Positions 1 through 64,000 of a stretch of DNA of 64,000 bases are shown here, piece by piece. The first letter of the stretch is position 1; the number at the start of each line of letters is the position of its first letter. The notes beneath the pieces were generated by a model that made no database searches, had not been told where the DNA came from, and saw only the letters and a program-made list of their open reading frames with translations. The translations under genes were made by a program, and so were the position numbers. This DNA comes from a virus, in IMG/VR virus record IMGVR_UViG_3300047550_003584, positions 1 to 64,000 of that record; one strand, written 5' to 3'.

Positions 1-757
1 GAGCCTCATCTTCGTACACAGGGTACGGACCCTCAGGACCGAAGAACTTCAGCGTGTAATCGCTCAGGACATCGGGGTTGGTCAGGATCTCGTTGTAAGC
101 CAGATTCTCTTGGTGCTCGGCAACAGAAAACTCGGCATAACGCTGCATGACATCTTGGGCCTTAGTGCCCCAGGCAACAGCGCTATCCAGCATCCCTTCC
201 AGTTGAAGGGCGTAGTTATTTAGGATTGCGGGTGCTTCTACCCCGTACGCGTCTACCACGTGGCGCGTTTCCGGACTCCACTGGAGCAGATCCGCCACGT
301 CCGCCAAGGACTGAACCGAGTAGGTTTGGGAAGAGTTGGGCGAGGAGATCTGGTTGGGTGACCAGGTCTGCTGAGCCGATTGTTGCGTAGCTGGGTTGCT
401 GTACTGCTGGCCGTAATTGGCTGGAGCGTATTGAGTCGTCTGAGACGGTTGACCCTGGAACGGGGATTGAACTGGTGCGCTCAGCAGATTCACCACCTTG
501 TTGAACGCCGACTCCCAGGGGTTGCTGCTCGGAGCTTCCGGTTGGGATTGGGGGGCGTACTGCGTAGGGGCTGATTGGTAATTGGGGGCCGCCTGAGGCA
601 CCGCTTGGGGGTAACTGGTACCCACTTGATACGCCACTGGAGCCGGGCTCTGTGCCGCCTGGTAATTGACCGGGGCTGGAGCCACGTAGCTGCTTGGAGC
701 CACCGCTGCCGGGACTTGGCTCGTCTGTGGGATCGATTGGACGGTAGCGTCCTGCAT
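1..757 (-). CDS. Putative capsid scaffold/head assembly protein (partial, runs off the window; not in the ORF track)
   Basis: ATG at 757 with AAGGAG 7 nt upstream. Hand-translated frame is open to base 2 (MQDATVQSIPQTSQVPAAV...NPWESAFNKVVNLL...YNEILTNPDVLSDYTLKFFGPEGPYPVYEDEA). P/Q/Y-rich N-terminus; lies directly after the portal. Function inferred from position. Confidence 0.7.
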   Translation of the reverse strand, partial: MQDATVQSIPQTSQVPAAVAPSSYVAPAPVNYQAAQSPAPVAYQVGTSYPQAVPQAAPNYQSAPTQYAPQSQPEAPSSNPWESAFNKVVNLLSAPVQSPFQGQPSQTTQYAPANYGQQYSNPATQQSAQQTWSPNQISSPNSSQTYSVQSLADVADLLQWSPETRHVVDAYGVEAPAILNNYALQLEGMLDSAVAWGTKAQDVMQRYAEFSVAEHQENLAYNEILTNPDVLSDYTLKFFGPEGPYPVYEDEA

Positions 758-2504
758 AACTCATCTCCTTTTGTAGAGCTTCTAAGGTTCGATACAGATA
801 TGGAGTTAAGTCCAATCTTGGATCCGCAGCCATCGGAAGATCCGGTGCTTGCGGGTGAGGAGTCTGCATCATGCCCCCCACTAAGCGAGCGAATTGAGAG
901 TATGCACCCTGTAATTCGTTCACCATCCTGAATGGGAACCCAGATAACATCTCGGCCCGTTCCTCATCCGTCTTAGACGGGAAGAGGTATTTCAGTGCTT
1001 CAATGCTATCAACACCTAACTCCTGAAGGTTGCGTACCACGATGGAGTTGTTAAGGATGTCCTGTGTGGAATCCTCATAAACAGGTCCCAGCCAACGCCA
1101 CAAAATAGTGACGTCACCATCTGGAATCAAACCAATGACATTAGGTGGAATCTGTTGTGCTTCCACACAAGCCATCATAAGTTTTTTAAGTTGCTCGTTG
1201 TATTGCTTCTCTGCTGCTTCATAACCAGCTTCATCTTCAGGCGAAGCATCTGGCGCTAGATCTACGGGCTTTTCAAGTCCTGCCGCCGATGCAAGTGTCG
1301 CCTTGAATAATTGCTCCTCTTGGTAAATAATCAATTCAAAACAACGACACAGGCCGTGAGTGTAGATAGCATTTGCTTTTTTCTTTGATGTTGCAGCAAC
1401 ACGTCCAAACAATGATTTGTACTCAGTTGCTGTCACACCAGCAGAAATCGATAGTTCGTCTACACCACCAAGGGCGGTACGAATCTCTTCTCGGTACTGA
1501 CGAGCAAATGCGTTTTGATCGCCAGTGATTGCATCTGGGACGATATAGCCAACACGATCGTTTGGTTCCAGGTTTGCGATAACGCGTGGAACACGGATCT
1601 GACCATCAACACCACGGCTGACAGGATCAGCCTTAAACATCGACCGACTCATCGGTGATGGACTTGTAAAGCCAGAGTTTGCAGCAATAGAAGGACGCTG
1701 GACAATAGCATCTCCCCCTGCCTCCATAAGGTCAGTCTTGGGGCGAGATGACAGAAGCGTTGGGTTACCAAAGAAGGTGATATTCTTTCGCATCGTACGC
1801 ATCATTTCGTCATGCGTACAAATGTGATTGGCTAGTGCGTCAAATTCACCAGTGCCCTCCGAAGAGAAACCTTGGGGATTATTGATAATTTCAACGCATG
1901 GAATGAAGCCAAGGCTATTTTTAAACGTCTTGGTATGACCGGTCAGTGCATAGGTCGGCATCTCAAACGACATCTCGGAATCCGAGTGCGTCTCTTCAAT
2001 CTCTCTTGGCTTAATTGAAAGTCTGATGTAACGCTTTGCACCAGGACTACCAGTGGTTAAACCGCCTGTCAACGATGTAGTTGCAAGTTGATCACCAAAG
2101 CCATTGGCCTTGCGTACCTTATAGCTATAGATGATTACAACTTCATCAAGCTCACCGTCAACGTTGTAGTACGCGCGATATTCGTGCTCGCGGAAATAGT
2201 AGAGGCGATAATTTTGTTTTGTAGGGCGAATGTAGAAAAGGCCTTTGCCATCACACAGGAAGTACTCCCAGATTGAATCCAGGCGTGTATCGAGTTTGTT
2301 GTACTTGGCTACACGATCGATAAAGTCTTTGCGCTGGTTACCAAAGTTATCTTGAGATGGGAAAAATTCAACCCCTTGGCGGATTCCAAAGAGTTTCATC
2401 TGTGCAATGTGAGACGCGACAACGCCAGTGTCTACAACAACGTCACTATCTTTATCGAGATAGGCGTTGATGATTTCCTGAAGCCTGGCTTTAGCGTCTG
2501 CCAT
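216..2504 (-). CDS. Portal protein
   Basis: 762 aa, downstream of the terminase; portal-like segments (GFIPCVEIINNP, GVTATEYKSLFG, ILWRWLGPVYED); low-complexity C-terminal tail. Confidence 0.75.
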   Translation of the reverse strand: MADAKARLQEIINAYLDKDSDVVVDTGVVASHIAQMKLFGIRQGVEFFPSQDNFGNQRKDFIDRVAKYNKLDTRLDSIWEYFLCDGKGLFYIRPTKQNYRLYYFREHEYRAYYNVDGELDEVVIIYSYKVRKANGFGDQLATTSLTGGLTTGSPGAKRYIRLSIKPREIEETHSDSEMSFEMPTYALTGHTKTFKNSLGFIPCVEIINNPQGFSSEGTGEFDALANHICTHDEMMRTMRKNITFFGNPTLLSSRPKTDLMEAGGDAIVQRPSIAANSGFTSPSPMSRSMFKADPVSRGVDGQIRVPRVIANLEPNDRVGYIVPDAITGDQNAFARQYREEIRTALGGVDELSISAGVTATEYKSLFGRVAATSKKKANAIYTHGLCRCFELIIYQEEQLFKATLASAAGLEKPVDLAPDASPEDEAGYEAAEKQYNEQLKKLMMACVEAQQIPPNVIGLIPDGDVTILWRWLGPVYEDSTQDILNNSIVVRNLQELGVDSIEALKYLFPSKTDEERAEMLSGFPFRMVNELQGAYSQFARLVGGMMQTPHPQAPDLPMAADPRLDLTPYLYRTLEALQKEMSYAGRYRPIDPTDEPSPGSGGSKQLRGSSPGQLPGGTEPGSSGVSSGYQLPPSGASGGPQLPISPYAVRPPIPTGSSEQQPLGVGVQQGGESAERTSSIPVPGSTVSDDSIRSSQLRPAVQQPSYATIGSADLVTQPDLLAQLFPNLLGSVLGGRGGSAPVESGNAPRGRRVRGRSTRNPK

Positions 2505-2537
2505 TATCTATTCTTGTGTTAATTAAAGCTTAGCAGT

Positions 2538-2897
2538 TCAAGAAACAGTTTTGCCACCAATACCTATCAATGGTGTGCTTTGCGCAAAATATTGTCCAGG
2601 AATTGTGTCACCGACCATTGGATAAGCCTGGGACACCAATCCACCAACATTACCAACATTACCAAGTCCTGCCATCGGCAATTGAGGACCGGTACGACGC
2701 AAAAAAATCTCACGTTCATTGGGATTATCTGTGCCCATTCCTTTGTTATAGATTTTTTGTTGTTTTGATTCTCTTTTGAAAGACTCTGGGTTAATGGCAC
2801 TGCCTGCGCCGCCCATAAAATTTCCACCAGCCACAAAATTTCCTGGTGCTCCAGGAACATTGGCCATGCCACTGTAAGTTATGCCGCCGTAAAACAT
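2538..2897 (-). CDS. Hypothetical Gly-rich virion-region protein
   Basis: 119-aa ORF in the operon direction with its own TAAAAT element upstream. Confidence 0.6.
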   Translation of the reverse strand: MFYGGITYSGMANVPGAPGNFVAGGNFMGGAGSAINPESFKRESKQQKIYNKGMGTDNPNEREIFLRRTGPQLPMAGLGNVGNVGGLVSQAYPMVGDTIPGQYFAQSTPLIGIGGKTVS

Positions 2898-2922
2898 CTA
2901 ACCACCTATCGATCTTTTTATT

Positions 2923-3105
2923 TTACTCTTCTATAACCTCGTAGCCAGCAGCGTCATTTACTTTACTAAGCACAATGCCGTTACTGCGTACGTCCCAGTT
3001 GAGGATATCGCCTTCTTGCCAGCCCAAATCTTCGATCACCTCGTCAGGAAGAACGATGTACTGATCTCCGTTTTCGTCCTCCTGGACCTCAAGGATGTAG
3101 CTCAT
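2923..3105 (-). CDS. AbrB/MazE/SpoVT-type DNA-binding protein
   Basis: Pattern YIVLPDEVIEDLGWQEGDILNW...IVL is typical of swapped-hairpin AbrB/MazE domains. Confidence 0.7.
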   Translation of the reverse strand: MSYILEVQEDENGDQYIVLPDEVIEDLGWQEGDILNWDVRSNGIVLSKVNDAAGYEVIEE

Positions 3106-3407
3106 TTACTGTCAAGCATCTTATCGATCAGTTTATCAAGCTTATTATTGATTTCGCGAAAATTGTCATGCATATCTTGAATTTCTCTTAAGAAGTCAAC
3201 CTTTAACACATACTCCAATGGCATTCGTTTTAGATCTTCTTCCAAAACATCAATCCTTCGTTTTTGTGACCCGATGTAACTATATGCTTGTTGGACCTGA
3301 TCGTTATATCGATTCAAGATTTTAGATGCGGCCCAACCACCGCCTGTAATAGCCGATATAACGGCTGTCAAGCCGATGGCCAAGTATTCGGGTCCCACCA
3401 CAAACAA
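3102..3407 (-). CDS. Membrane-anchored coiled-coil protein
   Basis: N-terminal hydrophobic helix, then a coiled coil (MPLEYVLKVDFLRE...KLDKLIDK). Confidence 0.6.
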   Translation of the reverse strand: MFVVGPEYLAIGLTAVISAITGGGWAASKILNRYNDQVQQAYSYIGSQKRRIDVLEEDLKRMPLEYVLKVDFLREIQDMHDNFREINNKLDKLIDKMLDSK

Positions 3408-3429
3408 TGCTTTTTTCTAATTCTAAAGT

Positions 3430-4956
3430 TTAGTAATCAAGTTGAAGCTGCCCCTTACGCATCAATCCTGTCAGCAAATAAACCAAGGCGTCAACGCAAT
3501 CATCATGACTACTAACGCCAAAGTTAGTCAACTCTTCAAACATAGCTGTAAAGTTGCGGAAACGATTGAAGATAATCTTGCGGTCTTCAAACATGCCCAT
3601 GCAACCACGGAAACGCGCCAGTTTATCGGCACGGAATCCCTTGACGGCATGCCAATTTAAGTTATACAGGCTCTCGTTGGTGAGACATACACGTTTGAAA
3701 TCGGCCTCTAGAGACGCCTGGTACGCAACCGCCTCACTCCAGATGTCACACGTGGAGTAAGTCGGGAAGTAATGGCCGCCTTCATCTTTGCCAAGGATCG
3801 ACCAATCATTGAGCAACTCCTTGAGGGCATCTAGTTTTTCTAAGTTGCCCATGACGCGTAGACGCCTGTAATCAATGATGTGGATCTGGTCGCCAATGCG
3901 ACCACCAAGGACCATGACGGTGTAATCATTCTTTTCTTTTGTTCCAACCGAAAGGTCAACCCCGATACCAAGAGAATCAAACTCCGTTGCAATCTCAGCC
4001 TTGACAATCAGCTCTGGCGCCAACGACAACTCGTTTTGCCTGATGACTTGATTCATGTACTGAAACGAGAAAGCAATTGGTGCTTGTCGTTTCTTTTCCT
4101 TTAGATAATCCAAGGACCACATCGATGGCCAATACGACATCTCATCCCCAGTCTTGGGATCATTGATGATGGCGGAAAGCACAATTTGCAACCAATTGTT
4201 CTGTGGGTTGAATGTTGTGGCATGAATGTCATCATGTCTGAAGCGCGTACCAAGGCAAATCGCCCGGCCCCCTTCAAACATGGTGGGTGCAATCACAGCA
4301 TTCCAGTTGTCCTGCATCTGTTTCCGAATGTCAGGGTTGGAGATGTCCGCAGCAGATTTGATGGCGTCATCAATGATGACCAGATGTGAGCGTTTGGAAG
4401 TCACCGAACCTTTGAGGCCTGCAGCGCAGAGTGTGAATTGTTCCTCACCAGTGGTATCGATGCCTGCAAACTTATGGTCAATGGACCAGTACTCATTACT
4501 GGTGACGTTCTTTAGAAGGCGTACGGTTGGAAAGACTTCTTGGTATCGCTTGCTTTCAATGATACGTTTGATGGTTGCTGATTTTGATCGTGCGATATCA
4601 ACCGTGTACGACAAGTACAGGATCTGTAGCGGCAGCTTGGCTGCTGTATGAACGCCAATAGCCCAAGCGGTAAACAAACCTAAGACTGTTGATTTGGCAG
4701 AACCACGGGGTGCCAGGAGATCAACGTTTGGTCCAGCAATCTTTCGCAGGCAGCTACTGTCTTCGTTGGTAACAAAGTGACGATGCCATTCTTTATGGTG
4801 ATCAGCCGGAGGTTTATCTGCTACGTACTCACAAAAGAATCCAAAATCTTCCCTTGCTTTTTCCAGGGATTCAAGATTGCGTGGGATTCGGATTTGTTGC
4901 CTGCGAGCAGCCGCTTGTGCGTTACGGCGGTATGCAAGATGTTGGTAAGCAGGCAC
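3430..4956 (-). CDS. terL: Terminase large subunit
   Basis: Walker A APRGSAKS, Walker B LVIIDD, coupling motif GTRFRHDD, RNase H-like nuclease GVDL...HDDCVDA. Confidence 0.93.
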   Translation of the reverse strand: MPAYQHLAYRRNAQAAARRQQIRIPRNLESLEKAREDFGFFCEYVADKPPADHHKEWHRHFVTNEDSSCLRKIAGPNVDLLAPRGSAKSTVLGLFTAWAIGVHTAAKLPLQILYLSYTVDIARSKSATIKRIIESKRYQEVFPTVRLLKNVTSNEYWSIDHKFAGIDTTGEEQFTLCAAGLKGSVTSKRSHLVIIDDAIKSAADISNPDIRKQMQDNWNAVIAPTMFEGGRAICLGTRFRHDDIHATTFNPQNNWLQIVLSAIINDPKTGDEMSYWPSMWSLDYLKEKKRQAPIAFSFQYMNQVIRQNELSLAPELIVKAEIATEFDSLGIGVDLSVGTKEKNDYTVMVLGGRIGDQIHIIDYRRLRVMGNLEKLDALKELLNDWSILGKDEGGHYFPTYSTCDIWSEAVAYQASLEADFKRVCLTNESLYNLNWHAVKGFRADKLARFRGCMGMFEDRKIIFNRFRNFTAMFEELTNFGVSSHDDCVDALVYLLTGLMRKGQLQLDY

Positions 4957-4986
4957 AATAAGTATTGTTCAGTGTATTACTGAATA

Positions 4987-5337
4987 CTACCTTATTCTTC
5001 GTTCTTGTTGCCCTTCTTCTGTTCCTTGTACTTGCGAGCTTTGTCCAGTGCTGCTTTCCTCTTTTCCTTGTCCGACATTTCGCTGCCGTCCTCCTTCTTG
5101 GCTTCCTTCTTTTTGAAGTGCTCCAGGAGTTCTGGCGGCATCTTGTTTTTGCTCATCTTGTTTATTGGCTTGTAAAGCGGCAATGACTTTTTCCCCGTCC
5201 GCTACTTTATCAATAATAGGCGTGGGACGACGAAAACCAGTTACACGCTCACGATTTTTTTGAAGTTGACGCGCAACATCAAATAACCGTCCGGCGATAT
5301 TCTCCCCGTATTGAGGTTGTGAAACTGGTTGATTCAT
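4987..5337 (-). CDS. Hypothetical protein whose C-terminal half overprints a nested Lys-rich ORF
   Basis: 116-aa ORF with -10-like TAAACT upstream; contains IAGRL. Confidence 0.5.
   Translation of the reverse strand: MNQPVSQPQYGENIAGRLFDVARQLQKNRERVTGFRRPTPIIDKVADGEKVIAALQANKQDEQKQDAARTPGALQKEGSQEGGRQRNVGQGKEESSTGQSSQVQGTEEGQQERRIR
4992..5183 (-). CDS. Small Lys/Glu-rich protein
   Basis: MSKNKMPPELLEHFKKKEAKKEDG..., nested in another frame of 4987..5337. Confidence 0.55.
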   Translation of the reverse strand: MPLYKPINKMSKNKMPPELLEHFKKKEAKKEDGSEMSDKEKRKAALDKARKYKEQKKGNKNEE

Positions 5338-5355
5338 CCTTCAAGTTTACTTGAT

Positions 5356-5973
5356 CTACTCTTCGAGCTGCATGTGCGCCCATACGCTCATTGACGCTTC
5401 TTCCAGGGGGACTTCAATCGGGTCGTCTTTGAAGATGGTAAGAAGTTCACGAATGGCACGATCAGCGCCAGCCATAAGCAAGCCCTTGCGATCCTTATTG
5501 GCCGTGCTCAGCTCAACCTGGGCAATAGTGCCACGCAATTCTTTTTGCATACCAGCGATGCGTGCAACGCCGGCATCACGTTTGACAATGCCGTCATCAA
5601 CATCCGCACGAAGCTTACGAATATCTTCCTGCATCTCTTCAATTTCATTCAAAAGAACTGCCCTGTGGTCAGGCTTGGGATAGTTCTTTTGTACCCATAA
5701 ATCACAACCTGCAATACTGCCTGTATATCCAAGGAATCGCGCATAAAGGTAGCACTCAATCACCGAGTAGTTTTCAGAGCAAAAACCCGTGAATGCTTCT
5801 TCGGTTGGTGCATCAAGATTGTCGACCCACTGGCCGAAAATCTCAATATCGATATGCCCTTTGGGACTGATTATAGTCTCGTGCTTCGTCTTCCTGAGCG
5901 AAGCGCTGGGCTTGAGCTGCTGTCTCACGTTGTTGTTCACCAGAGGTTCCAATGGTTGCACGTTGCTGAGCAC
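5356..5973 (-). CDS. Hypothetical helical protein, candidate terminase small subunit
   Basis: 205 aa, upstream of terL, coiled-coil C-terminal half; function from position only; start uncertain. Confidence 0.45.
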   Translation of the reverse strand: MLSNVQPLEPLVNNNVRQQLKPSASLRKTKHETIISPKGHIDIEIFGQWVDNLDAPTEEAFTGFCSENYSVIECYLYARFLGYTGSIAGCDLWVQKNYPKPDHRAVLLNEIEEMQEDIRKLRADVDDGIVKRDAGVARIAGMQKELRGTIAQVELSTANKDRKGLLMAGADRAIRELLTIFKDDPIEVPLEEASMSVWAHMQLEE

Positions 5974-6139
5974 CTTCTTCCTTCATCTTTTCCTTGGTGG
6001 AACCAACGGAAACATCTTGAAAGATCTTAACGGCAGATGCAGCTTTACGAGCTTTTTCCTCGTCAAACAGTAGATCGTACGGATCAAGATTTTCGGGTGT
6101 TTCCCAATCAGATGAGGTACCCGTATAGGAGGATGTCAT
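5843..6139 (-). CDS. Hypothetical virion-region protein
   Basis: 98-aa ORF, ATGA-coupled to the upstream ORF. Confidence 0.55.
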   Translation of the reverse strand: MTSSYTGTSSDWETPENLDPYDLLFDEEKARKAASAVKIFQDVSVGSTKEKMKEEGAQQRATIGTSGEQQRETAAQAQRFAQEDEARDYNQSQRAYRY

Positions 6140-6306
6140 TTTTGAACCTCTTCTTTTTCAGGGCCAAACGCTGACTCACCCAGATCTTCTTCTGGTTTTA
6201 CTTTGGACTCAAGCTTGTTTTTTGCATATCGATAGGCTACATCTGCAGCCTGACGATAACGGTTGAATTCAGCTTGTTCAGTTGAGCCAGCGTTATCAGC
6301 CTTCAT
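6136..6306 (-). CDS. Hypothetical 56-aa protein (below the ORF-track cutoff)
   Basis: MKADNAGSTEQAEFNRYRQAADVAYRYAKNKLE...; fills the gap between 6311 and 6139. Confidence 0.55.
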   Translation of the reverse strand: MKADNAGSTEQAEFNRYRQAADVAYRYAKNKLESKVKPEEDLGESAFGPEKEEVQK

Positions 6307-6310
6307 GGCA

Positions 6311-6583
6311 TCAGAAGTTGGTCATCATGCTGGCGAGACCACCGGCCATGACGTCACGTTGGCGAGCACGGTTTGCCTGGGAAGCCTGACGCATCTTGGA
6401 GCCTTCAAGACGACCGATGAGAGTTTCAAAATCCTGAAGCTCAGCAGCAGACATACCGCCACCATACTTACGTGCCTCTTGAGCGTTCAAAATTTCTTGC
6501 ACTTCAGCAGGAGCCAGGCCGGCTGCCTCAAGTTGCTGCTTGGTTGCAGTGGTACGCGTAGGGGCGGTAAACGAATAAGCCAT
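6311..6583 (-). CDS. Hypothetical virion-region protein
   Basis: 90 aa; C-terminus GLASMMTNF resembles the neighbour's MFASLMGAFNF. Confidence 0.6.
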   Translation of the reverse strand: MAYSFTAPTRTTATKQQLEAAGLAPAEVQEILNAQEARKYGGGMSAAELQDFETLIGRLEGSKMRQASQANRARQRDVMAGGLASMMTNF

Positions 6584-6628
6584 TGATAAACTTCTTCAAA
6601 GTTATAAATTTATTTTAGCGCATTCATT

Positions 6629-7255
6629 TTAAAAGTTGAATGCACCCATGAGGCTGGCAAACATATTTGAACCCCGTTCAATATTGGCAATGTTCTTATA
6701 TCCCGCATTCACAATACCTTGAAGATCCAGCTTTCCTTTTACTTCCAGGCCTGTCACGGCAAGGTTGTTTTCATTGACTAGCTTTTGGCGTTCAGTCTGG
6801 CCAGCTTGACGAAGATTTTCAATTTCCTTCTGTATTTGAAGATTAGCGGCTTCTTTTGCCGCGTCATACATCGGTTGGTTTATTAAACCAGGAGGAATAG
6901 TTCCGGCGCCACCAGGTTGGGCTGAAGCAGAAGACGAGGAATTTTGTTGAGTATTTTGAGTTTGAGCTGACTGTGATGCAACTGATTGACCGCCTATAAC
7001 AACTGGGGTAAAACCCAGTGATCGTATAGCGCTTTCTTTTTCAGCAGGAGTCTGGCTAGACTGATAAATAGCTTGGATTTGTTGGGCGCTGCTTGCAAGC
7101 GAAGGTTGGGCGGCGTTGTTCGCAGACGAAGTTTGCCGTTCAACAACATTTCTTGCCTGTTCAGGACTTAAGCCTGTTTTGCCAGCAATATAAGATGCAC
7201 TATAGCCTTTAGCGTATAGCTTTCTTGCTTTTTCAAAATCTTTTGCAGATGACAT
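6629..7255 (-). CDS. Putative internal virion protein
   Basis: 208 aa, Q/S/A-rich with a coiled coil. Confidence 0.55.
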   Translation of the reverse strand: MSSAKDFEKARKLYAKGYSASYIAGKTGLSPEQARNVVERQTSSANNAAQPSLASSAQQIQAIYQSSQTPAEKESAIRSLGFTPVVIGGQSVASQSAQTQNTQQNSSSSASAQPGGAGTIPPGLINQPMYDAAKEAANLQIQKEIENLRQAGQTERQKLVNENNLAVTGLEVKGKLDLQGIVNAGYKNIANIERGSNMFASLMGAFNF

Positions 7256-7315
7256 ATCTGTAGGATTACTTTGCTTTGTTTTTATTTTAACAGCACGTCA
7301 GTAACAAAAAAATAA

Positions 7316-7936
7316 TCAGGCCGTGCCCAGCATTGAAGCGGTAATCTGTTTAACTGTATTCGGATCGTACTGGAAGAGACCGCGCAACAGCCGACCGCTA
7401 GATGGATCACGTGCTATTGGTCCCTTTTCTAATTCAAACATAAGATCGGCAGGTGTCTTAACCATATCCGAGGCAATCATCCCACTTCTTACAATGTCTG
7501 AAAAAGCCTCGGGGCTACGGACGTTGGTTGCTTTGGCAAGATTAATGTATTTTTGGAAAGCATCTTCAGGCATGGCCAAACCTTGTTGGCCGTATGCGTA
7601 AGAAGCTACATCACGATAGGGACCAGCTTCAAAATCAATAGGTGTTTTATAGCTTTTTGCTAATCGTTTTTCAATAAAAGGAGAAGCAAACTTTCCAGCA
7701 TAGCTTTGAAGAACACCTTCTCTGGCGCCAGGGGAGGCATAGGTTGCTACCTCTTTTAGAATTGCCTTTTTCTGTGCTTTTGTAGGCTTTATTTGTTTTT
7801 CAGCATAGCCACCAAGTAAATTCATGAGCTTTGAAGGCTCATAGGTAGGTACGTCATTTCCTCCGAAGAGGCCACCCAAAAAAGATCCGCCTGCGCTAGA
7901 GGCAAGACCTAGTCCAATAGCTGAAAACGGATCCAT
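7316..7936 (-). CDS. Putative internal virion/ejection protein
   Basis: N-terminus MDPFSAIGLGLASSAGGSFLGGLFGG is of the kind seen in DNA pilot/ejection proteins. Confidence 0.55.
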   Translation of the reverse strand: MDPFSAIGLGLASSAGGSFLGGLFGGNDVPTYEPSKLMNLLGGYAEKQIKPTKAQKKAILKEVATYASPGAREGVLQSYAGKFASPFIEKRLAKSYKTPIDFEAGPYRDVASYAYGQQGLAMPEDAFQKYINLAKATNVRSPEAFSDIVRSGMIASDMVKTPADLMFELEKGPIARDPSSGRLLRGLFQYDPNTVKQITASMLGTA

Positions 7937-7984
7937 GTATTTTATAAAACCTTACACGTTATCTGTATTTTAACCGAAATGATT

Positions 7985-8455
7985 TTATACAGGAGAATAA
8001 GAGAAAGCACCAAAGCTGCCATATTTACCTGCAAGGTCTGGAAGATTAGCTTTAGCCAAAGAAAGCCTGTACGGCCCTATATTATTTGCAACCTGTGCTC
8101 CACGAATTGGGCCTAATAAAGAACGGGATTGATCCCAGTTTTGCGCCAAAATATCTTTACCAACCCCAGCATCAAACATTGCATTTTGAGCTGCAAATTG
8201 ATTTTCGGCTGCAGCGTTTAAATTCTTTTGTTCAATAGCATTGGCAAATGATTGTGCGGCGTTAAGGCCCATCATCATGCCGCCCATGTTGCCAAATGCG
8301 CCCGTTGCAACATTGCCGCCGTAAGAAGGGGCAGCGCCACCAAAGCCACCAACATTCAGGCCGCCGTAACCGCCAAATGGACTATTGGCTAAATTTGAAC
8401 CAACTTGACCAAAAGCACCGGTAGTATCGATACCAAAACCACTTGACCAATTCAT
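7985..8455 (-). CDS. Gly-rich putative internal virion protein
   Basis: 156 aa, G/F/N-rich. Confidence 0.55.
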   Translation of the reverse strand: MNWSSGFGIDTTGAFGQVGSNLANSPFGGYGGLNVGGFGGAAPSYGGNVATGAFGNMGGMMMGLNAAQSFANAIEQKNLNAAAENQFAAQNAMFDAGVGKDILAQNWDQSRSLLGPIRGAQVANNIGPYRLSLAKANLPDLAGKYGSFGAFSYSPV

Positions 8456-8458
8456 GAT

Positions 8459-8893
8459 TTAAAGACTCACGTAACTACGATTGGAAAAAGGAACGGCTCG
8501 ATCAATACCCCGTTGAATGGTCTGCATGGTCTCAGGAAGGTAATAGTGACCAGCAAGACGTGCGTCCCTCATTCTTTGAGGGAAATTTACAAAACCAGCA
8601 AAAAGACTGGACTCCATTCCAAGGCGTTGATTCTCTTTTGCAATTTCCCTTTGATAAGGGCCAATTACATCAAGCATTTCTTTAATACGTTGTGGATCAG
8701 ACGCTTGTGAACGCTGTTGCTCAAGCAGATATGCCATGGCACCAAGATCGCTACCAAATGCATCCTTGTATTGCTGAATACGATCTTTATCAAAGTTCAA
8801 AAGGCGTCCAGCAAGTGGTGTTGGGCTTGGTTGTGCAGCACCAAAACCCGAAACATTTAGTTGACCGTAGCTAGGAGTATTCATGGAGATCAC
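8459..8893 (-). CDS. Putative internal virion protein
   Basis: 144 aa; shares YGxLNVxGFGxA with 7985..8455. Confidence 0.55.
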   Translation of the reverse strand: MISMNTPSYGQLNVSGFGAAQPSPTPLAGRLLNFDKDRIQQYKDAFGSDLGAMAYLLEQQRSQASDPQRIKEMLDVIGPYQREIAKENQRLGMESSLFAGFVNFPQRMRDARLAGHYYLPETMQTIQRGIDRAVPFSNRSYVSL

Positions 8894-9828
8894 CCAAAGC
8901 GAATTTGAGGAGCTTGGATAGTAGAACCTGCGTACGGATTAGTTTGTAGTGCAGTGTTCGTAAGCTGTGCAACATTCTGTTGTGCGCCAAGAGCCAAGGA
9001 ACCTGCTGTTGCCAGGACACCTTGTTGCATGTAGCCTTGGTTCTGAGTATTCATCAACGCTTGCTGACGAACAAGATCAGCATTCTTCATTTGATTGATC
9101 AAAGGAAGATTGCGTTGCAAATTAAGGTATTCTTGATCAGAATATGCTTTACTCAAATCTTTAAGGCTACTGGTGTAAACACCCATGTTATCGCGGTACT
9201 GCGTAGTGCCCAACTCAGCCAATTGTTTATTCATGGCCATCTGAGTACTAAACTCACCCTCCTTGCCTTTAGTGGGCTCACCGGTAAGTTTTTGACGCGT
9301 AGATTCAGCAGCAGAAGCAGAAGCTCCTGGAAGAATCGCACCGAGTCCCATCAGCCCAAGACCGGCAACTGTTCCGATCGGACCTTTGCCAATTAACCCT
9401 GCGCCAACTGCAGATAAACCTGCGGGCGCAAGGGCGGCAACAGCGCCGAGGGAGCGCCCTGCTTGAAGCTCTTCCATTGCCGTGCCAACAGCAGGTAGTG
9501 CTGCTGCAAGTGCTAACCCGCCACGAGCGTATGCACCAGCGTTAGGGTATTTTTCAAGGAATCTTTTGGCTGCTTCTTTACCACGGCCTACGGCTTCTCC
9601 TGTAGCGTCAACTCCTTGCTGAAGAACTTGTTTAGCTTGTTGACGAAAACCAGGGGCAGCAGGAGTAACACCTTCTAAATTAAGGTTGCCGCCAAAAGTT
9701 TGCTGCTGGCCACCAAGGCCTCGGATACGCTGTAACTCAGCAAGTTGCTCAGGAGTGAGCTGGGACCCAGGTGCTTGTAGTCCTAGAACGCTGCCTGGAT
9801 TATAACCGTAAGCAGAATAAGGATTCAC
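8890..9828 (-). CDS. Putative ejection protein with Gly/Ala hydrophobic helices
   Basis: 312 aa, Gly-zipper-like hydrophobic segments followed by a Q-rich coiled coil. Confidence 0.55.
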   Translation of the reverse strand: MNPYSAYGYNPGSVLGLQAPGSQLTPEQLAELQRIRGLGGQQQTFGGNLNLEGVTPAAPGFRQQAKQVLQQGVDATGEAVGRGKEAAKRFLEKYPNAGAYARGGLALAAALPAVGTAMEELQAGRSLGAVAALAPAGLSAVGAGLIGKGPIGTVAGLGLMGLGAILPGASASAAESTRQKLTGEPTKGKEGEFSTQMAMNKQLAELGTTQYRDNMGVYTSSLKDLSKAYSDQEYLNLQRNLPLINQMKNADLVRQQALMNTQNQGYMQQGVLATAGSLALGAQQNVAQLTNTALQTNPYAGSTIQAPQIRFG

Positions 9829-9858
9829 GTCAACAACTCTACTTTTTTATAAATTCTA

Positions 9859-10791
9859 TCACTGCATCATTTCATACTGACCAATGGTTGGTAGTTTTTG
9901 CTCGGTTGCTTTTGCAGCAAGGACAGTGTTGGCTAAGTTACCTGCAATGATGCCAGCACCAGAACCTAACGCAGCACCTGCTAAACCACGTTTAAAAGAA
10001 CCTCCCAATTTGGGAGCAGTCCGTATCGCAGTAGCTGCACCGGCAATACCACCAACAGCCGTAGTGACGGAAGGAATAGTCACTGGGTAACCAAGGAGTC
10101 GAGCTTCCGGTACACCTTCCAAGTTCTCAGGTGTTGCTTTTACGATGCCGAGGAATCCCTTGTCTTGATAGTAGGTACGTAGGTAATTACCGTAGCGTTC
10201 AGGTGTCAAGGAAGGAATATCTTTTTGTGCTTCTTCATATGCAAGGGGACGTCCGGTACGACCAAGGAAAAAGCGTTCAAACAATTCAGGGACAGGCTGT
10301 GTTGTTTCTCTGCGATCTTCTGAACCTTCCCCTGCATAGGCTTGGGCAAAACCCTTTGGCCTAAACATTTCACCAGGATTGGCAATGTTGTATGCACCAG
10401 CAAGAGCTGTGGCTGGTACAACGACACTGGCAGTAATAAGACCTGTTTTTGCGGGTCCCAGGGCTTCGTACGCCTCTTTGCCAATGGCAGCCTTGGCGCC
10501 TGCTTCCAGGATTGCAAGGGGATGGTTGTAGCGCCAATAGATGCCTCGTGTGCCGTCATTCGTAAGGTCCGTCATCAGACGGGTAGCAAAAGCACCTGCA
10601 GCCTGCACGGGTGTTTCAGAAAGAGAGACACCTAGTTTTTTAAGGTTTTGGTGGTACTCACCACGGAGACCTGGGGCGCTTTTGAAGATTGTTGGATTAC
10701 GTTCACCTTGTAGGTACGCAAGGCGACTGGCTTCTGCGCTTTTGCTTGCGCCAGTGGAAAACGCATTAAGAAATTGCTGGAAGCCCATCAC
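9859..10791 (-). CDS. Putative internal virion protein
   Basis: 310 aa, C-terminal Gly-zipper helices. Confidence 0.55.
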   Translation of the reverse strand: MMGFQQFLNAFSTGASKSAEASRLAYLQGERNPTIFKSAPGLRGEYHQNLKKLGVSLSETPVQAAGAFATRLMTDLTNDGTRGIYWRYNHPLAILEAGAKAAIGKEAYEALGPAKTGLITASVVVPATALAGAYNIANPGEMFRPKGFAQAYAGEGSEDRRETTQPVPELFERFFLGRTGRPLAYEEAQKDIPSLTPERYGNYLRTYYQDKGFLGIVKATPENLEGVPEARLLGYPVTIPSVTTAVGGIAGAATAIRTAPKLGGSFKRGLAGAALGSGAGIIAGNLANTVLAAKATEQKLPTIGQYEMMQ

Positions 10792-11336
10792 GCCGCTCCT
10801 CTTGTTGCTTGTAAAACTAAAGCTTGATCTTCAGGGCTTAAGTACTGGGTCCAATTATTGCGTTGATTTAATAGTTGTTGGAAATTTTCAGGGTCAGGCA
10901 TTCCTGCCATTTGAAAATTAGTACCAGGGGACAAGAGCTGTTCTTGCGCCAGGTTGTTAACTAAAGCACGTTGCTCAACTTGTTGTGCGATTTGCTGAGC
11001 CTGTCCAGTCCCGTAAATAAGCGGTGCTGTTGCATAGCCAGCGCCAATAGAAGCAGCAATATTAAGAGGAGTTTCCAATGGATGAGAACCTTGTTGCGTT
11101 ATTTTTTCTCCCGTTTTTTCATCAATTAACGTACGTTTGGTATAAGACTTTGGAGATAATTTGCGCAGCGCCCCGAGGGTCACAACGTCTGCAGCAGCAT
11201 CAACAGCACCCGACGCAAGAGCTTGCAGCGGAGTTCCACCGCCCATTAAAGACATAACGCTAGCAAGTCCACCGCTTGTTAAAGCTGGTTTAGCTACTTC
11301 TTTTAATAATTGACCAAACCCTGCTAACGACGCCAT
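10788..11336 (-). CDS. Putative internal virion protein
   Basis: 182 aa, Gly/Ala/Gln-rich. Confidence 0.55.
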   Translation of the reverse strand: MASLAGFGQLLKEVAKPALTSGGLASVMSLMGGGTPLQALASGAVDAAADVVTLGALRKLSPKSYTKRTLIDEKTGEKITQQGSHPLETPLNIAASIGAGYATAPLIYGTGQAQQIAQQVEQRALVNNLAQEQLLSPGTNFQMAGMPDPENFQQLLNQRNNWTQYLSPEDQALVLQATRGAA

Positions 11337-11362
11337 GTTATTACTTTTTCTCTATTATAGAC

Positions 11363-11941
11363 CTAGGCTTTTTCTGGCTTTTCATTGTTCTTTTTAAATG
11401 TTTCCTTGCTGTCTTCTGCTGAAGGTTTGTTAAGCAGTTGAGCGACAGACTTATTATCTTCCACCTCATCTAATGCACGCTTCTCTGCTGATGCCATCAT
11501 GTAACCCTTGGGATCAGGGTTGGCCATGCGTGGCATTGGGTTACTTGCTCGCTTATCTGGATTAACGGTTGGACTGATGCGATAGGCTTCTACCCATACA
11601 GGAGAAAAACCCGGTTGGTCTTCAGGACGCAAGGTTGTCAAAGCGCGTCCTTCGTTGAAGTCATAGCTTTCGTTGCGCACAAAACGACCAATGTCAGCAA
11701 ACACCTCATATTCTTCTGGTGTATCACCAACGAAGTTGAGGCCTGGGTTCAGTGCTAGCTTACGTGTTTGAATACGACGCAATAAGTCCGATTGCTCGAA
11801 TCGACTTGGCATCCACGGTGCTGCACCGCTGGATGGCTTGGATGCAAAAGAATCGTCAAAGTTGACTTGACGTTTTTTAAGAAAAGGATCCTTTGTGTAG
11901 TCAATGTAACGATCTAAAGCTAAGCGATGATCCTTTGCCAT
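11363..11941 (-). CDS. Hypothetical protein
   Basis: 192-aa ORF coupled to the upstream ORF (TAATG). Confidence 0.6.
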   Translation of the reverse strand: MAKDHRLALDRYIDYTKDPFLKKRQVNFDDSFASKPSSGAAPWMPSRFEQSDLLRRIQTRKLALNPGLNFVGDTPEEYEVFADIGRFVRNESYDFNEGRALTTLRPEDQPGFSPVWVEAYRISPTVNPDKRASNPMPRMANPDPKGYMMASAEKRALDEVEDNKSVAQLLNKPSAEDSKETFKKNNEKPEKA

Positions 11942-12162
11942 TACTTCTTATCTTTACGTTTTTTCAATCCTACCAACGTTTGACGAAGCCGTGCTTGCTT
12001 CACAGTTTTTTCATCATAATCATCTGGATTGGATAGCACGTTTTCTTGGAGTTGAGCGGTGGTGATGCCTTTACGTTTTGCTTTAGCTGTGAAGGCACCT
12101 TCTTTCATCTCCATGCCTTGAATCCACTTTTTATCTTTCTTTTTCTTTTCAGCCATGATCAA
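11941..12162 (-). CDS. Small basic protein
   Basis: Lys-rich, KKWIQGMEMKEGAFTAKAK...KQARLRQTL. Confidence 0.6.
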   Translation of the reverse strand: MIMAEKKKKDKKWIQGMEMKEGAFTAKAKRKGITTAQLQENVLSNPDDYDEKTVKQARLRQTLVGLKKRKDKK

Positions 12163-15100
12163 GATCTCCGAGAACCGCGACGACGTCCTGCCTGTGCTTG
12201 TAATTGTTTCATTACTTGTTCAATATTATAAGTTCTACCGACGCCTGGGCTAGCCGATGCTGCGGGAGAACCTTGGAAAGTAGAAATTGTATCTGGATCT
12301 AAACCTAAGTTCAAAGGTTTGGACGCACCAACGCCAACCTCGTTAGGATTCATATATCCAAAGCGAGTCATTTTTGGCGGCTCTACTTGAACATATTCGC
12401 CACGAGGTAGCGGGCCTCCAACAGGACCGGAAGCGTAACGCGCATTACTTGTGAACGGGTTGTCGGTGTTGGCAATAAAGCCACCGCCAATATTGCTTAT
12501 ATAAGGTGCTTGATAACCAACGGGAAATGTCTCCATCTCACGGCGTAAATTCACAAGTTTTTGTCCTGTTGTACCAAGGCTGGCGGCCGTCGATTGATTT
12601 GGTACTTGATAAGGACGAGAAACGGTTTTTTCCTGACTAATAACATTAGTTGTTGGATAACGGACCCCTGTCTCAGGATCAACTTTCATTTCATAAAGCG
12701 TAGGAGGAAGGAATTCAGTTGCTACATACGTACCTTCACCACCAGGTAGTTTAACGGTGCGCATGGCAACGTTTGGATAGTTGGTGAATTGCGCTCTAGG
12801 TATTGGGCGTAATTGAGGAGTTGTTTCTCCAGTAGAAAGTAAACCTTTAGCGCTTTGCGCTGCGGTACTAGCCGTAAGAACTTCACCAGTGCGGCGATCA
12901 CGTACAACTTGAGGAGCCGTTTCAATACGGGGCGCAAGATATGCAGTGGCCCCTTCGTAGTCATCAGTGATTGACATTGGATCAACGCCGCCTGTCCCAC
13001 GAATATCAACTTGTCCAGGAATTGGGCGTGCTTCTTTGGACATATCTACAGCGGGTACCCGCCCTTTTGCTGTTCGTTCATACAGTAAACCGCCTTTCTC
13101 GCCAATCTTGACAGGGCGCCCAAACACAGGGCTTTCTTTGGTAACTTGAATAACATTGCTCATAAATTCATGAGCTGTTTTGGGATAGTATTTATTGCCG
13201 CTTACTTTTGATGTTTGTGGTTGAAGAATAGGTAACTTGTACCCACGAGCCTGTAAACTCTTGTCTAAAGACTCGATAATAAAATCGTTATAAGAAATAG
13301 CATTACCTATTTCGCTTAATACCTTACCCTGCATCATGCCTTCCTCTAAAAGGTTGGGATGACGCCGAGCAAGAAACTCACGCTTAACAGAAGGATTATT
13401 AAGATATTGATCCTTTGCTTCTTCGGCAAGTTCGGTCAACGTTGCCAGGGGGAGAGAAACGGCTTGTGGTTTTTGATTCTTAAGAAAAACATAAGGGCCT
13501 TTTGAGCCATCCGGATTAGTTGTACGCGTGCCGCGTTGTGCAATTAAAGGCTCTTCTCCGGTAACTTCAGTTGCACTGGAATAAGCATAATAACGGCCAT
13601 CACTGCCTTTAACAATACGAGTGTCTTTTGGTCCCACAGCAGCGGTAGACCGTCGTGCTGTAGTTGGTTGTGTCGACACCATGGCAGAAGGTTCGCCAGT
13701 TGCAGGCTGGAAGCCACCAATCAAACGCGTAACAAGCCTATCTTCGTAATCACCTTCCACCATCATGGTTGGATCGGTAGGTCGTAAGCGCCCACTAGGA
13801 TCGCGTTCAGACGCGCCTTCAAATACAAGGCGGCCAGTTCCAGGGTCAATCCTGAAACCACGCGACGTATCACCCTCTTCTGTGCTACGTGTTGGCATCA
13901 CACGATCAATGCGTTCTTGACGTGTGTAAAGTTCTTCGTTACTACGATTTAACGGACGAACGGCCCTTGGAGATTGTGAGCCACCAACTGCAAGTTGGTA
14001 TTGACCTGGGAGATCGGTGCGGCTCTTGCCAGTGCGTTCGTCAAATGTACGACTAAGAGTTAAACCACCAGGGCCTTCACCTTCACCAAGATCAGTGGCC
14101 CCTTCATAATCTTCCCAAGATACGGTCTCAACGTATGGGGTATCACCCGCATACTCGTCATAAACTACCTCTTGGGACATTTGTGCGCGACGCGCGGCTT
14201 GTTCATCTTTCCAGCCAGGTACCTCAGTCATGCTTGCCCTAGCACCAGGGGTAATCTCGTGCGTTAAATTTCTACCAACACGGCCCTGTTCAACTCGCAA
14301 GGCACTCCCAAGTAGACCACGAATTTTTTCGGTTGGTACTGTTGGATTTAAAAGTAATTGATGTTCGTAGGAGCCAGGGGTAAAGTTAGCAGCCGCAGAA
14401 ATACGGTCAGCAATCTCAAGTTTGGATACAGTCGTGGGCGCCGTGCGCTGAGGAGACACATAATTTTTTATAGAAGGCCCTTGAACGGCGTCTTCAAAAT
14501 CAGTCATATCCACATCTGCACCAAAGAAACCAGCAGATTCAGGATCTTTAGAAGGACGAAGATCTAAGCCTATTTGCTTGCCAAAGATTTTTCGTTCTTT
14601 TGGCGACATTTCAGAGACGCCGGGAAGATCGCCCCGTGCTCCGGATAAGTTAAAACCTGCAAGAGGAGTATTACGAGTTTCTTGTTGACGCAAGAAATTA
14701 CCAAGATCATCAAGCACATGCTCTGGTGGTCCATCGGACCAATCATTTATTTCAAATTCATACGATGCGCGTTTTAATGAAGTTGTTGGATCTTCTAAAT
14801 TTGTTTTTGGAGCACCCACTTGACCCATCTCAGCCATGAGCCTTTGCTGGCGTGGAGTCAATTGTTCAGCAACTCCTGTATATTTTTCAACAGCAACAAT
14901 AGGTTTGCTATAACGAACGGAATCTACGTCACGTTGAACTACGGATTCAAGTTTGGAGTCAAGTTGATCCGAGCCGCTCTCCAGGGAGTCAAGCGTATTT
15001 TCTGCAACCACAGGTGTGGTTTTTTGTTGAATAGTAACTAGATCATCAACTGCCGCTCTAACAAAAGATTGGGCGTCTACTTCAGCAGGAGGAACGTCAA

Positions 15101-15554
15101 ACTCTTCTGTACTTGGTTGTGCACGAGAAGCTGCCGTTACATCAGAAAAAGGAACTTCAACGTATTTAGAAAGGTCAACTGTAGAAGATTTAACAGCAGC
15201 TTTAGGTTGACTAAGGGCAACTTTTGAAGGAGCAGGCTCTGTTGAACGCAAAGGAGTCTCTTTGACCTTGGCAAGATCAGTCAGATTCACACCCAAGGGG
15301 GCTTGTGATGTTTTTTGCGCCTCTCGCCCACGTAATGCACGGACACCAAGGAACCCACCACCCAAAATGCCAGCGCCGGCAAGAGCAGCTCCCACCGCAC
15401 CAAGGAGATTACCGCCTTGATCAGGGGCTTTGAGCTGATTACGGCGAAATTCCAGAACCTCTGGAGCCATTTCAGCCCTTTCTTCCGGATCTTCTGGTAC
15501 CGGCACCCCGGTTGCACGGCTGTAGGCGTAAAAATCAGCGGGTGCTAGTGCCAT
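12159..15554 (-). CDS. Large (1131 aa) putative virion/ejection protein
   Basis: Long ORF with one N-terminal Gly-rich hydrophobic helix; no motif recognised. Confidence 0.6.
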   Translation of the reverse strand: MALAPADFYAYSRATGVPVPEDPEERAEMAPEVLEFRRNQLKAPDQGGNLLGAVGAALAGAGILGGGFLGVRALRGREAQKTSQAPLGVNLTDLAKVKETPLRSTEPAPSKVALSQPKAAVKSSTVDLSKYVEVPFSDVTAASRAQPSTEEFDVPPAEVDAQSFVRAAVDDLVTIQQKTTPVVAENTLDSLESGSDQLDSKLESVVQRDVDSVRYSKPIVAVEKYTGVAEQLTPRQQRLMAEMGQVGAPKTNLEDPTTSLKRASYEFEINDWSDGPPEHVLDDLGNFLRQQETRNTPLAGFNLSGARGDLPGVSEMSPKERKIFGKQIGLDLRPSKDPESAGFFGADVDMTDFEDAVQGPSIKNYVSPQRTAPTTVSKLEIADRISAAANFTPGSYEHQLLLNPTVPTEKIRGLLGSALRVEQGRVGRNLTHEITPGARASMTEVPGWKDEQAARRAQMSQEVVYDEYAGDTPYVETVSWEDYEGATDLGEGEGPGGLTLSRTFDERTGKSRTDLPGQYQLAVGGSQSPRAVRPLNRSNEELYTRQERIDRVMPTRSTEEGDTSRGFRIDPGTGRLVFEGASERDPSGRLRPTDPTMMVEGDYEDRLVTRLIGGFQPATGEPSAMVSTQPTTARRSTAAVGPKDTRIVKGSDGRYYAYSSATEVTGEEPLIAQRGTRTTNPDGSKGPYVFLKNQKPQAVSLPLATLTELAEEAKDQYLNNPSVKREFLARRHPNLLEEGMMQGKVLSEIGNAISYNDFIIESLDKSLQARGYKLPILQPQTSKVSGNKYYPKTAHEFMSNVIQVTKESPVFGRPVKIGEKGGLLYERTAKGRVPAVDMSKEARPIPGQVDIRGTGGVDPMSITDDYEGATAYLAPRIETAPQVVRDRRTGEVLTASTAAQSAKGLLSTGETTPQLRPIPRAQFTNYPNVAMRTVKLPGGEGTYVATEFLPPTLYEMKVDPETGVRYPTTNVISQEKTVSRPYQVPNQSTAASLGTTGQKLVNLRREMETFPVGYQAPYISNIGGGFIANTDNPFTSNARYASGPVGGPLPRGEYVQVEPPKMTRFGYMNPNEVGVGASKPLNLGLDPDTISTFQGSPAASASPGVGRTYNIEQVMKQLQAQAGRRRGSRRS

Positions 15555-15676
15555 GGGTCGTTTATTTGCTTATGTGATCCTGTTATTTGTATTTTAGGGT
15601 ATTAAAACGCACGTAGATGCGTTAAAGTAGTAGCAGAAGACGTAAGAATACCCTGAATCTAGGGATTTAACACGAG

Positions 15677-15883
15677 ATGAACCCTAAAAACCGGGCAGAA
15701 CGCGTTGTTGCGTTAGATGCAATTACCGAAGAAGCGGAAAAGTTAGCGGCAGGCGGCGCTGATCCCCTTACCGTCAAGAGTTTTACGGTTGGTGCCAGGA
15801 AAGAACTAGCCGATCAACGGCCAGATGTGGAAAATTACTTTGATGCAGCCGTTGCTGCAAAGAAAGCAAAGAACAGTTTTTGA
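15677..15883 (+). CDS. Hypothetical protein at the strand switch
   Basis: 68-aa ORF followed by a terminator. Confidence 0.6.
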   Translation: MNPKNRAERVVALDAITEEAEKLAAGGADPLTVKSFTVGARKELADQRPDVENYFDAAVAAKKAKNSF

Positions 15884-15915
15884 TTTTAGGTAACACAAAA
15901 GTAAATTCACATACA

Positions 15916-15941
15916 GCCGGGGATAATACCCCGGCATTTTT
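15916..15941 (+). terminator. Intrinsic terminator
   Basis: GCCGGGG-ATAATA-CCCCGGC-ATTTTT. Confidence 0.7.
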
Positions 15942-16127
15942 GTCTGTAAATTAGGGTAAAACCTTAAATAACGCGACACTTTTTAGGTTTTGGTACGTTG
16001 TGATACAAAAGAAGGCCCCCTATAGGGTCGAAAAAGGATAAAAAATTATCTGAGCCTTCTCCAACACCCCACGCGTAGCGAAATACGTATAGAAAAAAAG
16101 AAAGGTGTGAGGGGTTGAAATAGTTAT

Positions 16128-16154
16128 CGGGGGCTGCGCATCCGTGTAACGCAG
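16128..16154 (+). promoter_or_regulatory. Pseudoknot-family element (variant copy)
   Basis: CGG..CTGCG-CAT-CCG-TGTAA-CGCAG, 22 nt before the first early ORF. Confidence 0.45.
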
Positions 16155-16424
16155 AGTACCACCGCATTCAACACCATGACAGACCGTATGCAGCGTTTTG
16201 AGACAGCAGCGGAAGCACTTGTCGCTGGCCGTAAGGTTAGCGTACCAGTTCGTGAGCTGCCACAAGGTAACGTGCAGGCTTGGCTAGCCGAGCTACGTAG
16301 TTACGTCATCTTTGGTCACACTGATCCAGGAGATGAAGTGACTTATCGAGTGTACGTTACCGTTAAGGAAGGCCGAGCAATTGCTCAGGCCAAGCTGACA
16401 TACATCGATTGAAGGTTACCTCTT

Positions 16425-16447
16425 CCCCTGGTGAAAGCCAGGGGTTT
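16425..16447 (+). terminator. GNRA-capped hairpin, possible terminator
   Basis: CCCCTGGT-GAAA-GCCAGGGG-TTT after the stop of 16176..16412. Confidence 0.5.
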
Positions 16448-16566
16448 ATGTAGCCCTCAATACCTGCTTCGTTGATACGAATTCGTATCGCGCGTGCGGG
16501 TTTTTGGGTATTCGCGGCACCGCTTCGCCAAGAACCGTTCTCGCGCAAGGGATCTCAGCGATTGCT

Positions 16567-16591
16567 CGTCAAGCTGGACGTTAAACGCAGC
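16567..16591 (+). promoter_or_regulatory. Pseudoknot-family element
   Basis: CGTC-AA-GCTG-GACG-TTAAACG-CAGC. Confidence 0.55.
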
Positions 16592-16616
16592 AGACAACTC
16601 GGCGGTTGGTCACGAC

Positions 16617-16650
16617 CTTGGCATCCACACTTCAGTGGTGTAAGACCAAG
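16617..16650 (+). promoter_or_regulatory. CAU/URUAAG internal-loop element
   Basis: CTTGG-CAT-CCAC(ACTTCA)GTGG-TGTAAGA-CCAAG. Confidence 0.6.
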
Positions 16651-16827
16651 CTCAACCTACGGAGTAACACCGTGACCATCAACCCCACCAAGCTGCTCTC
16701 TCGTGAAGAGGTTGGCGACAAGATCATGCTTGAGATCCTTGATCTCCTTGAGCATGGTCATAGCCAGACTCTCGGTGAGCAGCACCTCCAGGTCATTAAG
16801 TCCTACGTGGACGAGATGCTGGAGAAC

Positions 16828-16897
16828 AACTGATCCGTTAAAGCGGGTGACCAGGTGCAAACCCTGGTCCAGTTATTGCCCCCTGTGGAGATGGGCA
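16828..16897 (+). ncRNA. tRNA-minihelix-like intergenic element 1
   Basis: AACTG/CAGTT + CCG-TTAAAG-CGG + GACCAGG-TGCAAAC-CCTGGTC + ATTGCCC..GGGCA. Confidence 0.6.
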
Positions 16898-17195
16898 CCA
16901 CACACACGGAGAACACCCGTGATTGACCTGACTACTGGTTGGGTATCGCATCCTAATGTACCAGGTGGTTTCCACTTGGTTTACATCGATAGCCTCGTTG
17001 GCGAAATCTCTATCGTTACTGGACCCAAGGGTTCAGGACTGATGGCAGCCAACGATCCAGGTAATGAACCTACCTATGAGGTATGGTTTCCAGGTATGTG
17101 CGACCCGACCGGTTACCTGACTCTTGCCCAAGTGAAAGGCATAATCATGTTCATGCGTCAGCGTGAGCAACAACGCCTTGCTTGGCAAGATGAAG

Positions 17196-17263
17196 ACTGA
17201 GTCCGTATAAGCGGCATTGGCAGGTGCAAACCCTGCCTTCAGTATTGCCACAATCCAGTGGCA
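17196..17263 (+). ncRNA. tRNA-minihelix-like intergenic element 2
   Basis: ACTGAG/TTCAGT + CCG-TATAAG-CGG + GGCAGG-TGCAAAC-CCTGCC + ATTGCCAC..GTGGCA. Confidence 0.6.
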
Positions 17264-17439
17264 CCTACCTTATTCAACACCATGACTTACACCGTCATCA
17301 TCAAGCATCACGACGTATTCTCTCAGTCCTATCTCCAGGGCTGTGAGCAATCGTTTGATACTGAGCAGCAAGCTCAGGACTACATTCAAACATTTGAGGA
17401 TTGGGAACAAGATCTCCTGGAGATTGACTTCAATCCTTT

Positions 17440-17504
17440 CTGAGTAACAGGCGTGATGCCGGGGGATCGAATCCCCCACTCAGTATTGCCACAACTCAGT
17501 GGCA
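17440..17504 (+). ncRNA. tRNA-minihelix-like intergenic element 3
   Basis: CTGAGT/ACTCAG + GGC..GCC + GGGGG-ATCGAAT-CCCCC + ATTGCCAC..GTGGCA. Confidence 0.6.
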
Positions 17505-17716
17505 TTCACCTACACCACACCACCGTGATCAAAAGCGAATCCGTATTTGCATCTATCATCGTTACTGCATTTGGGCTAGGCATCCTTGCTGGCCCAGTCG
17601 CTGGGTACTTCATTGATCGGGCAACTGCCAAGCAATGCATCACCCATGACTGGCCTAAGGAGGCTAACCAAGTGCATCGTGATTGGTGCATTACCAACGG
17701 CTACAAGATCTAAGAC

Positions 17717-18887
17717 TCCTGCTCTGGGGACTACGGTCCCCTCAACAGGACTCAACATCCTGTATCCCACTGCTAACTCAACACCATGTCAATGATCAAG
17801 CACTGCACTGTCGTACTTTCCAACGGCAACGTCGTTGGGATGCATGCAAACGAAGCAGATGCAGAAATGCAAGCAATGGAGCTGGCATACGAATGGCGCA
17901 GACAATCTGACTGCGGCTCTGAAGTACCAGCGCCTAGGCTTGCCGTCCTGTCATTCAATGACTGGATGCAACTGCAGAAAGAGTTTGCATTCTGACTCCT
18001 GCACTTAACCCTTCCGTTGTGGTATGTATGTACTACGACGGTGGGTTTTCTGCAGGCAATCAAGCCTGCTATCCAACTCAACTCAGACCATGACTGCATT
18101 ACACATCCGCAAGAACATTGCAGCACTGCTGGTCAACACAGCTGCTGCTGTAGAGAATGCCAAGCTTCCTGACAAGGAGGCTGCTCGTACCAAGCTGCAT
18201 GACATCCGTTGTCGTGCAGCGGCACTCATGATGCCGAACGATATGGCATTCGTCATCACTCCCAAGAACAACATCTGATCCATGTCAAACAATCACTTCT
18301 TTGATTCCTGTGTGGCTATCATTCTTGGCACTAGCGTGGGCTTACTCGCTTCTGTTGGAGCGCAGAAGCTTCTCAACAGACACTACCAAGCAACGTGCCA
18401 TGACCGACCAGGACACAATTTGATCTACACCCAAGGATTCTTGGGTGATACGTACTACTGCATCAACAGTAAGTACATGAACTGATCTCTGCACTTAACC
18501 TTTCCGTCTTGATACGAATTCATATCGGACGGTAGGTTTTCTGCAGGGTTCTCCCTGCACTACACCACACGACACCACCAGGACTCAACCATGACTCCTA
18601 AAGCTGTTGAACAACTGCTGACCCAAGACGCACGTCTATTGGCTCGCAGAGACTCCCCTGCCATTGACCAAGAGATTGAAGAACAGCGTCAAGCTGCTCT
18701 CGATCTTTTCTTCCAATGGCAAGATGGGTTAGCCCAGTTTCAAGACCTAGTTCCCTTCGTTGCCATCGTGCAGCGTAAAGTAGATCTCAACCGGGATCTG
18801 CTGCGGTGGGAACGCAAGCAACTGGAACAAGACTGACTCTTGCACTGAGGGCCTCCGGGCCTTCTCTGCAGGACTCAACATCCTGCA
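17717..18887 (+). repeat. Four two-state stem elements (17717-17763, 17998-18069, 18487-18559, 18838-18887)
   Basis: CYTGC-[hairpin]-(TG)CAGG-loop-CCTG(C), each starting 1-3 nt after a stop codon. Confidence 0.65.
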
Positions 18888-19385
18888 CCTAATCTTTATC
18901 TCAATTTAACCAATGGCACTAACACTTACGCCACGTGAAATTTTTGATGCATTGCAACCTATCAATGCAAATTCAGATGCTTGTTACTTGGAATTTACAG
19001 GTGACATTGTTTATTTGCATTGGACCACAGATAAGGAGAACGCTCAAATGTATGTAGACAACATCTTTGAGTGTTTAGATATCAAACTCTATGGTCATTG
19101 GGTAGACATCTGCGGGCAACACGAACGTGGTACCCCAGTTACATTGCCTAATGCAGCTTTGTTTGATTGTCGTTATATCCTTGCAACCAACTGATATGAG
19201 GACAATCTACTCCATGGGCAAGGGCAAGTATATCCATTTGGATTCTTACGGTGAGTCTCATGAGACGCGCCGTTGGTCTATTGCCATTGCCACCTTCTCC
19301 CTCATCATCGCCACCATCACCGCTACAGCGTTGGTTGGCGTTGATATGACACAACTCAATCCTCAACCTATCCAGGGACAAATCA

Positions 19386-19733
19386 ATGAATCTCGCTGAA
19401 CACACTCAAGTCCTCGAAGCACGTATCAATGCTTTGATTGATAAGCTGCTCGAGAAGTACCACAAACAGTACGGAGAACTGGGCATCGAGTTTGACATTG
19501 TATGTGGCACTAAGTACTACAAGATCATTCAACGTAACATCAGACGTAACTGTCTTGGTGGCTACGAAGGCAGTGTCCATGCATTTGTCCACAGACAATC
19601 AGGTGCTGTCTACAAGCCTGCTTCGTGGAAAGCACCGGCCAAACACGTACGTTACAACTTGCTTGATGACGTATCATATGGGACCTGCCTACACAATGCC
19701 GACTGGGCAGGCAGCTATCTGTACATGAAATAG
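19386..19733 (+). CDS. Conserved phage hypothetical protein
   Basis: GxKYxKI...SVHAFV...GxVYKPASWKAPAKHVRYNL, a motif I recognise as common in aquatic phages. Confidence 0.7.
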   Translation: MNLAEHTQVLEARINALIDKLLEKYHKQYGELGIEFDIVCGTKYYKIIQRNIRRNCLGGYEGSVHAFVHRQSGAVYKPASWKAPAKHVRYNLLDDVSYGTCLHNADWAGSYLYMK

Positions 19734-19810
19734 CTACAATTCCCTGGGCATCCTCACGTAAGTGAGGTATAAGTCCCAGGGGTTACATCATTTCAACCCA
19801 ACATCTAACC

Positions 19811-20185
19811 ATGCGCAATCGCATCTCACTCGTCAAAGAAGATCGGATCTGGCATCTTAGGTGCCAGGGCTATGGCTACGAATCAATCGGCAGCATTGTC
19901 AACTGCAATCCTGGTTACATGACGATTATCTTACGTCGTGTAAGGCAGCGTCCACCGATTGAAGAAGATCCGATCAAACGAGGAAGAAGAACGAACTTCC
20001 TAAGTGATGCACAAGTAGATGACATTAGAGCACGCAAGGCCAAAGGCGAGACTTGTCATTCAATCTCCAAGGATTATGACTTAAGTGAGTCCGCCATCTG
20101 GAACATTGCAAACCATGTCACCTACAAAGAACCAGCTTATGACAGCGGTTATCATTACAACTTTAGTAATCGGCTAACACGCTGA
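19811..20185 (+). CDS. Helix-turn-helix protein (two HTH-like units)
   Basis: GYGYESIGSIV and LSDAQVDDIR..GET.HSISKDYDLSESAIWNI. Confidence 0.65.
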   Translation: MRNRISLVKEDRIWHLRCQGYGYESIGSIVNCNPGYMTIILRRVRQRPPIEEDPIKRGRRTNFLSDAQVDDIRARKAKGETCHSISKDYDLSESAIWNIANHVTYKEPAYDSGYHYNFSNRLTR

Positions 20186-21700
20186 TCAACCTGGGCATCC
20201 ACAATTGAGAACTCTTCTCAATAACGTGGTGTAAGTCCCTGGCTTACTGTCCATCTCACTCAACTCACACCATGAGAGACCCTAATTTCATTGACGAGCA
20301 ACGTAACGCTGATTTGCTTGATGCCATGGCTGATCTTGCGTACCAGCAGGAGCAAGCCATGCGTGAAGAATACGAACTCAACCCACCAGAACAGGAGACT
20401 TACGATGACCAAGCCTAAGTACACACTACGGCAAGCATGGGATGACGGTGACATCATCGTCATCCTGATCGCAATCATCTCAATTATCATCACGGAGTTT
20501 GCATCATGTCTTACATCTCAGAACTCAAGAAGTTCTACCCCAAGTCCTACAAAGTGCGTTACGCAGTCAACGCCTATAAGGTCCACAAGTACTTCGAACA
20601 CGAAGATCCAACGGTCATTGTTATCCACGAAGTCAGGCTCTGCTACGGCGGACCAGAGGAAGGTGGATGGTGGTACCACGCAGGAGACCCTGTCCTCAGC
20701 CACTGCATCTTTTCCAAGAAGCAGGCGATCCAAACCTTCATCCAGTACTTCGAAGAGTACGAGATCGAAGGGCAGCCGTCTCTTGGAGATACAACAACTC
20801 GATCCAACATCGAGCTTAGCTTCTCCAACGAGCTAGCTAAGGCGTATCCTGAGTCCCGTCCACACTATTGCTAAGCCATGCCAGCAACAACACTACCTGC
20901 ACTCAGCATCAATCAACGCAACCTCTACGCATACTTCCTGAATCACAGGAAGAAGTATGGGAATACACCATGTTTTGTACCTAAGCTTCCAGCGCAAAGC
21001 TCAAGGCTTGAGCAATATCTCCAGGCCTTGGTGCGACTGGAAGAATACGGATTGATACGTGTAGACAGAAGCAGTGATAACTACACAGCATGGATCATGC
21101 TTGCGCCTAAGAGCGCATGACGTAGGTATTTATACTTAATATTGTTTGCTATTGGAAAATAGCCAATACATGCCAATACTTCAGTCATAGCCTCACTCCT
21201 GGGCAGCACCGATGTAAGTACGGTGTATAAGTCCCAGGATTTACCTCAACCCAACTTCACATCAACTATGGAACAAGCTAAGAAGTATCCAGCAATTGAC
21301 TGGACCAAAAATGAGTACCATCAACTGCAGCTGGTAGTTGATGCACTCAAAGCCATTTGTGCTCGCGAAGATAAACGTCATCAAATGGACGAGCATCTCG
21401 ATCCACACATGCGTAACGTTATCGATGAAGTGATCGGTATGTTAAGCGATGAGCTTGACTACGATCCAACGCCTAACGAACCTGGTGAACCACCCATGAC
21501 AATGAATGAAATGCACAGCGCTGCATGGAAAGAACATCAGGAGATGCATCGGTAACAGCCGACCAGGGGGACTAGTACATAAGTACTTCCCCCCTCAAAC
21601 TCCCCCGTTGGAGCACCAGGGAATCCTTGGATTTATATAGGAAATACTTATGTCCCAATCCTTGACTTCTCTGGTATTTATATCTAATTAACCTTTGATC

Positions 21701-22204
21701 ATGACACACCTTCCATTGCCTTCACTTGATTGGCTTAAGCAATATCTTGCTGTTGATCCAAGTCAGCCTAGTGGTTTGATCTGGATCAAGAACTATGCCA
21801 ACAGGAAGGCGCAAACAATGGCAGGTTCCGTGAATACAAACGGATATTATCAAGTCAGAATCAAAGGTAAACTTTACCTAACTCATAGAATCATTTATTT
21901 TTTACTAAACGAGAGAGACCCAGCTGACCAGGTTGTTGATCATGTTTACTCCAAAGCTAATCATGTAGATGTTCGTTGCGCAAACTATGTTCAGAATTCT
22001 TTCAACTCTAAACATCAAGCGACTGTTACATCGAGTGATTACAAAGGAGTTACATGGGATCGCAACAAATGGAAGGCTCGTATTTCCTATGGAGGAATAA
22101 CTTATGACTTAGGAAGATTCGATGATGAAATCAAAGCTGCTCAAGCATATGACCTCAAAGCTGTCGAGCTTGATCCAGAGTTTGCATTTCTTAACTTTCC
22201 ATGA
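21701..22204 (+). CDS. HNH-AP2 homing endonuclease-like protein
   Basis: PSGLIW..AG..GYY..HRIIY..VDH, then AP2 segment SDYKGV.W...WKARI..LGRF.DE..AAQAYD. Confidence 0.8.
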   Translation: MTHLPLPSLDWLKQYLAVDPSQPSGLIWIKNYANRKAQTMAGSVNTNGYYQVRIKGKLYLTHRIIYFLLNERDPADQVVDHVYSKANHVDVRCANYVQNSFNSKHQATVTSSDYKGVTWDRNKWKARISYGGITYDLGRFDDEIKAAQAYDLKAVELDPEFAFLNFP

Positions 22205-22462
22205 GGGGCTTGCGCTCCCTGGTAGACTTACCTCGTTACTCAACTCATCTCAACTCATGACTGACAACACTCCTTGCATACCAGACTCCATGGATATGCA
22301 AAGACTTCAAGCTATGCAACTTGTTGCCAAGATGAAGGAATCTGCAGAGAGACATGGCATTGGATTCATTGGTGGATTCATCTCACCTAACGGTGAGAAG
22401 TTTGTAATGACCAACATGACAAACGATGATGACATCAATGCACTAATGCCGGAGGATCTCAA

Positions 22463-22702
22463 ATGACTCAACAACACCCTGTTGTTCCAACCAAATATCT
22501 ATTTGATGCTTGGCGTCAACAATACATAGAACATGAGAAAGACTTTAGTGAACTTCTTACTGAAGCTGCACAGTGGGGTGCAGATATTGAATTAGAAGAA
22601 TGCTGTGCATTATTCAAATCTAATTCGGTATGTGGCACCAAGTTCCAACGTGACTCTTCTGTGCGGGATCTACGCAATAAACGTAGACCGAAACCGAAGT
22701 AA
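22463..22702 (+). CDS. TQxHP/AAQWGAD family paralog
   Basis: MTQQHPVVP..AAQWGADIELEECC..RRPKPK. Confidence 0.65.
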   Translation: MTQQHPVVPTKYLFDAWRQQYIEHEKDFSELLTEAAQWGADIELEECCALFKSNSVCGTKFQRDSSVRDLRNKRRPKPK

Positions 22703-22769
22703 ACAACATTGACAGTATCAATTACTGGTACTGAAGATGAACTTGAACAACTCATTCGTAAACTCAAAG

Positions 22770-22967
22770 ATGACCGACAAATCTCCGTTAAATTTTGACA
22801 AGACTATTGCTGGATTCAACGTCACTGAAAAGGGCGTTCAATCGTACAGCAAATCGTTTCAACTTGGTCCGTTTCAACTCACACTCAATGCTCGTGAGTC
22901 TGGTGTCCGTGGATCAATCAGTATCCCTGGCACAGGATTAAGCAAACGAAACATTAAATTATTCTAA
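22770..22967 (+). CDS. DUF4236-like protein
   Basis: KSFQLGPFQLTL..SGVRGSISIPGTGLS. Confidence 0.55.
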   Translation: MTDKSPLNFDKTIAGFNVTEKGVQSYSKSFQLGPFQLTLNARESGVRGSISIPGTGLSKRNIKLF

Positions 22968-23648
22968 AGATCCTGGGCATCCTTACGGTGTAAGTCCCAG
23001 ATCCCGTCCACTTACTCAACTCAACTCATGTCTGCTTACGTCGAGAACCTTACCCTGTTTGATCGCATCAATCTTGCTGCCTGCGCACAACGCAGGGCAT
23101 CAGCAAATGTGTTGGATTCAACACGATTTAAAGGCGAGTTTGACACGGCACGTCTGTGGACTAAGTATCGCCTTGTCAAGACCACTACCTATTCCTACAT
23201 CGAGGACAACTAATGACAGTACTTGCTATTGAACACACATCATTTACTGAGACTCATGTCACAGTTACAGCAGTTGTTGACGAAATGCGCCTGCTCTATC
23301 GGGCAACTTACCTTGACCCTGAAGAGTGGGCTCCTGCATTGTGTCAAGCAACTATTGAACTGGATCCAGAGGAACCGATTCCTCTTGACGAAGATGGCTT
23401 CTGCAGTTATCTTGATCAGCTCGATCCTCAATGGGAATTACTAGACAAGGATGACATCGAATGATTGGATTCTCAATTGAATTCAAACGTTGGTACTTTG
23501 TACTACGTGGTCCTAAAGGTCGCGTCTATCTAGCTACTGGCTTTGCTAAGCACATGCCAGTATTTGTTAATAACCGTAGCATTCATCTTCATGATCTTAC
23601 TGATGATGATATGAGTTACGGCACTTATCGTTGCGACCTTTAGTTAAT

Positions 23649-23677
23649 CGTCCTGGACATGACGTTAAACTGTCCAG
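23649..23677 (+). promoter_or_regulatory. H-type pseudoknot element
   Basis: CGTC-C-TGGACA-T-GACG-TTAAAC-TGTCCA. Confidence 0.75.
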
Positions 23678-23696
23678 TTCAATTACATTTTGCCCA

Positions 23697-23996
23697 ATGG
23701 AAATCAATTCTCCAACACCTCCTTTAGATCTTGTCAATGATTGGATGACGCATTGGTATGACGACAACCAAACAGATGAACTGCAATATGTGTACGTTAC
23801 AAACAAAGCTGCAATGTGGGGTGCCATCTGGGGTGCTACCAATGCTTTGGAAACAGCTATCAAAGACACGGCACCTGTTCATTGGCGTGTAGCAGGTGGC
23901 GCAGAAGATGGCCAACAGGTAGTGCGTGTTATTGATCTAATGGAATGGCTTGAACAATTCCGCAAAGAATACGAAGAAAAGATGTCTTGTAATTAA
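23697..23996 (+). CDS. Divergent TPP/AAxWGA family paralog
   Basis: SPTPPLDLVNDW..KAAMWGA. Confidence 0.5.
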   Translation: MEINSPTPPLDLVNDWMTHWYDDNQTDELQYVYVTNKAAMWGAIWGATNALETAIKDTAPVHWRVAGGAEDGQQVVRVIDLMEWLEQFRKEYEEKMSCN

Positions 23997-24001
23997 TCAA
24001 C

Positions 24002-24029
24002 CGTCCTGGACATGACGTTAAACTGTCCA
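24002..24029 (+). promoter_or_regulatory. H-type pseudoknot element (identical to the 23649 copy)
   Basis: CGTCCTGGACATGACGTTAAACTGTCCA. Confidence 0.75.
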
Positions 24030-24056
24030 TTCCACCACACACCACCACACCATGCA

Positions 24057-24599
24057 ATGAAACCTAGGCCACTTCCACCTGTTGACTACTTGCAACAAAT
24101 GTTTTATCTAGATACAACATCTCCTAGTGGTTTACGTTGGCTTAAAGCGCCAAGTGCCTGGACCAAAGCTAACTCTGTTGCAGGTGTTCAACGTACTAAA
24201 GATCATTACTGGCGTGTTCGCTGGAAGTATCAAGGTAAAGCGGTGGATTACATGGCTCATCGGATTGTGTATGCACTACAACATGGCTCTGATCCAGGGG
24301 ATATGTTCGTAGATCATATACACAATGACAAAGACAACAACAAACCATTGCGATTGGCTACTAAATTACAAAACTCACATAATCGTAACGGTCGCAAAAA
24401 CACAAGCAGCATTTACAAAGGTGTCTGTTTAATTAAAGCGACTGGTCGATGGCGTGCATCCATTCGTGTTGATAAACAATTCAAACACATTGGTGTGTAC
24501 GCAACACAAGAAGAAGCAGCCTTGGCTTACAACCAAGCTGCTTTGCTAAACTTTGGTGAGTTTGCTCGCCTTAATCAAATCAATTCAACCGAGAACTAA
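24057..24599 (+). CDS. HNH-AP2 homing endonuclease
   Basis: AHRIVY..VDHIH.DKDNN..LRLAT..QN plus an AP2 domain. Confidence 0.85.
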   Translation: MKPRPLPPVDYLQQMFYLDTTSPSGLRWLKAPSAWTKANSVAGVQRTKDHYWRVRWKYQGKAVDYMAHRIVYALQHGSDPGDMFVDHIHNDKDNNKPLRLATKLQNSHNRNGRKNTSSIYKGVCLIKATGRWRASIRVDKQFKHIGVYATQEEAALAYNQAALLNFGEFARLNQINSTEN

Positions 24600-24601
24600 T
24601 C

Positions 24602-26338
24602 ATGCAATTTGCTCTACCATCTAATCTGCAAACTGAACTGATTGCCTATGATCCAACGCTCAAGGTGTTGGCTAAGCAAGCTAACAAACCTGCAGCCAAG
24701 AAACCTACATATCCACTTGGCAAGATTCCTTGCTTGATACCAACGCATATTGTGCGTGAAGCTGATCAGCAAGATGTAATTGCTCAGATCAATCAGCGTC
24801 CAGCACCACAGCGTTATCAAGTGTTTACTACGCCTGTAGATGTAGCAACACCACAGGCTAGGCTTAAGGTCATTGCCATCCTGTATCACTACGAACAAGT
24901 GTGGTATGCAGCATGGCTACCTTCTAAAAAGGAGAAGGATGATTATGTGTTTGGTCATGCATATGCATTCAAGAACACATCAACTACACATAAAATTGCG
25001 CCAACTTGGATATGGAATAGTAAAGATGATTGCGTTGTCCACGACATTGGTCGTGGCTCACAACTCTTTGTGCATAGCAAAGTTGTAACTAAAGCAGATA
25101 TCTGTGGTCAAAACTATGATAGCTGGCGTAGTTATCCATGGCGAGCAGGTAACCTTTACTGCCAGAAGGGTTATACAATTCGTGACAATGTTGTTACTGA
25201 ATTTGATAACAGCCTAAGGGAAGATCTCCCAACATGGGAGGATTCACGTGGATTGTTTGACAGAATACGCTGCAAGAATATCTTTGATGCAGCAGAAATA
25301 CCGTCAATGATGTCAAAACATCTTGACGAAACTCAAGGCTTGACTGTTGATAACTTCATTGCTGGTTCACTTGCATTCAAAGAAGAGCATGGTTATAGCT
25401 CCATAACATACTCTATTGTCACGAGGATTCAGCACATTGTCGCTAAACCTACTATCAAGAAACTATTGCAAGCAGAGTTGAATCGTAGTATTGATGCATA
25501 CAATGATCCTAATAACAAACATCAGCAACCTATTAAGCAAGGCTTTTTAACTTTTGTACAGATTCTTAACTCAATTGAGTGGATCAATAACATTTGGCCA
25601 GACTGCCCTATTGATTACTATCAGACTTACTTCAAGGAACTCAAGTATCTTCGCTTGACTGAAGTACGTGTACGCAACGGAGCTACACAAGAACCTTGTT
25701 TAATTAATTGGTTACGTGCGCACATGCCTATTGCATCATTGTTTACAATCATGCGCAAGTACTTGGATAGACAACTTACTGAATACAATGGTCGCTGGGT
25801 TGATAGTGATGTTGGTTACCAGCGTCAACGCTTTGGTGAACTAAACGATACATTCTCCATGATGAGTAAGATCTTGGATGCAGGTAAAACACTAGAGCCA
25901 CCAAAGCGTTGGCGACTGACTGAGTTCCATGACTACGTGCAATCTGAGGCATGGAAGATTGAGAATCCAAAGGAATCTTTACGGCAAGATTTATTCCCTG
26001 AACCTATTAAAGTCAAGCGTCTTGATAATGTATGGACATTCTTCCAGCCTATTGATACACATCAACTATCTATGTGGGGTCAAGCCGTACGCAATTGCGT
26101 TGGCTCTGCATCCCACTATGCGGATGACATCAAGAAACGTAAGCACTTCATTGTGCTGTGCATGATTGATAGCAAGCCCACCTTCACAATTCAATTGGTT
26201 GTGGACCAGGGCATGATGTCTGTCAAACAGATTGCTGGTGTTGGTAACCAGCGATTGACTGACGACCAACGTGAAGCTTACACAGAAGCTTTCCGTGAGG
26301 TCTTGCAGCAACGCGAGAAACAGCTAGCATGTAGCTGA
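24602..26338 (+). CDS. PcfJ-like domain protein
   Basis: C-terminal EFHD..QLSMWGQAVRNCVGS..FTIQL..QIAGVGN. Confidence 0.75.
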   Translation: MQFALPSNLQTELIAYDPTLKVLAKQANKPAAKKPTYPLGKIPCLIPTHIVREADQQDVIAQINQRPAPQRYQVFTTPVDVATPQARLKVIAILYHYEQVWYAAWLPSKKEKDDYVFGHAYAFKNTSTTHKIAPTWIWNSKDDCVVHDIGRGSQLFVHSKVVTKADICGQNYDSWRSYPWRAGNLYCQKGYTIRDNVVTEFDNSLREDLPTWEDSRGLFDRIRCKNIFDAAEIPSMMSKHLDETQGLTVDNFIAGSLAFKEEHGYSSITYSIVTRIQHIVAKPTIKKLLQAELNRSIDAYNDPNNKHQQPIKQGFLTFVQILNSIEWINNIWPDCPIDYYQTYFKELKYLRLTEVRVRNGATQEPCLINWLRAHMPIASLFTIMRKYLDRQLTEYNGRWVDSDVGYQRQRFGELNDTFSMMSKILDAGKTLEPPKRWRLTEFHDYVQSEAWKIENPKESLRQDLFPEPIKVKRLDNVWTFFQPIDTHQLSMWGQAVRNCVGSASHYADDIKKRKHFIVLCMIDSKPTFTIQLVVDQGMMSVKQIAGVGNQRLTDDQREAYTEAFREVLQQREKQLACS

Positions 26339-26389
26339 GTCCGCACGGCTTACCAGCCTTAGCCTCGATACTAGGGCTGGTTTCTACCC

Positions 26390-26611
26390 ATGACTGACTA
26401 CACCGACGATCAGCTACTTGCCATGGCTATGGCCAACATTGGTGAGTACATCACGGACAACTCACCACAGTACATCTTGATTGAAGAAGATCCTCGCAAT
26501 GAGGATGATTACGATAGCTGGACTTACGGAATGGAAGTCCTACCTCAAGACCACACTTGGCAGTCAGATTCAATTGACGTAAGTCCAAGTGATGCAGACA
26601 TGGCGGAATAG
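26390..26611 (+). CDS. Small acidic hypothetical protein overlapping tRNA-Leu
   Basis: 73 aa; stop codon TAG lies in the tRNA D-loop. Confidence 0.55.
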   Translation: MTDYTDDQLLAMAMANIGEYITDNSPQYILIEEDPRNEDDYDSWTYGMEVLPQDHTWQSDSIDVSPSDADMAE

Positions 26612-26679
26612 GTAGACGCAACGGACTTAAAATCCGTAGGCCATTGGCCGTGAGAGTTCAAGTCTCTCTGTCTGTACCA
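26594..26679 (+). tRNA. trnL: tRNA-Leu(UAA) with encoded CCA
   Basis: Acceptor GCAGACA/TGTCTGT, D-arm GCGGAATAGGTAGACGC, anticodon arm ACGGA-CTTAAAA-TCCGT, long variable arm GGCC-ATT-GGCC, T-arm GAGAG-TTCAAGT-CTCTC, then ACCA. Confidence 0.95.
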
Positions 26680-26700
26680 ACCCACAATCAATTCAAAACC

Positions 26701-27063
26701 ATGCAAATCTTTGCAGCTTTCAAGCACATCATCCCTGAGTTCCATGCATTCAGTGATGAAGACAAGCGTTACAACATTGGTGCTACTTGGACTGATGGCG
26801 ATGGCTTGCGTGACTTCCACAATCTTGAGATGCGGTATGTCCGTAACTCAGAGCGTCTTGCTCTCCAAGGGGAGCCTCAACCTGATGGGTCATGGAAGTA
26901 CGTAGAGCCCAACGGCAACACGCATGTCATCTCAGCGGACCGTGCACGTCACTTCATGGAGACGACTCAAGCTCATGCCAGCATGATGTGTGACATGCTT
27001 GAACGCCTCAAGAAGGCTGGTCTCTATGACAAGTTCATTGACACTGAAGCCAAGCCCGCCTAA
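26701..27063 (+). CDS. Hypothetical protein
   Basis: ATG right after the tRNA with a TCAATTCAAAACC leader. Confidence 0.6.
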   Translation: MQIFAAFKHIIPEFHAFSDEDKRYNIGATWTDGDGLRDFHNLEMRYVRNSERLALQGEPQPDGSWKYVEPNGNTHVISADRARHFMETTQAHASMMCDMLERLKKAGLYDKFIDTEAKPA

Positions 27064-27066
27064 GCT
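27038..27066 (+). promoter_or_regulatory. Sigma70-type promoter
   Basis: TTGACA-17 nt-TAAGCT inside the 3' end of the upstream gene, followed by GNRA hairpin 27082-27103. Confidence 0.6.
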
Positions 27067-27405
27067 TACAACGGAATGTTCGGCCCCTGCGCAAGCGGGG
27101 GTCTTTCTCTATGACAAACGACACCATTGATCTTGATCTTGTTGACAAAACAATTGAGTTGATACCAGAGAGAGCTTGGTCTCAGGTAAGACAAACGATT
27201 GTTACAGCCTTGGTTGACAACATGCCGGGGTCTGTAGTTGAACGTTTAACTGGTTCTTATGATGACTTTGATCAAGCAGAAAAATTTTTATTTGATTACT
27301 ACGAATTGCCTCAAAAGAAATGTGAGTTAATTATTGATTCATTTAAGATCATGGGCGCATTTAATTGCCTTGAACTACTAAATACATTGAACCTATCTGC
27401 TGAAG

Positions 27406-27810
27406 ATGGTATTTCAGAAACCAATCCTTCCTAATTGTCCTCAATGTAATCAACCTGCACTCAAAATTATTGATTCAAGAAAGACTGGTTTATCCACCAG
27501 GCGTCGCAAAGAATGTGAATGCTGTAGCTACAGGGTTACAACCCATGAAGTAACAGCAGACTTCTTTGAAGAAGCTAAGCGCAATCTCTATCTTGTTGAA
27601 CAGTTTCACAAACTTATGACAAATCAACCACTCACATCCGGGGTGGAACCACCCCCGTCTGGAGTGAGTGCATCTGAATTCAAGGCACTCAACAAATGCA
27701 GTGACTGCCAGCACAACATTGATGGTTGTCACTGTGCCTTTGACTTTCCTGAGTACGACACTGCTGAGTCGTACGACTGCAATCACTTTCAACTTTGGAA
27801 ATCGAAATGA
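27406..27810 (+). CDS. NrdR-like N-terminal zinc-ribbon protein without ATP-cone
   Basis: CPQC..KIIDSR..RRRKEC..C.YRVTTHE matches the NrdR N-terminus; the C-terminus is a different Cys cluster. Confidence 0.7.
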   Translation: MVFQKPILPNCPQCNQPALKIIDSRKTGLSTRRRKECECCSYRVTTHEVTADFFEEAKRNLYLVEQFHKLMTNQPLTSGVEPPPSGVSASEFKALNKCSDCQHNIDGCHCAFDFPEYDTAESYDCNHFQLWKSK

Positions 27811-28154
27811 CACAAGAACATCCCATTACCCCACCGCCTGAGCTGGTGCGACAGTGGCTTGGTGAGTTCTTCGGCTGCACGGTTAGCGGTGAGCTGAGTG
27901 ATTCAGAGCGTTTTCTTGCCACCCGCGCCGCCCAATGGGGCGCGGACAAGGAGCTTTTGGCTTGTGGCAACTACCTCAAACAGTGCGCTGTATGGGAAGA
28001 AGAGGATGTGACCGAGTTCTATAACTATCGCCGCCCCAAGCCACCGAGCTTGAAAGAGCAAGCGCTAAAAGAGATAAAAGAACTTGCGCGTGAAGCTGTT
28101 ACAGGCTGTAATCTTGACATTCTGGAACGCGCTATTAAATCAATTCCTGATTAA
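27807..28154 (+). CDS. TQEHPITPPPELV/AAQWGAD family paralog
   Basis: Shares conserved blocks with 30173..30505. Confidence 0.7.
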   Translation: MTQEHPITPPPELVRQWLGEFFGCTVSGELSDSERFLATRAAQWGADKELLACGNYLKQCAVWEEEDVTEFYNYRRPKPPSLKEQALKEIKELAREAVTGCNLDILERAIKSIPD

Positions 28155-28663
28155 TTCCATGACAACCAAACGCCAGTACGACTACACCATTGGGGATCGC
28201 GTAGCAGAGCGTCCCAAAGCGCATGGCATTTTTGCTGTACGCAATGAAACTAAAGAACGCATCCAGCAGTACAGAAGCCAACGCTATGGCACTGTTGTTG
28301 GTATCAACTTAAAACCAAACAAGTCAGGAGCTAAGCAGAAGTTTTTGCTTGTGAAATGGGATCACCTCAAGTCACCCACTGAACATGCACAGATGAGGAT
28401 CTGTCCTGCTGATCAGCTCCAGCGGTTACAATCTGAAGGCTATGGCTTTGAGGTAGAGTGATAAATCACAGAACTAGCATGATTTTTCAGGCTATTGCGT
28501 GGGGTTTAATCTTTGGAACATTCATTGTACTTTTTATTGCAATGATCTTTGATACGCCAGAGACAACTAAGGAAAAATTCAAAGTTGTTGACAGCTACAA
28601 AGGTTGCGATATTGTTCAGTACACTGATCCATCTCAGCGTTACCAGTACTTCCTGCACTGCTC

Positions 28664-29302
28664 ATGAACGTACAACTTACTTGGGCAACGCCCAATGCAG
28701 AAGAAATGATCGTCAAGATGGCACGAGTTTCTGCACCCAAGAACCAAGACAACATGGATACAGCTTTACGGTTGTTACGGTATCTGATCAAGCATTCCCA
28801 CTGGAGTCCGTTTGAGATGGCGGGGATGTGTGTAGAGATTGAAACCACGCGTGCAATCTCACAACAAATTCTTCGTCATCGGTCATTCTCATTCCAGGAA
28901 TTTAGTCAGCGTTATGCAGACACCAATGAACTGGGCTCAGCTGTTATTCCACATCTACGTAGACAAGATCAAAAGAACAGGCAAAACAGTATTGATGACT
29001 TATCTCCTGATCTTGTTGGTAATTATTATCGACGCATTAGTGAACTGTACGAGAACTCAGAACATCTGTATCGTGAGATGGTAAGCAATGGTATTGCTAA
29101 AGAATGTGCTAGGTTTATTTTGCCACTTTCGACACAGACCCGTTTGTTCATGAACGGTACACTCAGATCGTGGATCCACTATCTTGATCTTCGTTGCTCC
29201 AATGGAACCCAACTCGAACACCAACAAATTGCCAGAGAAATCAAAAGAATCTTCTGCAAAGAATTCCCCATCATTGGAGAAGCAGCCTTTGCAGAAGACT
29301 GA
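28664..29302 (+). CDS. thyX: FAD-dependent thymidylate synthase
   Basis: HWSPFE and the ThyX motif RHRSFSFQEFSQRY; ARFILP; QLEH. Confidence 0.95.
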   Translation: MNVQLTWATPNAEEMIVKMARVSAPKNQDNMDTALRLLRYLIKHSHWSPFEMAGMCVEIETTRAISQQILRHRSFSFQEFSQRYADTNELGSAVIPHLRRQDQKNRQNSIDDLSPDLVGNYYRRISELYENSEHLYREMVSNGIAKECARFILPLSTQTRLFMNGTLRSWIHYLDLRCSNGTQLEHQQIAREIKRIFCKEFPIIGEAAFAED

Positions 29303-29321
29303 TGAACTTAAGCAGTGGCGA

Positions 29322-29438
29322 TCAGAAGGTCGCGGCGCTTTGTTTTTTTAATTCAGTGGTGGCATGCTTGGACTCCACATCCTTGCGTGCCAGCTTTTTC
29401 CGTTTGTCCACCAGGTAGACGATCAGTGCTTTGTTCAT
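29322..29438 (-). CDS. 38-aa basic protein co-transcribed with DUF4278
   Basis: MNKALIVYLVDKRKKLARKDVESKHATTELKKQSAATF; ATGA overlap and GGAGG upstream. Confidence 0.5.
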   Translation of the reverse strand: MNKALIVYLVDKRKKLARKDVESKHATTELKKQSAATF

Positions 29439-29587
29439 TCGATTTGTCCTCCAGTGACGTAAGGAAAGTAGCAGATGTTACGGTAAGTCAGGCAAAGCCA
29501 GGGACGGTGGGCTAAGTTCCACCAAGCTCTGTCTTTTTGAGCCTGCTCCTCTTGGTTGTACTTGCAACCACGATACGTTAACGTCAT
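29435..29587 (-). CDS. DUF4278-family small protein
   Basis: Duplicated motif MTLTYRGCKY...LTYRNICY. Confidence 0.75.
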   Translation of the reverse strand: MTLTYRGCKYNQEEQAQKDRAWWNLAHRPWLCLTYRNICYFPYVTGGQIE

Positions 29588-29594
29588 GGGTTCT

Positions 29595-29618
29595 GTATCT
29601 ATTGATACGGAAAGTATA
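29595..29618 (-). promoter_or_regulatory. -10 element with a downstream NtcA-type box
   Basis: TATACT-TTCC-GTATCAATAGATAC (GTA-N8-TAC, extended palindrome) 7 nt before the ATG. Confidence 0.55.
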
Positions 29619-30172
29619 TGACGATTGATGTATGTGATGTTGTTCACCTTGTAACACAACACCAAACAATCTCATGACACTTCTTGTTAATCGAATGGAT
29701 GATGATTGGAGCGAAGATTATCCAGATGAAATGTTTGAATTTGGATCTCAGTTTATGTACATGAGTGGCTATGACTCTTATCTAGATCTTGATTCGTTAA
29801 TGGTTTTACTTTGGAAAATGAATCAACGTATTAAGGAGTTGGAAAACAAGCAATGAAAGGTTTTGGTTCAACTCAACAACCAACAAAGTCAGCATCGTAT
29901 TGGATAGCTGCCTACACCAAAGACAATGAGGACGAACCGCTTGGCATTCACAAAAAAGTCTTGTCTTACAAACCAGGGCAAGACAAAGAACTCTTGATGA
30001 TTCGTTACTGCAATTCAATCATGAAAATTAACAAAAACATATGGGAGATCCTGGTCCATCAAGGACCAGATGATACCCCAGATTCTGGTGACCAAATTGT
30101 TTTGCGTTTATCCAGGGGGAAATTCAAGGGCTCTGCCCAAGTAAACTAACTAGCCATTACCACTAATCACCC

Positions 30173-30505
30173 ATGACACAAGAACATCCCATCACCCCAC
30201 CGCCAGAGCTGGTGCAGCAGTGGCGAGAGCAGGCTCCGCGTTGCCGTGACAGTGGCATTGCTCGTGAAGACTGGCTGATAACGCGTGCCGCCCAATGGGG
30301 CGCCGACCAGGAGCTGGAGGCGTGCTGTGAGTGGCTGGAGGACTGGGTGGGCAATGACAGTTATGCAATCCCGATGCGGGCCGCCAGACGCCCCAAGCCG
30401 CCGAGCTTGAAGGAGCAAGCGTTGGCTGCTGCTGCTGAACTTGAAGGCTTTAAGGGCGTTGACATCATCCGCCGCGCCCTTGAACAACTACCCGACAACG
30501 AGTAG
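30173..30505 (+). CDS. TQEHPITPPPELV/AAQWGAD family paralog
   Basis: Conserved blocks as in 27807..28154. Confidence 0.7.
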   Translation: MTQEHPITPPPELVQQWREQAPRCRDSGIAREDWLITRAAQWGADQELEACCEWLEDWVGNDSYAIPMRAARRPKPPSLKEQALAAAAELEGFKGVDIIRRALEQLPDNE

Positions 30506-30519
30506 TCACCTTCTTTAAT

Positions 30520-30547
30520 GGACCTGAGTATGTCCCTAAACTACTCA
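30520..30547 (+). promoter_or_regulatory. H-type pseudoknot element (compensated variant)
   Basis: GGAC-C-TGAGTA-T-GTCC-CTAAAC-TACTCA. Confidence 0.75.
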
Positions 30548-30582
30548 TTAGTTTTTCTTATCATTCACTTCAACTCAACACC

Positions 30583-31347
30583 ATGAAACTCCTCAAGTTT
30601 TCCACCGGCAATGGCAAGCTCAAGAATCGTTTGATCTTCAATTTGCCTGCTGGGTACGCATGCCCTCACGCTGGTGTGTGCAAGACCTTTGCTGATCGCA
30701 CCACAGGGCAGATCACTGACTTGCCTCAGTACACAGGCGTGACGGCAACACAGGACTTCCGTTGCTTTGCTGCCATGGCAGAGACACGTCCTGCCGTACG
30801 GGAAGCACGTTGGTACAACTGGGATCTGTTGCGTGAAACTATTCACATGAATGGGAACCAGGCTGTGCTATTGCGTGACCTGATCGACCTATCGCTCTTG
30901 ATGCAACCAGTTAAAGAGTTGATTCGCATCCATGAGTCTGGTGACTTCTGGACTGAGAATTACATGCGAGCTTGGATCATGGTGGCCCAAGGTCGGCCGC
31001 AACAAAAGTTTTACGCATACACCAAGTCTCTTGGCATGTGGTACAACTTGCGTGATATGATCCCATTCAATTTCTATCTCACTGCATCGCACGGTGGCAC
31101 ACTCGACTACTTGATCGATAAGTATCCTGAGGTGTACCAGCGGGTTGCTTATGTTGTGTACACAGAAGAGGAAGCAGCAGAGCGTGGATTGCCCATTGAT
31201 CACAGCGACAGTCATTGTTTAGGTGACAAACCGTTTGCGCTTTTGGTCCATGGATCCCAACGTGCTGGTTCTGATGCCATGGCTGCTATCACACAACGCA
31301 AGAAAGAAGGCAAGTTTGTAGGGTATAGCAAGAAGAATCGGGAATAA
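30583..31347 (+). CDS. GP88-family protein
   Basis: GNGKL..FNLPAG.ACP.AG.C..CFA..IRIHESGDF..FYAYTK. Confidence 0.75.
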   Translation: MKLLKFSTGNGKLKNRLIFNLPAGYACPHAGVCKTFADRTTGQITDLPQYTGVTATQDFRCFAAMAETRPAVREARWYNWDLLRETIHMNGNQAVLLRDLIDLSLLMQPVKELIRIHESGDFWTENYMRAWIMVAQGRPQQKFYAYTKSLGMWYNLRDMIPFNFYLTASHGGTLDYLIDKYPEVYQRVAYVVYTEEEAAERGLPIDHSDSHCLGDKPFALLVHGSQRAGSDAMAAITQRKKEGKFVGYSKKNRE

Positions 31348-31620
31348 TTCCGTAAGCACTTGCGGATCAGGTGAAATCAGATATCATCTATCTGTCTTTC
31401 ATCTGATCCATGTCTTACGTAATTGCTTGTTGGCAATGGGGCAAAGCCCATGCCATCACTGCTAATAGTGAAACCAATAAGTTTGAGTTGATTCCACTAG
31501 ACTCTGATGTAGCTTTAAACAAGATCTTGTCGCTTCCGTATCGTGCGGGTGCACAGCAAATCTTGAAGTGGATCAACAGTAACGATGAAGACCTTGCCTG
31601 TAAAGAACTCTCAATTCAAG

Positions 31621-33444
31621 ATGAAGCCCGCTTCCGTAAGTGATAAGTTCTACGTCTTTGACTTGGAATCTGATGGTCTTTATGACAAGGTTACTAAGAT
31701 CCACTGCATTGTCATCCATGACATCACCGGCCAACAAACTTTTAGCTATGGGCCTGATCGCATTGCTGATGCTATTGCTCATCTGGCAACCGCTGATGTT
31801 TTGATAGGTCATAACCTGCTTTTTTTCGACATTCCTGTTCTGCAAAAGTTGCATTCATTTGACTGCAAAACACGCATCATTGACACACTCATCTGTACAC
31901 GATTGATCTGGCCCAAGGAAAAACTCTATGACCTTGACATTGAACAATATCCGCAGGTTCCACCGAACCAGCGAGGTGCCGCATCACTTAAGGCCTGGGG
32001 ATGGAGGTTGGCCGATCATAAGATCAGCTTCAAAGACTTCTCCACATATTCTCAGGAGATGTTGGACTACTGTATCCAAGACGTTGCAGTTACTACAAAA
32101 CTCTGGGAGCATATCACCAAACAGAACTATCCAGAGCCAGCGCTCAAGCTTGAACACGACTTTGCTTTGGCGATTAACAAACAAATTAGAGCAGGCGTTC
32201 CTTTTGATGTGGATGCAGCTCTTGATCTTGTGGATGATCTCCGAGCAAAAGAAGCACAACTTGAGCCACAGCTAAAGGAAATCTTTCCTCCAATCAAACA
32301 CAGCACATGGTTTACCCCTAAGGTAAACAACACCAAACGTGGTTATGTCAAAGGAGTTCCATTTGAAAAAATACGATACGAAGAATTCAATCCTGGATCT
32401 CGTGACCAAATTGCTGATCGCCTTAAGAGTAAGTACGGATGGCAACCAGAAAAATTTACTGCGAAAGGAAATCCAGTCGTTGATGATGAAGTGTTAGAGC
32501 AGTTGCCTTATCCGGAGGCAAAAGCTTTGGCAGAATACATGCTTGTCAAGAAACGTCTTGGACAAATTGTTAATGGCAACAATGCTTGGCTCAAGTTGGT
32601 TAATAATGACAGCGGTCGCATGCACGGTGACGTTGTTACTAATGGTTGTATCACTGGTCGTTGTTCTCACCGATACCCAAATATGGGTCAAGTTCCAGCG
32701 GGGTATTCGCCATACGGTAAAGAATGCCGTGCATTATTTCATGCACCGCAAGGGTGGGACATGATTGGCATTGACGCCAAAGCATTGGAGCTACGTTGTT
32801 TGGCTGGTTACCTTGCTTATTGGGACCAGGGGGAATATGCGCGTATCGTAACAAATCCTGAGATTGACATCCATGTGTATAACCAGGAACGTTTTGGTGT
32901 AGAGACTCGTGATATAAGTAAGAGGTTGCTGTACGCTGTATTATATGGCGCCGGCAATCTCAAAGCTGGTACCATTATTAACCCGAAGGAAAAAGATGAC
33001 GAAGTTCTCCGTCAACTAGGAAGAACTGCAATCAATTCATTCATGAAAGGTGTACCAGCTCTTAAATCACTCAAGGAAAAGATTGATGAAAACATTGGAT
33101 CCAGGGGTTATCTCATTGGGCTTGATCGTCGTATTTTATATTGTCGCTCAGCTTTCAAAGGACTGAATGTTCTATTGCAATCAGCAGGTGCAATCCTGAT
33201 GAAGCAAGTTGTTATTAACATTCACAACAACATTGAACAAAACCTTGGCTTGACCCACGGCAAGGATTGGGAGCAAGTCCTTATGGTTCATGACGAAGTG
33301 CAACTGGTTTGTAACCCACAGCACACGGAGCGCATCCGTGACCAGGCCATGGCAGCTTTCCCGCAAGCTCAGAAATTCTTTGGGTTCCAATGCGAAATTG
33401 AAGGCGACTCTCGTGTAGGATCCTCGTGGGCTGAAACGCACTAG
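31621..33444 (+). CDS. polA: Family A DNA polymerase (T7-like) with 3'-5' exonuclease
   Basis: ExoI FDLESDG, ExoII GHN..FD, ExoIII YCIQD, motif A DAKALELR, motif B KRLLYAVLYG, motif C VHDE. Confidence 0.95.
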   Translation: MKPASVSDKFYVFDLESDGLYDKVTKIHCIVIHDITGQQTFSYGPDRIADAIAHLATADVLIGHNLLFFDIPVLQKLHSFDCKTRIIDTLICTRLIWPKEKLYDLDIEQYPQVPPNQRGAASLKAWGWRLADHKISFKDFSTYSQEMLDYCIQDVAVTTKLWEHITKQNYPEPALKLEHDFALAINKQIRAGVPFDVDAALDLVDDLRAKEAQLEPQLKEIFPPIKHSTWFTPKVNNTKRGYVKGVPFEKIRYEEFNPGSRDQIADRLKSKYGWQPEKFTAKGNPVVDDEVLEQLPYPEAKALAEYMLVKKRLGQIVNGNNAWLKLVNNDSGRMHGDVVTNGCITGRCSHRYPNMGQVPAGYSPYGKECRALFHAPQGWDMIGIDAKALELRCLAGYLAYWDQGEYARIVTNPEIDIHVYNQERFGVETRDISKRLLYAVLYGAGNLKAGTIINPKEKDDEVLRQLGRTAINSFMKGVPALKSLKEKIDENIGSRGYLIGLDRRILYCRSAFKGLNVLLQSAGAILMKQVVINIHNNIEQNLGLTHGKDWEQVLMVHDEVQLVCNPQHTERIRDQAMAAFPQAQKFFGFQCEIEGDSRVGSSWAETH

Positions 33445-33628
33445 TTATGAAACTCAACAAAGAGAACTCTGGTGTAGTTGCAAAAGCAATTGCATCTGCC
33501 ATTATTGGCATTGTAATTTGGTGCGGTCTTAAATACGCATTTAATTTCACTTGGTTTCAAAGCTTTATGCTTGCTTGGTTGTATTGCATTCTTAGAGATT
33601 CAGTTATTCATTCCAAAGAATAAAGTTA

Positions 33629-33655
33629 CGTCCTAAGCATGACGTTAAACTGCTT
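33629..33655 (+). promoter_or_regulatory. H-type pseudoknot element upstream of ssb
   Basis: CGTC-CT-AAGCA-T-GACG-TTAAAC-TGCTT. Confidence 0.75.
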
Positions 33656-33676
33656 TAACACAACCCTTTTGATCCG

Positions 33677-34492
33677 ATGAATTACGTTGATGTTTGCGCA
33701 ATCCTGAACGAGAATCCTCGTCAGGTGTACACCAGTTCAACCACATTCAACTACTGCGCTGAAGTAACACTTCCGCCAGTTGGCAACAAAGCACCCACTA
33801 TCCTTGTACTCAATGTTTACGGGAAAACCGGAGATGCTTTCCGATCCCTCAACAAAGGAGATCGGGTGTACATTCACGGCTCCAAGCTACGGTTTGATCT
33901 CGAATCAAAAACGTACTCGCTCAATGGAGGAGTTGTTGCTCAAGTTACTGAAGCATTCCCTGTCTTCAACGACGTCATCTTGACGGGACGTTGCATCAAA
34001 GACATTGATCAAACAGATGCACGTGCTTTCAAGACAACCGCAGATGGTTTGATGATTGCCAATCAAACACTCTCGGTAAACACTGGGCGCAACCAAGCTG
34101 ATCTCTTTAACTTCTACGCAATTAACACGGCACAAGATAAGTTCAACCAAGCTGAACTTCTTGTGAACATGACGCGCAAAGGCACTGGTCTTACGATTCG
34201 TGCCAGGATTGTGACCGATGCCTGGACCGATAAAGAGTCCAATCAACGGCGCAGCGTCACCAAGTTGCAGCTTGTGCAGATGACACTGGCTCCCAAAACA
34301 AATGAGTCTCAGCCGAAACAAGTGACATCCCAAACAACTGTGGCATCCACAGAGAATGTTGCTAGCCTATGGGGCGGCAAGACCGTTGAGGAGTCCAGCG
34401 ATCCCTGGAATGCAGGCCCCAACACTGGGCTGCCTGATCTCCCCGGTCAATACGGCAACGCACCTGAATTCAACGACGAAGTTCCATTCTGA
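33677..34492 (+). CDS. ssb: Single-stranded DNA-binding protein (tandem OB folds)
   Basis: Two SSB-like units (MN.V...KGDRVYI.G; NDVILTGR...KGTGLTI.ARI.TDAWTDK) and acidic tail NDEVPF. Confidence 0.8.
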   Translation: MNYVDVCAILNENPRQVYTSSTTFNYCAEVTLPPVGNKAPTILVLNVYGKTGDAFRSLNKGDRVYIHGSKLRFDLESKTYSLNGGVVAQVTEAFPVFNDVILTGRCIKDIDQTDARAFKTTADGLMIANQTLSVNTGRNQADLFNFYAINTAQDKFNQAELLVNMTRKGTGLTIRARIVTDAWTDKESNQRRSVTKLQLVQMTLAPKTNESQPKQVTSQTTVASTENVASLWGGKTVEESSDPWNAGPNTGLPDLPGQYGNAPEFNDEVPF

Positions 34493-34751
34493 TGTCAACT
34501 CAACCTGAAGATCAGTTCACTCTCCTTTATGAGGATGGTAAACGAAAAGTTCTGCATGAGTTCCAGTGCATTGGCACTGATGAAATTGTTGATGAGTTCA
34601 TTAATTTCATGCGTGGTGTTGGGCATCTTGAGCTAAACATCATCGAGCGAATGTACGAAATCTCAAAGCAGTATCTTGCTTTGTACCAAGGGGAGCCAGC
34701 TATTCAGTTACCTCTCCAACAAGATGATCTTGAGAAAGTAGCTTAACTTCC

Positions 34752-34778
34752 CGTCCTCTGGTACGACGTTAAACTGCC
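34752..34778 (+). promoter_or_regulatory. H-type pseudoknot element
   Basis: CGTC-CTCT-GGTA-C-GACG-TTAAAC-TGCC. Confidence 0.65.
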
Positions 34779-34800
34779 TGTCCTTGACTACGAACTAACC

Positions 34801-35820
34801 ATGACTGCTTCAATGACTACTAAGAAAACCTCTGCACTTGCAACACGTGGGCTGGATTCCTTCAAACTTTTCCAAGATAAAAAGTTTGTATCCGGATACC
34901 AGAATCTTGTCACCATCCAACCTCTCAACAAGTCCAAGATCCGAGGTTGGTTCGTGCGGAAGTCAGACCTTGATGCTTGTGGATGGAACGCCACTGAAGA
35001 TCAATTTGCTAAGGGTTCAGTTATCTGGGACTACAAGCAAACTTTTGGTATGGCTCCCAACACTTCAATTGAAGAAGGACTCAATTTCATTGAGCCTCGT
35101 TTGCAAATCCTTTTGCGTTCTCCCCTCATGGTTGAGGAAACCACAGGGATGAGACAGACGATTGGAACCTTTGAGGATCCAGATGTCAAAGAAATGTTTG
35201 ATAACGACAAGGTTGCCGCTGATCTTGCCAACAGCAAAGGCGAGATGTATAAGCGTAAGTACAGTGTACGTACAAAGTACCTGGTCTACGTCTTGACCCA
35301 GGACAACAAACGTGCTCACAAGATTCCCATGGTGCTTACGCTCAAGGGTCTTAACGGCACCGACGTCAGCGACAAGGTCAAACTGTATGAAAAGGAAATG
35401 TCTAAGTGCTTGAGCAAAGCACTGGACTCTGAGGTACCTTTGGCATTCAACGAAAAGTTTTATGCCACCACAGTGTTTGCTCCCGTACTTGCCAACGAGA
35501 TGCGTGGTGCAAACAATGTAGAGATTTGTGCTATCGAATCGTTTGAGATTCCTGATTACAGCTCTCAAGATGAAGCGATTACTTCGCTGAATCGCCTCAG
35601 CATTCCCGATGAAGATCGTGAATCAACCTGGAAGTTCCAGGAGATGTTCAGTGATTACATCAATCAACATGCACGACAAGATGCACAAAAGCTCGGTGGT
35701 GCATACGGAATCAAAGAAGGAGTTGAGATCCTGCCTGTCTCTCGGACTACGGATACAGTTGATGTCAAGGCATTACCTGCTCGTGATCCCCTGACTGGTG
35801 AGGATGCAGATCTGAGCTGA
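34801..35820 (+). CDS. Conserved cyanobacterial/phage protein (DUF5895-like), possibly in recombination
   Basis: 339 aa with PRLQILLRSPL and YLVYVL..DNK..H.IP..LT.KG; family assignment from memory. Confidence 0.5.
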   Translation: MTASMTTKKTSALATRGLDSFKLFQDKKFVSGYQNLVTIQPLNKSKIRGWFVRKSDLDACGWNATEDQFAKGSVIWDYKQTFGMAPNTSIEEGLNFIEPRLQILLRSPLMVEETTGMRQTIGTFEDPDVKEMFDNDKVAADLANSKGEMYKRKYSVRTKYLVYVLTQDNKRAHKIPMVLTLKGLNGTDVSDKVKLYEKEMSKCLSKALDSEVPLAFNEKFYATTVFAPVLANEMRGANNVEICAIESFEIPDYSSQDEAITSLNRLSIPDEDRESTWKFQEMFSDYINQHARQDAQKLGGAYGIKEGVEILPVSRTTDTVDVKALPARDPLTGEDADLS

Positions 35821-36275
35821 TGACTAAAGCAAACACGTCTGTTGATTTGCTTGGAATGATTGACCCCTCCGGGGGTCTTTATTCCTGTTGGCCTTACATT
35901 GGTCGACGATGGCATCGAGATGGCTATGGTTATCCAAAGCGTAACCAAAAAGCAATTCTTGCTCATCGTTGGAGCTACGAGCATCATTACGATGTTGAGT
36001 TAACTCCTAAGATTGTTATCCGACACAAATGTGATAACCCTGCATGTTGTAATCCTTTACATCTAATGCCTGGTTCTCAAGCCGACAACATCAATGACAT
36101 GCATCAAAGAAAGCGCTGGAAGCCTGGGAGGCATCCTTTAACTTTAAATGAAAAGACTATTTGTCAAATCATTGAGTTAAGAAAACAGGGTTTATCGCAA
36201 GACAAAATTGCCAAGATTGTTGGTTGCTCTCAGCCAACAGTTGGTAAATACCTTTTGTTTTGCGACAGCCTGTGA
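35820..36275 (+). CDS. HNH endonuclease with C-terminal HTH
   Basis: AHRWSY..IRHKCDNPACCNPLHL..GSQADN; GLSQDKIAKIVGCSQPTV. Confidence 0.85.
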   Translation: MTKANTSVDLLGMIDPSGGLYSCWPYIGRRWHRDGYGYPKRNQKAILAHRWSYEHHYDVELTPKIVIRHKCDNPACCNPLHLMPGSQADNINDMHQRKRWKPGRHPLTLNEKTICQIIELRKQGLSQDKIAKIVGCSQPTVGKYLLFCDSL

Positions 36276-36795
36276 TTAATCGTTGATAGCTGGGAGCTTA
36301 TGAGAGTAATTATCTTTCATAAGCTCCATTGCATCAGCAACTAATCCTTTGATTGCAATCTGACGCTGCGTGGCAATCTTGGTTAACAAGGTTGCCATTT
36401 CCTTTAGCTCACTCATTGAACTGCAATCATTAATGCTACGTATCATCTTCTCTTGCCAGAACATATCCTCTGGCGACATTTCAAATTTCAACATGTTATT
36501 CAATTGGTTCAGTTTATTCTACGCCTTCATTTAAACTTGACTTGATTCCACTGAATGTGTTAAGGATTACCAAATGAAACCTGAAGACAAAGCCGCACTC
36601 AAGGTTGGTGGTGCCACGGCTCTCATCGTTGGTACCATTGCGTTTTGCGCACCAAACCCTGCTGCTTGGGCCGCTGTGATCTGGGGATCGTATAAGATGG
36701 GCAAGCAGGCCAGGGATCGAGAGATTGACCGGCAAGCCAAAAGACGTTGGTCAACTGACCAAGATCACTGCATCTAACACCACACCATTCAACTC

Positions 36796-37740
36796 ATGAC
36801 AACGCAACTTCAGCAACAAGAACTTAACGCTGCTCAGTCTCTGATCTACACACGTACTAACATTGGTCGTGCGTTCCAGGATTTTGATGACACCGAAATT
36901 GCTGGCATTTATCTGCGAGATGACAATTGTCTTGTGGTGCGTCGTGATGGTAGCGAGCAGGCTTACCCACGGGAGCTGATTAAGCTAGCCTTCACGAATT
37001 ACACCAACCGTCTCAAAGATTTCTTTTCTTACCTTGGCCCTAATTATCGTGGCCCTAGTGTATGGCACAACAATGCTTACGTATTGTTTAAGGGCTGGAA
37101 CTACACACACGCACTCGGACACCTGACTTCCAATGCAAAACTACAAGCTCACTGGGCAGACAAATTTATACACATATCAGACGTTGCCAAAATCACAACC
37201 ATCCTTCAGTCTGACCAAACGGACATTGGCCATTTGGTTGCGCCGGACGGGATGCGGCTTGCGAATCGGCCGATTGATATGGACTCTGAACTGGACGATG
37301 GCACCAAACAAGACTCGATGTTTGGCGAACCTACATGCTCATGTGGGTCCTTTCAACGTCAGCTCAGTAACCTATCTTTTTTCCAAGAAGAGATCCAGGG
37401 ATTTAAACCATGGTGCATCCACCTGAGTTGGTTTAACAAGTACCGTGAGCTGCTGTGCAAGCGCACAGATGCGCGTAACGCTAGTCCCAGTGGAACACCT
37501 GAGAAGTGTGTGGCATGGTTCTATGCACCGCCCAAAGACTCGGTCAGTGATGGACGTTTTGTTTTGTTGTATACCAACCAAGGGGCACAAGCTCCGCTGA
37601 CCCATTGGCGCAACTACAAACCTAACGAAGTGTTCACTCAACACCATGCATGGGATCTATTCTTCAATATGATGGATGCGTCCTATGTGCCATTCCCTGG
37701 CATTGCTTTACCTCAACTCAAGTCTGCTATCAAGAAATGA
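36796..37740 (+). CDS. SWIM zinc-finger protein
   Basis: TCSCGSF...PWCIHL (CxC-n-CxH). Confidence 0.6.
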   Translation: MTTQLQQQELNAAQSLIYTRTNIGRAFQDFDDTEIAGIYLRDDNCLVVRRDGSEQAYPRELIKLAFTNYTNRLKDFFSYLGPNYRGPSVWHNNAYVLFKGWNYTHALGHLTSNAKLQAHWADKFIHISDVAKITTILQSDQTDIGHLVAPDGMRLANRPIDMDSELDDGTKQDSMFGEPTCSCGSFQRQLSNLSFFQEEIQGFKPWCIHLSWFNKYRELLCKRTDARNASPSGTPEKCVAWFYAPPKDSVSDGRFVLLYTNQGAQAPLTHWRNYKPNEVFTQHHAWDLFFNMMDASYVPFPGIALPQLKSAIKK

Positions 37741-38552
37741 CTGACGACATTCTTGAATACGCACGTCAATTAGCTATGCGACCACGCAACGACACAATCA
37801 TGGGCGACAAACGTTATGATCTTGAGATTCCAGAGGACACTCATTGGGAGCTTGTAAAGCTAGCTGCAGACCTTAAAATGCACCACGAAGACTACGCACA
37901 AAACGTATTAATTGGTCATGTTGAATCTGAACTGGATCGAAAAGCTCAAGCTTGAATGTATTGATGAAGAAGATGGCACCATGTCCATCAACATTGAGTG
38001 GGATGAAAAAGATCCTGACCTTGACTACTGGACTTCTCTAGGTCCAGAAGGTCAAGAAGAATTTGTTCTCACTGCACTGCGTGAAGCCTGTGCCTCTTAC
38101 ACTGACACCGAATCTTTTGATGATCATGTCGATTGACACCTACGGCCTTAGTTCTGAGCAGTATACCGAGTTCTTCCATAAAAACTTGCGGTTTGCTGCC
38201 AAGCTTTACCTTGATACCTGCAACATCTTGAGCAGTGAAGGAGTCGGTAATATTGACTTCAAAACTGTCTCAGAGATGTACCAGGAAACTGTATACACAA
38301 CAAACGATGATTGTCGTCGTTACCAAAAGAGCAACAACCCTGAGGTATTGAAAGAAGTTACCGCTGATCTTTATGGTATTAGTCCCAGTAGGGAAGAGCT
38401 GATGGATGAGATTCAATCGCTTAGCGCCAAGGTGGAATCCCTTGTTGACTACATTGGTAACTTGGTCACTATCACTACGGCAGGCCTTGAGGGTATTGCC
38501 ACTACCCTTGATGACAAGGTAGACTGAGCACGCACAAACCCTGCAGAGTTGC

Positions 38553-38580
38553 CGTCCTGGTCATGACGTAAAACTGACCA
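38553..38580 (+). promoter_or_regulatory. H-type pseudoknot element
   Basis: CGTC-C-TGGTCA-T-GACG-TAAAAC-TGACCA; a TTGCCA-18-TAGACT promoter candidate lies just upstream (38496-38525). Confidence 0.75.
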
Positions 38581-38718
38581 CCACACCATCTCAGCTCAGT
38601 CATGTTTGAATCCTTGTTTGCCGCCGTACTTCCGGTGTTAAAAGACATCTTGTGGGCAGCAGCCGGAGCGCTGATGACCTATGCACTTAACAAATTCCAA
38701 TCTCAATTCAACTAAGTC

Positions 38719-39432
38719 ATGTCACAAATTACCCAGGCTAAACTCAAGGACTTATCTGTTATCAAACTTTACGAGCATTATGCTGCTCTCGAAAAGTCTT
38801 TGCCTCTTCTCACTCCTGAGTCCCAGGAACTGGCTAAAGCCGAGCTTGAATCTTGCGCCGACTTACGGTCAGAAAAAATTGATCGCATCTATTACGCCAT
38901 GGCGGCGCATGAAGATGCCCTTGAACGCATCAAGAAAGAAGGTGATCTCATTACGCAAGCCAAGCGTCACCACGAATCCCAACTGCGGTCGCTCAAAGGT
39001 TTGCTAAATTATTTGCGTCGTGTCCTACCACTGGACACGAACAAAATCACCGGTCGCAATTACCAGTTCACCCTTGTTAAAAAGAAAGAACTTACAGTCG
39101 AGGTCTCATCGGACCCGGAGTTTTGGCACTCTAAAGAAAGAGAACTTTATTGCGTTACAGAAGAAGTCACCACAACTAAACGAGTTGTGTTACGTTCAAT
39201 GTCAGGAGAAATCCTTAACGAAAGGATTGAACCCAAAACAACCACTAAAGTCCTCCCTAACCTTGATGCCATACGCAGCGCCTATCAAGAAGGTCAACAA
39301 CTCCCAAGCGGAGTCAAAGTCCAACAAGAATACTCCGTCCGTTCCAAACGAATCTTCTCAGAACCACGACTGGACTTGGTATCATCCGAGTATCCAGGAG
39401 AGTTTCTACCAGAAGATTCCAGCGCCGACTGA
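38719..39432 (+). CDS. Siphovirus Gp157-family protein
   Basis: EKIDRI..coiled coil..LKGLL.YL; PNLDAIR.A...G.QLPSGV. Confidence 0.65.
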   Translation: MSQITQAKLKDLSVIKLYEHYAALEKSLPLLTPESQELAKAELESCADLRSEKIDRIYYAMAAHEDALERIKKEGDLITQAKRHHESQLRSLKGLLNYLRRVLPLDTNKITGRNYQFTLVKKKELTVEVSSDPEFWHSKERELYCVTEEVTTTKRVVLRSMSGEILNERIEPKTTTKVLPNLDAIRSAYQEGQQLPSGVKVQQEYSVRSKRIFSEPRLDLVSSEYPGEFLPEDSSAD

Positions 39433-41113
39433 TGGTGAAGACGCTCGTATCAAGATGAGCTGTCATGATCATGCGATTAAAGACTTTGATCTCCAACTGG
39501 AGATGAATGGTCTGCAAATGGAAATGCTTATGGAAGAGGGCAAGGTGTTAGACTACCACATGAGTGAGTATGAAGACCTTGAGCAAAAAAAGCTCAAGCT
39601 TCTAGTTGGTAAACGGTTTCACCAAAATGCAGCTAATGCCTATTGGTATTGGACGCAACGGGAGAAAGCTGGTAAATAAACTGCAATACAATAAGTAAAG
39701 CAGTAGGAGTTCCATGGGCGGTGATCCCGTTTTAAACAAATTAATTGCTGGGTTCACCCAAGATGGGACTCCTTTATCAGCAACCATTGGTTCTAAAATG
39801 GAGCATGGTGTTGTCATTTTGACGGCAGCCATGCTTTCTAATGAAAACCTTGCTGCATCAATGGATGCAGAAGAGATGGTAGATGCTGCCATCAATTACT
39901 ACAACTTGATTCAAAAACGTCTTGGGTATTACCAAGAGCATCAGGCCCATTCCCTTGAGCGTTTGTTAGGCAGCTAATTACTGCTACAGTAATTGCACCC
40001 TTACGACAAGGAATGGAACCCGTCTACGTACCAAAGCTCACCGTGTCTTTTGCGGTTGACCTTGAGTTGGAGTACAACTCTTTCGGCGGTAAAACCGCAG
40101 ATGAAATTACAGAGGCCCTCCAAGACGAGCTGGATGATCTATTATTTGAGTTGCCTAACGTGACCGGTGTCTACACAAGCTGTACTGCCATCCAATTCAA
40201 TGACTGACGACCTTGCCACCAGGCTCAATACAGCCGGTGCATTTGATACGCCTTGGCTCAAAGAACAACTGCAAAGTTGGAATGTAATTACTGAGCAAAA
40301 GAAAGCCGACTTTATGGAACACATGTACAAGTGTTCAGGTCGTACCAGCGGTCTTTACACTGGGCTATGGCAAGACTTTTGCATCCGTGAAGCAGGCCCT
40401 ATCATGCGGGAACGGTACTTTGAAATGCTCGAAGCAATCCGTCTCTATGAAGAAGGTTTGCTTGAACCTATTTCTTAAGGTTTACACTGAACTGACACAT
40501 TTGTTAGGGCGTGCCACGATAGTGGTGCGTCCCTTTTAGTTATGACTACAGCCAACGAACCTGTCGAGGCCATTGCTAAATGGCAAGAGTGGTATCGCAA
40601 ACATCGTGTTGTTCCTGAAATTAACGCACCACTTGTCACCCAAGATTCTGGTACTCTGGATGCCAGCAACAATCTATTGACTGACTACTGCACAACTATG
40701 TCATTTGAAAAAGCCAAAGAGTATTTTGCCGATACTCTTGCTGAATTTGCCAATGAGTTATCCGGCAAAGAACTCTACAAAGCTTTCTATGCCGCTGCCA
40801 TGGACAACATGGATTGCGCAGAAAAAGAATACAACAAAGCCAAGCAACTTGTTGACATGCTACGTCATAACAATGTCGCGCCTTAAAGATCCCGACTACC
40901 CAACTTGGGTCTGTGATACCTGTGGCCAAGACTATGGCACCTGGTACAAAAAGGGTTCCTACATTGGACCGCCACATCACTATGCCACTTATCACAACGG
41001 TACATGTGGTGTCTGTGGTGCAGAAAACATCCCCGTCACGGAGCCCAGGGACTATGGGCATCTAGCTGGTGAGTGGAGGGCTGCGATAATAAAGAGACGT
41101 AAGCCTAAGTCCG

Positions 41114-42433
41114 ATGCCAATCTATAGAGAAGCAGGCGAACCTCTTTTATATGAAGTTGTAAAGGTACAAACTTGCAGTGGTCAACCCCTTGAGGTAACT
41201 ACTGCAAGTGGTAATACTGTTTATATACAACCGGCAACTACGGCAGGTGATGCGTTTGGGCGGCTGCGGACGTCAAGTCCGCTGACGCTTTTTGATTCCA
41301 GTCATCGTTATCGCGATAATGGATTGTGGGCTACTTCCACAGGAACAGGTGGTACCTACACATTTAGTAGTGGAGAAGGTCTTGTCAACCTAAATGTAAC
41401 CACCGCGTCCGGCGCGGAAGTTCTTAGAGAAACCACCAAAGTGTGCTCATACCAACCAGGGAAATCCCTGCAGGTTATGAATACATTTGTCATGGCTTCT
41501 GGTAAAGCAAACCTGAGACAACGGGTTGGTTACTATGGCACGGATAATGGCATCTACATTGAAGTTAGTGGGGTTAGTGCTCCTTCTTTTGTTGAAAGGA
41601 ACTCCGTGTCAGGCGTTGTTGCTGAAACACGAGTTCCTCAGACCCAGTGGAATGTAGACCAGCTAGATGGCAATGGCCCTTCTGGTTTTACGCTTGACAT
41701 CACCAAAGCTCAGATCCATTGGATTGATGTGGAATGGTTGGGGCTTGGTACCGTGCGTACTGGTTTTGTAATCAATGGGCAACTAGTCCATTGCCATTCA
41801 TTTCACCATGCAAATCTTATTGCTTCAACCTATATGACAACGGCGTCTTTGCCGGTGCGTTATGAAATCACAAACCTTGGTACGACTGCAAGCAGCAGCA
41901 CACTGAAACAAGTATGTACAACAGTGCTATCAGAAGGTGGCTACGAATTACGTGGTGCACAGTCCTCTATTGGTACACCGATTGCCTCTCCGCGTGATTT
42001 AACAAATACCTCAACGGATTATCCGGTTGTTGCAATTCGTCTTAAATCAACTCGTCTTGATGCGGTTGTTATCTTGACCGCTATTTCTTTAATGGGCATT
42101 ACCAATAACTCCAACTACAACTGGAAAGTTATTGTTGGTGGTGCAACCAGTGGTGGAACATGGTCTGAAGTAAGTTCTGATTCTTCGGTTGAATACAACA
42201 TTACTGGCACGTCTTATACCCAAGGAACAGGGCGGGTGCTAGCTGGCGGTTTTGCCACAGGTTCCAACCAAGGATCAACTGTGATTGACATCTTGAAAGA
42301 AGCATTGTTTAAATTCCAGCTAGAACGTAATAGTTTTACTAGTACGCCAACAGAACTTACGCTTGTGTGCAGCAGTGCCCAGGCTGGATCCGATGTGCTG
42401 GCTTCTTTAGACTGGGAAGAAATTTCAAGATGA
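41114..42433 (+). CDS. Virion structural protein (cyanophage type)
   Basis: DAFGRLRTSSPLTLFD..YQPGKS..EWLGLG.VR.GF..ASLDWEE. Confidence 0.65.
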   Translation: MPIYREAGEPLLYEVVKVQTCSGQPLEVTTASGNTVYIQPATTAGDAFGRLRTSSPLTLFDSSHRYRDNGLWATSTGTGGTYTFSSGEGLVNLNVTTASGAEVLRETTKVCSYQPGKSLQVMNTFVMASGKANLRQRVGYYGTDNGIYIEVSGVSAPSFVERNSVSGVVAETRVPQTQWNVDQLDGNGPSGFTLDITKAQIHWIDVEWLGLGTVRTGFVINGQLVHCHSFHHANLIASTYMTTASLPVRYEITNLGTTASSSTLKQVCTTVLSEGGYELRGAQSSIGTPIASPRDLTNTSTDYPVVAIRLKSTRLDAVVILTAISLMGITNNSNYNWKVIVGGATSGGTWSEVSSDSSVEYNITGTSYTQGTGRVLAGGFATGSNQGSTVIDILKEALFKFQLERNSFTSTPTELTLVCSSAQAGSDVLASLDWEEISR

Positions 42434-42477
42434 GTCGTTAATACGCTATAATTTACAGGCGCGTTACCGCTTGTTTT

Positions 42478-43035
42478 GTGTCCATCCTCTTAAAAAACAG
42501 GCTTTCCCTAAAAGCCCATCGTACTTTGATTGAAGGACGCTTCTACATTTGTACAGAATCCCCCAGTGGATTGCGGTATAAAGTAAACTTACGTGGCTCT
42601 GCCAAAGCAGGTGCTGTTGCAGGTTCTTGTAATCACAACGGTTATTGGCAAATTGGTATCCGCATAAATGGAACATATAAAAAATTTCAAGCACATCGTA
42701 TTGTTTATTTTCTTCAAACAGGTACAGATCCCGGTGAGTTAATTGTTGATCACGCACAAGGAGTTGAAAACCCGCTTGATTTAAGGGGAGGTACTCAAAG
42801 CGATAACTTAGGTAACGCAAAAAAAAGATTGTTGGTAAATGGTAAACCAACAACAAGCAAATACAAAGGAGTTAGTTGGTTTACTTCCACACAAAAATGG
42901 CGAGTTGAAATAAGACATCAAGGTAAATCAATTCATCTTGGTTATTTTGACGATGAAGTTACTGCTGCTTTGATGTATGATGCAAAAGCATTTGAGTTAC
43001 GTGGAGACAAAGCACGTTTAAACTTTCCGCATTAG
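42478..43035 (+). CDS. HNH-AP2 homing endonuclease-like protein
   Basis: SPSGLRY..AHRIVY..VDH; AP2 segment SKYKGV.W..KWR..HLGYF.DE..AA. Confidence 0.8.
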   Translation: MSILLKNRLSLKAHRTLIEGRFYICTESPSGLRYKVNLRGSAKAGAVAGSCNHNGYWQIGIRINGTYKKFQAHRIVYFLQTGTDPGELIVDHAQGVENPLDLRGGTQSDNLGNAKKRLLVNGKPTTSKYKGVSWFTSTQKWRVEIRHQGKSIHLGYFDDEVTAALMYDAKAFELRGDKARLNFPH

Positions 43036-43068
43036 CCGCTGATAAACTAGAACTATTGAGAAAACACC

Positions 43069-43611
43069 ATGTATACTCCTGGTCCTCAAACGCAACAACC
43101 ACCCCAGATGGGGGTGACTCCAGAGCCGCAAGCAAAGCCCAAGGCGCCTGGTAAATCAAAGAATGGTGATGTTGGGGCCTTTATCCAGCAATGTATTTCC
43201 CTCTGCTCCTACCTCAAGGAACTTCAAACACAAGCGCACTTGGTCCATTTAAATTTTGAGGGATCAAACTTTCTTGGCGTGCATGCTTTTCTTAAAGAAC
43301 AATATGAAGCTCATCTAGAACAGTTTGATACGTTAGGTGAGTTTATTCGTTCTTTAGATTATTTAATGCCGATGTGCGCCAGGGGGCTGGCAGATGCTGG
43401 CCCAGGTATTCAGCATGTTACTAGCTATAAAGGTACTGATCAACTTGCTACGTACTACAAAAATCTTGAAGAGCTTGGCATGAAAGCTAAAAAACTTGAG
43501 CCTATTGCGGCCAAGGTAGGTGCTATTGACGTGCAAAATTATATGGCAGAGCTTTGCGGCCAAGCTTTTAAAGCTGCTTGGTTCTGTAAAGCTACTCTAC
43601 GTAATGGGTAA
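43069..43611 (+). CDS. dps: Dps/ferritin-like protein
   Basis: AHLVHLNFEGSNFLGVHAFLKEQYE..FDTLGEFIRSL matches the Dps helix 1-2 pattern. Confidence 0.75.
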   Translation: MYTPGPQTQQPPQMGVTPEPQAKPKAPGKSKNGDVGAFIQQCISLCSYLKELQTQAHLVHLNFEGSNFLGVHAFLKEQYEAHLEQFDTLGEFIRSLDYLMPMCARGLADAGPGIQHVTSYKGTDQLATYYKNLEELGMKAKKLEPIAAKVGAIDVQNYMAELCGQAFKAAWFCKATLRNG

Positions 43612-43846
43612 GACGGTGACAGTTGCAACATAATAGTATACACTTGCTAATCTCTTCTTCTACGCGTTTCCAGGCGTAGCCATGGTTCACCATGCTGGAG
43701 ATGTTATTGTCCTTGTCTCCAATGTGGTGGAACTCAAGGACACGATGATCATTCAAACCACACTTCTCGCATTGCAGAGTCTTCTTGTACTCCAGAAGCT
43801 TTTGTCGGTTCTTGTTGATGCGTTCCTTGGATTGGCTCCAGGGCAT
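43592..43846 (-). CDS. Small HNH endonuclease
   Basis: CEKCG..LEFHH..K..EI.KC.LLC.NCHR..H. Confidence 0.8.
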   Translation of the reverse strand: MPWSQSKERINKNRQKLLEYKKTLQCEKCGLNDHRVLEFHHIGDKDNNISSMVNHGYAWKRVEEEISKCILLCCNCHRLTHYVE

Positions 43847-43899
43847 TTATAAAATTTATTCGTGTAATTAATATAACGCTTTTATTGATGTTTGTTATA

Positions 43900-43971
43900 T
43901 CGAGATGACAGGGATTGAACCTGTGACCCTCTGCTCCCAAAGCAGATGCGCTACCGCTGCGCTACATCTCG
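43900..43971 (-). tRNA. trnP: tRNA-Pro(UGG), CCA not encoded
   Basis: Acceptor CGAGATG/CATCTCG, D-arm GCGC-AGCGGTA-GCGC, anticodon arm TCTGC-TTTGGGA-GCAGA, T-arm ACAGG-TTCAATC-CCTGT. Confidence 0.93.
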
Positions 43972-43974
43972 GAG

Positions 43975-44504
43975 CAGGGCAAGAGTATCCGCCTACGATA
44001 ATCTACGATGCGGCCTAGGGGACTCTTTGTTTAATGCAACGTTCCTTGTTGCACCCTGATCGGTCGTGCTGGAATCGAACCAACTTTCTCGTGCATTGTC
44101 TGCCCGTCCTTACCAATAGACTACCGACCGAGTGACCCCCTGGTTTGTGCATCATCCTGAAAACCATTTTGTTGACGTCAACAAAATGGTCTACGTATCG
44201 GAGCTAAGCATAGGGGGTGTTGTTAATAGATGGATGCAGTGTAACTGGCTTACCGACAATCGGGCTGTGAGTTAACCAGGCGTATCCAGACAGTGACTGC
44301 ACCTCTATCATTGTTACTCCGGGGCCTTTGCTGACAGAGAGCAAAGGTTGGTAACCCGGAGAGGCCAGAATAAATCCTGGACTTAATCTTGGGCTCTCCT
44401 TCTAGGCTATCTGCCTAACGAGTCACCCAGCCTTCGCGCTTGCCGAATCGGTCCCCGGCGCATCAGCGGCCAACTGAGCCCCATCGAAAGAGAGGGGGAA
44501 CTCA
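43975..44504 (-). ncRNA. Array of abutting structured RNA modules
   Basis: No ORF; eight or nine consecutive closed stem-loop modules; G-U wobbles fit the minus strand; TATAAT at 44513-44508. Confidence 0.7.
44059..44131 (-). tRNA. tRNA-like element with aberrant anticodon arm
   Basis: Acceptor TCGGTCG/CGACCGA, D-arm GTCTATTGGTAAGGAC, T-arm GTTGG-TTCGATT-CCAGC; anticodon arm GGGCA-GACAA-TGCAC is non-canonical. Confidence 0.65.
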
Positions 44505-45158
44505 CATATTATACACACAACTTACATCACGGTACTTTAAAAACGTGTCATACATGAAATGATCTGACGTCTCAATCATCCGTGAGTTCTCAACACTGTA
44601 CTCATTCAGGTCAATCTCGTAGCCAGGGTTCTTATCAATCCTGTTGCGTAGCCAAGCGTCATCGTACCAAATGATTTTGTTATTGGGGTACGCGTAGAAG
44701 TTTCCGTTGTCCATACGAAAGAAATGCGCACACTTATGTTCAGGCGTTTCGCTGAAGTTAGTGTTAAGAGTTGCTTTGGATTCCCAAGACCAATCCAGCG
44801 TGAACATGTAAACGCCTTGATTGCGTTCTTCTTTGTAGTTAATTAGCTCTGCGCGTAAGTTGGCAAGACGTGAGCGCACCTGCACATCGATATAGGGAGA
44901 GAAGCAATCCCACCACATACACTCGTTCAACACAGGGACTGGTGCATCTGGTTTCCAGCACAACGCATGGATTGGGCGACGGGTCCAGTTGACGCCATTC
45001 TCCAGAAACACCTCAAACAAAGGTACGCGTTTCTCCAGGGATGCTACAGAGTGTACGTCGCAAGGCGTTACCTCGCCCTGACCTTGCTTGTGGTTGTATA
45101 AAAACTCGTTGCGTATATAGCAAGTGAAGGTAGGTAGGTTGTGGTTGAGATATGCCAC
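44502..45158 (-). CDS. Conserved phage hypothetical protein
   Basis: 218 aa, MAYLNHNLP..WDCFS..HKCAH..GNFYAYPNN. Confidence 0.75.
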   Translation of the reverse strand: MAYLNHNLPTFTCYIRNEFLYNHKQGQGEVTPCDVHSVASLEKRVPLFEVFLENGVNWTRRPIHALCWKPDAPVPVLNECMWWDCFSPYIDVQVRSRLANLRAELINYKEERNQGVYMFTLDWSWESKATLNTNFSETPEHKCAHFFRMDNGNFYAYPNNKIIWYDDAWLRNRIDKNPGYEIDLNEYSVENSRMIETSDHFMYDTFLKYRDVSCVYNM

Positions 45159-45185
45159 AAAAAATCCCGGTTGTTATACCGGGAT
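45159..45185 (-). terminator. Intrinsic terminator-like hairpin
   Basis: ATCCCGGT-ATAACA-ACCGGGAT-TTTTT abutting the GTG start of the next gene. Confidence 0.65.
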
Positions 45186-45297
45186 CTTAGCTTCCTTCCT
45201 TGCTCTTGTGAGCACTACATTCATAACGTGAAAGGGGTTTCGACTATTACCCCTAGAGCGAAATTGCTCCGTGTGTCAGGATATCACAACACGAGCG

Positions 45298-45447
45298 TTA
45301 CTTTTTCTTTTTGGCTGCCGCTTCTTTTTTCTTGGCAATCATTTCTTTAAACTTGTCGCGTGCTTCGGTCTGCTTGGCAGATGCACCACCTTTGCCCTTA
45401 GGAGGCACAGCACCTTTCTTGGGAGGCACGGGTTTCTTTTTTTCCAT
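45298..45447 (-). CDS. 49-aa Lys-rich protein (below the ORF-track cutoff)
   Basis: MEKKKPVPPKKGAVPPKGKGG..KKKEAAAKKKK; TATACT upstream. Confidence 0.65.
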   Translation of the reverse strand: MEKKKPVPPKKGAVPPKGKGGASAKQTEARDKFKEMIAKKKEAAAKKKK

Positions 45448-45491
45448 GGTAAAAAGGAATCTTTGTTAAGTATAGGAGCTGTTAATTGTAA

Positions 45492-46376
45492 TTACCAAGC
45501 CCAAACACGAACATAACCACTGGCGCCATTACCACCAGCGCCGGAATTACCAGATCCGCTGCCGCCTCCACCGCCGCCTCCGCCGCCAGGAAAAGCTCCA
45601 TCACCGCCGTTCCCGCCAGTACCGGTAGAACCACCGCCACCGCCACCGCCATCACCTCTTGTAGAACCTGCAACACCTGAACCGCCTCCAGTTCCTCCCG
45701 CACCGCCACCACCTAAAGCTGTTGATCCGGTAGCGCTATTTTTTTGTTCAGAAAATCCTTCTCCGCCCGCAGCGCCTGTAGTTGTAGCGTTAATGGTTGT
45801 AGCACCACCGCCACCACCGCCACCACCTGGTCCTAAAGATGCTCTAGTAGCGCTTGTTGCAGTTCCTCCGCTAATAGAAGCAGTTCCACCCGAACCTCCA
45901 TATAAACCGTTTGCACTAAAACCATATTGACTAACTGTTCCTGCAGTAATTGATACAGTACTACCGCCACCGCCACCAGTGCTACTTGCAGTAATAAGTA
46001 AAGTTCCAAAAGAAGAAGAACCTCCATCGCCTCCTGGGCTACCGTCTCCAGTACTTGTACGTGCAGCTCCACCTGTGCCTCCTGCACCAACTGTAACCGT
46101 TACAGTTGCACCAACTTCGGAAGCTGGAAACCAACGACTAACAAATTTTCCTCCTGCACCTCCTGCACCTCCTGGTCGTGCAGTTGAAGTAGTGGCATTT
46201 TTACGCCCACTGCCGCCACCACCACCACCACCAACGCACTCAACATAAACAAAGCTTACGTTGTCTGGCTTTGTCCAGGTCCCATTACTTGTAAATTCTT
46301 GATATGAAAGCGTGGCTGAAGAAGAAGAACCTGTATTATCAAACGTCCCAGTAAAGGGATTAAACTCGTAGGCCAT
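45492..46376 (-). CDS. Glycine-rich tail-fibre-like protein
   Basis: FTSNGTWTKP..VECVGGGGGGGSG..GAGGNGASGYVRV. Confidence 0.7.
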   Translation of the reverse strand: MAYEFNPFTGTFDNTGSSSSATLSYQEFTSNGTWTKPDNVSFVYVECVGGGGGGGSGRKNATTSTARPGGAGGAGGKFVSRWFPASEVGATVTVTVGAGGTGGAARTSTGDGSPGGDGGSSSFGTLLITASSTGGGGGSTVSITAGTVSQYGFSANGLYGGSGGTASISGGTATSATRASLGPGGGGGGGGATTINATTTGAAGGEGFSEQKNSATGSTALGGGGAGGTGGGSGVAGSTRGDGGGGGGGSTGTGGNGGDGAFPGGGGGGGGGSGSGNSGAGGNGASGYVRVWAW

Positions 46377-46380
46377 TTAA

Positions 46381-46623
46381 TTAACTCTTGGTAACGCTTG
46401 TTAAATTCCCGCCGCTATATGTAAGTGCTAGTGTTGCAATAGTTGTGCCACCTGAGCCTCCTGTTTTGTATTCAACACCTGTCAAAGTAGTGCCGCTATA
46501 GCTTAAAGAAATATGGTCATAGCTAGGAATACTAAAGCCTTCTTTAATTTCTAAAGGTTTTCCGCTAACTGTTGATACTTTGTAATGCGTATATAGCGCA
46601 TTACCCTCCCAAACATTTGGCAT
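46381..46623 (-). CDS. Small virion protein
   Basis: IPSYDHISLSY..YKTGG.GGT.IATLALTYSGGNLTSVTKS. Confidence 0.6.
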   Translation of the reverse strand: MPNVWEGNALYTHYKVSTVSGKPLEIKEGFSIPSYDHISLSYSGTTLTGVEYKTGGSGGTTIATLALTYSGGNLTSVTKS

Positions 46624-46673
46624 TTTTATTCTCCTGGTAACTCTATTTTATCAAATAAAACTGTTGGACAGTT

Positions 46674-47170
46674 TTATTTGCTGTTTTTCTTGTAGCGTTT
46701 TGCTACACGGGCAGCACGTCCTGCTTTTTTTGCGGTATCTGTGTTAGGTACAAACTGTTTACCTTCGCGGCTACCAGCTCTTTTCTTTTGATCTGTCTCT
46801 TGACGCTCTTCTTTAGACAGCGATGCCCACGCAGCCTTTGGTAGGTAACGCTTGGTATATCCCTTTTGTATAGCCTTGTCTGGCATCACTTGTTCTCCTT
46901 GTATTTTTTAGCGGCAGCTTTAGCTTTACCACGTTTCTCGTATTCATCCTTAGTCATCCATTTTTCAGATGACCATTTCTCTAACGACTTTTGTTTTTCT
47001 CCCTTGCCACCTTTATATCCACCACCAGCCTTTTCATATTCCTGGGCAAGTAGTTGACTTTTCCTAGCACTCCACTGACCTTTTCGAGCGCCACGATCAC
47101 CTGCCATAATGCGATCTTTAATTCGCTCGCGTAACTCAGGTTTTGTGTACTTGCTATCATCCTGCGCCAT
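46674..47170 (-). CDS. DUF5872-like protein encoded as two coupled ORFs (46886-47170 and 46674-46889)
   Basis: YTKPELRERIK..GQWSARK.QLLAQEYEKAGGGY in the first ORF; RYLPKAAW..KQFVPNT in the second. Confidence 0.6.
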
Positions 47171-47397
47171 TAGCGTAAAACCCCCATACGACGTGCATCT
47201 TCTAAAGTGCCAGGAGCTGTTGCTCCTGCATTTAAAGTCATAACGCCTAAAGCAGGAATAGAAACATAAGGTAAGCCAAAGAAAGTAGCAGCGCCTTTAT
47301 TTAACGGATCATTACTGCTTGCAACCATTCCTTGAGAAATAGCGGCTTTTCCAAACGGATTGTTTAAGAATTTACCAGCTAACTGAAAGGGATTCAC
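47170..47397 (-). CDS. Small putative virion protein
   Basis: MNPFQLAGKFL; has its own TAAAAT element. Confidence 0.5.
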   Translation of the reverse strand: MNPFQLAGKFLNNPFGKAAISQGMVASSNDPLNKGAATFFGLPYVSIPALGVMTLNAGATAPGTLEDARRMGVLR

Positions 47398-47857
47398 TTC
47401 ACTTTTTCTTGCGTTCTTCTATTATTTTACGATACTTACATGGACGCAACAAAGCATCGTCAACGTCACGCTTGGTGATGTACGGAAACTCTCGCTCTAG
47501 TTGAGCAAAGTATTTAGCTAGACGCTCTTCATCGCTTTGGGGACTGAGCATCGTTCTTGCTGGAGAAGTGCTGCATCAATTCGTCCACTTGCTCCAGGGA
47601 TTCGAGACGGCACAACAGATCGGAAATCGTGTTAACGGTCAATGGATGCTCAGTGCGTGCAGCAAAGGCAAGGGCGTCGCGCAAGCAATTGGAAGCTTGA
47701 TCGACTGCTTCTTTAACTTGGGTGGAAAGAGCCATTTCAGATTCCTTGGGTTTACGAAGTACAGGAACGATGATCATGTCAATATCGTAGCAACTAATGT
47801 ATTGTTGCACGATAAAAAGAAAAGCCTTGGTGTAATACTACTACCAAGGCATATGGT

Positions 47858-48463
47858 TTACTCGTATTCTTCTGACCAAATCCAACCGATTTGGTATTTG
47901 TCAAACAAAGGTTCGATACCAAGAGCATCCATCAGCTCGTAAATCAAGCGTCCTTTGCCCAGGCGTTTGCCGGTTGGTGTCTTGATGTTGTCATCAACAA
48001 CGATCAAAGTCCCAGGGACAATTAAGTTTTTTGCGGCAAATAATTCTTTGAGGTGATGGGCGGCCGGTGCCCAATCATTGTTCCAATCTGTGATGTTGTA
48101 TGAATCTAAATACAGCAAAGAAACTTTCTCATTACTTGTATGCTCTCCTAAAAACTCAACTGAGTCAGAACAAGCAATCCAAGAACCTGAATAGATAACA
48201 CTTTTGCCTGCTAATTTACATGCAACGGGATCAATATCAACAGATACCAGGGTTCCTTCATTTCTGAAAGCAAGGTAGTTGTCGAATAAAAGCGTTGAAC
48301 AACCGTCGCCTGTGTAATTGTTTTCTTCTCGATAGGTGCCAGTTTCAATAATGTACGGATCTTTAAACTCGTCTAGGTAATTAAAAATCTGTTTAAAGGT
48401 GTTGCCACGGGCGCCCAGCTTGGGATATACCTCCCGAAAATAACTATCCCAAGAAGAAGCCAT
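47858..48463 (-). CDS. Class I SAM-dependent methyltransferase
   Basis: IIETGT, VSVDID, DSVEFL, LLYLDS, LIVVDD. Confidence 0.8.
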   Translation of the reverse strand: MASSWDSYFREVYPKLGARGNTFKQIFNYLDEFKDPYIIETGTYREENNYTGDGCSTLLFDNYLAFRNEGTLVSVDIDPVACKLAGKSVIYSGSWIACSDSVEFLGEHTSNEKVSLLYLDSYNITDWNNDWAPAAHHLKELFAAKNLIVPGTLIVVDDNIKTPTGKRLGKGRLIYELMDALGIEPLFDKYQIGWIWSEEYE

Positions 48464-48592
48464 CAGAAATCAACGCGCGTATAAGAAATGTCTTGTGATT
48501 GTAACTCAGTTTCGTACTGATCGGCTTCAATGGTTTCTACATCAAGGAAAGAAAGTCCCTCAAAGCAACCAGTACGGCAATCTTCGTCAAAT

Positions 48593-48835
48593 TCAAAATA
48601 AAATCTCGTTAAGTTTGATGTCATGGGTGATGCACCAGATCAAGAGAAAAGTAAGGGCAAGCATGGCAATGCGCCCATTGACACGTTCGGCATACCAGAT
48701 GTGATCGTCAAGGTTTGTGTGTCGTTTCCAAAACTTGAGGTCGGGGGATTCCTCCCAAATAAATTTGAGGATTGCCCCAGGGATCCAGGAGACGCAGGAG
48801 AAATACCCTTGAAGACCAAGCCAGAACTTGTTCAT
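48593..48835 (-). CDS. hli: High-light-inducible (Hli/CAB-like) protein
   Basis: Chlorophyll-binding motif AERVNGRIAMLAL followed by a hydrophobic helix. Confidence 0.8.
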   Translation of the reverse strand: MNKFWLGLQGYFSCVSWIPGAILKFIWEESPDLKFWKRHTNLDDHIWYAERVNGRIAMLALTFLLIWCITHDIKLNEILF

Positions 48836-48987
48836 TGCCGTGACAACACTTCTGTGAAGAAGAGGTAGGCATCCATGCTAATCACAACGAGCATTGCGCC
48901 AAGGATTGAGGCAATTGCGTAGTTGAATCCTTCCATACCAATCTGTTGATTCATCTGTTAAGCTAGCAGCAATATACAAAACCGTCG

Positions 48988-49842
48988 ATGGTTGCTAAGA
49001 TAGATACATCCGATCCTTGGATTAAGGCCAAGGAAGAGCAACCAGAAGTTATGCGGTCGATTAATAAGACCGCAGCCAGAATTACGCTTAACGGTAAAAG
49101 ACACTACACAACGCCGTTACCCACTGGACCTGCGCCGTCTGTAACTACTATCATTGGTGAGACAGCTTCCGAAGCAAATAAACGGAAGCTCGAAATGTGG
49201 TCCAAAAATAATCCAGGTGTCAAGGAAGCTGCCGCTGAAAGGGGTACAGCGATCCACTATGGCATGGAACAGTATCTCAAAGGGAACAAAAATCCAGAGA
49301 TCAAAGAGGATTATGCGGACTTTTGGGCGGGTATGCCAGCGATTCTTGATCAGTTTCAGGAAGTTCTCTGGGCTGAATCTCCCGTGCTGGACAAATTTAA
49401 TTTTACTATTGGTGCTGATGACGTGGCTCGTGTCTGGGGTTGCGATCCCGAGGGCCGTGCTTGGGCTGGCGCTCCTGACATTATTGCTGTTGCCAACAAC
49501 AAACTGACGCTTGCTGACCTAAAAACCAGCGTCAAACCTTACAGTCGCAAGTGGCCTAAAGACTTAGAGAAGGGCTCCCAAGAGTGGAGGGATCTGCTCG
49601 GCGGTCACATGAAATTTAAAAAGACCTGCAAGCAGTTGGCAGCCTACGATATTGCCATCGAACAGACCCTGGGCATGAAGGTTCAGCAGGCAGCAATCTT
49701 GGTATCGACTCCGATTCGTACCCAGGTATTTAAAATCTCCCGCAGGTTTTTAGACTCGCTGCGGGATGATTGGTACAAAATCGTAGAGGAGTACTATACG
49801 CAAATTGAAAACTGTAATGTCTACGATCCAGATCTCATCTAA
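48988..49842 (+). CDS. PD-(D/E)XK exonuclease
   Basis: PSVTTII, RGTAIH, AGAPD..LADLKTS, QLAAY. Confidence 0.85.
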   Translation: MVAKIDTSDPWIKAKEEQPEVMRSINKTAARITLNGKRHYTTPLPTGPAPSVTTIIGETASEANKRKLEMWSKNNPGVKEAAAERGTAIHYGMEQYLKGNKNPEIKEDYADFWAGMPAILDQFQEVLWAESPVLDKFNFTIGADDVARVWGCDPEGRAWAGAPDIIAVANNKLTLADLKTSVKPYSRKWPKDLEKGSQEWRDLLGGHMKFKKTCKQLAAYDIAIEQTLGMKVQQAAILVSTPIRTQVFKISRRFLDSLRDDWYKIVEEYYTQIENCNVYDPDLI

Positions 49843-50106
49843 ATCCTTTGGTAGACTGTGTCTTACAACCCGAACGGCAAGATGGAATGCAGGAAGCGCC
49901 TGGCATGGACGATTGCCTGTGAGCGGGCGGTCGTCACAAAAGAAGACGCTATTACGTTATACAACAAGATGATGAAAGAGTTTGAATCCATTGACAAACG
50001 CTCGGCATATAAAGAGCACGAGTCTAGTGAGGCCCAATAACTGTTACAATTAAAGGGCAGCGGTGCGTCAACACCCTGCCCAACGGCAACCACTTGTACT
50101 GGTCAC

Positions 50107-50640
50107 ATGGACATCCTACCTGGTTTTAAGCTTTGTCGCAAAGGACTTCATCAATATCCTGTTACAAATAAAAGATGTTTAGAATGTAAAAAATTATATT
50201 ACAAAAAGTGGGCAAAAAATAACCGTAAAAAACTAAACAAACTTCAACGTGAATGGAAGGAAGCCAACAGGGTCAGATATCGTCAACTTGTAAATAACTG
50301 GAGAAATAAAAATATAGATAAAGCACGAAAAAGAAATAGAGAATGGGCTAAAAACAATACCCATAAAAGAGCCGCATTAAAAATGAAAAGAAAGGCGGCG
50401 AAAACGTTTGCTATAGCTTCTTGGGCTGACCATGAAAAAATAAAATACCTATACAAAAAAGCTGCTGAATTAACAAAAAAGACGGGTATAAAACACCATG
50501 TAGATCATATTTATCCACTACAAAGCAAATACCTTTGTGGTTTGCACGTGGAAACAAATCTTCAAATCCTAACAGCTGAAGAAAATATAAAGAAAGGAAA
50601 TCGTAGCTGGCCCGGTCAACTTGACTGCCAAAAAGAATGA
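50107..50640 (+). CDS. HNH endonuclease
   Basis: [25 protein letters not shown]. Confidence 0.85.
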
Positions 50641-50914
50641 GTCTACTAAGACTTGGGAATCTTAACTTTGTTTTGGGAGGCGGAACAGCTTGGGCGCCGT
50701 AAACTAAAGGAACGTCGAACAGGTCTTCCATGTCAACCCATGTCATCAGCATGGGGCAGTGGATGAATGCGCTTATGCACAGCATGCAAACTGCTGTGGA
50801 TGAAGACGTGTTCTTACTGCCCACACTTATGCACCTCCATGCCTACAACATCATGAAGGAGGACTTTTTCCCAGACAGAACCTTTAAAGTAGAAATCAAG
50901 AATTCGGTGGACGC

Positions 50915-53548
50915 ATGACAAATCAATCCGTTAAACCAGGCGAAATTCGTCTTGATCTCATCCCACTGGATTGGCCACTTACTCCCTTGGGTGGCAACAA
51001 GGATCCCTACATCCAAGGATGGCAGAACAAACCCTTTAGTGTCAAAGAAATTGAAGAAGAGCTAGCAACAGGTGACTGCAAAGCAATCGGCGTCCTTGGT
51101 GGTCCTGTCTACAACCATCCCTTTGGCCTTGTATGGGTGGATGTGGATGGCCCAAGCGTATACTCCCTTGTCGAACAGATCAGTGGACTCCCCCTCCAGG
51201 ATGCGCTGCCTGCCACCCTTACCATCTTCAGCGGTAAAATTGGCCGCGAACGCAAGCTCTACAAACTAGATCGGGAGAAACACAAGCACTTCCTCCGCAA
51301 CAAATACGTCTGGCACGCAGAGGAAGATAAAGAAAAACTTGAGATCTTGTGGAAGCGGCACCAAGGTGTGCTGATGGGTGTGCATCCACAAACGGATGGG
51401 TATTACACAGGAGAAAACCTTGGTTTTGAGTGGGCCAGTGATCTGCCTGAACTGCCGGAATGGATCCTGAATGGCATCATCACCAAAAACGCCAAGTTAG
51501 GGAAGCCATCCCAGGAAACATCACGGGTCATTGGTCCAACGTTTGCTATCCAATCCGTTGTTGGTCTTGATCGAGACATCAAGCTTGCTACGGAAGCAAC
51601 TTGGGGCATGCCTCCAGAGGCTACTGATGACTACGACATCTGGATCATGGTCGGTCAGACGCTTCATTCGTTGGATGAATCGCTGTTGGACGTATGGGAT
51701 GAATGGTCCAAACAATCCGATAAGTACAAAGAGGGTGAATGCCATAAGCGTTGGCTTTCCTTTAGCCGGAATGGTGGTCGTGGGATTGGTTCTCTAATTC
51801 ATGCTGCAAAGGAGTATGGGTGGGTTCAGTCTGAGGATCACCGTGTTCAGAGTGTTGATGATGAGACAATAACCGCTGTATCTGAAATTCTTCCTCAACT
51901 TGAACAGGACATTGCAGACCACATGGAAGCACTTGTTGAATTGGTAGATCCTTCTGCACGTAGCGTTCAATCGACAACGACTCCGGTGTCATGGAACTCC
52001 AACAAGAAAGAAGACTCAAAAAATGAAAAGCCGAAGAGATTGCCATCGAGCGTCATCGCGGATCAGGTCTTCGCCATGTTCAATGGAGATCTCCGGTTCA
52101 GTCAACCTCATAATCAATTCTTTTTATACGACAAGCGTAAAGGATTATGGGAGCGTATGACCAGGGTGGAGATGATGGGCTCCATCCGGACAAAAATGCA
52201 GTACCTTTCCACTACTGATTGGTTGCCCAATGGTTTCACGCAAAACCTGCTAGAGGACATCTACAAACAGCTCCAGTCCATGATTCCGTTTGATGAGTGG
52301 TATGACGGTGCTGAATACCTGCTTTTCACCAACGGTGTATTAGAAGTAGCCACCAGAGAGCTGCATGCTTTCCGTCGTGATTTTTACATGACGCAACAAA
52401 TGCCGTATGAGTACGACGCATCGGCTACTTGTGAAGACATCATTAAATGGTTGAAGCACACTCAACACAATTCTTGGAATCGCACCCAGGTACTTAGGGC
52501 ATGGCTGCGGGCAACACTACTTGGTTGCTACGAGATTCAGAAGTTTGTTGAGATTGTGGGTCCTGGTAAGTCAGGTAAATCAACCTACGCAAACTTGGCA
52601 GTAGCACTGGTTGGCAAGAGCAATACCTACTCCACGGACTTTGAGAACATGGAGAAGAACCGCTTTGAAGCAGCGGCTTACATGGGTAAAAAGCTCCTGC
52701 TGTTCCAGGATGCTGATCGTTGGGGTGGTTCCGTATCCAAACTGAAAGCAATCACGGGTGGTGACTGGATTCGTTCTGAGCGTAAGTACCAGGGGGAGAC
52801 GTTAGATCCTTTTCAGTACCACGGAATGGTCATCATTACTGCTAATGAAGCCATCCAGTCCACTGACTACACCTCTGGTCTTGCTCGTCGTCGTCTCACT
52901 ATTCCATTCGATCGTCCGTTTACGGGCGCACAACACGAACAAAAAGAACTGATTAAGTTCGATGCCAAGGGGAATCCGCAGGGAATTTTTTCTCCTTTGC
53001 TGCCAGGGCTTGTGAACTGGCTCCTGGACATGTCGGAAGAAGACATGCGTTCCTACCTGATGGAAACCGCTAAGCATGTTGATTTCTTCCAGCGGTATGA
53101 GAAGGAGCAAAGCCTGCGTTCCAACCCTGTGCTCGATTGGATGGACAAGCATCTGGTCTTTGATCCAGGTGTACGGTCAGTCCTTGGTATTTGTAAAGCT
53201 GCACAAGGAACCAACAACTACTACAACAACTGGAATCAATGGTTGTATCCCAGCTACGCTGAGTTCTGCCGTGGTACCAACATTGGTTCCGTTGGTCGTG
53301 GTCGCTTTGAAGTGCTCTTCTTTGACATCTGTAAGCACCAGCTTAAGATCAACGTCTTCTCCAAGAAGACCACCAAGGGTTTACAGATCTTTAATGTGGC
53401 AATCAGGGAGTCCAACCCATCCAAATATGAGAACTACCCATCGGTGGTAGAAGTGGCCGCTAATCCTGAAAAGTACGCCCCTATGTACGGGGTTGACCCA
53501 ACCATGGATAACCATGAGAGAATGGAAGAACCTGTAGAAGCGCTGTGA
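50915..53548 (+). CDS. Primase-helicase: Prim-Pol + PriCT-2 + D5_N + SF3 helicase
   Basis: WPLTPL..KDP..VDVD; DYDIWIMVG..WDEWS; FTNGVLE; Walker A GPGKSGKST, LFQDAD, ITAN. Confidence 0.9.
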   Translation: MTNQSVKPGEIRLDLIPLDWPLTPLGGNKDPYIQGWQNKPFSVKEIEEELATGDCKAIGVLGGPVYNHPFGLVWVDVDGPSVYSLVEQISGLPLQDALPATLTIFSGKIGRERKLYKLDREKHKHFLRNKYVWHAEEDKEKLEILWKRHQGVLMGVHPQTDGYYTGENLGFEWASDLPELPEWILNGIITKNAKLGKPSQETSRVIGPTFAIQSVVGLDRDIKLATEATWGMPPEATDDYDIWIMVGQTLHSLDESLLDVWDEWSKQSDKYKEGECHKRWLSFSRNGGRGIGSLIHAAKEYGWVQSEDHRVQSVDDETITAVSEILPQLEQDIADHMEALVELVDPSARSVQSTTTPVSWNSNKKEDSKNEKPKRLPSSVIADQVFAMFNGDLRFSQPHNQFFLYDKRKGLWERMTRVEMMGSIRTKMQYLSTTDWLPNGFTQNLLEDIYKQLQSMIPFDEWYDGAEYLLFTNGVLEVATRELHAFRRDFYMTQQMPYEYDASATCEDIIKWLKHTQHNSWNRTQVLRAWLRATLLGCYEIQKFVEIVGPGKSGKSTYANLAVALVGKSNTYSTDFENMEKNRFEAAAYMGKKLLLFQDADRWGGSVSKLKAITGGDWIRSERKYQGETLDPFQYHGMVIITANEAIQSTDYTSGLARRRLTIPFDRPFTGAQHEQKELIKFDAKGNPQGIFSPLLPGLVNWLLDMSEEDMRSYLMETAKHVDFFQRYEKEQSLRSNPVLDWMDKHLVFDPGVRSVLGICKAAQGTNNYYNNWNQWLYPSYAEFCRGTNIGSVGRGRFEVLFFDICKHQLKINVFSKKTTKGLQIFNVAIRESNPSKYENYPSVVEVAANPEKYAPMYGVDPTMDNHERMEEPVEAL

Positions 53549-53895
53549 GCAACGGCCGTCACCTTATTTTGGATCTGTACGACTGCGATAAGCAGATCCT
53601 TGATGACTATGAGGAGCTTCAACGATTGCTTGAGGCTTCTCTTGTGATGGCAAAAGCTACCATCCTTCGGATCTTTGGGGAAAAATTCCAGCCGCAAGGG
53701 GTAACGCTACTTGCTTTGCTAGCGGAATCGCATGCCTCTATCCATACGTGGCCAGAAATTGGTTATTGCGCAATCGATCTCTACACTTGTGGTGATACTA
53801 CACAGACACACAAGGCCGCAAGATTTTTATCGGAAAAGTTAAAAGCTGGTACTGTAGAGCAGAAAGAGTTAGAACGGTCAGTAACTCCGACCTAG
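53545..53895 (+). CDS. speD: S-adenosylmethionine decarboxylase proenzyme (class 1B)
   Basis: GRHLILDL..F.PQGVT..LLAESHASIHTWPE..DLYTCG (ESH autocleavage site). Confidence 0.9.
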   Translation: MSNGRHLILDLYDCDKQILDDYEELQRLLEASLVMAKATILRIFGEKFQPQGVTLLALLAESHASIHTWPEIGYCAIDLYTCGDTTQTHKAARFLSEKLKAGTVEQKELERSVTPT

Positions 53896-54771
53896 CTGGC
53901 GTTCTAGCTCTTCAATCTTTTTATCCTTTTCTGATTTGATACCAAGTGCTCCTGATAGCGCGCCGCCAAGACCCATCCCAAGAGCAACGCCTACTTCATC
54001 ACCAATAAAACGGCCCGCTGCGCGTCCCAAGTGTTCCCCAGTAATTGGTTTTGCATCTTTTAGAAGAGCTTCAAACGCAGATCCAATGTTTATATCCGTT
54101 CCGGGGACGGTTTTGCTCTTATTGAGCATTGCCATTTTCATAAGATTGTTATCTAAATGCGCTGCAGCTTGAGTATTAATTAAATGCTCAACTTGATTAA
54201 ACCCTTGTTCCATTACTTGTTGAGCAGCAGCGCCTAGTTGCTTGCGTTGTTCTGGAGAAAGATTTTCCAATGTCTCCAGCCCGGCACGTGCTTGGCTAGC
54301 CGCTCCTACAGCCGTATGATATTTTTTAAAAGTTTCAGGATTAACTCCATATTTACCAGCAAATGCTTGTGGATTTTGTAAAGCTTCGTTTAAAAGTTGA
54401 GCGGAAGTCTGCTCTTTTATCTCTTGTTTAAGCTGTCCTTTTGCATAGCGAGCTTGTTCGGCTGCGCCTTTGGCTAAAGTTTTTTGTCCTGTTGTTCGGC
54501 CTATGGTTGCTAAGACGCCTTCTTGATTTTTTAAAGCGTTAGGATTAATTGCTTTACCTATACGTGCTCCAATAGATTTTCCTAATAAGCCAATGCCTAC
54601 ACCGCCAGCAATTCCCGCCAAGGTTTGAATCGCAACCTGAGCTGGCGGCGTGTCAGTACCAAGTTGGGTAAGGCCTGCTGTTCCGCCAAGTAGCGTTCCT
54701 TCTACAGCTTCTTGGAATAAATCATTTTGTTGTAACTGTAGAAACTTCCCGGCAAGCGCAGCTTGATTCAT
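53878..54771 (-). CDS. Putative internal virion protein outside the structural cluster
   Basis: 297 aa with Gly-zipper helices; LAGKF and FAGKY motifs. Confidence 0.55.
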   Translation of the reverse strand: MNQAALAGKFLQLQQNDLFQEAVEGTLLGGTAGLTQLGTDTPPAQVAIQTLAGIAGGVGIGLLGKSIGARIGKAINPNALKNQEGVLATIGRTTGQKTLAKGAAEQARYAKGQLKQEIKEQTSAQLLNEALQNPQAFAGKYGVNPETFKKYHTAVGAASQARAGLETLENLSPEQRKQLGAAAQQVMEQGFNQVEHLINTQAAAHLDNNLMKMAMLNKSKTVPGTDINIGSAFEALLKDAKPITGEHLGRAAGRFIGDEVGVALGMGLGGALSGALGIKSEKDKKIEELERQLGRSY

Positions 54772-54831
54772 AATATAGTTTTTTTCTAGTCTACGTTCTT
54801 TTAATTTTCGGTATAGTAAATCAAGTTACTC

Positions 54832-56121
54832 TTGATTGCCTTGACAAAAAAAACAAAAGTATTGTGGTGTGGTGACATTGTTGCAATGACCGGCTTTGCT
54901 CGTGTCACTGAAAACGTCATCTATCGCCTTAAGGATGATTTTGAAATTGTAGTCCTTGGTCATAACTGGTGGGGGGATCCGTGCGAGCAACAGAAAGACT
55001 TCAAGATTTATCCGTCATCCAATCGATTCCAAACCGCACCCTTCGGTGAGCAACGCATTCGCGAGATCGTTGAACGTGAACAACCTGACATTGTGTTCAC
55101 CATCAATGACATGTGGATCATCAATGAACAATACCGGCAGATTGAAGACCTACATAAGCAGGGCAAATTCAAGTTCGTGGGTTATGCCCCCATGGATTCG
55201 TATGGGTGGATTGGTTGCCTCGCTGATACCGCCAACGATTGGGATGCCATCATTTCGTACACAGAATTTGGTGCGCACGAATTTGTGGCCGGCGGGATCC
55301 GCAAGCCCATTGCCGTCATTCCCCATGGCGTAACACCAGGGCAGTTCTATCCACTGGATAAGAAGGAGTGCCGTCGCAAGCTGGGACTTAAAGAAGACTT
55401 ATTCATTGTTTTCAACGGGAACAGGAACCAGTTCCGCAAACGAATTGACATCACGATCCAGGGCTTTGCTCGCTTTGCAGTCGATAAGCCGGAAGCGCAA
55501 CTGTATCTACATATGGGGCTTAAGGACCAGGGCTGGGATGTGATGGGTGTCTTTGCACGAGAAATGTCACGGGTGGGGCTGGATCCGAACGGACGCATCA
55601 TCATGACTACGCAGACGGAAGGGCCGCCGAACGTATCGGTGGACATGCTGAACACCATCTATAACGCTGTCGATGTGGGCGTCAACACCTGTAAGGGCGA
55701 GGGCTGGGGCCTTGTCAACTTTGAACACGCAGCCTGTGGTGTGGCGCAAGTGGTGCCTGACCATACGTCATGCAAGGAGATCTTTGAGGGATGTGGCGAG
55801 CTGATCCGTTGCGACCACATCGATGTGGATACTAACTACGCACGTGAGATGCCATGCCCGTCCTCTGAGCACCTCACTGAACTTCTAGACATTTTGTACT
55901 ACGACACAAAACGTCGGGATCGAGTGGGTGAGGCCTGCTACCAGCGGGTAACAGATCCTCAATTCTCATGGGATACGGTTGCGTCTCAGTTTGGCGGCAT
56001 CTTCGAGGACGTCATGAATCAAGTTGATCACTCGGTCTCAAATGAGATCAGTGAGCAACCGAAGCGAAAAGCAAAGCGTCGCAAGAGTCCCAAACGAGAA
56101 TTAGCCAGTTTGCGCAATTGA
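54832..56121 (+). CDS. Glycosyltransferase family 4 (GT-B)
   Basis: TGFARV, IPHGV, NRNQFRKR.D, GEGWGLVNFEHAACG. Confidence 0.88.
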   Translation: MIALTKKTKVLWCGDIVAMTGFARVTENVIYRLKDDFEIVVLGHNWWGDPCEQQKDFKIYPSSNRFQTAPFGEQRIREIVEREQPDIVFTINDMWIINEQYRQIEDLHKQGKFKFVGYAPMDSYGWIGCLADTANDWDAIISYTEFGAHEFVAGGIRKPIAVIPHGVTPGQFYPLDKKECRRKLGLKEDLFIVFNGNRNQFRKRIDITIQGFARFAVDKPEAQLYLHMGLKDQGWDVMGVFAREMSRVGLDPNGRIIMTTQTEGPPNVSVDMLNTIYNAVDVGVNTCKGEGWGLVNFEHAACGVAQVVPDHTSCKEIFEGCGELIRCDHIDVDTNYAREMPCPSSEHLTELLDILYYDTKRRDRVGEACYQRVTDPQFSWDTVASQFGGIFEDVMNQVDHSVSNEISEQPKRKAKRRKSPKRELASLRN

Positions 56122-56142
56122 TGAGATTGTCACAAGCCCCAG

Positions 56143-56168
56143 GCCTCCACGTCAGTGGGGGCTTTTTT
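56143..56168 (+). terminator. Intrinsic terminator
   Basis: GCCTCCAC-GTCA-GTGGGGGC-TTTTTT. Confidence 0.8.
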
Positions 56169-56199
56169 ATGGCCTGAAAAGGTGTCAAGAGTGCGTCTA

Positions 56200-56520
56200 A
56201 AACAAGATGGATGCGACAAGGAAAGAAGGGAGGGTAGGACTCTGGTGATGCAACCATCCTTATGGGCGCAAAAATTGGTGTGACAAGGCGGATCTATAAC
56301 CCTATATAAGCAATACGACAGTTTTACAAAAGTGTCGTAGTTTCTCAAAGTAAGAAAAGGATGAGACAATGGATACGTGATGCAACAGGGCTAATGCGAC
56401 ACTTTCTGCAAGTTGTCGTAAAACCTTATATAAGAAAAATAGAGTGCTTGCAACACCTATTTTTACCCCTTTTCCGCCCTGCTTTGCGTGACAACACCTG
56501 CTATGCTGTGACAACACCCT
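56200..56520. repeat. Candidate replication origin: inverted arms plus iterated T(G/A)(C/T)GACA boxes
   Basis: ~40-bp imperfect inverted repeat 56301-56339/56395-56434; GTGACAACACC at 56488 and 56508; GTGATGCAAC at 56245 and 56377. Confidence 0.55.
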
Positions 56521-56530
56521 ATCCCTGGTA

Positions 56531-56974
56531 TTGGTGGCCCGTACTTACCAGAAAATGCTGCCGCTCTGGTGGTTGCAAGAGCAGGTGGACCTCTCAAATG
56601 AATACCCGTCAGGTCTGGTGTGGCGCTCAGAAGGGCGCTACCACAAGCCCGGAGAGATGGCTGGTACCCAACGGGCAGACGGTCGTTACTACTACGTCTT
56701 CCTGGCGGGCACCCGCTACACAGCGCATCGGATCGTCTACTACCTACGCACAGGTGAAGACCCTGGTACTGCTGACGTGATGCACGGTGCTGACAACCCC
56801 ACCCGTGACAACCGCCTTGAGTTGACCTTGTTTCAACGCAAGCCCAAACCTGCACCTAAGTGGCGAAGGCGCGTACGAAACGCAGAAGGACAACTTGTGT
56901 ACAGCCATCTCGCCAAAGACGGCGTCTCCGTCAGGCAACTTGAGCGGGAACAGGGCATCAAAATTGAGGAATAA
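56531..56974 (+). CDS. HNH-like protein (degenerate)
   Basis: YPSGLVW..AG..AHRIVYYL.TGEDPG..VMH..DNR. Confidence 0.6.
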   Translation: MVARTYQKMLPLWWLQEQVDLSNEYPSGLVWRSEGRYHKPGEMAGTQRADGRYYYVFLAGTRYTAHRIVYYLRTGEDPGTADVMHGADNPTRDNRLELTLFQRKPKPAPKWRRRVRNAEGQLVYSHLAKDGVSVRQLEREQGIKIEE

Positions 56975-56975
56975 C

Positions 56976-57692
56976 ATGGCTAATAACTTGAATCGCATGT
57001 TGGACATTGCTAAATCACGCTCCGGTTTTCGCCATGTACCCAACATTGAACAGCTTTCTCCCCAACAACTGGAAGCACATGGTTATTACGTGGGTTTCCC
57101 ATGTGCCTATGGTCATCGGATACGTGATACCAGCCAGCATTGGTGCTATGACTGCGTGCGCAAGATCCAAAGCAACAACTGCGCTTTTGACTTGAATTAC
57201 GTCCATGCAGCGTACAAGACACGTCTTCTGATGATCTGGAAGCAGATCTCAGTTGGTCACTTTGAAGACTGCTGGGAAGCCCCATCTTTGGTCAACGCTC
57301 GCATTCGCTTTCCTTCGTATCGTTCCATAGGCGACAAACGCCTTTCGGATAACATCTCAGCCCACAAGGTGATTTACCAATGCACCTGGGGAGATGTCGG
57401 CAAGATGTTTGTGACTCGTCTGTGCAAAAACAAGGCGTGTCTCAACCCTCTCCATATGGTCTCAAGTTGGAACCGCACGTTTCCACCGGAGGTCATTCAT
57501 CCGTTTGATTATGAGTTCAACCCTGAAAAACTGATGTATGCAGCACGGAATCAAATGCGTGAGGAACCAGAGCAAATCATAGAAAAGCAATACAAAAGCA
57601 CAATTCAACATCCGTTAGTAAACAAAAATACCCCGGATTATGATGAAGATAAGGCCATGTGTTACGAACCATATGTCGAGGAGTGCACTTAG
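56976..57692 (+). CDS. Cys-rich protein with HNH-like segment
   Basis: CAYGH..WCYDC; SAHKVIY..LCKNKACLNPLHM. Confidence 0.55.
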   Translation: MANNLNRMLDIAKSRSGFRHVPNIEQLSPQQLEAHGYYVGFPCAYGHRIRDTSQHWCYDCVRKIQSNNCAFDLNYVHAAYKTRLLMIWKQISVGHFEDCWEAPSLVNARIRFPSYRSIGDKRLSDNISAHKVIYQCTWGDVGKMFVTRLCKNKACLNPLHMVSSWNRTFPPEVIHPFDYEFNPEKLMYAARNQMREEPEQIIEKQYKSTIQHPLVNKNTPDYDEDKAMCYEPYVEECT

Positions 57693-58584
57693 TCAGTCAC
57701 AACGCACCCAAAACGATCCATTACTACTTGGTACGTTTAGCCAGACTACGCTGCGCTATTTGAAGGGTACGCTTGGTGCTCAATACAAACCAATTGGACG
57801 TGCGGATACCAGGCAAATCTCTAACGGTGGTATTGGCGGCGGTACTTACAACCACTGGTTCCAAGTCAATTTGACTGAGCCAGCTTGGATTATCTTGACA
57901 AAAGGACCGCCGCGCCCCAAGTACATTCAAGTTTCCGCATACGATCTCAATAAGACTCCAATCCAGGGAGATCCTATATTTGATGCAGATTCTGTTCAAT
58001 CGTCAACCAACGGAACGCGTTATATCCCGTATTTAGATACGGTGATGAGTGTCCAGTCGGATCTTTATAACACCTTTGATCGTTTACGTCTTGATCGTGG
58101 TGATGACCGCTACTTCCCCCTGGAAACAGGTAGCTATCTCATCTGTGTTTCATCAACGCGCAATGAACCCCTTGCATACGAGCTTGGTGTTGTCATTGAG
58201 TTTCCAACGGATGAAGCGTTCTTTGAGCTGGAAGATGTTGATGGTAGTGTTTGCTTACAAGAAACTGAAATTGACGCCGCCGAAATTGTTGGACCTATCC
58301 TTGTTGATACTGTTATTAGCGCCAATGCTTTTTCTGAAACAAGCTGTGAGATTGCAGCAGGCGTGACGGTGACCGTGAATCCAGGTATTACTTGGCTGAT
58401 CGGCGAGCGTATCCCTGCTGCAGACTACGACAACTATAAAATTATTCTTGAGGTAGGCGATGATGCGTATTACAACACAGTACATGATCATTCCTTGTCA
58501 GAATGGCAGAATGCATGGGAGAGGGAACATCAAGACACTGATCGATTCCCTGAACTCTTTGTTCCTTTAACGAACAGACCATGA
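57673..58584 (+). CDS. Hypothetical, probably virion-associated protein
   Basis: ~303-aa acidic, beta-rich ORF. Confidence 0.55.
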   Translation: MSRSALSQSQRTQNDPLLLGTFSQTTLRYLKGTLGAQYKPIGRADTRQISNGGIGGGTYNHWFQVNLTEPAWIILTKGPPRPKYIQVSAYDLNKTPIQGDPIFDADSVQSSTNGTRYIPYLDTVMSVQSDLYNTFDRLRLDRGDDRYFPLETGSYLICVSSTRNEPLAYELGVVIEFPTDEAFFELEDVDGSVCLQETEIDAAEIVGPILVDTVISANAFSETSCEIAAGVTVTVNPGITWLIGERIPAADYDNYKIILEVGDDAYYNTVHDHSLSEWQNAWEREHQDTDRFPELFVPLTNRP

Positions 58585-58703
58585 TTAAATTTTTGTTAAA
58601 CCTGTTTAAAAAACCTGTAGCAAAACATTCGCCTGCACTAGCTTGGGCACAGTATTGTGTTAGTAATCCAAGCGCTCCTGACTGCCGTATTTACGATGTC
58701 TGA
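58581..58703 (+). CDS. cp12: 40-aa CP12-like protein (C-terminal Cys pair only; below the ORF-track cutoff)
   Basis: MIKFLLNLFKKPVAKHSPALAWAQYCVSNPSAPDCRIYDV: YCxxNPxAxxCRIYD with Cx8C spacing; overlaps both neighbouring ORFs. Confidence 0.7.
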   Translation: MIKFLLNLFKKPVAKHSPALAWAQYCVSNPSAPDCRIYDV

Positions 58704-58859
58704 AGAAAAGCAAAACGAAAAAGAATCTAAAGATTTGCAAAACAATCCCAGAATCACTGAGGCAACTCAACGTGATTGGGATGATTTTTTCGCAGCACAA
58801 GAAGACAATTTATTTGACCGGTAATAGGGTATCTAGAATAAAAGAAATGGAATATAACC

Positions 58860-59024
58860 ATGGCTCACCTTAACCAGTATCTTGAAGTTGCTCTTGCTAT
58901 CCATGCAGCAGCTTCCGCAATTTGTGCTCTGACCCCAACACCTTCCGATGACAAGCTTGTCGGCAAGCTCTACAAATTAATTGAGATTGCAGGTCTTGTC
59001 ATTGGTCGCGCTAAGCAGCGCTGA
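58860..59024 (+). CDS. Small membrane protein, holin candidate
   Basis: MAHLNQYLEVALAIHAAASAICALTPTPSDDKLVGKLYKLIE..., close to the endolysin. Confidence 0.5.
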   Translation: MAHLNQYLEVALAIHAAASAICALTPTPSDDKLVGKLYKLIEIAGLVIGRAKQR

Positions 59025-59187
59025 TCAATCAGGTAATACCTGCGTCCAAAATACGACGCCTCCCTGTTCTTCTACCCAATCCCTTGTTTCATATGCGTGT
59101 TCCCTTGGTAGGGTCGCGCATTTCTTTTCGTCGCCAATCTGCCAGCACATATTGATGCGCGTTGGCTTCTCCTTATGTTTTTTCATA

Positions 59188-60207
59188 TCAATAATCCCAT
59201 CTGACTTTTGGGCGGCCTGGTCGAATTCCAAGGTGGCAAAATCCTTTTGGTGCTCCATATCCTAATGAGTACGCCCAGTTTCTGTCACACCATTCTTGCA
59301 CAGCATAGATACCTGCGCCTTCGATGTAAAAATCAACGGCACCTTTAGACGGAGCATCGTAAGTGTGCTCGCTGTTCTTAGCACCACCCACTTGTGTATT
59401 GATGGGCTCTGGACGAGAACCACTGGTGATGATCAAAGGTTTGTTGCCAAATTGTTTACGGACCTTTTCCAGGAATAAACAGAGTTCTTTTGCTGTGTCA
59501 CATTGATATTGTTTAGTAAAACGGCGCTTTTCCTGGTTGAGAGTCAACTCTCCATACGTGATGTTAGGCGTGATTTTGTAGTTGAAAGGGCTCCAGGGAT
59601 TGAAGTTATTGCTGTGTGGATCAGCAGGATCTTGCTTGGTGCCGCTGTTTTGTAGTTGACGGTCAAGGATCTGGATCAACTTAGTCGCATATTCAGGATC
59701 AGTTGCGTACCCTTCCTCGATTAAAAGCTGCGCACATTCGTTCCGTGACTGCGCACGGTTAACACCTTTGAATCGGCCAAAATCTTTGTACCAGCGATCT
59801 ACAAGGTATACAACACAGGTTTCCAAATCAGGAAAATCAAGGAACCCGGCTTTGATTGTGATCCATTTTCCGTTGATGAATTCTTGAGTACTGACCGTAG
59901 AGCCAGATCCTTTTAATCCAAAGTAGTTATTTTTACCAGATGTGTGTTTACCCCAGCCCGATTCAAGTGCCCACTGCGCACTAACACATTCCGGAAATTT
60001 AGCGCCAGCTTGTTTTGCTGCAGCGTAAACACCGTCCCAAGTGTTGCCTGCTTCTAAAGAAGGCTTAGGTGCAGGCTTAGTTCTGTACTTAGACGCAAAA
60101 GTGTCCAGGGTCTCTGGTGCAAGAGTTCCCTGGAGCCAATCCCATGCTTCAATTTGATGCGGTTCTTCGTTAAAAAACTCAGCCGCATCAACGAGTTTAA
60201 TAGACAT
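59188..60207 (-). CDS. Endolysin: glucosaminidase (GH73) + peptidase M15A
   Basis: AQWALESGWG..NNYFGLKG..GYATDPEY; ITSGSR..N..VGGAKNSEH..AVDF..FCHL. Confidence 0.88.
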   Translation of the reverse strand: MSIKLVDAAEFFNEEPHQIEAWDWLQGTLAPETLDTFASKYRTKPAPKPSLEAGNTWDGVYAAAKQAGAKFPECVSAQWALESGWGKHTSGKNNYFGLKGSGSTVSTQEFINGKWITIKAGFLDFPDLETCVVYLVDRWYKDFGRFKGVNRAQSRNECAQLLIEEGYATDPEYATKLIQILDRQLQNSGTKQDPADPHSNNFNPWSPFNYKITPNITYGELTLNQEKRRFTKQYQCDTAKELCLFLEKVRKQFGNKPLIITSGSRPEPINTQVGGAKNSEHTYDAPSKGAVDFYIEGAGIYAVQEWCDRNWAYSLGYGAPKGFCHLGIRPGRPKVRWDY

Positions 60208-60458
60208 ATCGACCTAGGGCGTTAGTACAACTCTAGGTCAAGTCTATTTTTCACTCAGCAATTTCTTCGGTCGGTTCTCCGGTTTCTTCTGGAGCAAACT
60301 CAAGGGTTTCAATCAATTGACCGATAAGGTTACCAGCGAAAGCAACAAGGTTGCCGTCACCAGTAGCACGTGCAGCTCCAAATGAATTGATAGCGGAAAT
60401 CAACTCAGCTTTAGTGCAAGCCATAATGAAGCAATAACTTCAAAAAGTATAACAAAAA

Positions 60459-60782
60459 TCACCAAGGAACGCCAGATTCAGAAGTTGGGTGCAGTTTGGT
60501 TTGGATCTGGTTGTGCAGTGCTTCTTCAATCGAAACAACTTGATCAACACCAAGTGCTGCCAGAGTCCAATTTACTACTTCTTCTTTGGTGAGTTCACCG
60601 AAAGGAGTGAAGTTATCAGGGTCGGGTTCACCAAGGCCAACGCTGCCGTAACAACCGGCAGTTTCACCATCTTCTTCCAGGGATGCAGTCCAATGGACGG
60701 TATATACAGCGCCATCAGGACAGGTGTCACCATCAGGAAGATGACGTTCGAGGTTGGCAATATCCCAAACAGTATTAGCCAT
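60459..60782 (-). CDS. Tail-fibre-associated small protein
   Basis: TVWDIANLER..VYTVHW..YGSVGL..F.ELTKEEV.NW..GVPW, downstream of the fibre gene. Confidence 0.65.
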   Translation of the reverse strand: MANTVWDIANLERHLPDGDTCPDGAVYTVHWTASLEEDGETAGCYGSVGLGEPDPDNFTPFGELTKEEVVNWTLAALGVDQVVSIEEALHNQIQTKLHPTSESGVPW

Positions 60783-60835
60783 AATCAACAATGTTTTCTT
60801 TTTATTTTACCAGGGGTGATCAGTGAGTAGGACTA

Positions 60836-62857
60836 CTAGCTCAAGCGATAGGTCACAAACGTATTCGCAGCCGTGCGCCGTGAGGCGAAGCGACCGGATG
60901 TGCCGGTGGCAACCGAGCCAGAACCCACGATGGTGTGAGCAGTGCCAGCCAACACACGCACCAAGCTGGGGCCTGTGTTGATGACGCTCCATTCAAACGT
61001 CATGTTCGTGTAGATGCCACTGAATCCAGCTTCTGTATCGGTTCCAGTAGGCAGCGTCATGTCGGTTGCTGCGGCTGACGTGCTGGTGATAATGCCGGTT
61101 TTGAGGTTGGCAACAGTCAGCGTTGCAGTGGCGTTGACGGCAGCAGGGGCGCCTTGGTTGTAAGCATGAACACCATCATTGGTGATGCGAACTCGCTCCG
61201 TCGGGCTGCTCGCTCCATCGGCGGTGGTCGAGAAGACAAGCCTGCCCGGCATGTCGTTAGTGCCGGGGGTGCCGTCTACCTCAGCAAAGATTGTTGCTGC
61301 TTGCTTGAAATCAGTACCATCAGACCCTGTAAAGCGAATAGTGCCAAGCCTTGCACCATCAACAACAACTGTATGCGTGCCTAGTGTGTCGCTATAAGAA
61401 CGCCTAAAATGAAGCTGGGAAGCAAATCCCGTCGAAGTTCCGCACCAAGTAGTTAAACTTGTAATTGATTCCGAGCTTGCTCCATTCTGCGAAAACTGAA
61501 CTTGTGGCGTAGAAAGCCCTGATGCGCCAACGCTCGTAGACGTCCCCACCAACAATCTGCCGGAGCTGTCGATGCGGGCGCGTTCTTGGCTAATTCCACC
61601 TGCTGTTCTTGTATGGAATCCAAGCTCACCAGCGGCTGAAGCCACCCGATAGCCCCTAATTTCACAAGTAGAGTTCGCGGTTACATCAACGGTGGATCCG
61701 TTCCAAACGATTGCGGAATAATCGTTTGCAGTGGTGCTATTAAGGTCAAGCGTAATGTTATTACCTAGTCCTCTGACAGTTAGGGGAGAGTAAGGACTCG
61801 TGGTGCCGATGCCGACGTTGCCTGCAGATGTGATTCGAACTCGCTCCGTCGGGCTGCTCGCTCCATCGGCGGTGGTCGAGAAGACAAGCCTGCCCGGGTA
61901 GTCAGATGCAGACCAACCAGCATCAGCTTGTGCTGTAATCCACGCGGCTTCACCGCCTTCGCCATTACCAAAGGCAACGCGGCCAAGGCTTTCTCCTGCT
62001 CCAATTCCGGCAGCAATGGTTCTGCCTGTGAATAGGGCTAGCTTTCCTTCAAATGTTGATCCCGAGCTGTTGCCACGGACCTGAATCAGCGAGTCTGACC
62101 AGTTGCCGGCGCTAAGGCTAGAAGACGTGCCAACCAACAACCTGCCGGAGCTGTCAATGCGGGCGCGTTCGGAACCAGCAGTTCTAAACTGCATTGAATC
62201 GGAAGCATGCAGATACTCGATGAGACCTTGAGCACGAGCGTTTGCATCTGAAAACGCAACAAAGCCAGTTGTACTTGTGGTGAGGTTGATGCCATGAACG
62301 CTGCCTTCAATCTTGAAAGCATCTGCACTATTAGCTGCCCATGCTTCAGTTACATCTCCTGCTCGCACATGTAATAAATTATCTGGACTCGCAGTGCTGA
62401 TGCCGACCTTCCCATCACTTGCAACAAACAACCGCCCAGTGCCATTAGTCGAGATGGCTACTTGGTCTGCGCCGGGGGAGTAAATGCCGGTGTTGAGGTC
62501 AGAAACAAAACTAATTGATGGGCTTGCTGCAGTACCTAACGCAAATACACCCGATGTAATGGTATGAGTGCCGCCACTGATATTGGTAAAATTACCACTA
62601 GTAAAGTCTGCAGTGGTACCAGTGACAGTAACCCCTGTTAATGAAGTAAAGGTTCCACTGGTAAATTGAGCAGTTGTTCCAGTGATTGTAACACCTGAAA
62701 TTGTTTGACCTTGTACGGTATTACCAGAGATAGTTCCGGTTACGGTAACGCTTCCTGTAAAAGTAGGATTCTGAACTAAACCAGAAACTGCAACGCTCTT
62801 ATCAATACCACCATCAGTAAAGGTGATTGTATCAATCTTGATAGTGCCGTACGCCAT
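60836..62857 (-). CDS. Tail fibre protein with repeated modules
   Basis: T/G-rich N-terminus; repeats ERARIDSSGRLLVGTS and GRLVFSTTADGASSPTERVRIT. Confidence 0.85.
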   Translation of the reverse strand: MAYGTIKIDTITFTDGGIDKSVAVSGLVQNPTFTGSVTVTGTISGNTVQGQTISGVTITGTTAQFTSGTFTSLTGVTVTGTTADFTSGNFTNISGGTHTITSGVFALGTAASPSISFVSDLNTGIYSPGADQVAISTNGTGRLFVASDGKVGISTASPDNLLHVRAGDVTEAWAANSADAFKIEGSVHGINLTTSTTGFVAFSDANARAQGLIEYLHASDSMQFRTAGSERARIDSSGRLLVGTSSSLSAGNWSDSLIQVRGNSSGSTFEGKLALFTGRTIAAGIGAGESLGRVAFGNGEGGEAAWITAQADAGWSASDYPGRLVFSTTADGASSPTERVRITSAGNVGIGTTSPYSPLTVRGLGNNITLDLNSTTANDYSAIVWNGSTVDVTANSTCEIRGYRVASAAGELGFHTRTAGGISQERARIDSSGRLLVGTSTSVGASGLSTPQVQFSQNGASSESITSLTTWCGTSTGFASQLHFRRSYSDTLGTHTVVVDGARLGTIRFTGSDGTDFKQAATIFAEVDGTPGTNDMPGRLVFSTTADGASSPTERVRITNDGVHAYNQGAPAAVNATATLTVANLKTGIITSTSAAATDMTLPTGTDTEAGFSGIYTNMTFEWSVINTGPSLVRVLAGTAHTIVGSGSVATGTSGRFASRRTAANTFVTYRLS
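61188..61897. repeat. Identical 62-bp direct repeat in the tail fibre gene (61188-61249 and 61836-61897)
   Basis: Base-for-base comparison. Confidence 0.9.
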
Positions 62858-62893
62858 TTTGTTGTCTCTTTTTGTCTATTTTAACTGAAAGAA

Positions 62894-64000
62894 TTAAGGA
62901 AGAATAACCAATGGTCCTTGGATAATTAAGCCGTTTGCAGCACCACCGGAAATAACACCAGAACACACAATGGCAGGTGTTGCGCCAGAGGGGGTTGTGA
63001 CTGCAAGCGTGCTACCGGTAATTGAAGTAAATGCTCCAGTAGTGCCAGTGACCGTAGCTCCTGATATGCAAGAGGTAAATACACCGGAGGTGAACGTTGC
63101 CGTGACGCCAGTAGTTGTGGTACCGGTAAGCGAAGTAAAAGAACCGGTCGTAAACGTAGCGGTAATACCAGTTGTTGTTGTGCCCGTTAACGAAACAAAG
63201 GTTCCAGTTGTTGCTTGAATTGTTGTTCCGGTAATGGTTGTGCCACTAAGTGTTCCTGTAATTTGTACACCAGATGCAAAAAATCCGGAGCCAAGAACGT
63301 TTAGGTCGCCGGATACGGTGGTGTTTGTAAACGATAAGTTGGTTGCTTGAAGGGTGTTAAAGACACCAGTCGTAGCATTGACCGTCGTTCCAGTAATGGT
63401 CGTGCCCCTGAGATTAACAAAAACACCTGATGTCCCCTGGACGGTATTGCCAGTGATCGTGGCACCGGAAACACTTGTGGTGAAGATACCTGCAATACCG
63501 GTCAGATTTGTAAAAGCACCCGTGTTGCCGGTAACGGTTAGGCCAGAAACAATTGTTGTAAAGGTACCCGTGGCGCCAGTGACTGTTGTGAAGTTTGCGC
63601 TGTCTCCGGTGACTGCACTTCCACTGAGGTAGCTGCTGAACGTACCAGAGATACCATTGACAATTGAAAATAAACCCGAAGCACCTGTAATAGTCATGCC
63701 TGAAACACGACTATTAAAGACACCAGATACACCGGAAATTATTGTTGCGTTGACGTTGGTGCCAGTAATAGTTGCACCGGAAACATTGGTGAATGTCCCA
63801 GAAACACCTGTAAGTGTTGTGTAGTTTCCGATATCACCAGTAATAAAAGCCCCTGACAACACCTGGGTAAAAACACCCGAGATGCCGCTGACGTTGCCAA
63901 AGGATCCCGTATTTCCTGTTACGGTTGCACCAGAAACCCTGGTCGTAAAAGTACCGGATACACCGGTGACATTCGCAAAACGTGCCGTGTCACCTGTAAT
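62894..64000 (-). CDS. Thr/Gly/Ser-repeat tail fibre protein (N-terminus beyond the window)
   Basis: Repeating SGATITG / GxFTxxTG units continue to the window edge. Confidence 0.8.
   Translation of the reverse strand: MTGDTARFANVTGVSGTFTTRVSGATVTGNTGSFGNVSGISGVFTQVLSGAFITGDIGNYTTLTGVSGTFTNVSGATITGTNVNATIISGVSGVFNSRVSGMTITGASGLFSIVNGISGTFSSYLSGSAVTGDSANFTTVTGATGTFTTIVSGLTVTGNTGAFTNLTGIAGIFTTSVSGATITGNTVQGTSGVFVNLRGTTITGTTVNATTGVFNTLQATNLSFTNTTVSGDLNVLGSGFFASGVQITGTLSGTTITGTTIQATTGTFVSLTGTTTTGITATFTTGSFTSLTGTTTTGVTATFTSGVFTSCISGATVTGTTGAFTSITGSTLAVTTPSGATPAIVCSGVISGGAANGLIIQGPLVILP

Follow-up and report, generated by a model that had tools for sequence, protein, structure and literature searches.

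What are the folded RNA elements that fill the intergenic spacers of a lake cyanophage related to Synechococcus phage S-EIV1, and what might they do for the transcript that carries them? The window analysed here is a stretch of 64 kb (64,000 nt) of this phage's DNA. The first-pass annotation had described about 20 structured elements in four families along the plus-strand arm, and had suggested mRNA processing, stabilisation, antitermination or decoy RNA production as their function.

Four families of folded RNA in the plus-strand arm

The plus-strand arm, which carries the early and replication genes, was found to contain, at 16.6-38.6 kb, six H-type pseudoknots (PK), six bulged hairpins (IL), three three-way junctions (C) and four long hairpins with a duplicated partner strand (D), all oriented as the genes and confined to this arm (Table 1). 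The covariance models R1 (PK), R3 (IL) and R2 (C) were run on both strands of the whole 64 kb with filters off. R1 and R3 detected exactly six copies each (34-47 bits, next best 13 bits; and 35-52 bits, next best 14 bits, respectively), R2 detected two strong copies (83 and 67 bits) and one weak variant at 17438 (11 bits). Since the window copies formed part of the training alignments, the informative outcome of these scans is the absence of further PK, IL or C copies, the minus-strand virion operons included. All matches lay on the plus strand at 16.6-38.6 kb. The elements are genuine and lie, well beyond chance, where the first-pass annotation had placed them, in a single orientation and outside the virion operons. 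Its statement that most spacers at 16.1-24.1 kb are occupied was also borne out: when the sequence was read by eye, 14 of the 18 spacers longer than 25 nt contained a family element. The element classes are roughly ordered along the arm.

Table 1. Folded RNA elements identified in the window
Element	Position	Strand	Remarks
Small hairpin	16134..16154	+	CUGCG-CAUCCGUGUAA-CGCAG; ahead of the arm's second gene
IL	16615..16653	+	R3 39 bits; compensated lower stem CUUGG/CCAAG
C copy 1	16827..16884	+	R2 82.8 bits; covariation; MFE
Small pseudoknot of different type	16878..16902	+	GCCC..GGGC interleaved with UGUGG..CCACA; after C copy 1
C copy 2	17195..17253	+	R2 66.6 bits; MFE z -2.4; then hairpin GCCAC..GUGGC at 17247-17262
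C copy 3, divergent	17440..17483	+	R2 only 11.4 bits; T-arm-like GGGGGAUCGAAUCCCCC; hairpin at 17488-17503 next
D copy 1	17718..17763	+	UCCUG / CAGGA / UCCUG subtype; z -3.7
D copy 2	17998..18069	+	z -4.6; terminator-like match
D copy 3	18488..18558	+	z -4.3; orthologous downstream gene in S-EIV1 has PK here
D copy 4	18839..18886	+	z -5.5
IL	19742..19782	+	R3 44.6 bits; CCUGGG-CAU-hairpin-UAUAAGU-CCCAGG
IL	20189..20244	+	R3 40.5 bits; long upper hairpin, single U.U mismatch in lower stem
IL	21197..21240	+	R3 51.8 bits; CAU replaced by CAG
IL, minimal	22971..23003	+	R3 43.4 bits; upper hairpin just CC-UUAC-GG; orthologues in 17 genomes
PK copy 1	23649..23677	+	R1 44.5 bits; CGUC-CUGGACA-U-GACG-UUAAAC-UGUCCAG
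PK copy 2	24002..24030	+	R1 46.7 bits; upstream of HNH-AP2 gene
IL	26554..26592	+	R3 35.4 bits; 3' end 2 nt ahead of tRNA-Leu
PK copy 3	30520..30548	+	R1 37.3 bits; stem 1 GGAC/GUCC, spacer CUAAACUAC; upstream of GP88-family gene (Pfam)
PK copy 4	33629..33657	+	R1 43.9 bits; upstream of SSB gene (Pfam)
PK copy 5	34752..34781	+	R1 34.2 bits; loop 1 nt longer; upstream of DUF5895 gene (Pfam)
PK copy 6	38553..38581	+	R1 39.9 bits; spacer UAAAAC

Covariation across about 20 related genomes was strong for PK, IL and C, and for D it supported the inner hairpin. The tests on PK, IL and C all agreed with the earlier observation that pairing is kept while sequence changes. In the 28-nt PK module, whose helical stack is about 11 bp, stem 1 was 100% paired, with CG, GC, UA and AU all seen at one position. 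Stem 2 had five covarying pairs, and none of 500 shuffles reached its score. In a test with anchors taken from sequence alone, pairing was seen in 400 of 416 free stem-2 cells, and the excess of G.U (71) over A.C (5) indicated pairing on the sense strand only. In IL (consensus CCUGGG-CAU-[variable hairpin]-U(G/A)UAAGU-CCCAGG) compensatory changes were found in 10 of 12 pairs. C, a three-way junction bearing a T-arm-like hairpin, was 97.5% paired, with compensatory changes in 11 of 15 pairs. In copy 1 a closing stem that includes the upstream UGA is combined with CCG-UUAAAG-CGG and then a 7-bp hairpin with the loop UGCAAAC; for copy 3 MFE folding gave the same junction (z -3.5). An unpaired segment U-N-N-A-A-(C/G), reported earlier as a shared six-nucleotide feature, is common to PK, IL and C at the sequence level.

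Some of the earlier assignments had to be revised. Instead of eight pseudoknots there are six of the main type plus the small one of a different kind at 16878-16902, a candidate for which compensatory variants were seen by eye in relatives. The copy at 16128, thought to join pseudoknot topology to the sequence of the internal-loop family, was rejected as a pseudoknot of the family, because only a 5-bp hairpin is conserved there (z +0.9) and no model matched. This hairpin has copies in S-EIV1 and L198, with one compensatory pair. The four "two-state stems" stand as D elements, but their two-state character was not confirmed: the generic three-strand pattern has about 1000 chance occurrences per strand, and the predicted ground state is the long hairpin. 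The evidence for D consists of about 50 homologous members keeping both partner strands. In copy 2 the outer stem CCUGCA/UGCAGG encloses a hairpin ending GGGUUUUC, and a second CCUGC lies further downstream.

Position, spread and interchange of the modules

The modules begin 3-11 nt past a stop codon. Of 81 PK cases, 39 start 5 nt past it and 59 end 19-22 nt ahead of the start codon; IL lies 25-31 nt from its start codon. PK copy 1 of the window, for example, lies 5 nt past the stop codon and its 3' end is 20 nt ahead of the ATG. The HNH-AP2 gene that follows copy 2 precedes a gene for a 578-aa protein, and in relatives PK is found immediately upstream of the latter. PK and IL track the downstream gene, and one downstream family retains its module across 11 different upstream neighbours. 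Upstream of two orthologous genes IL and PK replace each other, and upstream of a third D and PK do so; interchange of PK, IL and D is thus based on three genes. We regard the modules as part of the following gene's 5' untranslated leader.

PK and IL were found in hundreds of unrelated phage contigs, where modules also lie upstream of scaffold and major capsid genes, and PK was found in bacteria as well. Carriers were mostly Bacillota, along with cyanophages, Enterobacteria being absent among 66 matches. In Omnitrophota and Planctomycetota PK precedes genes of Rrf2 regulators and could have a regulatory role there. In four independent contexts modules stand immediately upstream of tRNAs, which argues against a role in translation only. 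In L203 the end of PK coincides exactly with the start of tRNA-Arg, and in the window the IL ahead of tRNA-Leu (26594-26679, identified by ARAGORN) overlaps the 3' end of ORF 26390-26611.

Possible roles of the modules

Our preferred explanation, which is tentative and drawn by analogy, is that the modules may be interchangeable 5'-proximal roadblocks protecting the RNA of the following gene. A long polycistronic transcript would be cut at some upstream point, and decay dependent on the 5' end, by RNase J if present or by RNase E entering from the 5' end, would meet the module and halt. The resulting stable message would consist of the module, a 20-30 nt unstructured C/A-rich leader and the coding sequence. 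The distance of 5 nt from the upstream stop may spare PK from melting by the terminating ribosome. IL, C and D would be alternative structural solutions to the task of PK, a reading argued from position and interchange only, since they stand where PK stands and take its place at orthologous sites. RNase J scored above the cut-off in one of five non-Firmicute carrier genomes, the other four being incomplete MAGs, so RNase J cannot be the sole target. Among the functions listed in the first-pass annotation, stabilisation by a roadblock is thus the one we would retain, on the grounds of the coremin-like core of PK (see below), the tracking of the downstream gene, the interchange and the position before tRNAs; the analogies to RNase III sites and antitermination would be given up.

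In bacterial operons intercistronic stem-loops block 3'-to-5' exonucleases, and once the spacer has been cut, or RNase P has cleaved at a neighbouring tRNA, the modules might likewise protect the 3' end of the message upstream. Their start close behind the stop codon, the inclusion of this codon in the closing stem of C and D and the high stability of the D hairpins (z -3.7 to -5.5) are consistent with such a shield, as is the PK of L203: a PK or IL abutting the 5' end of a tRNA would form the 3' end of the fragment upstream once RNase P cleaves. However, PK and IL remain with the downstream gene as the upstream neighbour varies, spacing from the start codon is kept as tightly as that from the stop codon, and coremin and other xrRNAs have been reported to block Xrn1 and 5'-to-3' enzymes (PMC10520033, PMC10321173, PMC8374639), which makes this explanation rather unlikely. 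The fixed distance from the start codon (19-22 nt for PK, 25-31 nt for IL) would also suit protein or ribosome binding sites that regulate the downstream gene's translation or insulate it, whether an operator of the T4 RegA or gene 32 pseudoknot type, a standby site on a leader without Shine-Dalgarno sequence, or a barrier to ribosomes sliding past termination. The leaders indeed have no Shine-Dalgarno sequence, PK precedes the SSB gene (compare T4 gene 32), the unpaired U-N-N-A-A segment is conserved in three families, and coremin causes ribosome stalling and frameshifting (PMC10520033, PMC10321173). Still, we consider a translational role unlikely, because the same motifs recur in bacteria and in hundreds of phages unrelated to this group, which excludes a group-specific factor, because in four contexts the modules immediately precede tRNA genes, and because PK stops about 20 nt short of the start codon and leaves it uncovered.

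An action of some families on transcription appears quite improbable. D and a few other hairpins followed by U runs would be intrinsic terminators or attenuators that adjust the proportions of the early transcripts, and in D the second copy of the partner strand would work as an anti-terminator switch governed by translation of the upstream gene. D copy 2 was flagged as terminator-like (a stem, then UGGGUUUUCU), both partner strands are kept in the roughly 50 homologous D members, and the upstream stop codon lies within the outer stem, which a terminating ribosome would therefore open. But the long hairpin of D encloses its U-rich stretch instead of being followed by it, and the outer 3' strand is synthesised only once the polymerase is past the U run and thus cannot prevent termination; moreover, PK, IL and C are not followed by a U run, and PK takes the place of D at an orthologous site. 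That the elements act as DNA, as phage or host promoters, operators or recombination joints like the T4-type promoter-stem-loop cassettes, is highly improbable, even though 25-30 bp are conserved, always oriented alike, at a constant spacing from the following gene and in rough class order, identical PK copies (23649 and 24002) flank one ORF, and module type varies between orthologous sites. The interleaved covariation of a pseudoknot is unreadable in duplex DNA, the preponderance of G.U over A.C reflects pairing on the sense strand only, and the stems vary freely in sequence yet remain complementary. No phage RNA polymerase was found by Pfam (two large proteins), PHROGs (nine) or a PDB sequence search (the 1131-aa protein), and sigma-70-like promoter matches in the arm were fewer than in shuffles. 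With these pairing data, nothing pointed to the put-type antitermination or promoter-cassette analogies drawn earlier. Recombination at the repeats may well occur as a by-product.

Comparison with coremin and other known systems

The RNase III sites of the T7 early transcript, to which the elements had been likened, are structured elements in most polycistronic spacers, and IL resembles them as a two-tier hairpin with a conserved internal loop. However, RNase III needs about two helical turns, for which the smallest IL (about 8 bp in total) and the PK stack are too short, and there is no sequence similarity; the analogy fits poorly. The 7-bp hairpin of C with its loop UGCAAAC (U-G-N-R-A, closed by G-C) stacks on a 4-6 bp closing stem, and the two together have roughly the length of a tRNA minihelix. 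C differs from tRNA in having neither a CCA end nor an anticodon arm, and was not recognised by ARAGORN or the Rfam tRNA model. Judged by sequence, the U-N-N-A-A pentamer of PK, IL and C would fit the T-loop consensus.

The T4/T2 gene 32 mRNA pseudoknot nucleates binding of its own protein on a single gene, and the Bacillus 5' mRNA stabilisers (phage SP82, ermC, aprE) act via bound ribosomes or plain hairpins. Like these, the modules are compact H-type pseudoknots or 5'-proximal structures in a leader and would affect the fate of the message behind them, with PK standing before an SSB gene; unlike these, they number at least six in each genome and stand ahead of tRNAs and of genes unrelated to one another, and the motif crosses phyla.

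No family in the Rfam release searched matched the modules. The sole Rfam match of PK was RF01106 (SBWMV1_UPD-PKb), a plant-virus 3'UTR pseudoknot with a consensus containing CGUUAAACUGUAC, and PK was rejected as a member because its 14.9 bits fall below the gathering score of 38. The novelty claimed for this phage group holds in so far as no description was found in the literature searched or in that release; it does not hold for the PK core, which is the described coremin Xrn1-resistant motif of plant viruses. The match spans GUCC..GACGUUAAACU, and both have a 4-bp hairpin 1 CGUC/GACG, the spacer UUAAACU(A/G), in which U13C and U14A are tolerated alike, and a loop with a 5' pyrimidine and a 3' A-D; both are small, intergenic and sometimes tandem. 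The spacer of PK copy 6 is the U14A variant found naturally in plant viruses (PMC6546385). Canonical hexa- and heptaloop coremin forms are also present in DNA phage contigs, e.g. Lactococcus phage phiL47. The carrier of PK is a dsDNA phage of bacteria, in contrast to the plant viruses of coremin, and Xrn1 is, to our knowledge, absent from bacteria. Bacterial RNase J1 is reportedly blocked by xrRNAs in general; coremin halts scanning ribosomes and promotes -1 frameshifting in reticulocyte lysate, and related variants were recovered from an E. coli frameshift screen (PMC10520033, PMC10321173, PMC8374639).

The PK loop in the window is 8 nt long (CUGGNCAU) with U at position 2, whereas G is required there in the 4- and 6-nt loops of coremin. 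The second hairpin, required for Xrn1 resistance of coremin (PMC6546385, PMC10321173), is missing as a separate element from the window PKs, whose loop pairs instead with the 3' flank (U19 onward) over 5-6 bp. The Watson-Crick coremin (xrRNA-WCC; Dilweg 2023, PMC10321173) is, like PK, a canonical pseudoknot between the hairpin 1 loop and the spacer region, but its stem 2 has 3 bp in another register (bases 6-8 with 18-20) and hairpin 2 is still needed. This comparison suggests that PK is a bacterial-virus variant of the coremin exoribonuclease-resistant motif, in which the 5-6 bp Watson-Crick stem 2 may substitute for the separate second hairpin.

Four families of RNA elements in the plus-strand arm

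The nearest isolate to the 76.8-kb IMG/VR virus record, 64 kb of which forms the window, is Synechococcus phage S-EIV1 (69% identity between the family A DNA polymerases). Virion genes are carried by the minus strand, as are tRNA-Pro and tRNA-Cys at 43900-44131. The plus-strand arm (~15.6 to 43.6 kb) starts with many small early genes, followed by ThyX, a GP88-like gene, the DNA polymerase, SSB and DUF5895. Most start codons of the arm are preceded by C/A-rich leaders of the type ..CUCAACUCAACACC-AUG, without a Shine-Dalgarno sequence. Megablast of the arm against GenBank phages detected no close relatives. The comparison set consisted of S-EIV1 and 18 IMG/VR relatives, the latter obtained via protein-anchored loci of a 578-aa gene. 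A phage RNA polymerase was not found by searches with two large proteins in Pfam, nine in PHROGs and the 1131-aa protein among PDB sequences.

The first-pass annotation had described about 20 structured elements of four families in the spacers of this arm, an observation that held in substance when examined by covariance models, covariation and position. The families are a pseudoknot (PK), a bulged hairpin (IL), a three-way junction with a T-arm-like hairpin (C) and a long hairpin with a duplicated partner strand (D). Covariance models trained on the relatives plus the window copies recovered only the copies listed in the table and nothing else on either strand of the window; for PK and IL the copies scored at least 34 bits and the next matches at most 14 bits. 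By our own count on the sequence, 14 of the 18 spacers at 16.1-24.1 kb contain a family element.

Copies of the four element families in the window (start positions)
Family	Positions	Strand	Form
PK	23649, 24002, 30520, 33629, 34752, 38553	+	28-nt H-type pseudoknot CGUC-CUGGNCA-U-GACG-UUAAAC-UGNCCA(G); six copies
IL	16615, 19742, 20189, 21197, 22971, 26554	+	CCUGGG-CAU-[hairpin of 2 to ~20 bp]-U(G/A)UAAGU-CCCAGG; six copies
C	16827, 17195; divergent copy 17440	+	three-way junction
D	17718, 17998, 18488, 18839	+	outer stem YCUGCA/UGCAGG round a variable hairpin; second CCUGC a few bases downstream

The closing stem of C includes the stop codon of the upstream gene and is followed by two hairpins, a small one of invariant sequence CCG-UNNAAG-CGG and one of 7 bp whose loop is UGCAAAC. 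Every C copy is followed by AUUGCC and then by another hairpin or a small pseudoknot. The latter, present at 16878-16902 (+) and after many C elements of the relatives, would constitute a second small pseudoknot family (RCCY-N2-3-[4-5 nt]-AGAU-RGGY-A-[partner]), with compensatory variants visible by eye in both stems (GCCC/GGGC, ACCC/GGGU, GCCU/AGGC; UGUGG/CCACA, GCGG/CCGC, GCCG/CGGC, GCAG/CUGC). A UNNAA segment is common to PK (UUAAA-C), IL (U-G/A-UAA-G), the C mini-hairpin (U-N-N-AA-G) and the UGCAA of the C hairpin loop. The T-loop consensus is U-N-N-R-A, which the shared segment, judged by its sequence, would fit.

The pseudoknot fold was tested on 48 unique PK copies. All cells of stem 1 were paired, and one of its positions showed four pair types. 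Five pairs covaried in stem 2, and no shuffle equalled the observed covariation score. In an unbiased test all matches to the sequence anchor GTCCT-N4-ATGACGTTAAACT (n=104 unique) were taken, whatever came after. Pairing was possible in 400 of the 416 free stem-2 cells, and G.U combinations outnumbered A.C combinations 71 to 5, indicating that the pairing forms as RNA and on the sense strand. Because the pairing is interleaved, it is not explicable by duplex DNA. Without the sequence core, neither a loose regular expression nor a structure-only descriptor (340 versus 361 matches on the two strands) was discriminating. The element at 16128, which had been claimed as a pseudoknot, turned out to be only a conserved 5-bp hairpin (z +0.9).

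In C (50 unique copies) 97.5% of the cells were paired, and compensatory changes were found in 11 of 15 pairs, those of the stop-codon-bearing closing stem included. The corresponding figure for IL (36 unique copies) was 10 of 12 pairs, covering both stems, with the junction strands CAU and U(G/A)UAAGU fixed. The idea that IL is a circular permutation of PK was rejected because the strand connectivity differs. D had been proposed to be a two-state stem. In ~50 homologous members the outer stem is retained together with the two partner strands, and the inner hairpin varies freely. Folding predicts the long hairpin as ground state (z -3.7 to -5.5). Since the generic three-strand pattern is frequent by chance (a detector gave ~1000 matches per strand and was uninformative), the two-state behavior is hypothetical.

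Several other features of the arm were recorded. Clear intrinsic-terminator-like hairpins with U runs follow its first and second genes (15916-15942 and 16425-16449, +), flanked by long A/T-rich spacers (15884-16175 and 16413-16672) that may hold early promoters. A two-tier hairpin, GGGGGA-CU-AGUAC-AUAA-GUACU-U-UCCCCC, lies at 21566-21594 (+) and has a counterpart in S-EIV1. Adjoining it, a near-consensus promoter-like site TTGACT-17-TATATC (21662-21688, +) precedes the first of two HNH-AP2-type homing endonuclease-like genes, identified by translated sequence at 21701-22204 and 24052-24599 (+). The second HNH gene separates a PK from the 578-aa gene; in relatives the 578-aa gene directly follows the PK, whose leader the HNH gene seems to have taken over.

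Gene linkage and spread of the elements

All 83 PK copies identified in 20 genomes are on the coding strand. In 39 of 81 cases PK starts 5 nt past the stop codon of the upstream gene, and in 59 of 81 its end lies 19-22 nt ahead of the following start codon. IL mostly starts 3-11 nt past the stop codon; in approximately half of the cases its end lies 25-31 nt ahead of the start codon. Clustering of the flanking genes revealed downstream gene families that retain PK or IL despite changing upstream neighbors (12 cases with 11 neighbors, 14 with 6 and 10 with 7); the upstream gene families pair with just one to three downstream families. This indicates that the elements belong to the leader of the following gene.

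At the same site one family can replace another. The gene starting M(T/S)YPEINWKKNEY is preceded by IL in 18 genomes and by PK in two, the gene starting MTQLDPNYNADLLD by IL in 12 and by PK in two, and the gene after the third D copy of the window (MTPKAVEQLLTQ..) has a PK in its S-EIV1 ortholog (MSPSSVEHLLTQ..). Such replacement argues for one function. In four independent contexts an element stands directly before a tRNA gene: IL before tRNA-Leu in the window, IL before tRNA-Asn, PK before tRNA-Arg (the PK ends where the tRNA begins), and a hexaloop form of the plant-virus Xrn1-resistant motif coremin 14 nt before tRNA-Lys. At 26390-26679 (+) of the window coding sequence, IL and tRNA-Leu overlap: a conserved 73-aa ORF (26390-26611) spans the IL and reaches 18 nt into tRNA-Leu (26594-26679). 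A -10 box just upstream of PK was considered and set aside; some PKs may still lie at a primary 5' end. Upstream of PKs in unrelated genomes strict TATAAT-like hexamers were not enriched, and the only gaps with an excess of TANNNT were those of 0 and 3 nt, which would put the transcription start inside the fold.

With exact patterns, 115 IMG/VR stretches were found to carry the IL core and at least 116 the PK core. More than half of the new loci (123/225) have no protein in common with the genome of the window. At such unrelated loci PK was found before scaffold genes of two Pfam families and before a DNA polymerase gene, and IL before a major capsid gene. A group of ~25 IMG/VR contigs and two Ruminococcus MAGs (L224-type loci) share the order PK, hairpin, UAUAUAAGCU, Phage_scaffold gene, which looks like a PK in tandem with an IL- or C-like UAUAAG segment.

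A scan of bacterial genomes found 66 stretches with the PK core; stem 2 was fully paired in 65 of them. The carriers were mostly Bacillota, with many Omnitrophota and some Planctomycetota and others; no enterobacteria were among the 66. A single match in a gammaproteobacterial MAG was dismissed as a chance match. The Enterococcus PK stands before a scaffold gene of a prophage. At four loci in Omnitrophota and Planctomycetota MAGs it lies ~20-30 nt before genes of Rrf2-family regulators, which hints at a conserved cellular leader element in a non-phage context. Short-query BLAST with PK against isolate phages, too insensitive for a host census, yielded four matches. BLAST matches of PK include the ssDNA microvirus Microviridae sp. 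MG945738.1 and two isolate phages, Nostoc phage NMeng1 and Moorella phage MTATph1, which could be extra test systems.

Possible function

By analogy with coremin, the elements could well be 5'-proximal roadblocks for the downstream message, a reading that we hold tentatively. The transcript would be cut upstream of an element, 5'-end-dependent decay would halt at the fold, and the downstream message would survive with a defined 5' end. A terminating ribosome could, by inference, stop without melting the fold, given the 5-nt gap between stop codon and PK, which resembles the spacing at frameshift sites. The nuclease might be RNase J, with RNase E, entering from the 5' end, as the obvious alternative. 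RNase J scored over the cut-off in one of five non-Firmicute carrier genomes, the other four being incomplete MAGs, which argues that RNase J is not the sole target. For IL, C and D, which have no Rfam match, the roadblock role would follow from position and interchange alone.

Several findings favor the roadblock reading: PK matches coremin, the elements are linked to the gene downstream, families replace one another, some elements precede highly expressed genes or tRNAs, and the host range is rich in Bacillota and cyanophages and devoid of enterobacteria among the 66 bacterial stretches. Against it stands the missing second hairpin that coremin requires. The proximity of the elements to stop codons and the PK abutting a tRNA would suit a shield for the 3' end of the upstream message. 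This main rival is unlikely, for it fits poorly with elements that stay with the downstream gene while the upstream one changes. Translational control, attenuation (for D) and roles at the DNA level are also regarded as less likely. From the earlier list of functions (mRNA processing, stabilization, antitermination or decoy RNA production) it is the stabilization branch that gains support; the interpretation as a whole is partly borne out.

A more general proposal, which we consider possible but rather doubtful, is that phages and some bacteria use protein-free RNA roadblocks, the prokaryotic counterpart of xrRNAs, in several interchangeable architectures (PK, IL, C and D) marking where each stable message of a polycistronic transcript begins; the covariation of phage PKs would then also reveal the topology of coremin. 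We know of no exoribonuclease-resistant RNAs outside the RNA viruses of eukaryotes, and of no solved structure of coremin. If the phage PK works like xrRNAs, RNA roadblocks would be common to several domains, and each cistron would have its own decay shield. The more than 130 natural phage PK variants with compensatory changes offer a pairing scheme for loop and 3' flank, a clue to the structure of coremin. IL, as widespread as PK and found before capsid genes and tRNAs, is in no catalogue. As far as the searchable literature goes, four interchangeable families punctuating one transcript are undescribed. Modules of 28-40 nt, if they stabilize the downstream message without a protein, would be useful expression parts for cyanobacteria and Firmicutes. 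The roadblock idea is directly testable, as S-EIV1 and Lactococcus phage phiL47 are cultured.

Comparison with coremin and other RNA classes

The first-pass annotation had regarded the system as undescribed for this phage group, pending a search of Rfam. In Rfam release 15 only tRNAs reached the gathering threshold and no family element did. At permissive settings the arm and the individual elements gave noise or, as the sole match of PK, RF01106 (14.9 bits, far under the threshold), a plant-virus 3'UTR pseudoknot whose consensus includes CGUUAAACUGUAC. Inspection did not reveal the defining bases of the kink-turn, loop E/sarcin-ricin, 11-nt tetraloop receptor, hammerhead, pistol, HDV-like or preQ1-I motifs, and pistol and preQ1 had no Rfam match either.

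A tRNA or tRNA-like element should be recognized by tRNA models and have either a cloverleaf or a minihelix of acceptor and T arm that ends in a 3' NCCA. C was ruled out as such an element: neither ARAGORN nor the Rfam tRNA model gave a call, and its closing stem is followed by (A/U)AUUGCC, not NCCA. In an intrinsic terminator a U run comes right after a G+C-rich hairpin. Of the D copies only the second matched the consensus scan for terminators; in the MFE fold the U-rich stretch lies within the longer hairpin. The xrRNA-LT of Luteoviridae/Tombusviridae has a P1-P2 hairpin in which J1/2 and L2B are conserved; its apical loop pairs with the 3' flank, and P1 is followed by a conserved A-G-Y. 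This class was ruled out for IL, whose apical loop is of variable sequence, ranges from 4 to 34 nt and lacks a 3' partner; the conserved bases of IL lie in the 3' bulge U(G/A)UAAGU.

The resemblance of PK to coremin was found by full-text search for the conserved words of PK. Coremin, which stalls Xrn1 one base ahead of hairpin 1, is defined by a 3-4 bp hairpin 1 whose loop reads YGAD or YGNNAD, by a spacer (G)UUAAACUAC with essential AAA-C-U-A (A15-A17, C18, U19, A20), and by a second hairpin of any sequence. A pseudoknot has been suspected in it, and a Watson-Crick variant has been described whose stem 2 has 3 bp (PMC10321173). Scanning ribosomes too are stalled by coremin, which in reticulocyte lysate also causes -1 frameshifting; a frameshift screen in E. 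coli gave related variants (PMC10520033, PMC10321173). According to a review, xrRNAs are a barrier to every 5'-to-3' exonuclease, among them bacterial RNase J1. We found no literature report of coremin or any xrRNA in phages or bacteria.

Hairpin 1 of PK is the same as that of coremin: 3-4 bp, (C)GUC/GAC(G), with a pyrimidine-purine closing pair, which in PK is an invariant C-G. CGUC/GACG occurs in 33 of the 48 unique copies and is replaced in the rest by the compensated pairs GGAC/GUCC, UGUC/GACA and AGUC/GACU. The PK spacer, UUAAACU, tolerates the same U13C and U14A changes. Its AAA and U19 are invariant and C18 is conserved in at least 90%; position 20, mostly G and A in the GGAC subtype, pairs with the loop. 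The loop of the window PKs differs from the 4- or 6-nt coremin loop in being 8-9 nt long (C-U-N4-A-(U/C)). It keeps the first Y and the penultimate A, and has U instead of G at position 2; the last base is U in five copies and C, which coremin does not allow, in one (34752). The second hairpin, needed for Xrn1 resistance, is absent from the window PKs, where the next 20-35 nt are C/A-rich leader without a hairpin; its place is taken by stem 2 (5-6 bp, paired with the loop, from U19).

Canonical CGNNAU loops are present in other phage contigs. Phage DNA also contains canonical hexa- and heptaloop coremin forms, for example beside a PK at one of the loci compared (L210) and in phiL47. In the latter a heptaloop coremin-like motif and the hairpin after it (~113289-113310, -) lie within the annotated orf173; an ATG ~30 nt downstream of the motif suggests that the annotated start may be too far upstream. 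IL is widespread and has no described relative; PK is a variant of the known coremin kind.

Follow-up and report, generated by a model that had tools for sequence, protein, structure and literature searches.

The 64,000-nt window analyzed here (IMG/VR virus record IMGVR_UViG_3300047550_003584, positions 1 to 64,000) belongs to a cyanophage and carries a repeated element whose copies specify, on the sense strand, H-type RNA pseudoknots of 28 nt. Judged by its sequence, the conserved core of this repeat is the coremin motif, an Xrn1-resistant element of plant and fungal RNA viruses, and the phage form is a naturally occurring coremin of the Watson-Crick type with a loop of 8 nt, a second stem of 5–6 bp and no downstream hairpin (hp2). 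We found no report in the literature of a coremin-like element in phages or bacteria. With regard to function, we see an even chance that the element acts as a directional roadblock to 5'→3' enzymes, most likely RNase J, which would shield the downstream cistron; its interpretation as an SSB operator, ToxI decoy, riboswitch, promoter or recoding signal is weaker.

Reading of the sequence, combined with a covariance model encoding only stem 2, recovered six clear copies, all on the + strand and with E-values from 1e-9 to 3e-4 (Table 1). On the 76.8-kb genome, the exact pattern gave five forward matches and none in reverse, its backwards control gave none, and no further copies were found in bases 64001–76776. 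All copies share the orientation of the genes and sit within a long polycistronic stretch that serves replication and recombination. The original prediction counted eight copies, seven of them 20–36 nt before a start codon; both numbers become six, with distances of 20–35 nt, because the copy at 16567 is doubtful and the one at 16128 is excluded. The match of the former to the model is limited to GACGTTAAAC, covering model positions 19–28 only (10.1 bits, E 2.2). This marginal copy keeps S1 (hp1 of coremin) and the spacer, its loop has 6 nt with A as the first, S2 could form with at most 4 bp, and it lies inside a 341-nt gap with no adjoining start codon, the next long ORF being 159 nt away. 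The sequence at 16128..16156 (+), previously listed as a variant, was rejected as a member: it contains neither the GUC/GAC core nor the UUAAAC spacer and gave no covariance-model match even at E<=10. As predicted, ssb, the GP88 gene and the DUF5895 gene stand behind copies (33629, 30520 and 34752, respectively). The HNH endonuclease gene separates copy 2 from a PcfJ-like gene (24602–26338), and in the relative L051 the copy-2 knot is found directly 5' of the PcfJ-like gene. Behind copy 6, the 37-aa hydrophobic ORF is followed by a Gp157/Gam-like gene (38719–39432).

Table 1. Pseudoknot copies, their placement and an example leader in the window.
Feature	Positions	Strand	Sequence and model score	Placement
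Copy 1	23649..23676	+	CGTC-C-TGGACA-T-GACG-TTAAAC-TGTCCA; 49.1 bits, E 7e-9	5 nt past stop of ORF 23461-23643; 20 nt to ATG of 99-aa ORF (23697-23996)
Copy 2	24002..24029	+	28 nt identical to copy 1; 52.9 bits	5 nt past stop at 23996; 27 nt to ATG of HNH endonuclease gene 24057-24599
Copy 3	30520..30547	+	S1 changed on both sides (GGAC/GTCC), L3 CTAAAC; 34.8 bits, E 9e-6	14 nt past stop at 30505; 35 nt to ATG of GP88-family gene 30583-31347
Copy 4	33629..33656	+	S2 AAGCA/TGCTT; 47.9 bits	5 nt past stop at 33623; 20 nt to ATG of SSB gene 33677-34492
Copy 5	34752..34780	+	Loop 1 nt longer; weakest S2, GGTA/TGCC, with one G-U; 27.7 bits, E 3e-4	5 nt past stop at 34746; 20 nt to ATG of DUF5895 gene 34801-35820
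Copy 6	38553..38580	+	L3 TAAAAC, S2 TGGTCA/TGACCA; 45.3 bits	25 nt past stop at 38527; 21 nt to ATG of conserved 37-aa hydrophobic ORF (from 38602)
Doubtful divergent copy	16567..16594	+	CGTC-AAGCTG-GACG-TTAAAC-G-CAGC	
Example leader, knot to ATG	23677..23696	+	G-poor, unstructured, without Shine-Dalgarno sequence	

The element consists of a 4-bp S1 (NGUC/GACN), an invariant C as L1 and an S2 of 5–6 freely covarying base pairs with an invariant closing A-U pair, after which follow a single junction nucleotide, mostly U or A, and the A-rich L3, YWAAAC. This agrees with the H-type fold originally proposed. The conserved core reads (C)GUC-C...A-D-GAC(G)-UUAAACU, with loop nucleotides highly conserved. 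The claimed covariation of both stems was confirmed mainly from relatives, S1 varying inside the window only at 30520. More than 200 relatives, drawn from phage contigs, bacterial genomes and the isolate S-EIVl, show both stems covarying. The covariation was seen in three partly independent sets, where counts overstate independent events because many aligned copies are orthologues. Related loci gave 98 distinct hits to the model, in which S1, a stem outside the structure that the model encodes, was 100% paired with double changes at 3/4 pairs. S2 was 92% paired with double changes at four pairs, and none of 500 shuffles reached the observed score. A second scan put no constraint on the first pair of S1 or on the 3' arm of S2. 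Here, pair 1 was CG in 67 hits, AT in 17, TG in 14, TA in 13 and GC in 5, versus 13 non-pairs, and all six S2 pairs formed in 89/129 hits. Covariation of S2 was seen again in an independent collection, comprising 108 sequences taken from bacterial genomes. Since G-U/U-G far outnumber A-C/C-A at non-terminal pairs (46 versus 6), the structure forms on the sense strand. No Rfam family matched the element in Infernal comparisons, ToxI and preQ1 models included.

Some 30 S-EIV1-like contigs, as well as the isolate S-EIVl, keep the knot at orthologous sites before the same gene families, about seven in number, and the S2 sequence differs between orthologous knots. In S-EIV1-like phages, the distance from the upstream stop to the knot is never 0–3 nt, is 4 nt in 2/92 cases and exactly 5 nt in 26/92, while the distance from knot to ATG has a floor of 19 nt and a mode of 20–22 nt. 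A G-poor, unstructured leader comparable to the example in Table 1 follows every copy, and G is depleted at +28 to +48. Minimum free energies of the window leaders range from 0 to -2.8 kcal/mol over 45 nt, and S-EIV1-like leaders reach -2.2 versus -6.2 kcal/mol in control windows (p 1.5e-6). The unstructured state of the leader is under selection. Leader folding in the window and the S-EIV1-like set revealed no hp2-like downstream hairpin.

The motif extends to unrelated phages and bacteria, where it is found 5' of tRNA genes, prophage scaffold genes, PadR genes and Rrf2 regulator genes. In the fetched flanks (roughly up to 7 kb on each side), these carriers share no detectable protein with the phage. 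The tRNA genes begin 1–12 nt 3' of the knot, and the knots of prophage scaffold genes stand just past a terminator-like hairpin; in both settings the RNA behind the knot is one that is strongly expressed or undergoes processing. The same search pattern recovered canonical hexaloop coremins in RNA-virus contigs bearing an RdRp. RNase J was found in one cyanobacterial and one Enterococcus genome carrying the motif, and Planctomycetota and Omnitrophota carriers gave weak RNase J-like hits only. No RNA-seq run was found that contains this phage.

The explanation we prefer, at about even odds, is that the knot acts as a coremin-like directional and mechanical roadblock for machines travelling 5'→3' on RNA. 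In the cyanobacterial host the likeliest target would be the 5'→3' exonuclease RNase J; scanning RNase E is a second possibility. Following an upstream cut, decay would halt at the knot, so that the cistron behind it retains a shielded 5' end and can still be translated, with the unstructured leader beginning directly past the knot. The genes for SSB, GP88, DUF5895 and the PcfJ-like protein, as well as several small genes, would in this way gain an mRNA lifetime of their own inside a shared transcript. A knot that begins no closer than 4–5 nt past the stop would allow a terminating ribosome to reach its stop codon with the knot not unwound, and the minimum distance of about 19 nt to the ATG would give an initiating ribosome space. 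A block to RNase J was among the options first put forward and now gains real support, on new evidence, from the identity of the coremin core and by a flavivirus xrRNA, of a class other than coremin, which blocks bacterial RNase J1 in vitro. Counting against it are the missing hp2, a second loop nucleotide that is U where coremin needs G, and the weak RNase J-like hits mentioned above. If it applies, phages and bacteria may guard their messages by the same roadblock as plant RNA viruses.

Alternatively, the knot could act on ribosomes instead of nucleases, as a barrier that halts readthrough or sliding ribosomes, uncouples adjacent cistrons or pauses termination, or as an insulator that stops upstream RNA from base-pairing with the leader behind the knot. 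Coremin stalls Xrn1 but also blocks scanning ribosomes and stimulates -1 frameshifting, the latter independently of hp2 in the Watson-Crick type, and variants of it were obtained by screening for frameshifting in E. coli. According to established frameshift-stimulator geometry, the 5-nt spacer sets the knot at the mRNA entrance when the stop codon is in the A site; Firmicute prophages show this spacing again. Upstream of the Rrf2 gene of Planctomycetota and Omnitrophota, a conserved ORF of 25 aa runs into the knot, and in these groups at least, this suggests a role linked to ribosomes. However, no upstream ribosome arrives at knots placed before tRNA genes or after terminator-like hairpins, upstream ORFs in phages avoid the knot rather than enter it, and 5'-end scanning is not a habit of bacterial ribosomes. 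We consider action on ribosomes rather unlikely. Lower still is the likelihood that a phage protein, e.g. SSB, binds the knot in trans and spreads over the leader to co-regulate translation. The affected genes are indeed replication and recombination genes with ssb among them, the loop nucleotides are conserved, and a knot followed by an unstructured, G-poor leader resembles the gene 32 operator. Yet the knot occurs before tRNA, scaffold, PadR and Rrf2 genes of phages and bacteria sharing no detectable protein, as well as in eukaryotic RNA viruses, and the loops are conserved because the coremin fold requires those nucleotides. The SSB or gene-32-type operator of the original prediction is not supported.

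The remaining interpretations have very little probability. Read as DNA, the repeat could be a promoter with TAAACT as the -10 element, the preceding 17 nt as spacer and the start just past the 3' arm of S2. TAAACT fits TAnnnT, in L191 a tRNA starts 7 nt after it, and a promoter would account for sites past terminators and before tRNA genes. Several copies lie behind terminator-like hairpins, and in L184 knot and leader recur as a cassette before 4–5 different genes. A double-stranded DNA site gives, however, no reason for compensatory changes in interleaved stems, and it leaves both the bias of G-T over A-C and the 4–5 nt floor past stops unexplained; moreover, the motif works as RNA in cytoplasmic RNA viruses. 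No -35 or other motif is conserved upstream, and searches for a phage RNA polymerase or sigma factor found none, the PF00940 search being silent in control genomes too. It is equally improbable that the repeat serves as a recoding signal, a preQ1-I-like riboswitch or a ToxI-like antitoxin decoy, even though coremin stimulates -1 frameshifting when set behind a slippery site and the topology is like that of preQ1-I. Inspection of copies by eye revealed no slippery heptamer before the knot, and the stop-to-ATG offsets in the window (53, 60, 77, 53, 54 and 74 nt) are of mixed phase. No Rfam family matches. With L2 reduced to one variable nucleotide, a ligand pocket like that of preQ1-I is absent, and the distance from knot to start codon ranges from 9 to 70 nt in other phages. 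The decoy option, raised at the outset, is not supported: the copies are dispersed singles and not a tandem array, and no ToxN-type gene was seen beside a copy among the annotated genes.

Among known systems, the luteovirid and retroviral frameshifting knots (BWYV, SRV-1) show a likeness. They are likewise compact H-type knots whose L1 of 1–2 nt contains C, whose junction is a single nucleotide and whose last loop is rich in A, placed about 5–8 nt from the A-site codon (partly PMC10321173). The phage knots differ in having neither a slippery site nor a consistent frame relation. BWYV and SRV-1 knots fail to stop Xrn1. The autoregulatory pseudoknot of T2/T4 gene 32 has a 1-nt L1 over an S2 of 6–7 bp and is then followed by an unstructured leader. 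The phage element shares this L1 and leader, and one copy stands before ssb; however, the gene 32 knot is a single copy at gene 32 only, whereas the phage motif precedes many unrelated genes and tRNAs in many taxa, and the phage SSB is an OB-fold protein (PF00436) and not gp32. Rfam holds no gene-32 model (PMC10690425). The preQ1-I aptamer is likewise H-type in topology, its A-rich tail lying in the minor groove of P1, but the phage L2 is one variable nucleotide instead of a loop with the ligand-pairing C, S2 contains no ribosome-binding site, and neither an Infernal match nor a link to que genes was found.

The closest relationship is to coremin (xrRNA_C), which occurs in beny-, cucumo- and many other plant and fungal RNA viruses (Dilweg et al.; PMC6546385, PMC10520033). 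It combines hp1 CGUC/GACG, a loop starting with Y and ending with A-D, and the spacer UUAAACU (PMC6546385, PMC10520033). In the minimal BNYVV sequence (GUCCGAAGACGUUAAACUAC...), A15-17, C18 and U19 are essential, the first loop nucleotide must be Y and the last D, and the closing C-G pair is required; the matching phage positions are invariant or nearly so. Variants tolerated by coremin occur naturally in the phage family: flipping of the second pair to C-G, replacement of the bottom pair, and spacers with C in position 1 (30520) or A in position 2 (38553). Both share (C)GUC/GAC(G), the loop-closing C-G, a C-first and A-D-last loop, the UUAAACU spacer, repeated copies and intergenic location. 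In contrast to coremin, the phage loop has 8 nt (C-U-N4-A-U), whose nucleotides pair with sequence past UUAAAC in a 5–6 bp Watson-Crick stem, hp2 is lacking, and the carriers are dsDNA phages and bacteria without Xrn1. Such pairing characterizes the Watson-Crick-type coremin (xrRNA_WCC), known from selected variants and Sanxia picorna-like virus 5 (PMC10321173). There, too, S1 corresponds to hp1, L1 is a single nucleotide (G, but C in the phage knot), a covarying S2 joins loop and spacer, and adenosines of the last loop have been proposed to occupy the minor groove of S1 (PMC10321173). Its S2 has 3 bp and uses spacer C18, whereas phage C21 is unpaired and S2 starts from the next U. Xrn1 resistance of coremin, Watson-Crick type included, strictly needs hp2, but xrRNA_WCC folds and stalls ribosomes without it (PMC10321173).

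The IMG/VR record, whose first 64 kb form the window, is 76,776 bp long and estimated to be 97% complete, and the phage is distantly related to Synechococcus phage S-EIVl, a freshwater cyanophage in culture. Between ~15.7 and 43.6 kb all genes lie on the + strand, and this block encodes DNA polymerase A, SSB, ThyX, GP88, DUF5895, a PcfJ-like protein and HNH endonucleases. Searches for an RNA polymerase or sigma factor of the phage came back empty; the negative from PF00940 is weak, because this search gave no signal in any control genome either. We identified six genuine copies of a 28-nt pseudoknot repeat (the knot) with stems S1 and S2, following the order CGTC-C-(S2, 5–6 nt)-T-GACG-TTAAAC-(S2'). 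These copies score 28–53 bits with a covariance model encoding only S2, and the exact pattern matched the whole genome five times in forward and never in reverse orientation, with no match for a backwards control. All six are intergenic, dispersed singles separated by 0.35–6.5 kb. Eight copies, seven of them followed by a start codon after 20–36 nt, had been listed in the original prediction. The six genuine copies account for most of this, lying 20–35 nt before an ATG; the copy at 16567 is divergent, keeping the first hairpin and the spacer (E 2.2), and the one at 16128 is unrelated. A further pseudoknot-like minus-strand hit at 56314–56344 (GAAA-C-TACGACA-C-TTTT-GTAAAAC-TGTCGTA) lacks the GUC/GAC core, was missed by the model and is probably a chance match.

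Coordinates of knot copies and neighbouring features in the window. For knot copies, the start position is given.
Feature	Position	Strand	Remarks
Knot, copy 1	23649	+	5 nt after upstream stop; next ATG 20 nt after knot end
Knot, copy 2	24002	+	5 nt after upstream stop; next ATG 27 nt after knot end
Knot	30520	+	14 nt after upstream stop; next ATG 35 nt after knot end
Knot	33629	+	5 nt after upstream stop; next ATG 20 nt after knot end
Knot	34752	+	5 nt after upstream stop; next ATG 20 nt after knot end
Knot	38553	+	25 nt after upstream stop; next ATG 21 nt after knot end
1131-aa ORF	12159-15554	-	where structural and early blocks meet; 32-87% identity in relatives; no Pfam/PHROG match
HNH/AP2 homing-endonuclease gene	24057-24599	+	separates knot copy 2 from PcfJ-like gene
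tRNA-Leu(TAA)	26594-26679	+	inside replication block of + strand
tRNA-Pro(TGG)	43900-43971	-	
tRNA-Cys(ACA)	44058-44131	-	
Leader motif	16160-16175		
Leader motif	17266-17281		
Leader motif	30565-30582		
Other structured intergenic element	17717-17760		
Other structured intergenic element	18489-18555		
Other structured intergenic element	18840-18880		
Other structured intergenic element	19742-19785		
Other structured intergenic element	20192-20245		
Other structured intergenic element	21200-21245		
Other structured intergenic element	22972-23005		

Two side observations concern the surroundings of these copies. In the related locus L051, the same knot stands immediately 5' of the PcfJ-like gene; copies 1 and 2 are identical in the window (28/28 nt) but not in L051, pointing to either a recent duplication or gene conversion. 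Besides that, the early block (~16.4–23.0 kb) carries other structured intergenic families, namely CCTGGGCATCC-hairpin-GT(A/G)TAAGTCCCAGG and CTCCTGCA...CTGCAGG hairpins, which immediately follow a stop codon and precede a CA-rich leader. L008 and L086, two unrelated contigs, also have their TATAAG string between knot and scaffold gene.

The stems were analyzed in three sets of relatives. A first scan of viral contigs yielded loci from at least ~30 S-EIV1-like phages, in which a model search found 98 distinct copies; a second scan, with pair 1 of S1 and the 3' arm of S2 left unspecified, gave 129 matches among those listed; and an independent third set comprised 108 sequences from bacterial genomes among the matches listed. 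Since many copies are orthologues, these counts do not represent independent events. S1, although not encoded in the model, is paired in 98/98 copies of the S-EIV1-like set, with C-G (81), G-C (8), U-A (5), U-G (2) or A-U (1) at pair 1, G-C (97) or C-G (1) at pair 2 and U-A (91) or A-U (7) at pair 3. Across the sets, its inner pairs G-C, U-A and C-G are conserved to 97–100% and the outer pair covaries. S2 is paired to 87–93% across the sets (92% in the 98 copies), with both sides changed at four pairs, and no shuffle or slid register came near the pairing observed in the 98 copies. In the second scan, pair 1 of S1 is paired in 116/129 and S2 fully paired in 89/129 sequences, and the bacterial set reproduced the S2 result with an optional outer S1 pair. 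The isolate S-EIVl carries seven copies at orthologous sites, whose S1 arms CGUC, UGUC, AGUC and GGUC each have the matching partner. The proposed covariation in both stems is thereby borne out by compensatory changes across the sets, and on this comparative sequence evidence we regard the pseudoknot itself as established. In addition, the 98-copy set contains 46 G-U or U-G pairs against 6 A-C or C-A pairs, and every copy is oriented as its genes; the knot therefore forms in RNA of the sense strand.

Among S-EIV1-like phages, no upstream ORF stops within 0–3 nt of the knot, and in 26/92 cases the gap is exactly 5 nt; the sequence of this spacer is not conserved. Judging from the established geometry of frameshift stimulators, a spacer of 4–5 nt would allow a ribosome to hold the stop codon in its A site without unwinding the structure downstream. 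On the other side, the distance to the ATG has a floor of 19 nt in these phages, and the leader after the knot is G-poor, without a Shine-Dalgarno sequence, and folds significantly less than control windows do. Many genes carry the leader motif (C)AACTCAAC(A)CC directly 5' of the ATG, again without a Shine-Dalgarno sequence, and in L184 a 26-nt leader was duplicated along with the knot before 4–5 different genes.

Beyond the S-EIV1 lineage, the matches listed include unrelated phage contigs and bacterial genomes, the bacterial ones being mostly Bacillota, Planctomycetota, Omnitrophota and candidate phyla, with one cyanobacterium. In Firmicute prophages, the knot precedes the scaffold gene and is itself preceded by a minor-capsid gene and its terminator-like hairpin. 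Six of these loci (L200, L216, L292, L298, L086 and L308) share a Cys-rich 53-aa ORF ending 5 nt 5' of the knot and a conserved hairpin-like sequence, GCGT(T/G)TCTGG...GTCAGA(A/T)G(G/T)GCAA, between knot and scaffold gene, which has no Rfam match. Several other phages have the knot 1–12 nt 5' of tRNA genes: it directly precedes tRNAs in L127, L136, L175, L178, L135, L187 (tRNA 3 nt after) and L191 (1 nt), and L155 has two adjacent hairpin, knot and tRNA units with the tRNA 10–12 nt after the knot. In Planctomycetota and Omnitrophota, the knot follows and partly overlaps a conserved ORF of ~25 aa (M..IRYMLRPVAHCKEGC..) with an Rrf2-family gene downstream, an arrangement that could represent a leader-peptide control circuit using the knot. 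This order is shared by L288:1700-1940, L306, L221, L215 and ~30 other bacterial loci (Planctomycetota, Omnitrophota and other MAGs); the ORF terminates shortly 5' of the knot, at its edge or within it, the Rrf2-family gene follows 18–32 nt later, and a TTGACA-N17-TATCAT promoter overlapping a palindrome lies 5' of the ORF.

This spread over taxa and genes argues against an operator for a phage-specific protein and against a purely translational role, and is compatible with a general physical effect of the fold itself. A role directed at the ribosome is the strongest rival of the roadblock reading given below. A regulon bound by SSB or another protein had been proposed from the likeness to the T4 gene 32-type operator, in which a pseudoknot nucleates the cooperative binding of gp32 to its own leader, but the resemblance is geometric only, and the occurrence in unrelated phages and bacteria before scaffold, Rrf2-family and tRNA genes speaks against it; Rfam itself holds no gene-32 model (PMC10690425). 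Alternatively, the knot could be read as a DNA promoter. A sigma-70-type promoter has -35 and -10 hexamers at fixed spacing and needs no strand-specific base pairing; a -10-like TAAACT is present, and this reading would explain some contexts, such as placement after terminators and before tRNAs. However, no -35 signal was seen and no motif is conserved at constant spacing 5' of the knot, and a DNA site leaves the compensatory changes, the G-U strand bias, the stop-codon floor and the use of the motif in RNA viruses unexplained.

ToxI forms a tandem array of ~36-nt repeats beside a toxN-type endoribonuclease gene; the suggestion of dispersed ToxI-like decoys is not supported, as the copies are dispersed singles without Rfam match and no ToxN-like gene was seen among the annotated genes. 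The preQ1-I aptamer pairs its ligand with a conserved C in L2, and its P2 overlaps the ribosome-binding site, but in the knot L2 is one variable nucleotide and the start codon lies at least 19 nt downstream, and RF00522 gave no match at E ≤ 10. Infernal comparison with both ToxI and preQ1 models failed to link the knot to either. Rfam searches of the whole window at gathering score and around two copies at E ≤ 10 gave no family matching the knot and returned only tRNAs and a chance miRNA hit, and a search of 17 motif-bearing loci gave tRNAs only.

To our knowledge, the only exonuclease-resistant RNAs described belong to eukaryotic RNA viruses and stop Xrn1, and the bacterial 5' stabilisers known so far are generic hairpins or bound ribosomes. 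Bacteria lack Xrn1, but RNase J, a 5'→3' exonuclease, is present in many of them. By analogy with coremin, an Xrn1-resistant motif of plant and fungal RNA viruses that we reached via a literature search on the conserved string, the knot may be a directional roadblock that halts enzymes moving 5'→3' and so shields the RNA behind it, and RNase J would be the obvious candidate enzyme. A flavivirus xrRNA halts RNase J1 in vitro, and RNase J is clear in 2/5 motif-bearing genomes, one cyanobacterial and one of Enterococcus, with no clear signal in the other three. A taxon test for a link with RNase J in 400 Bacilli and 400 Gammaproteobacteria gave no extra match in either, the motif being too rare per genome for this test to be informative. 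In the literature searched, neither coremin-like nor other xrRNA elements are reported from phages or bacteria, which does not prove their absence. We put forward only tentatively, as somewhat more doubtful than probable, that the knot is the first natural exoribonuclease-resistant RNA class of prokaryotes, a coremin-like fold in S-EIV1-like cyanophages, Firmicute prophages and bacterial genes that halts RNase J, possibly also scanning RNase E or ribosomes, and sets the lifetimes of cistrons and tRNA precursors. If true, a 28-nt knot with a coremin core in cyanophages, prophages and chromosomes would be one physical solution used across domains, a simple means for a phage to tune single-cistron expression within long transcripts, and a short, portable RNA-stabilising part. 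As the cultured S-EIVl (host Synechococcus PCCC-A2c) carries seven copies, a direct test is possible.

Coremin (xrRNA_C) is described by the 20-mer GUCCGAAGACGUUAAACUAC (PMC6546385, PMC10520033). Its hairpin hp1 has a stem of 3–4 bp, (C)GUC/GAC(G), whose C-G pair closes the loop; the loop consensus is YGAD for 4 nt and YGNNAD for 6 nt, and octa- and heptaloops can function; in the spacer UUAAACUAC, AAA, C and U are essential, whereas the two leading Us tolerate exchange; and the second hairpin hp2, directly downstream and conserved only in structure, is needed for Xrn1 resistance. The element stalls Xrn1, with the halt one nucleotide before hp1; it also stops scanning ribosomes and promotes -1 frameshifting; its structure is unsolved and a pseudoknot has been proposed. 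Canonical hexaloop coremins (e.g. CGCAAU, CGAGAU) also turned up with our first search pattern, in IMG/VR contigs of 2–5.5 kb (L024, L041, L049, L076, L122, L026), often in tandem near one end. These contigs encode RdRp, viral methyltransferase or dicistrovirus/tombusvirus capsid proteins and are eukaryotic RNA viruses within the 'viral contigs' collection.

The phage knot has the same (C)GUC/GAC(G) stem, and its spacer keeps AAA in 98/98, C in 97/98 and the following U in 88/90 copies, with Y and W at the two positions where coremin is tolerant. Substitutions tolerated by coremin recur as natural variants, including a bottom G-C pair with CUAAAC (30520) and UAAAAC (38553). In contrast, the knot loop has 8 nt and its second nucleotide is U (81/90) or C, never G; the first is C (98/98), the penultimate A (90/90) and the last U (75), A (13) or C (10). 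The L1 C thereby corresponds to the Y of the coremin loop, the invariant A-U pair to the loop A with the spacer U, and the junction nucleotide is D-like, as at the end of the coremin loop. The main weakness of the roadblock reading is hp2, required for nuclease resistance of coremin and absent from the phage copies: the MFE of window copies over 45 nt downstream lies between 0 and -2.8 kcal/mol, the S-EIV1-like set is less structured there than control windows, bacteria show no enrichment of structure, and the enrichment in other viral contigs is weak (p 0.04). Before tRNA genes, the acceptor stem may stand in for hp2. Unlike coremin, the knot has an S2 of 5–6 bp. The Watson-Crick-type coremin (xrRNA_WCC), experimentally selected and found once in nature, has a 3-bp S2 between loop and spacer (PMC10321173). 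The knot shares with it an antiparallel Watson-Crick S2, which covaries, and a 1-nt L1 (a single C), with the register off by one nucleotide and a stem twice as long. Altogether, we consider the kinship between the phage knot and coremin demonstrated at the level of sequence; if the tentative reading above holds, the several hundred natural covarying copies, a source of compensatory changes that coremin research has lacked, would also settle the pseudoknot architecture of coremin.
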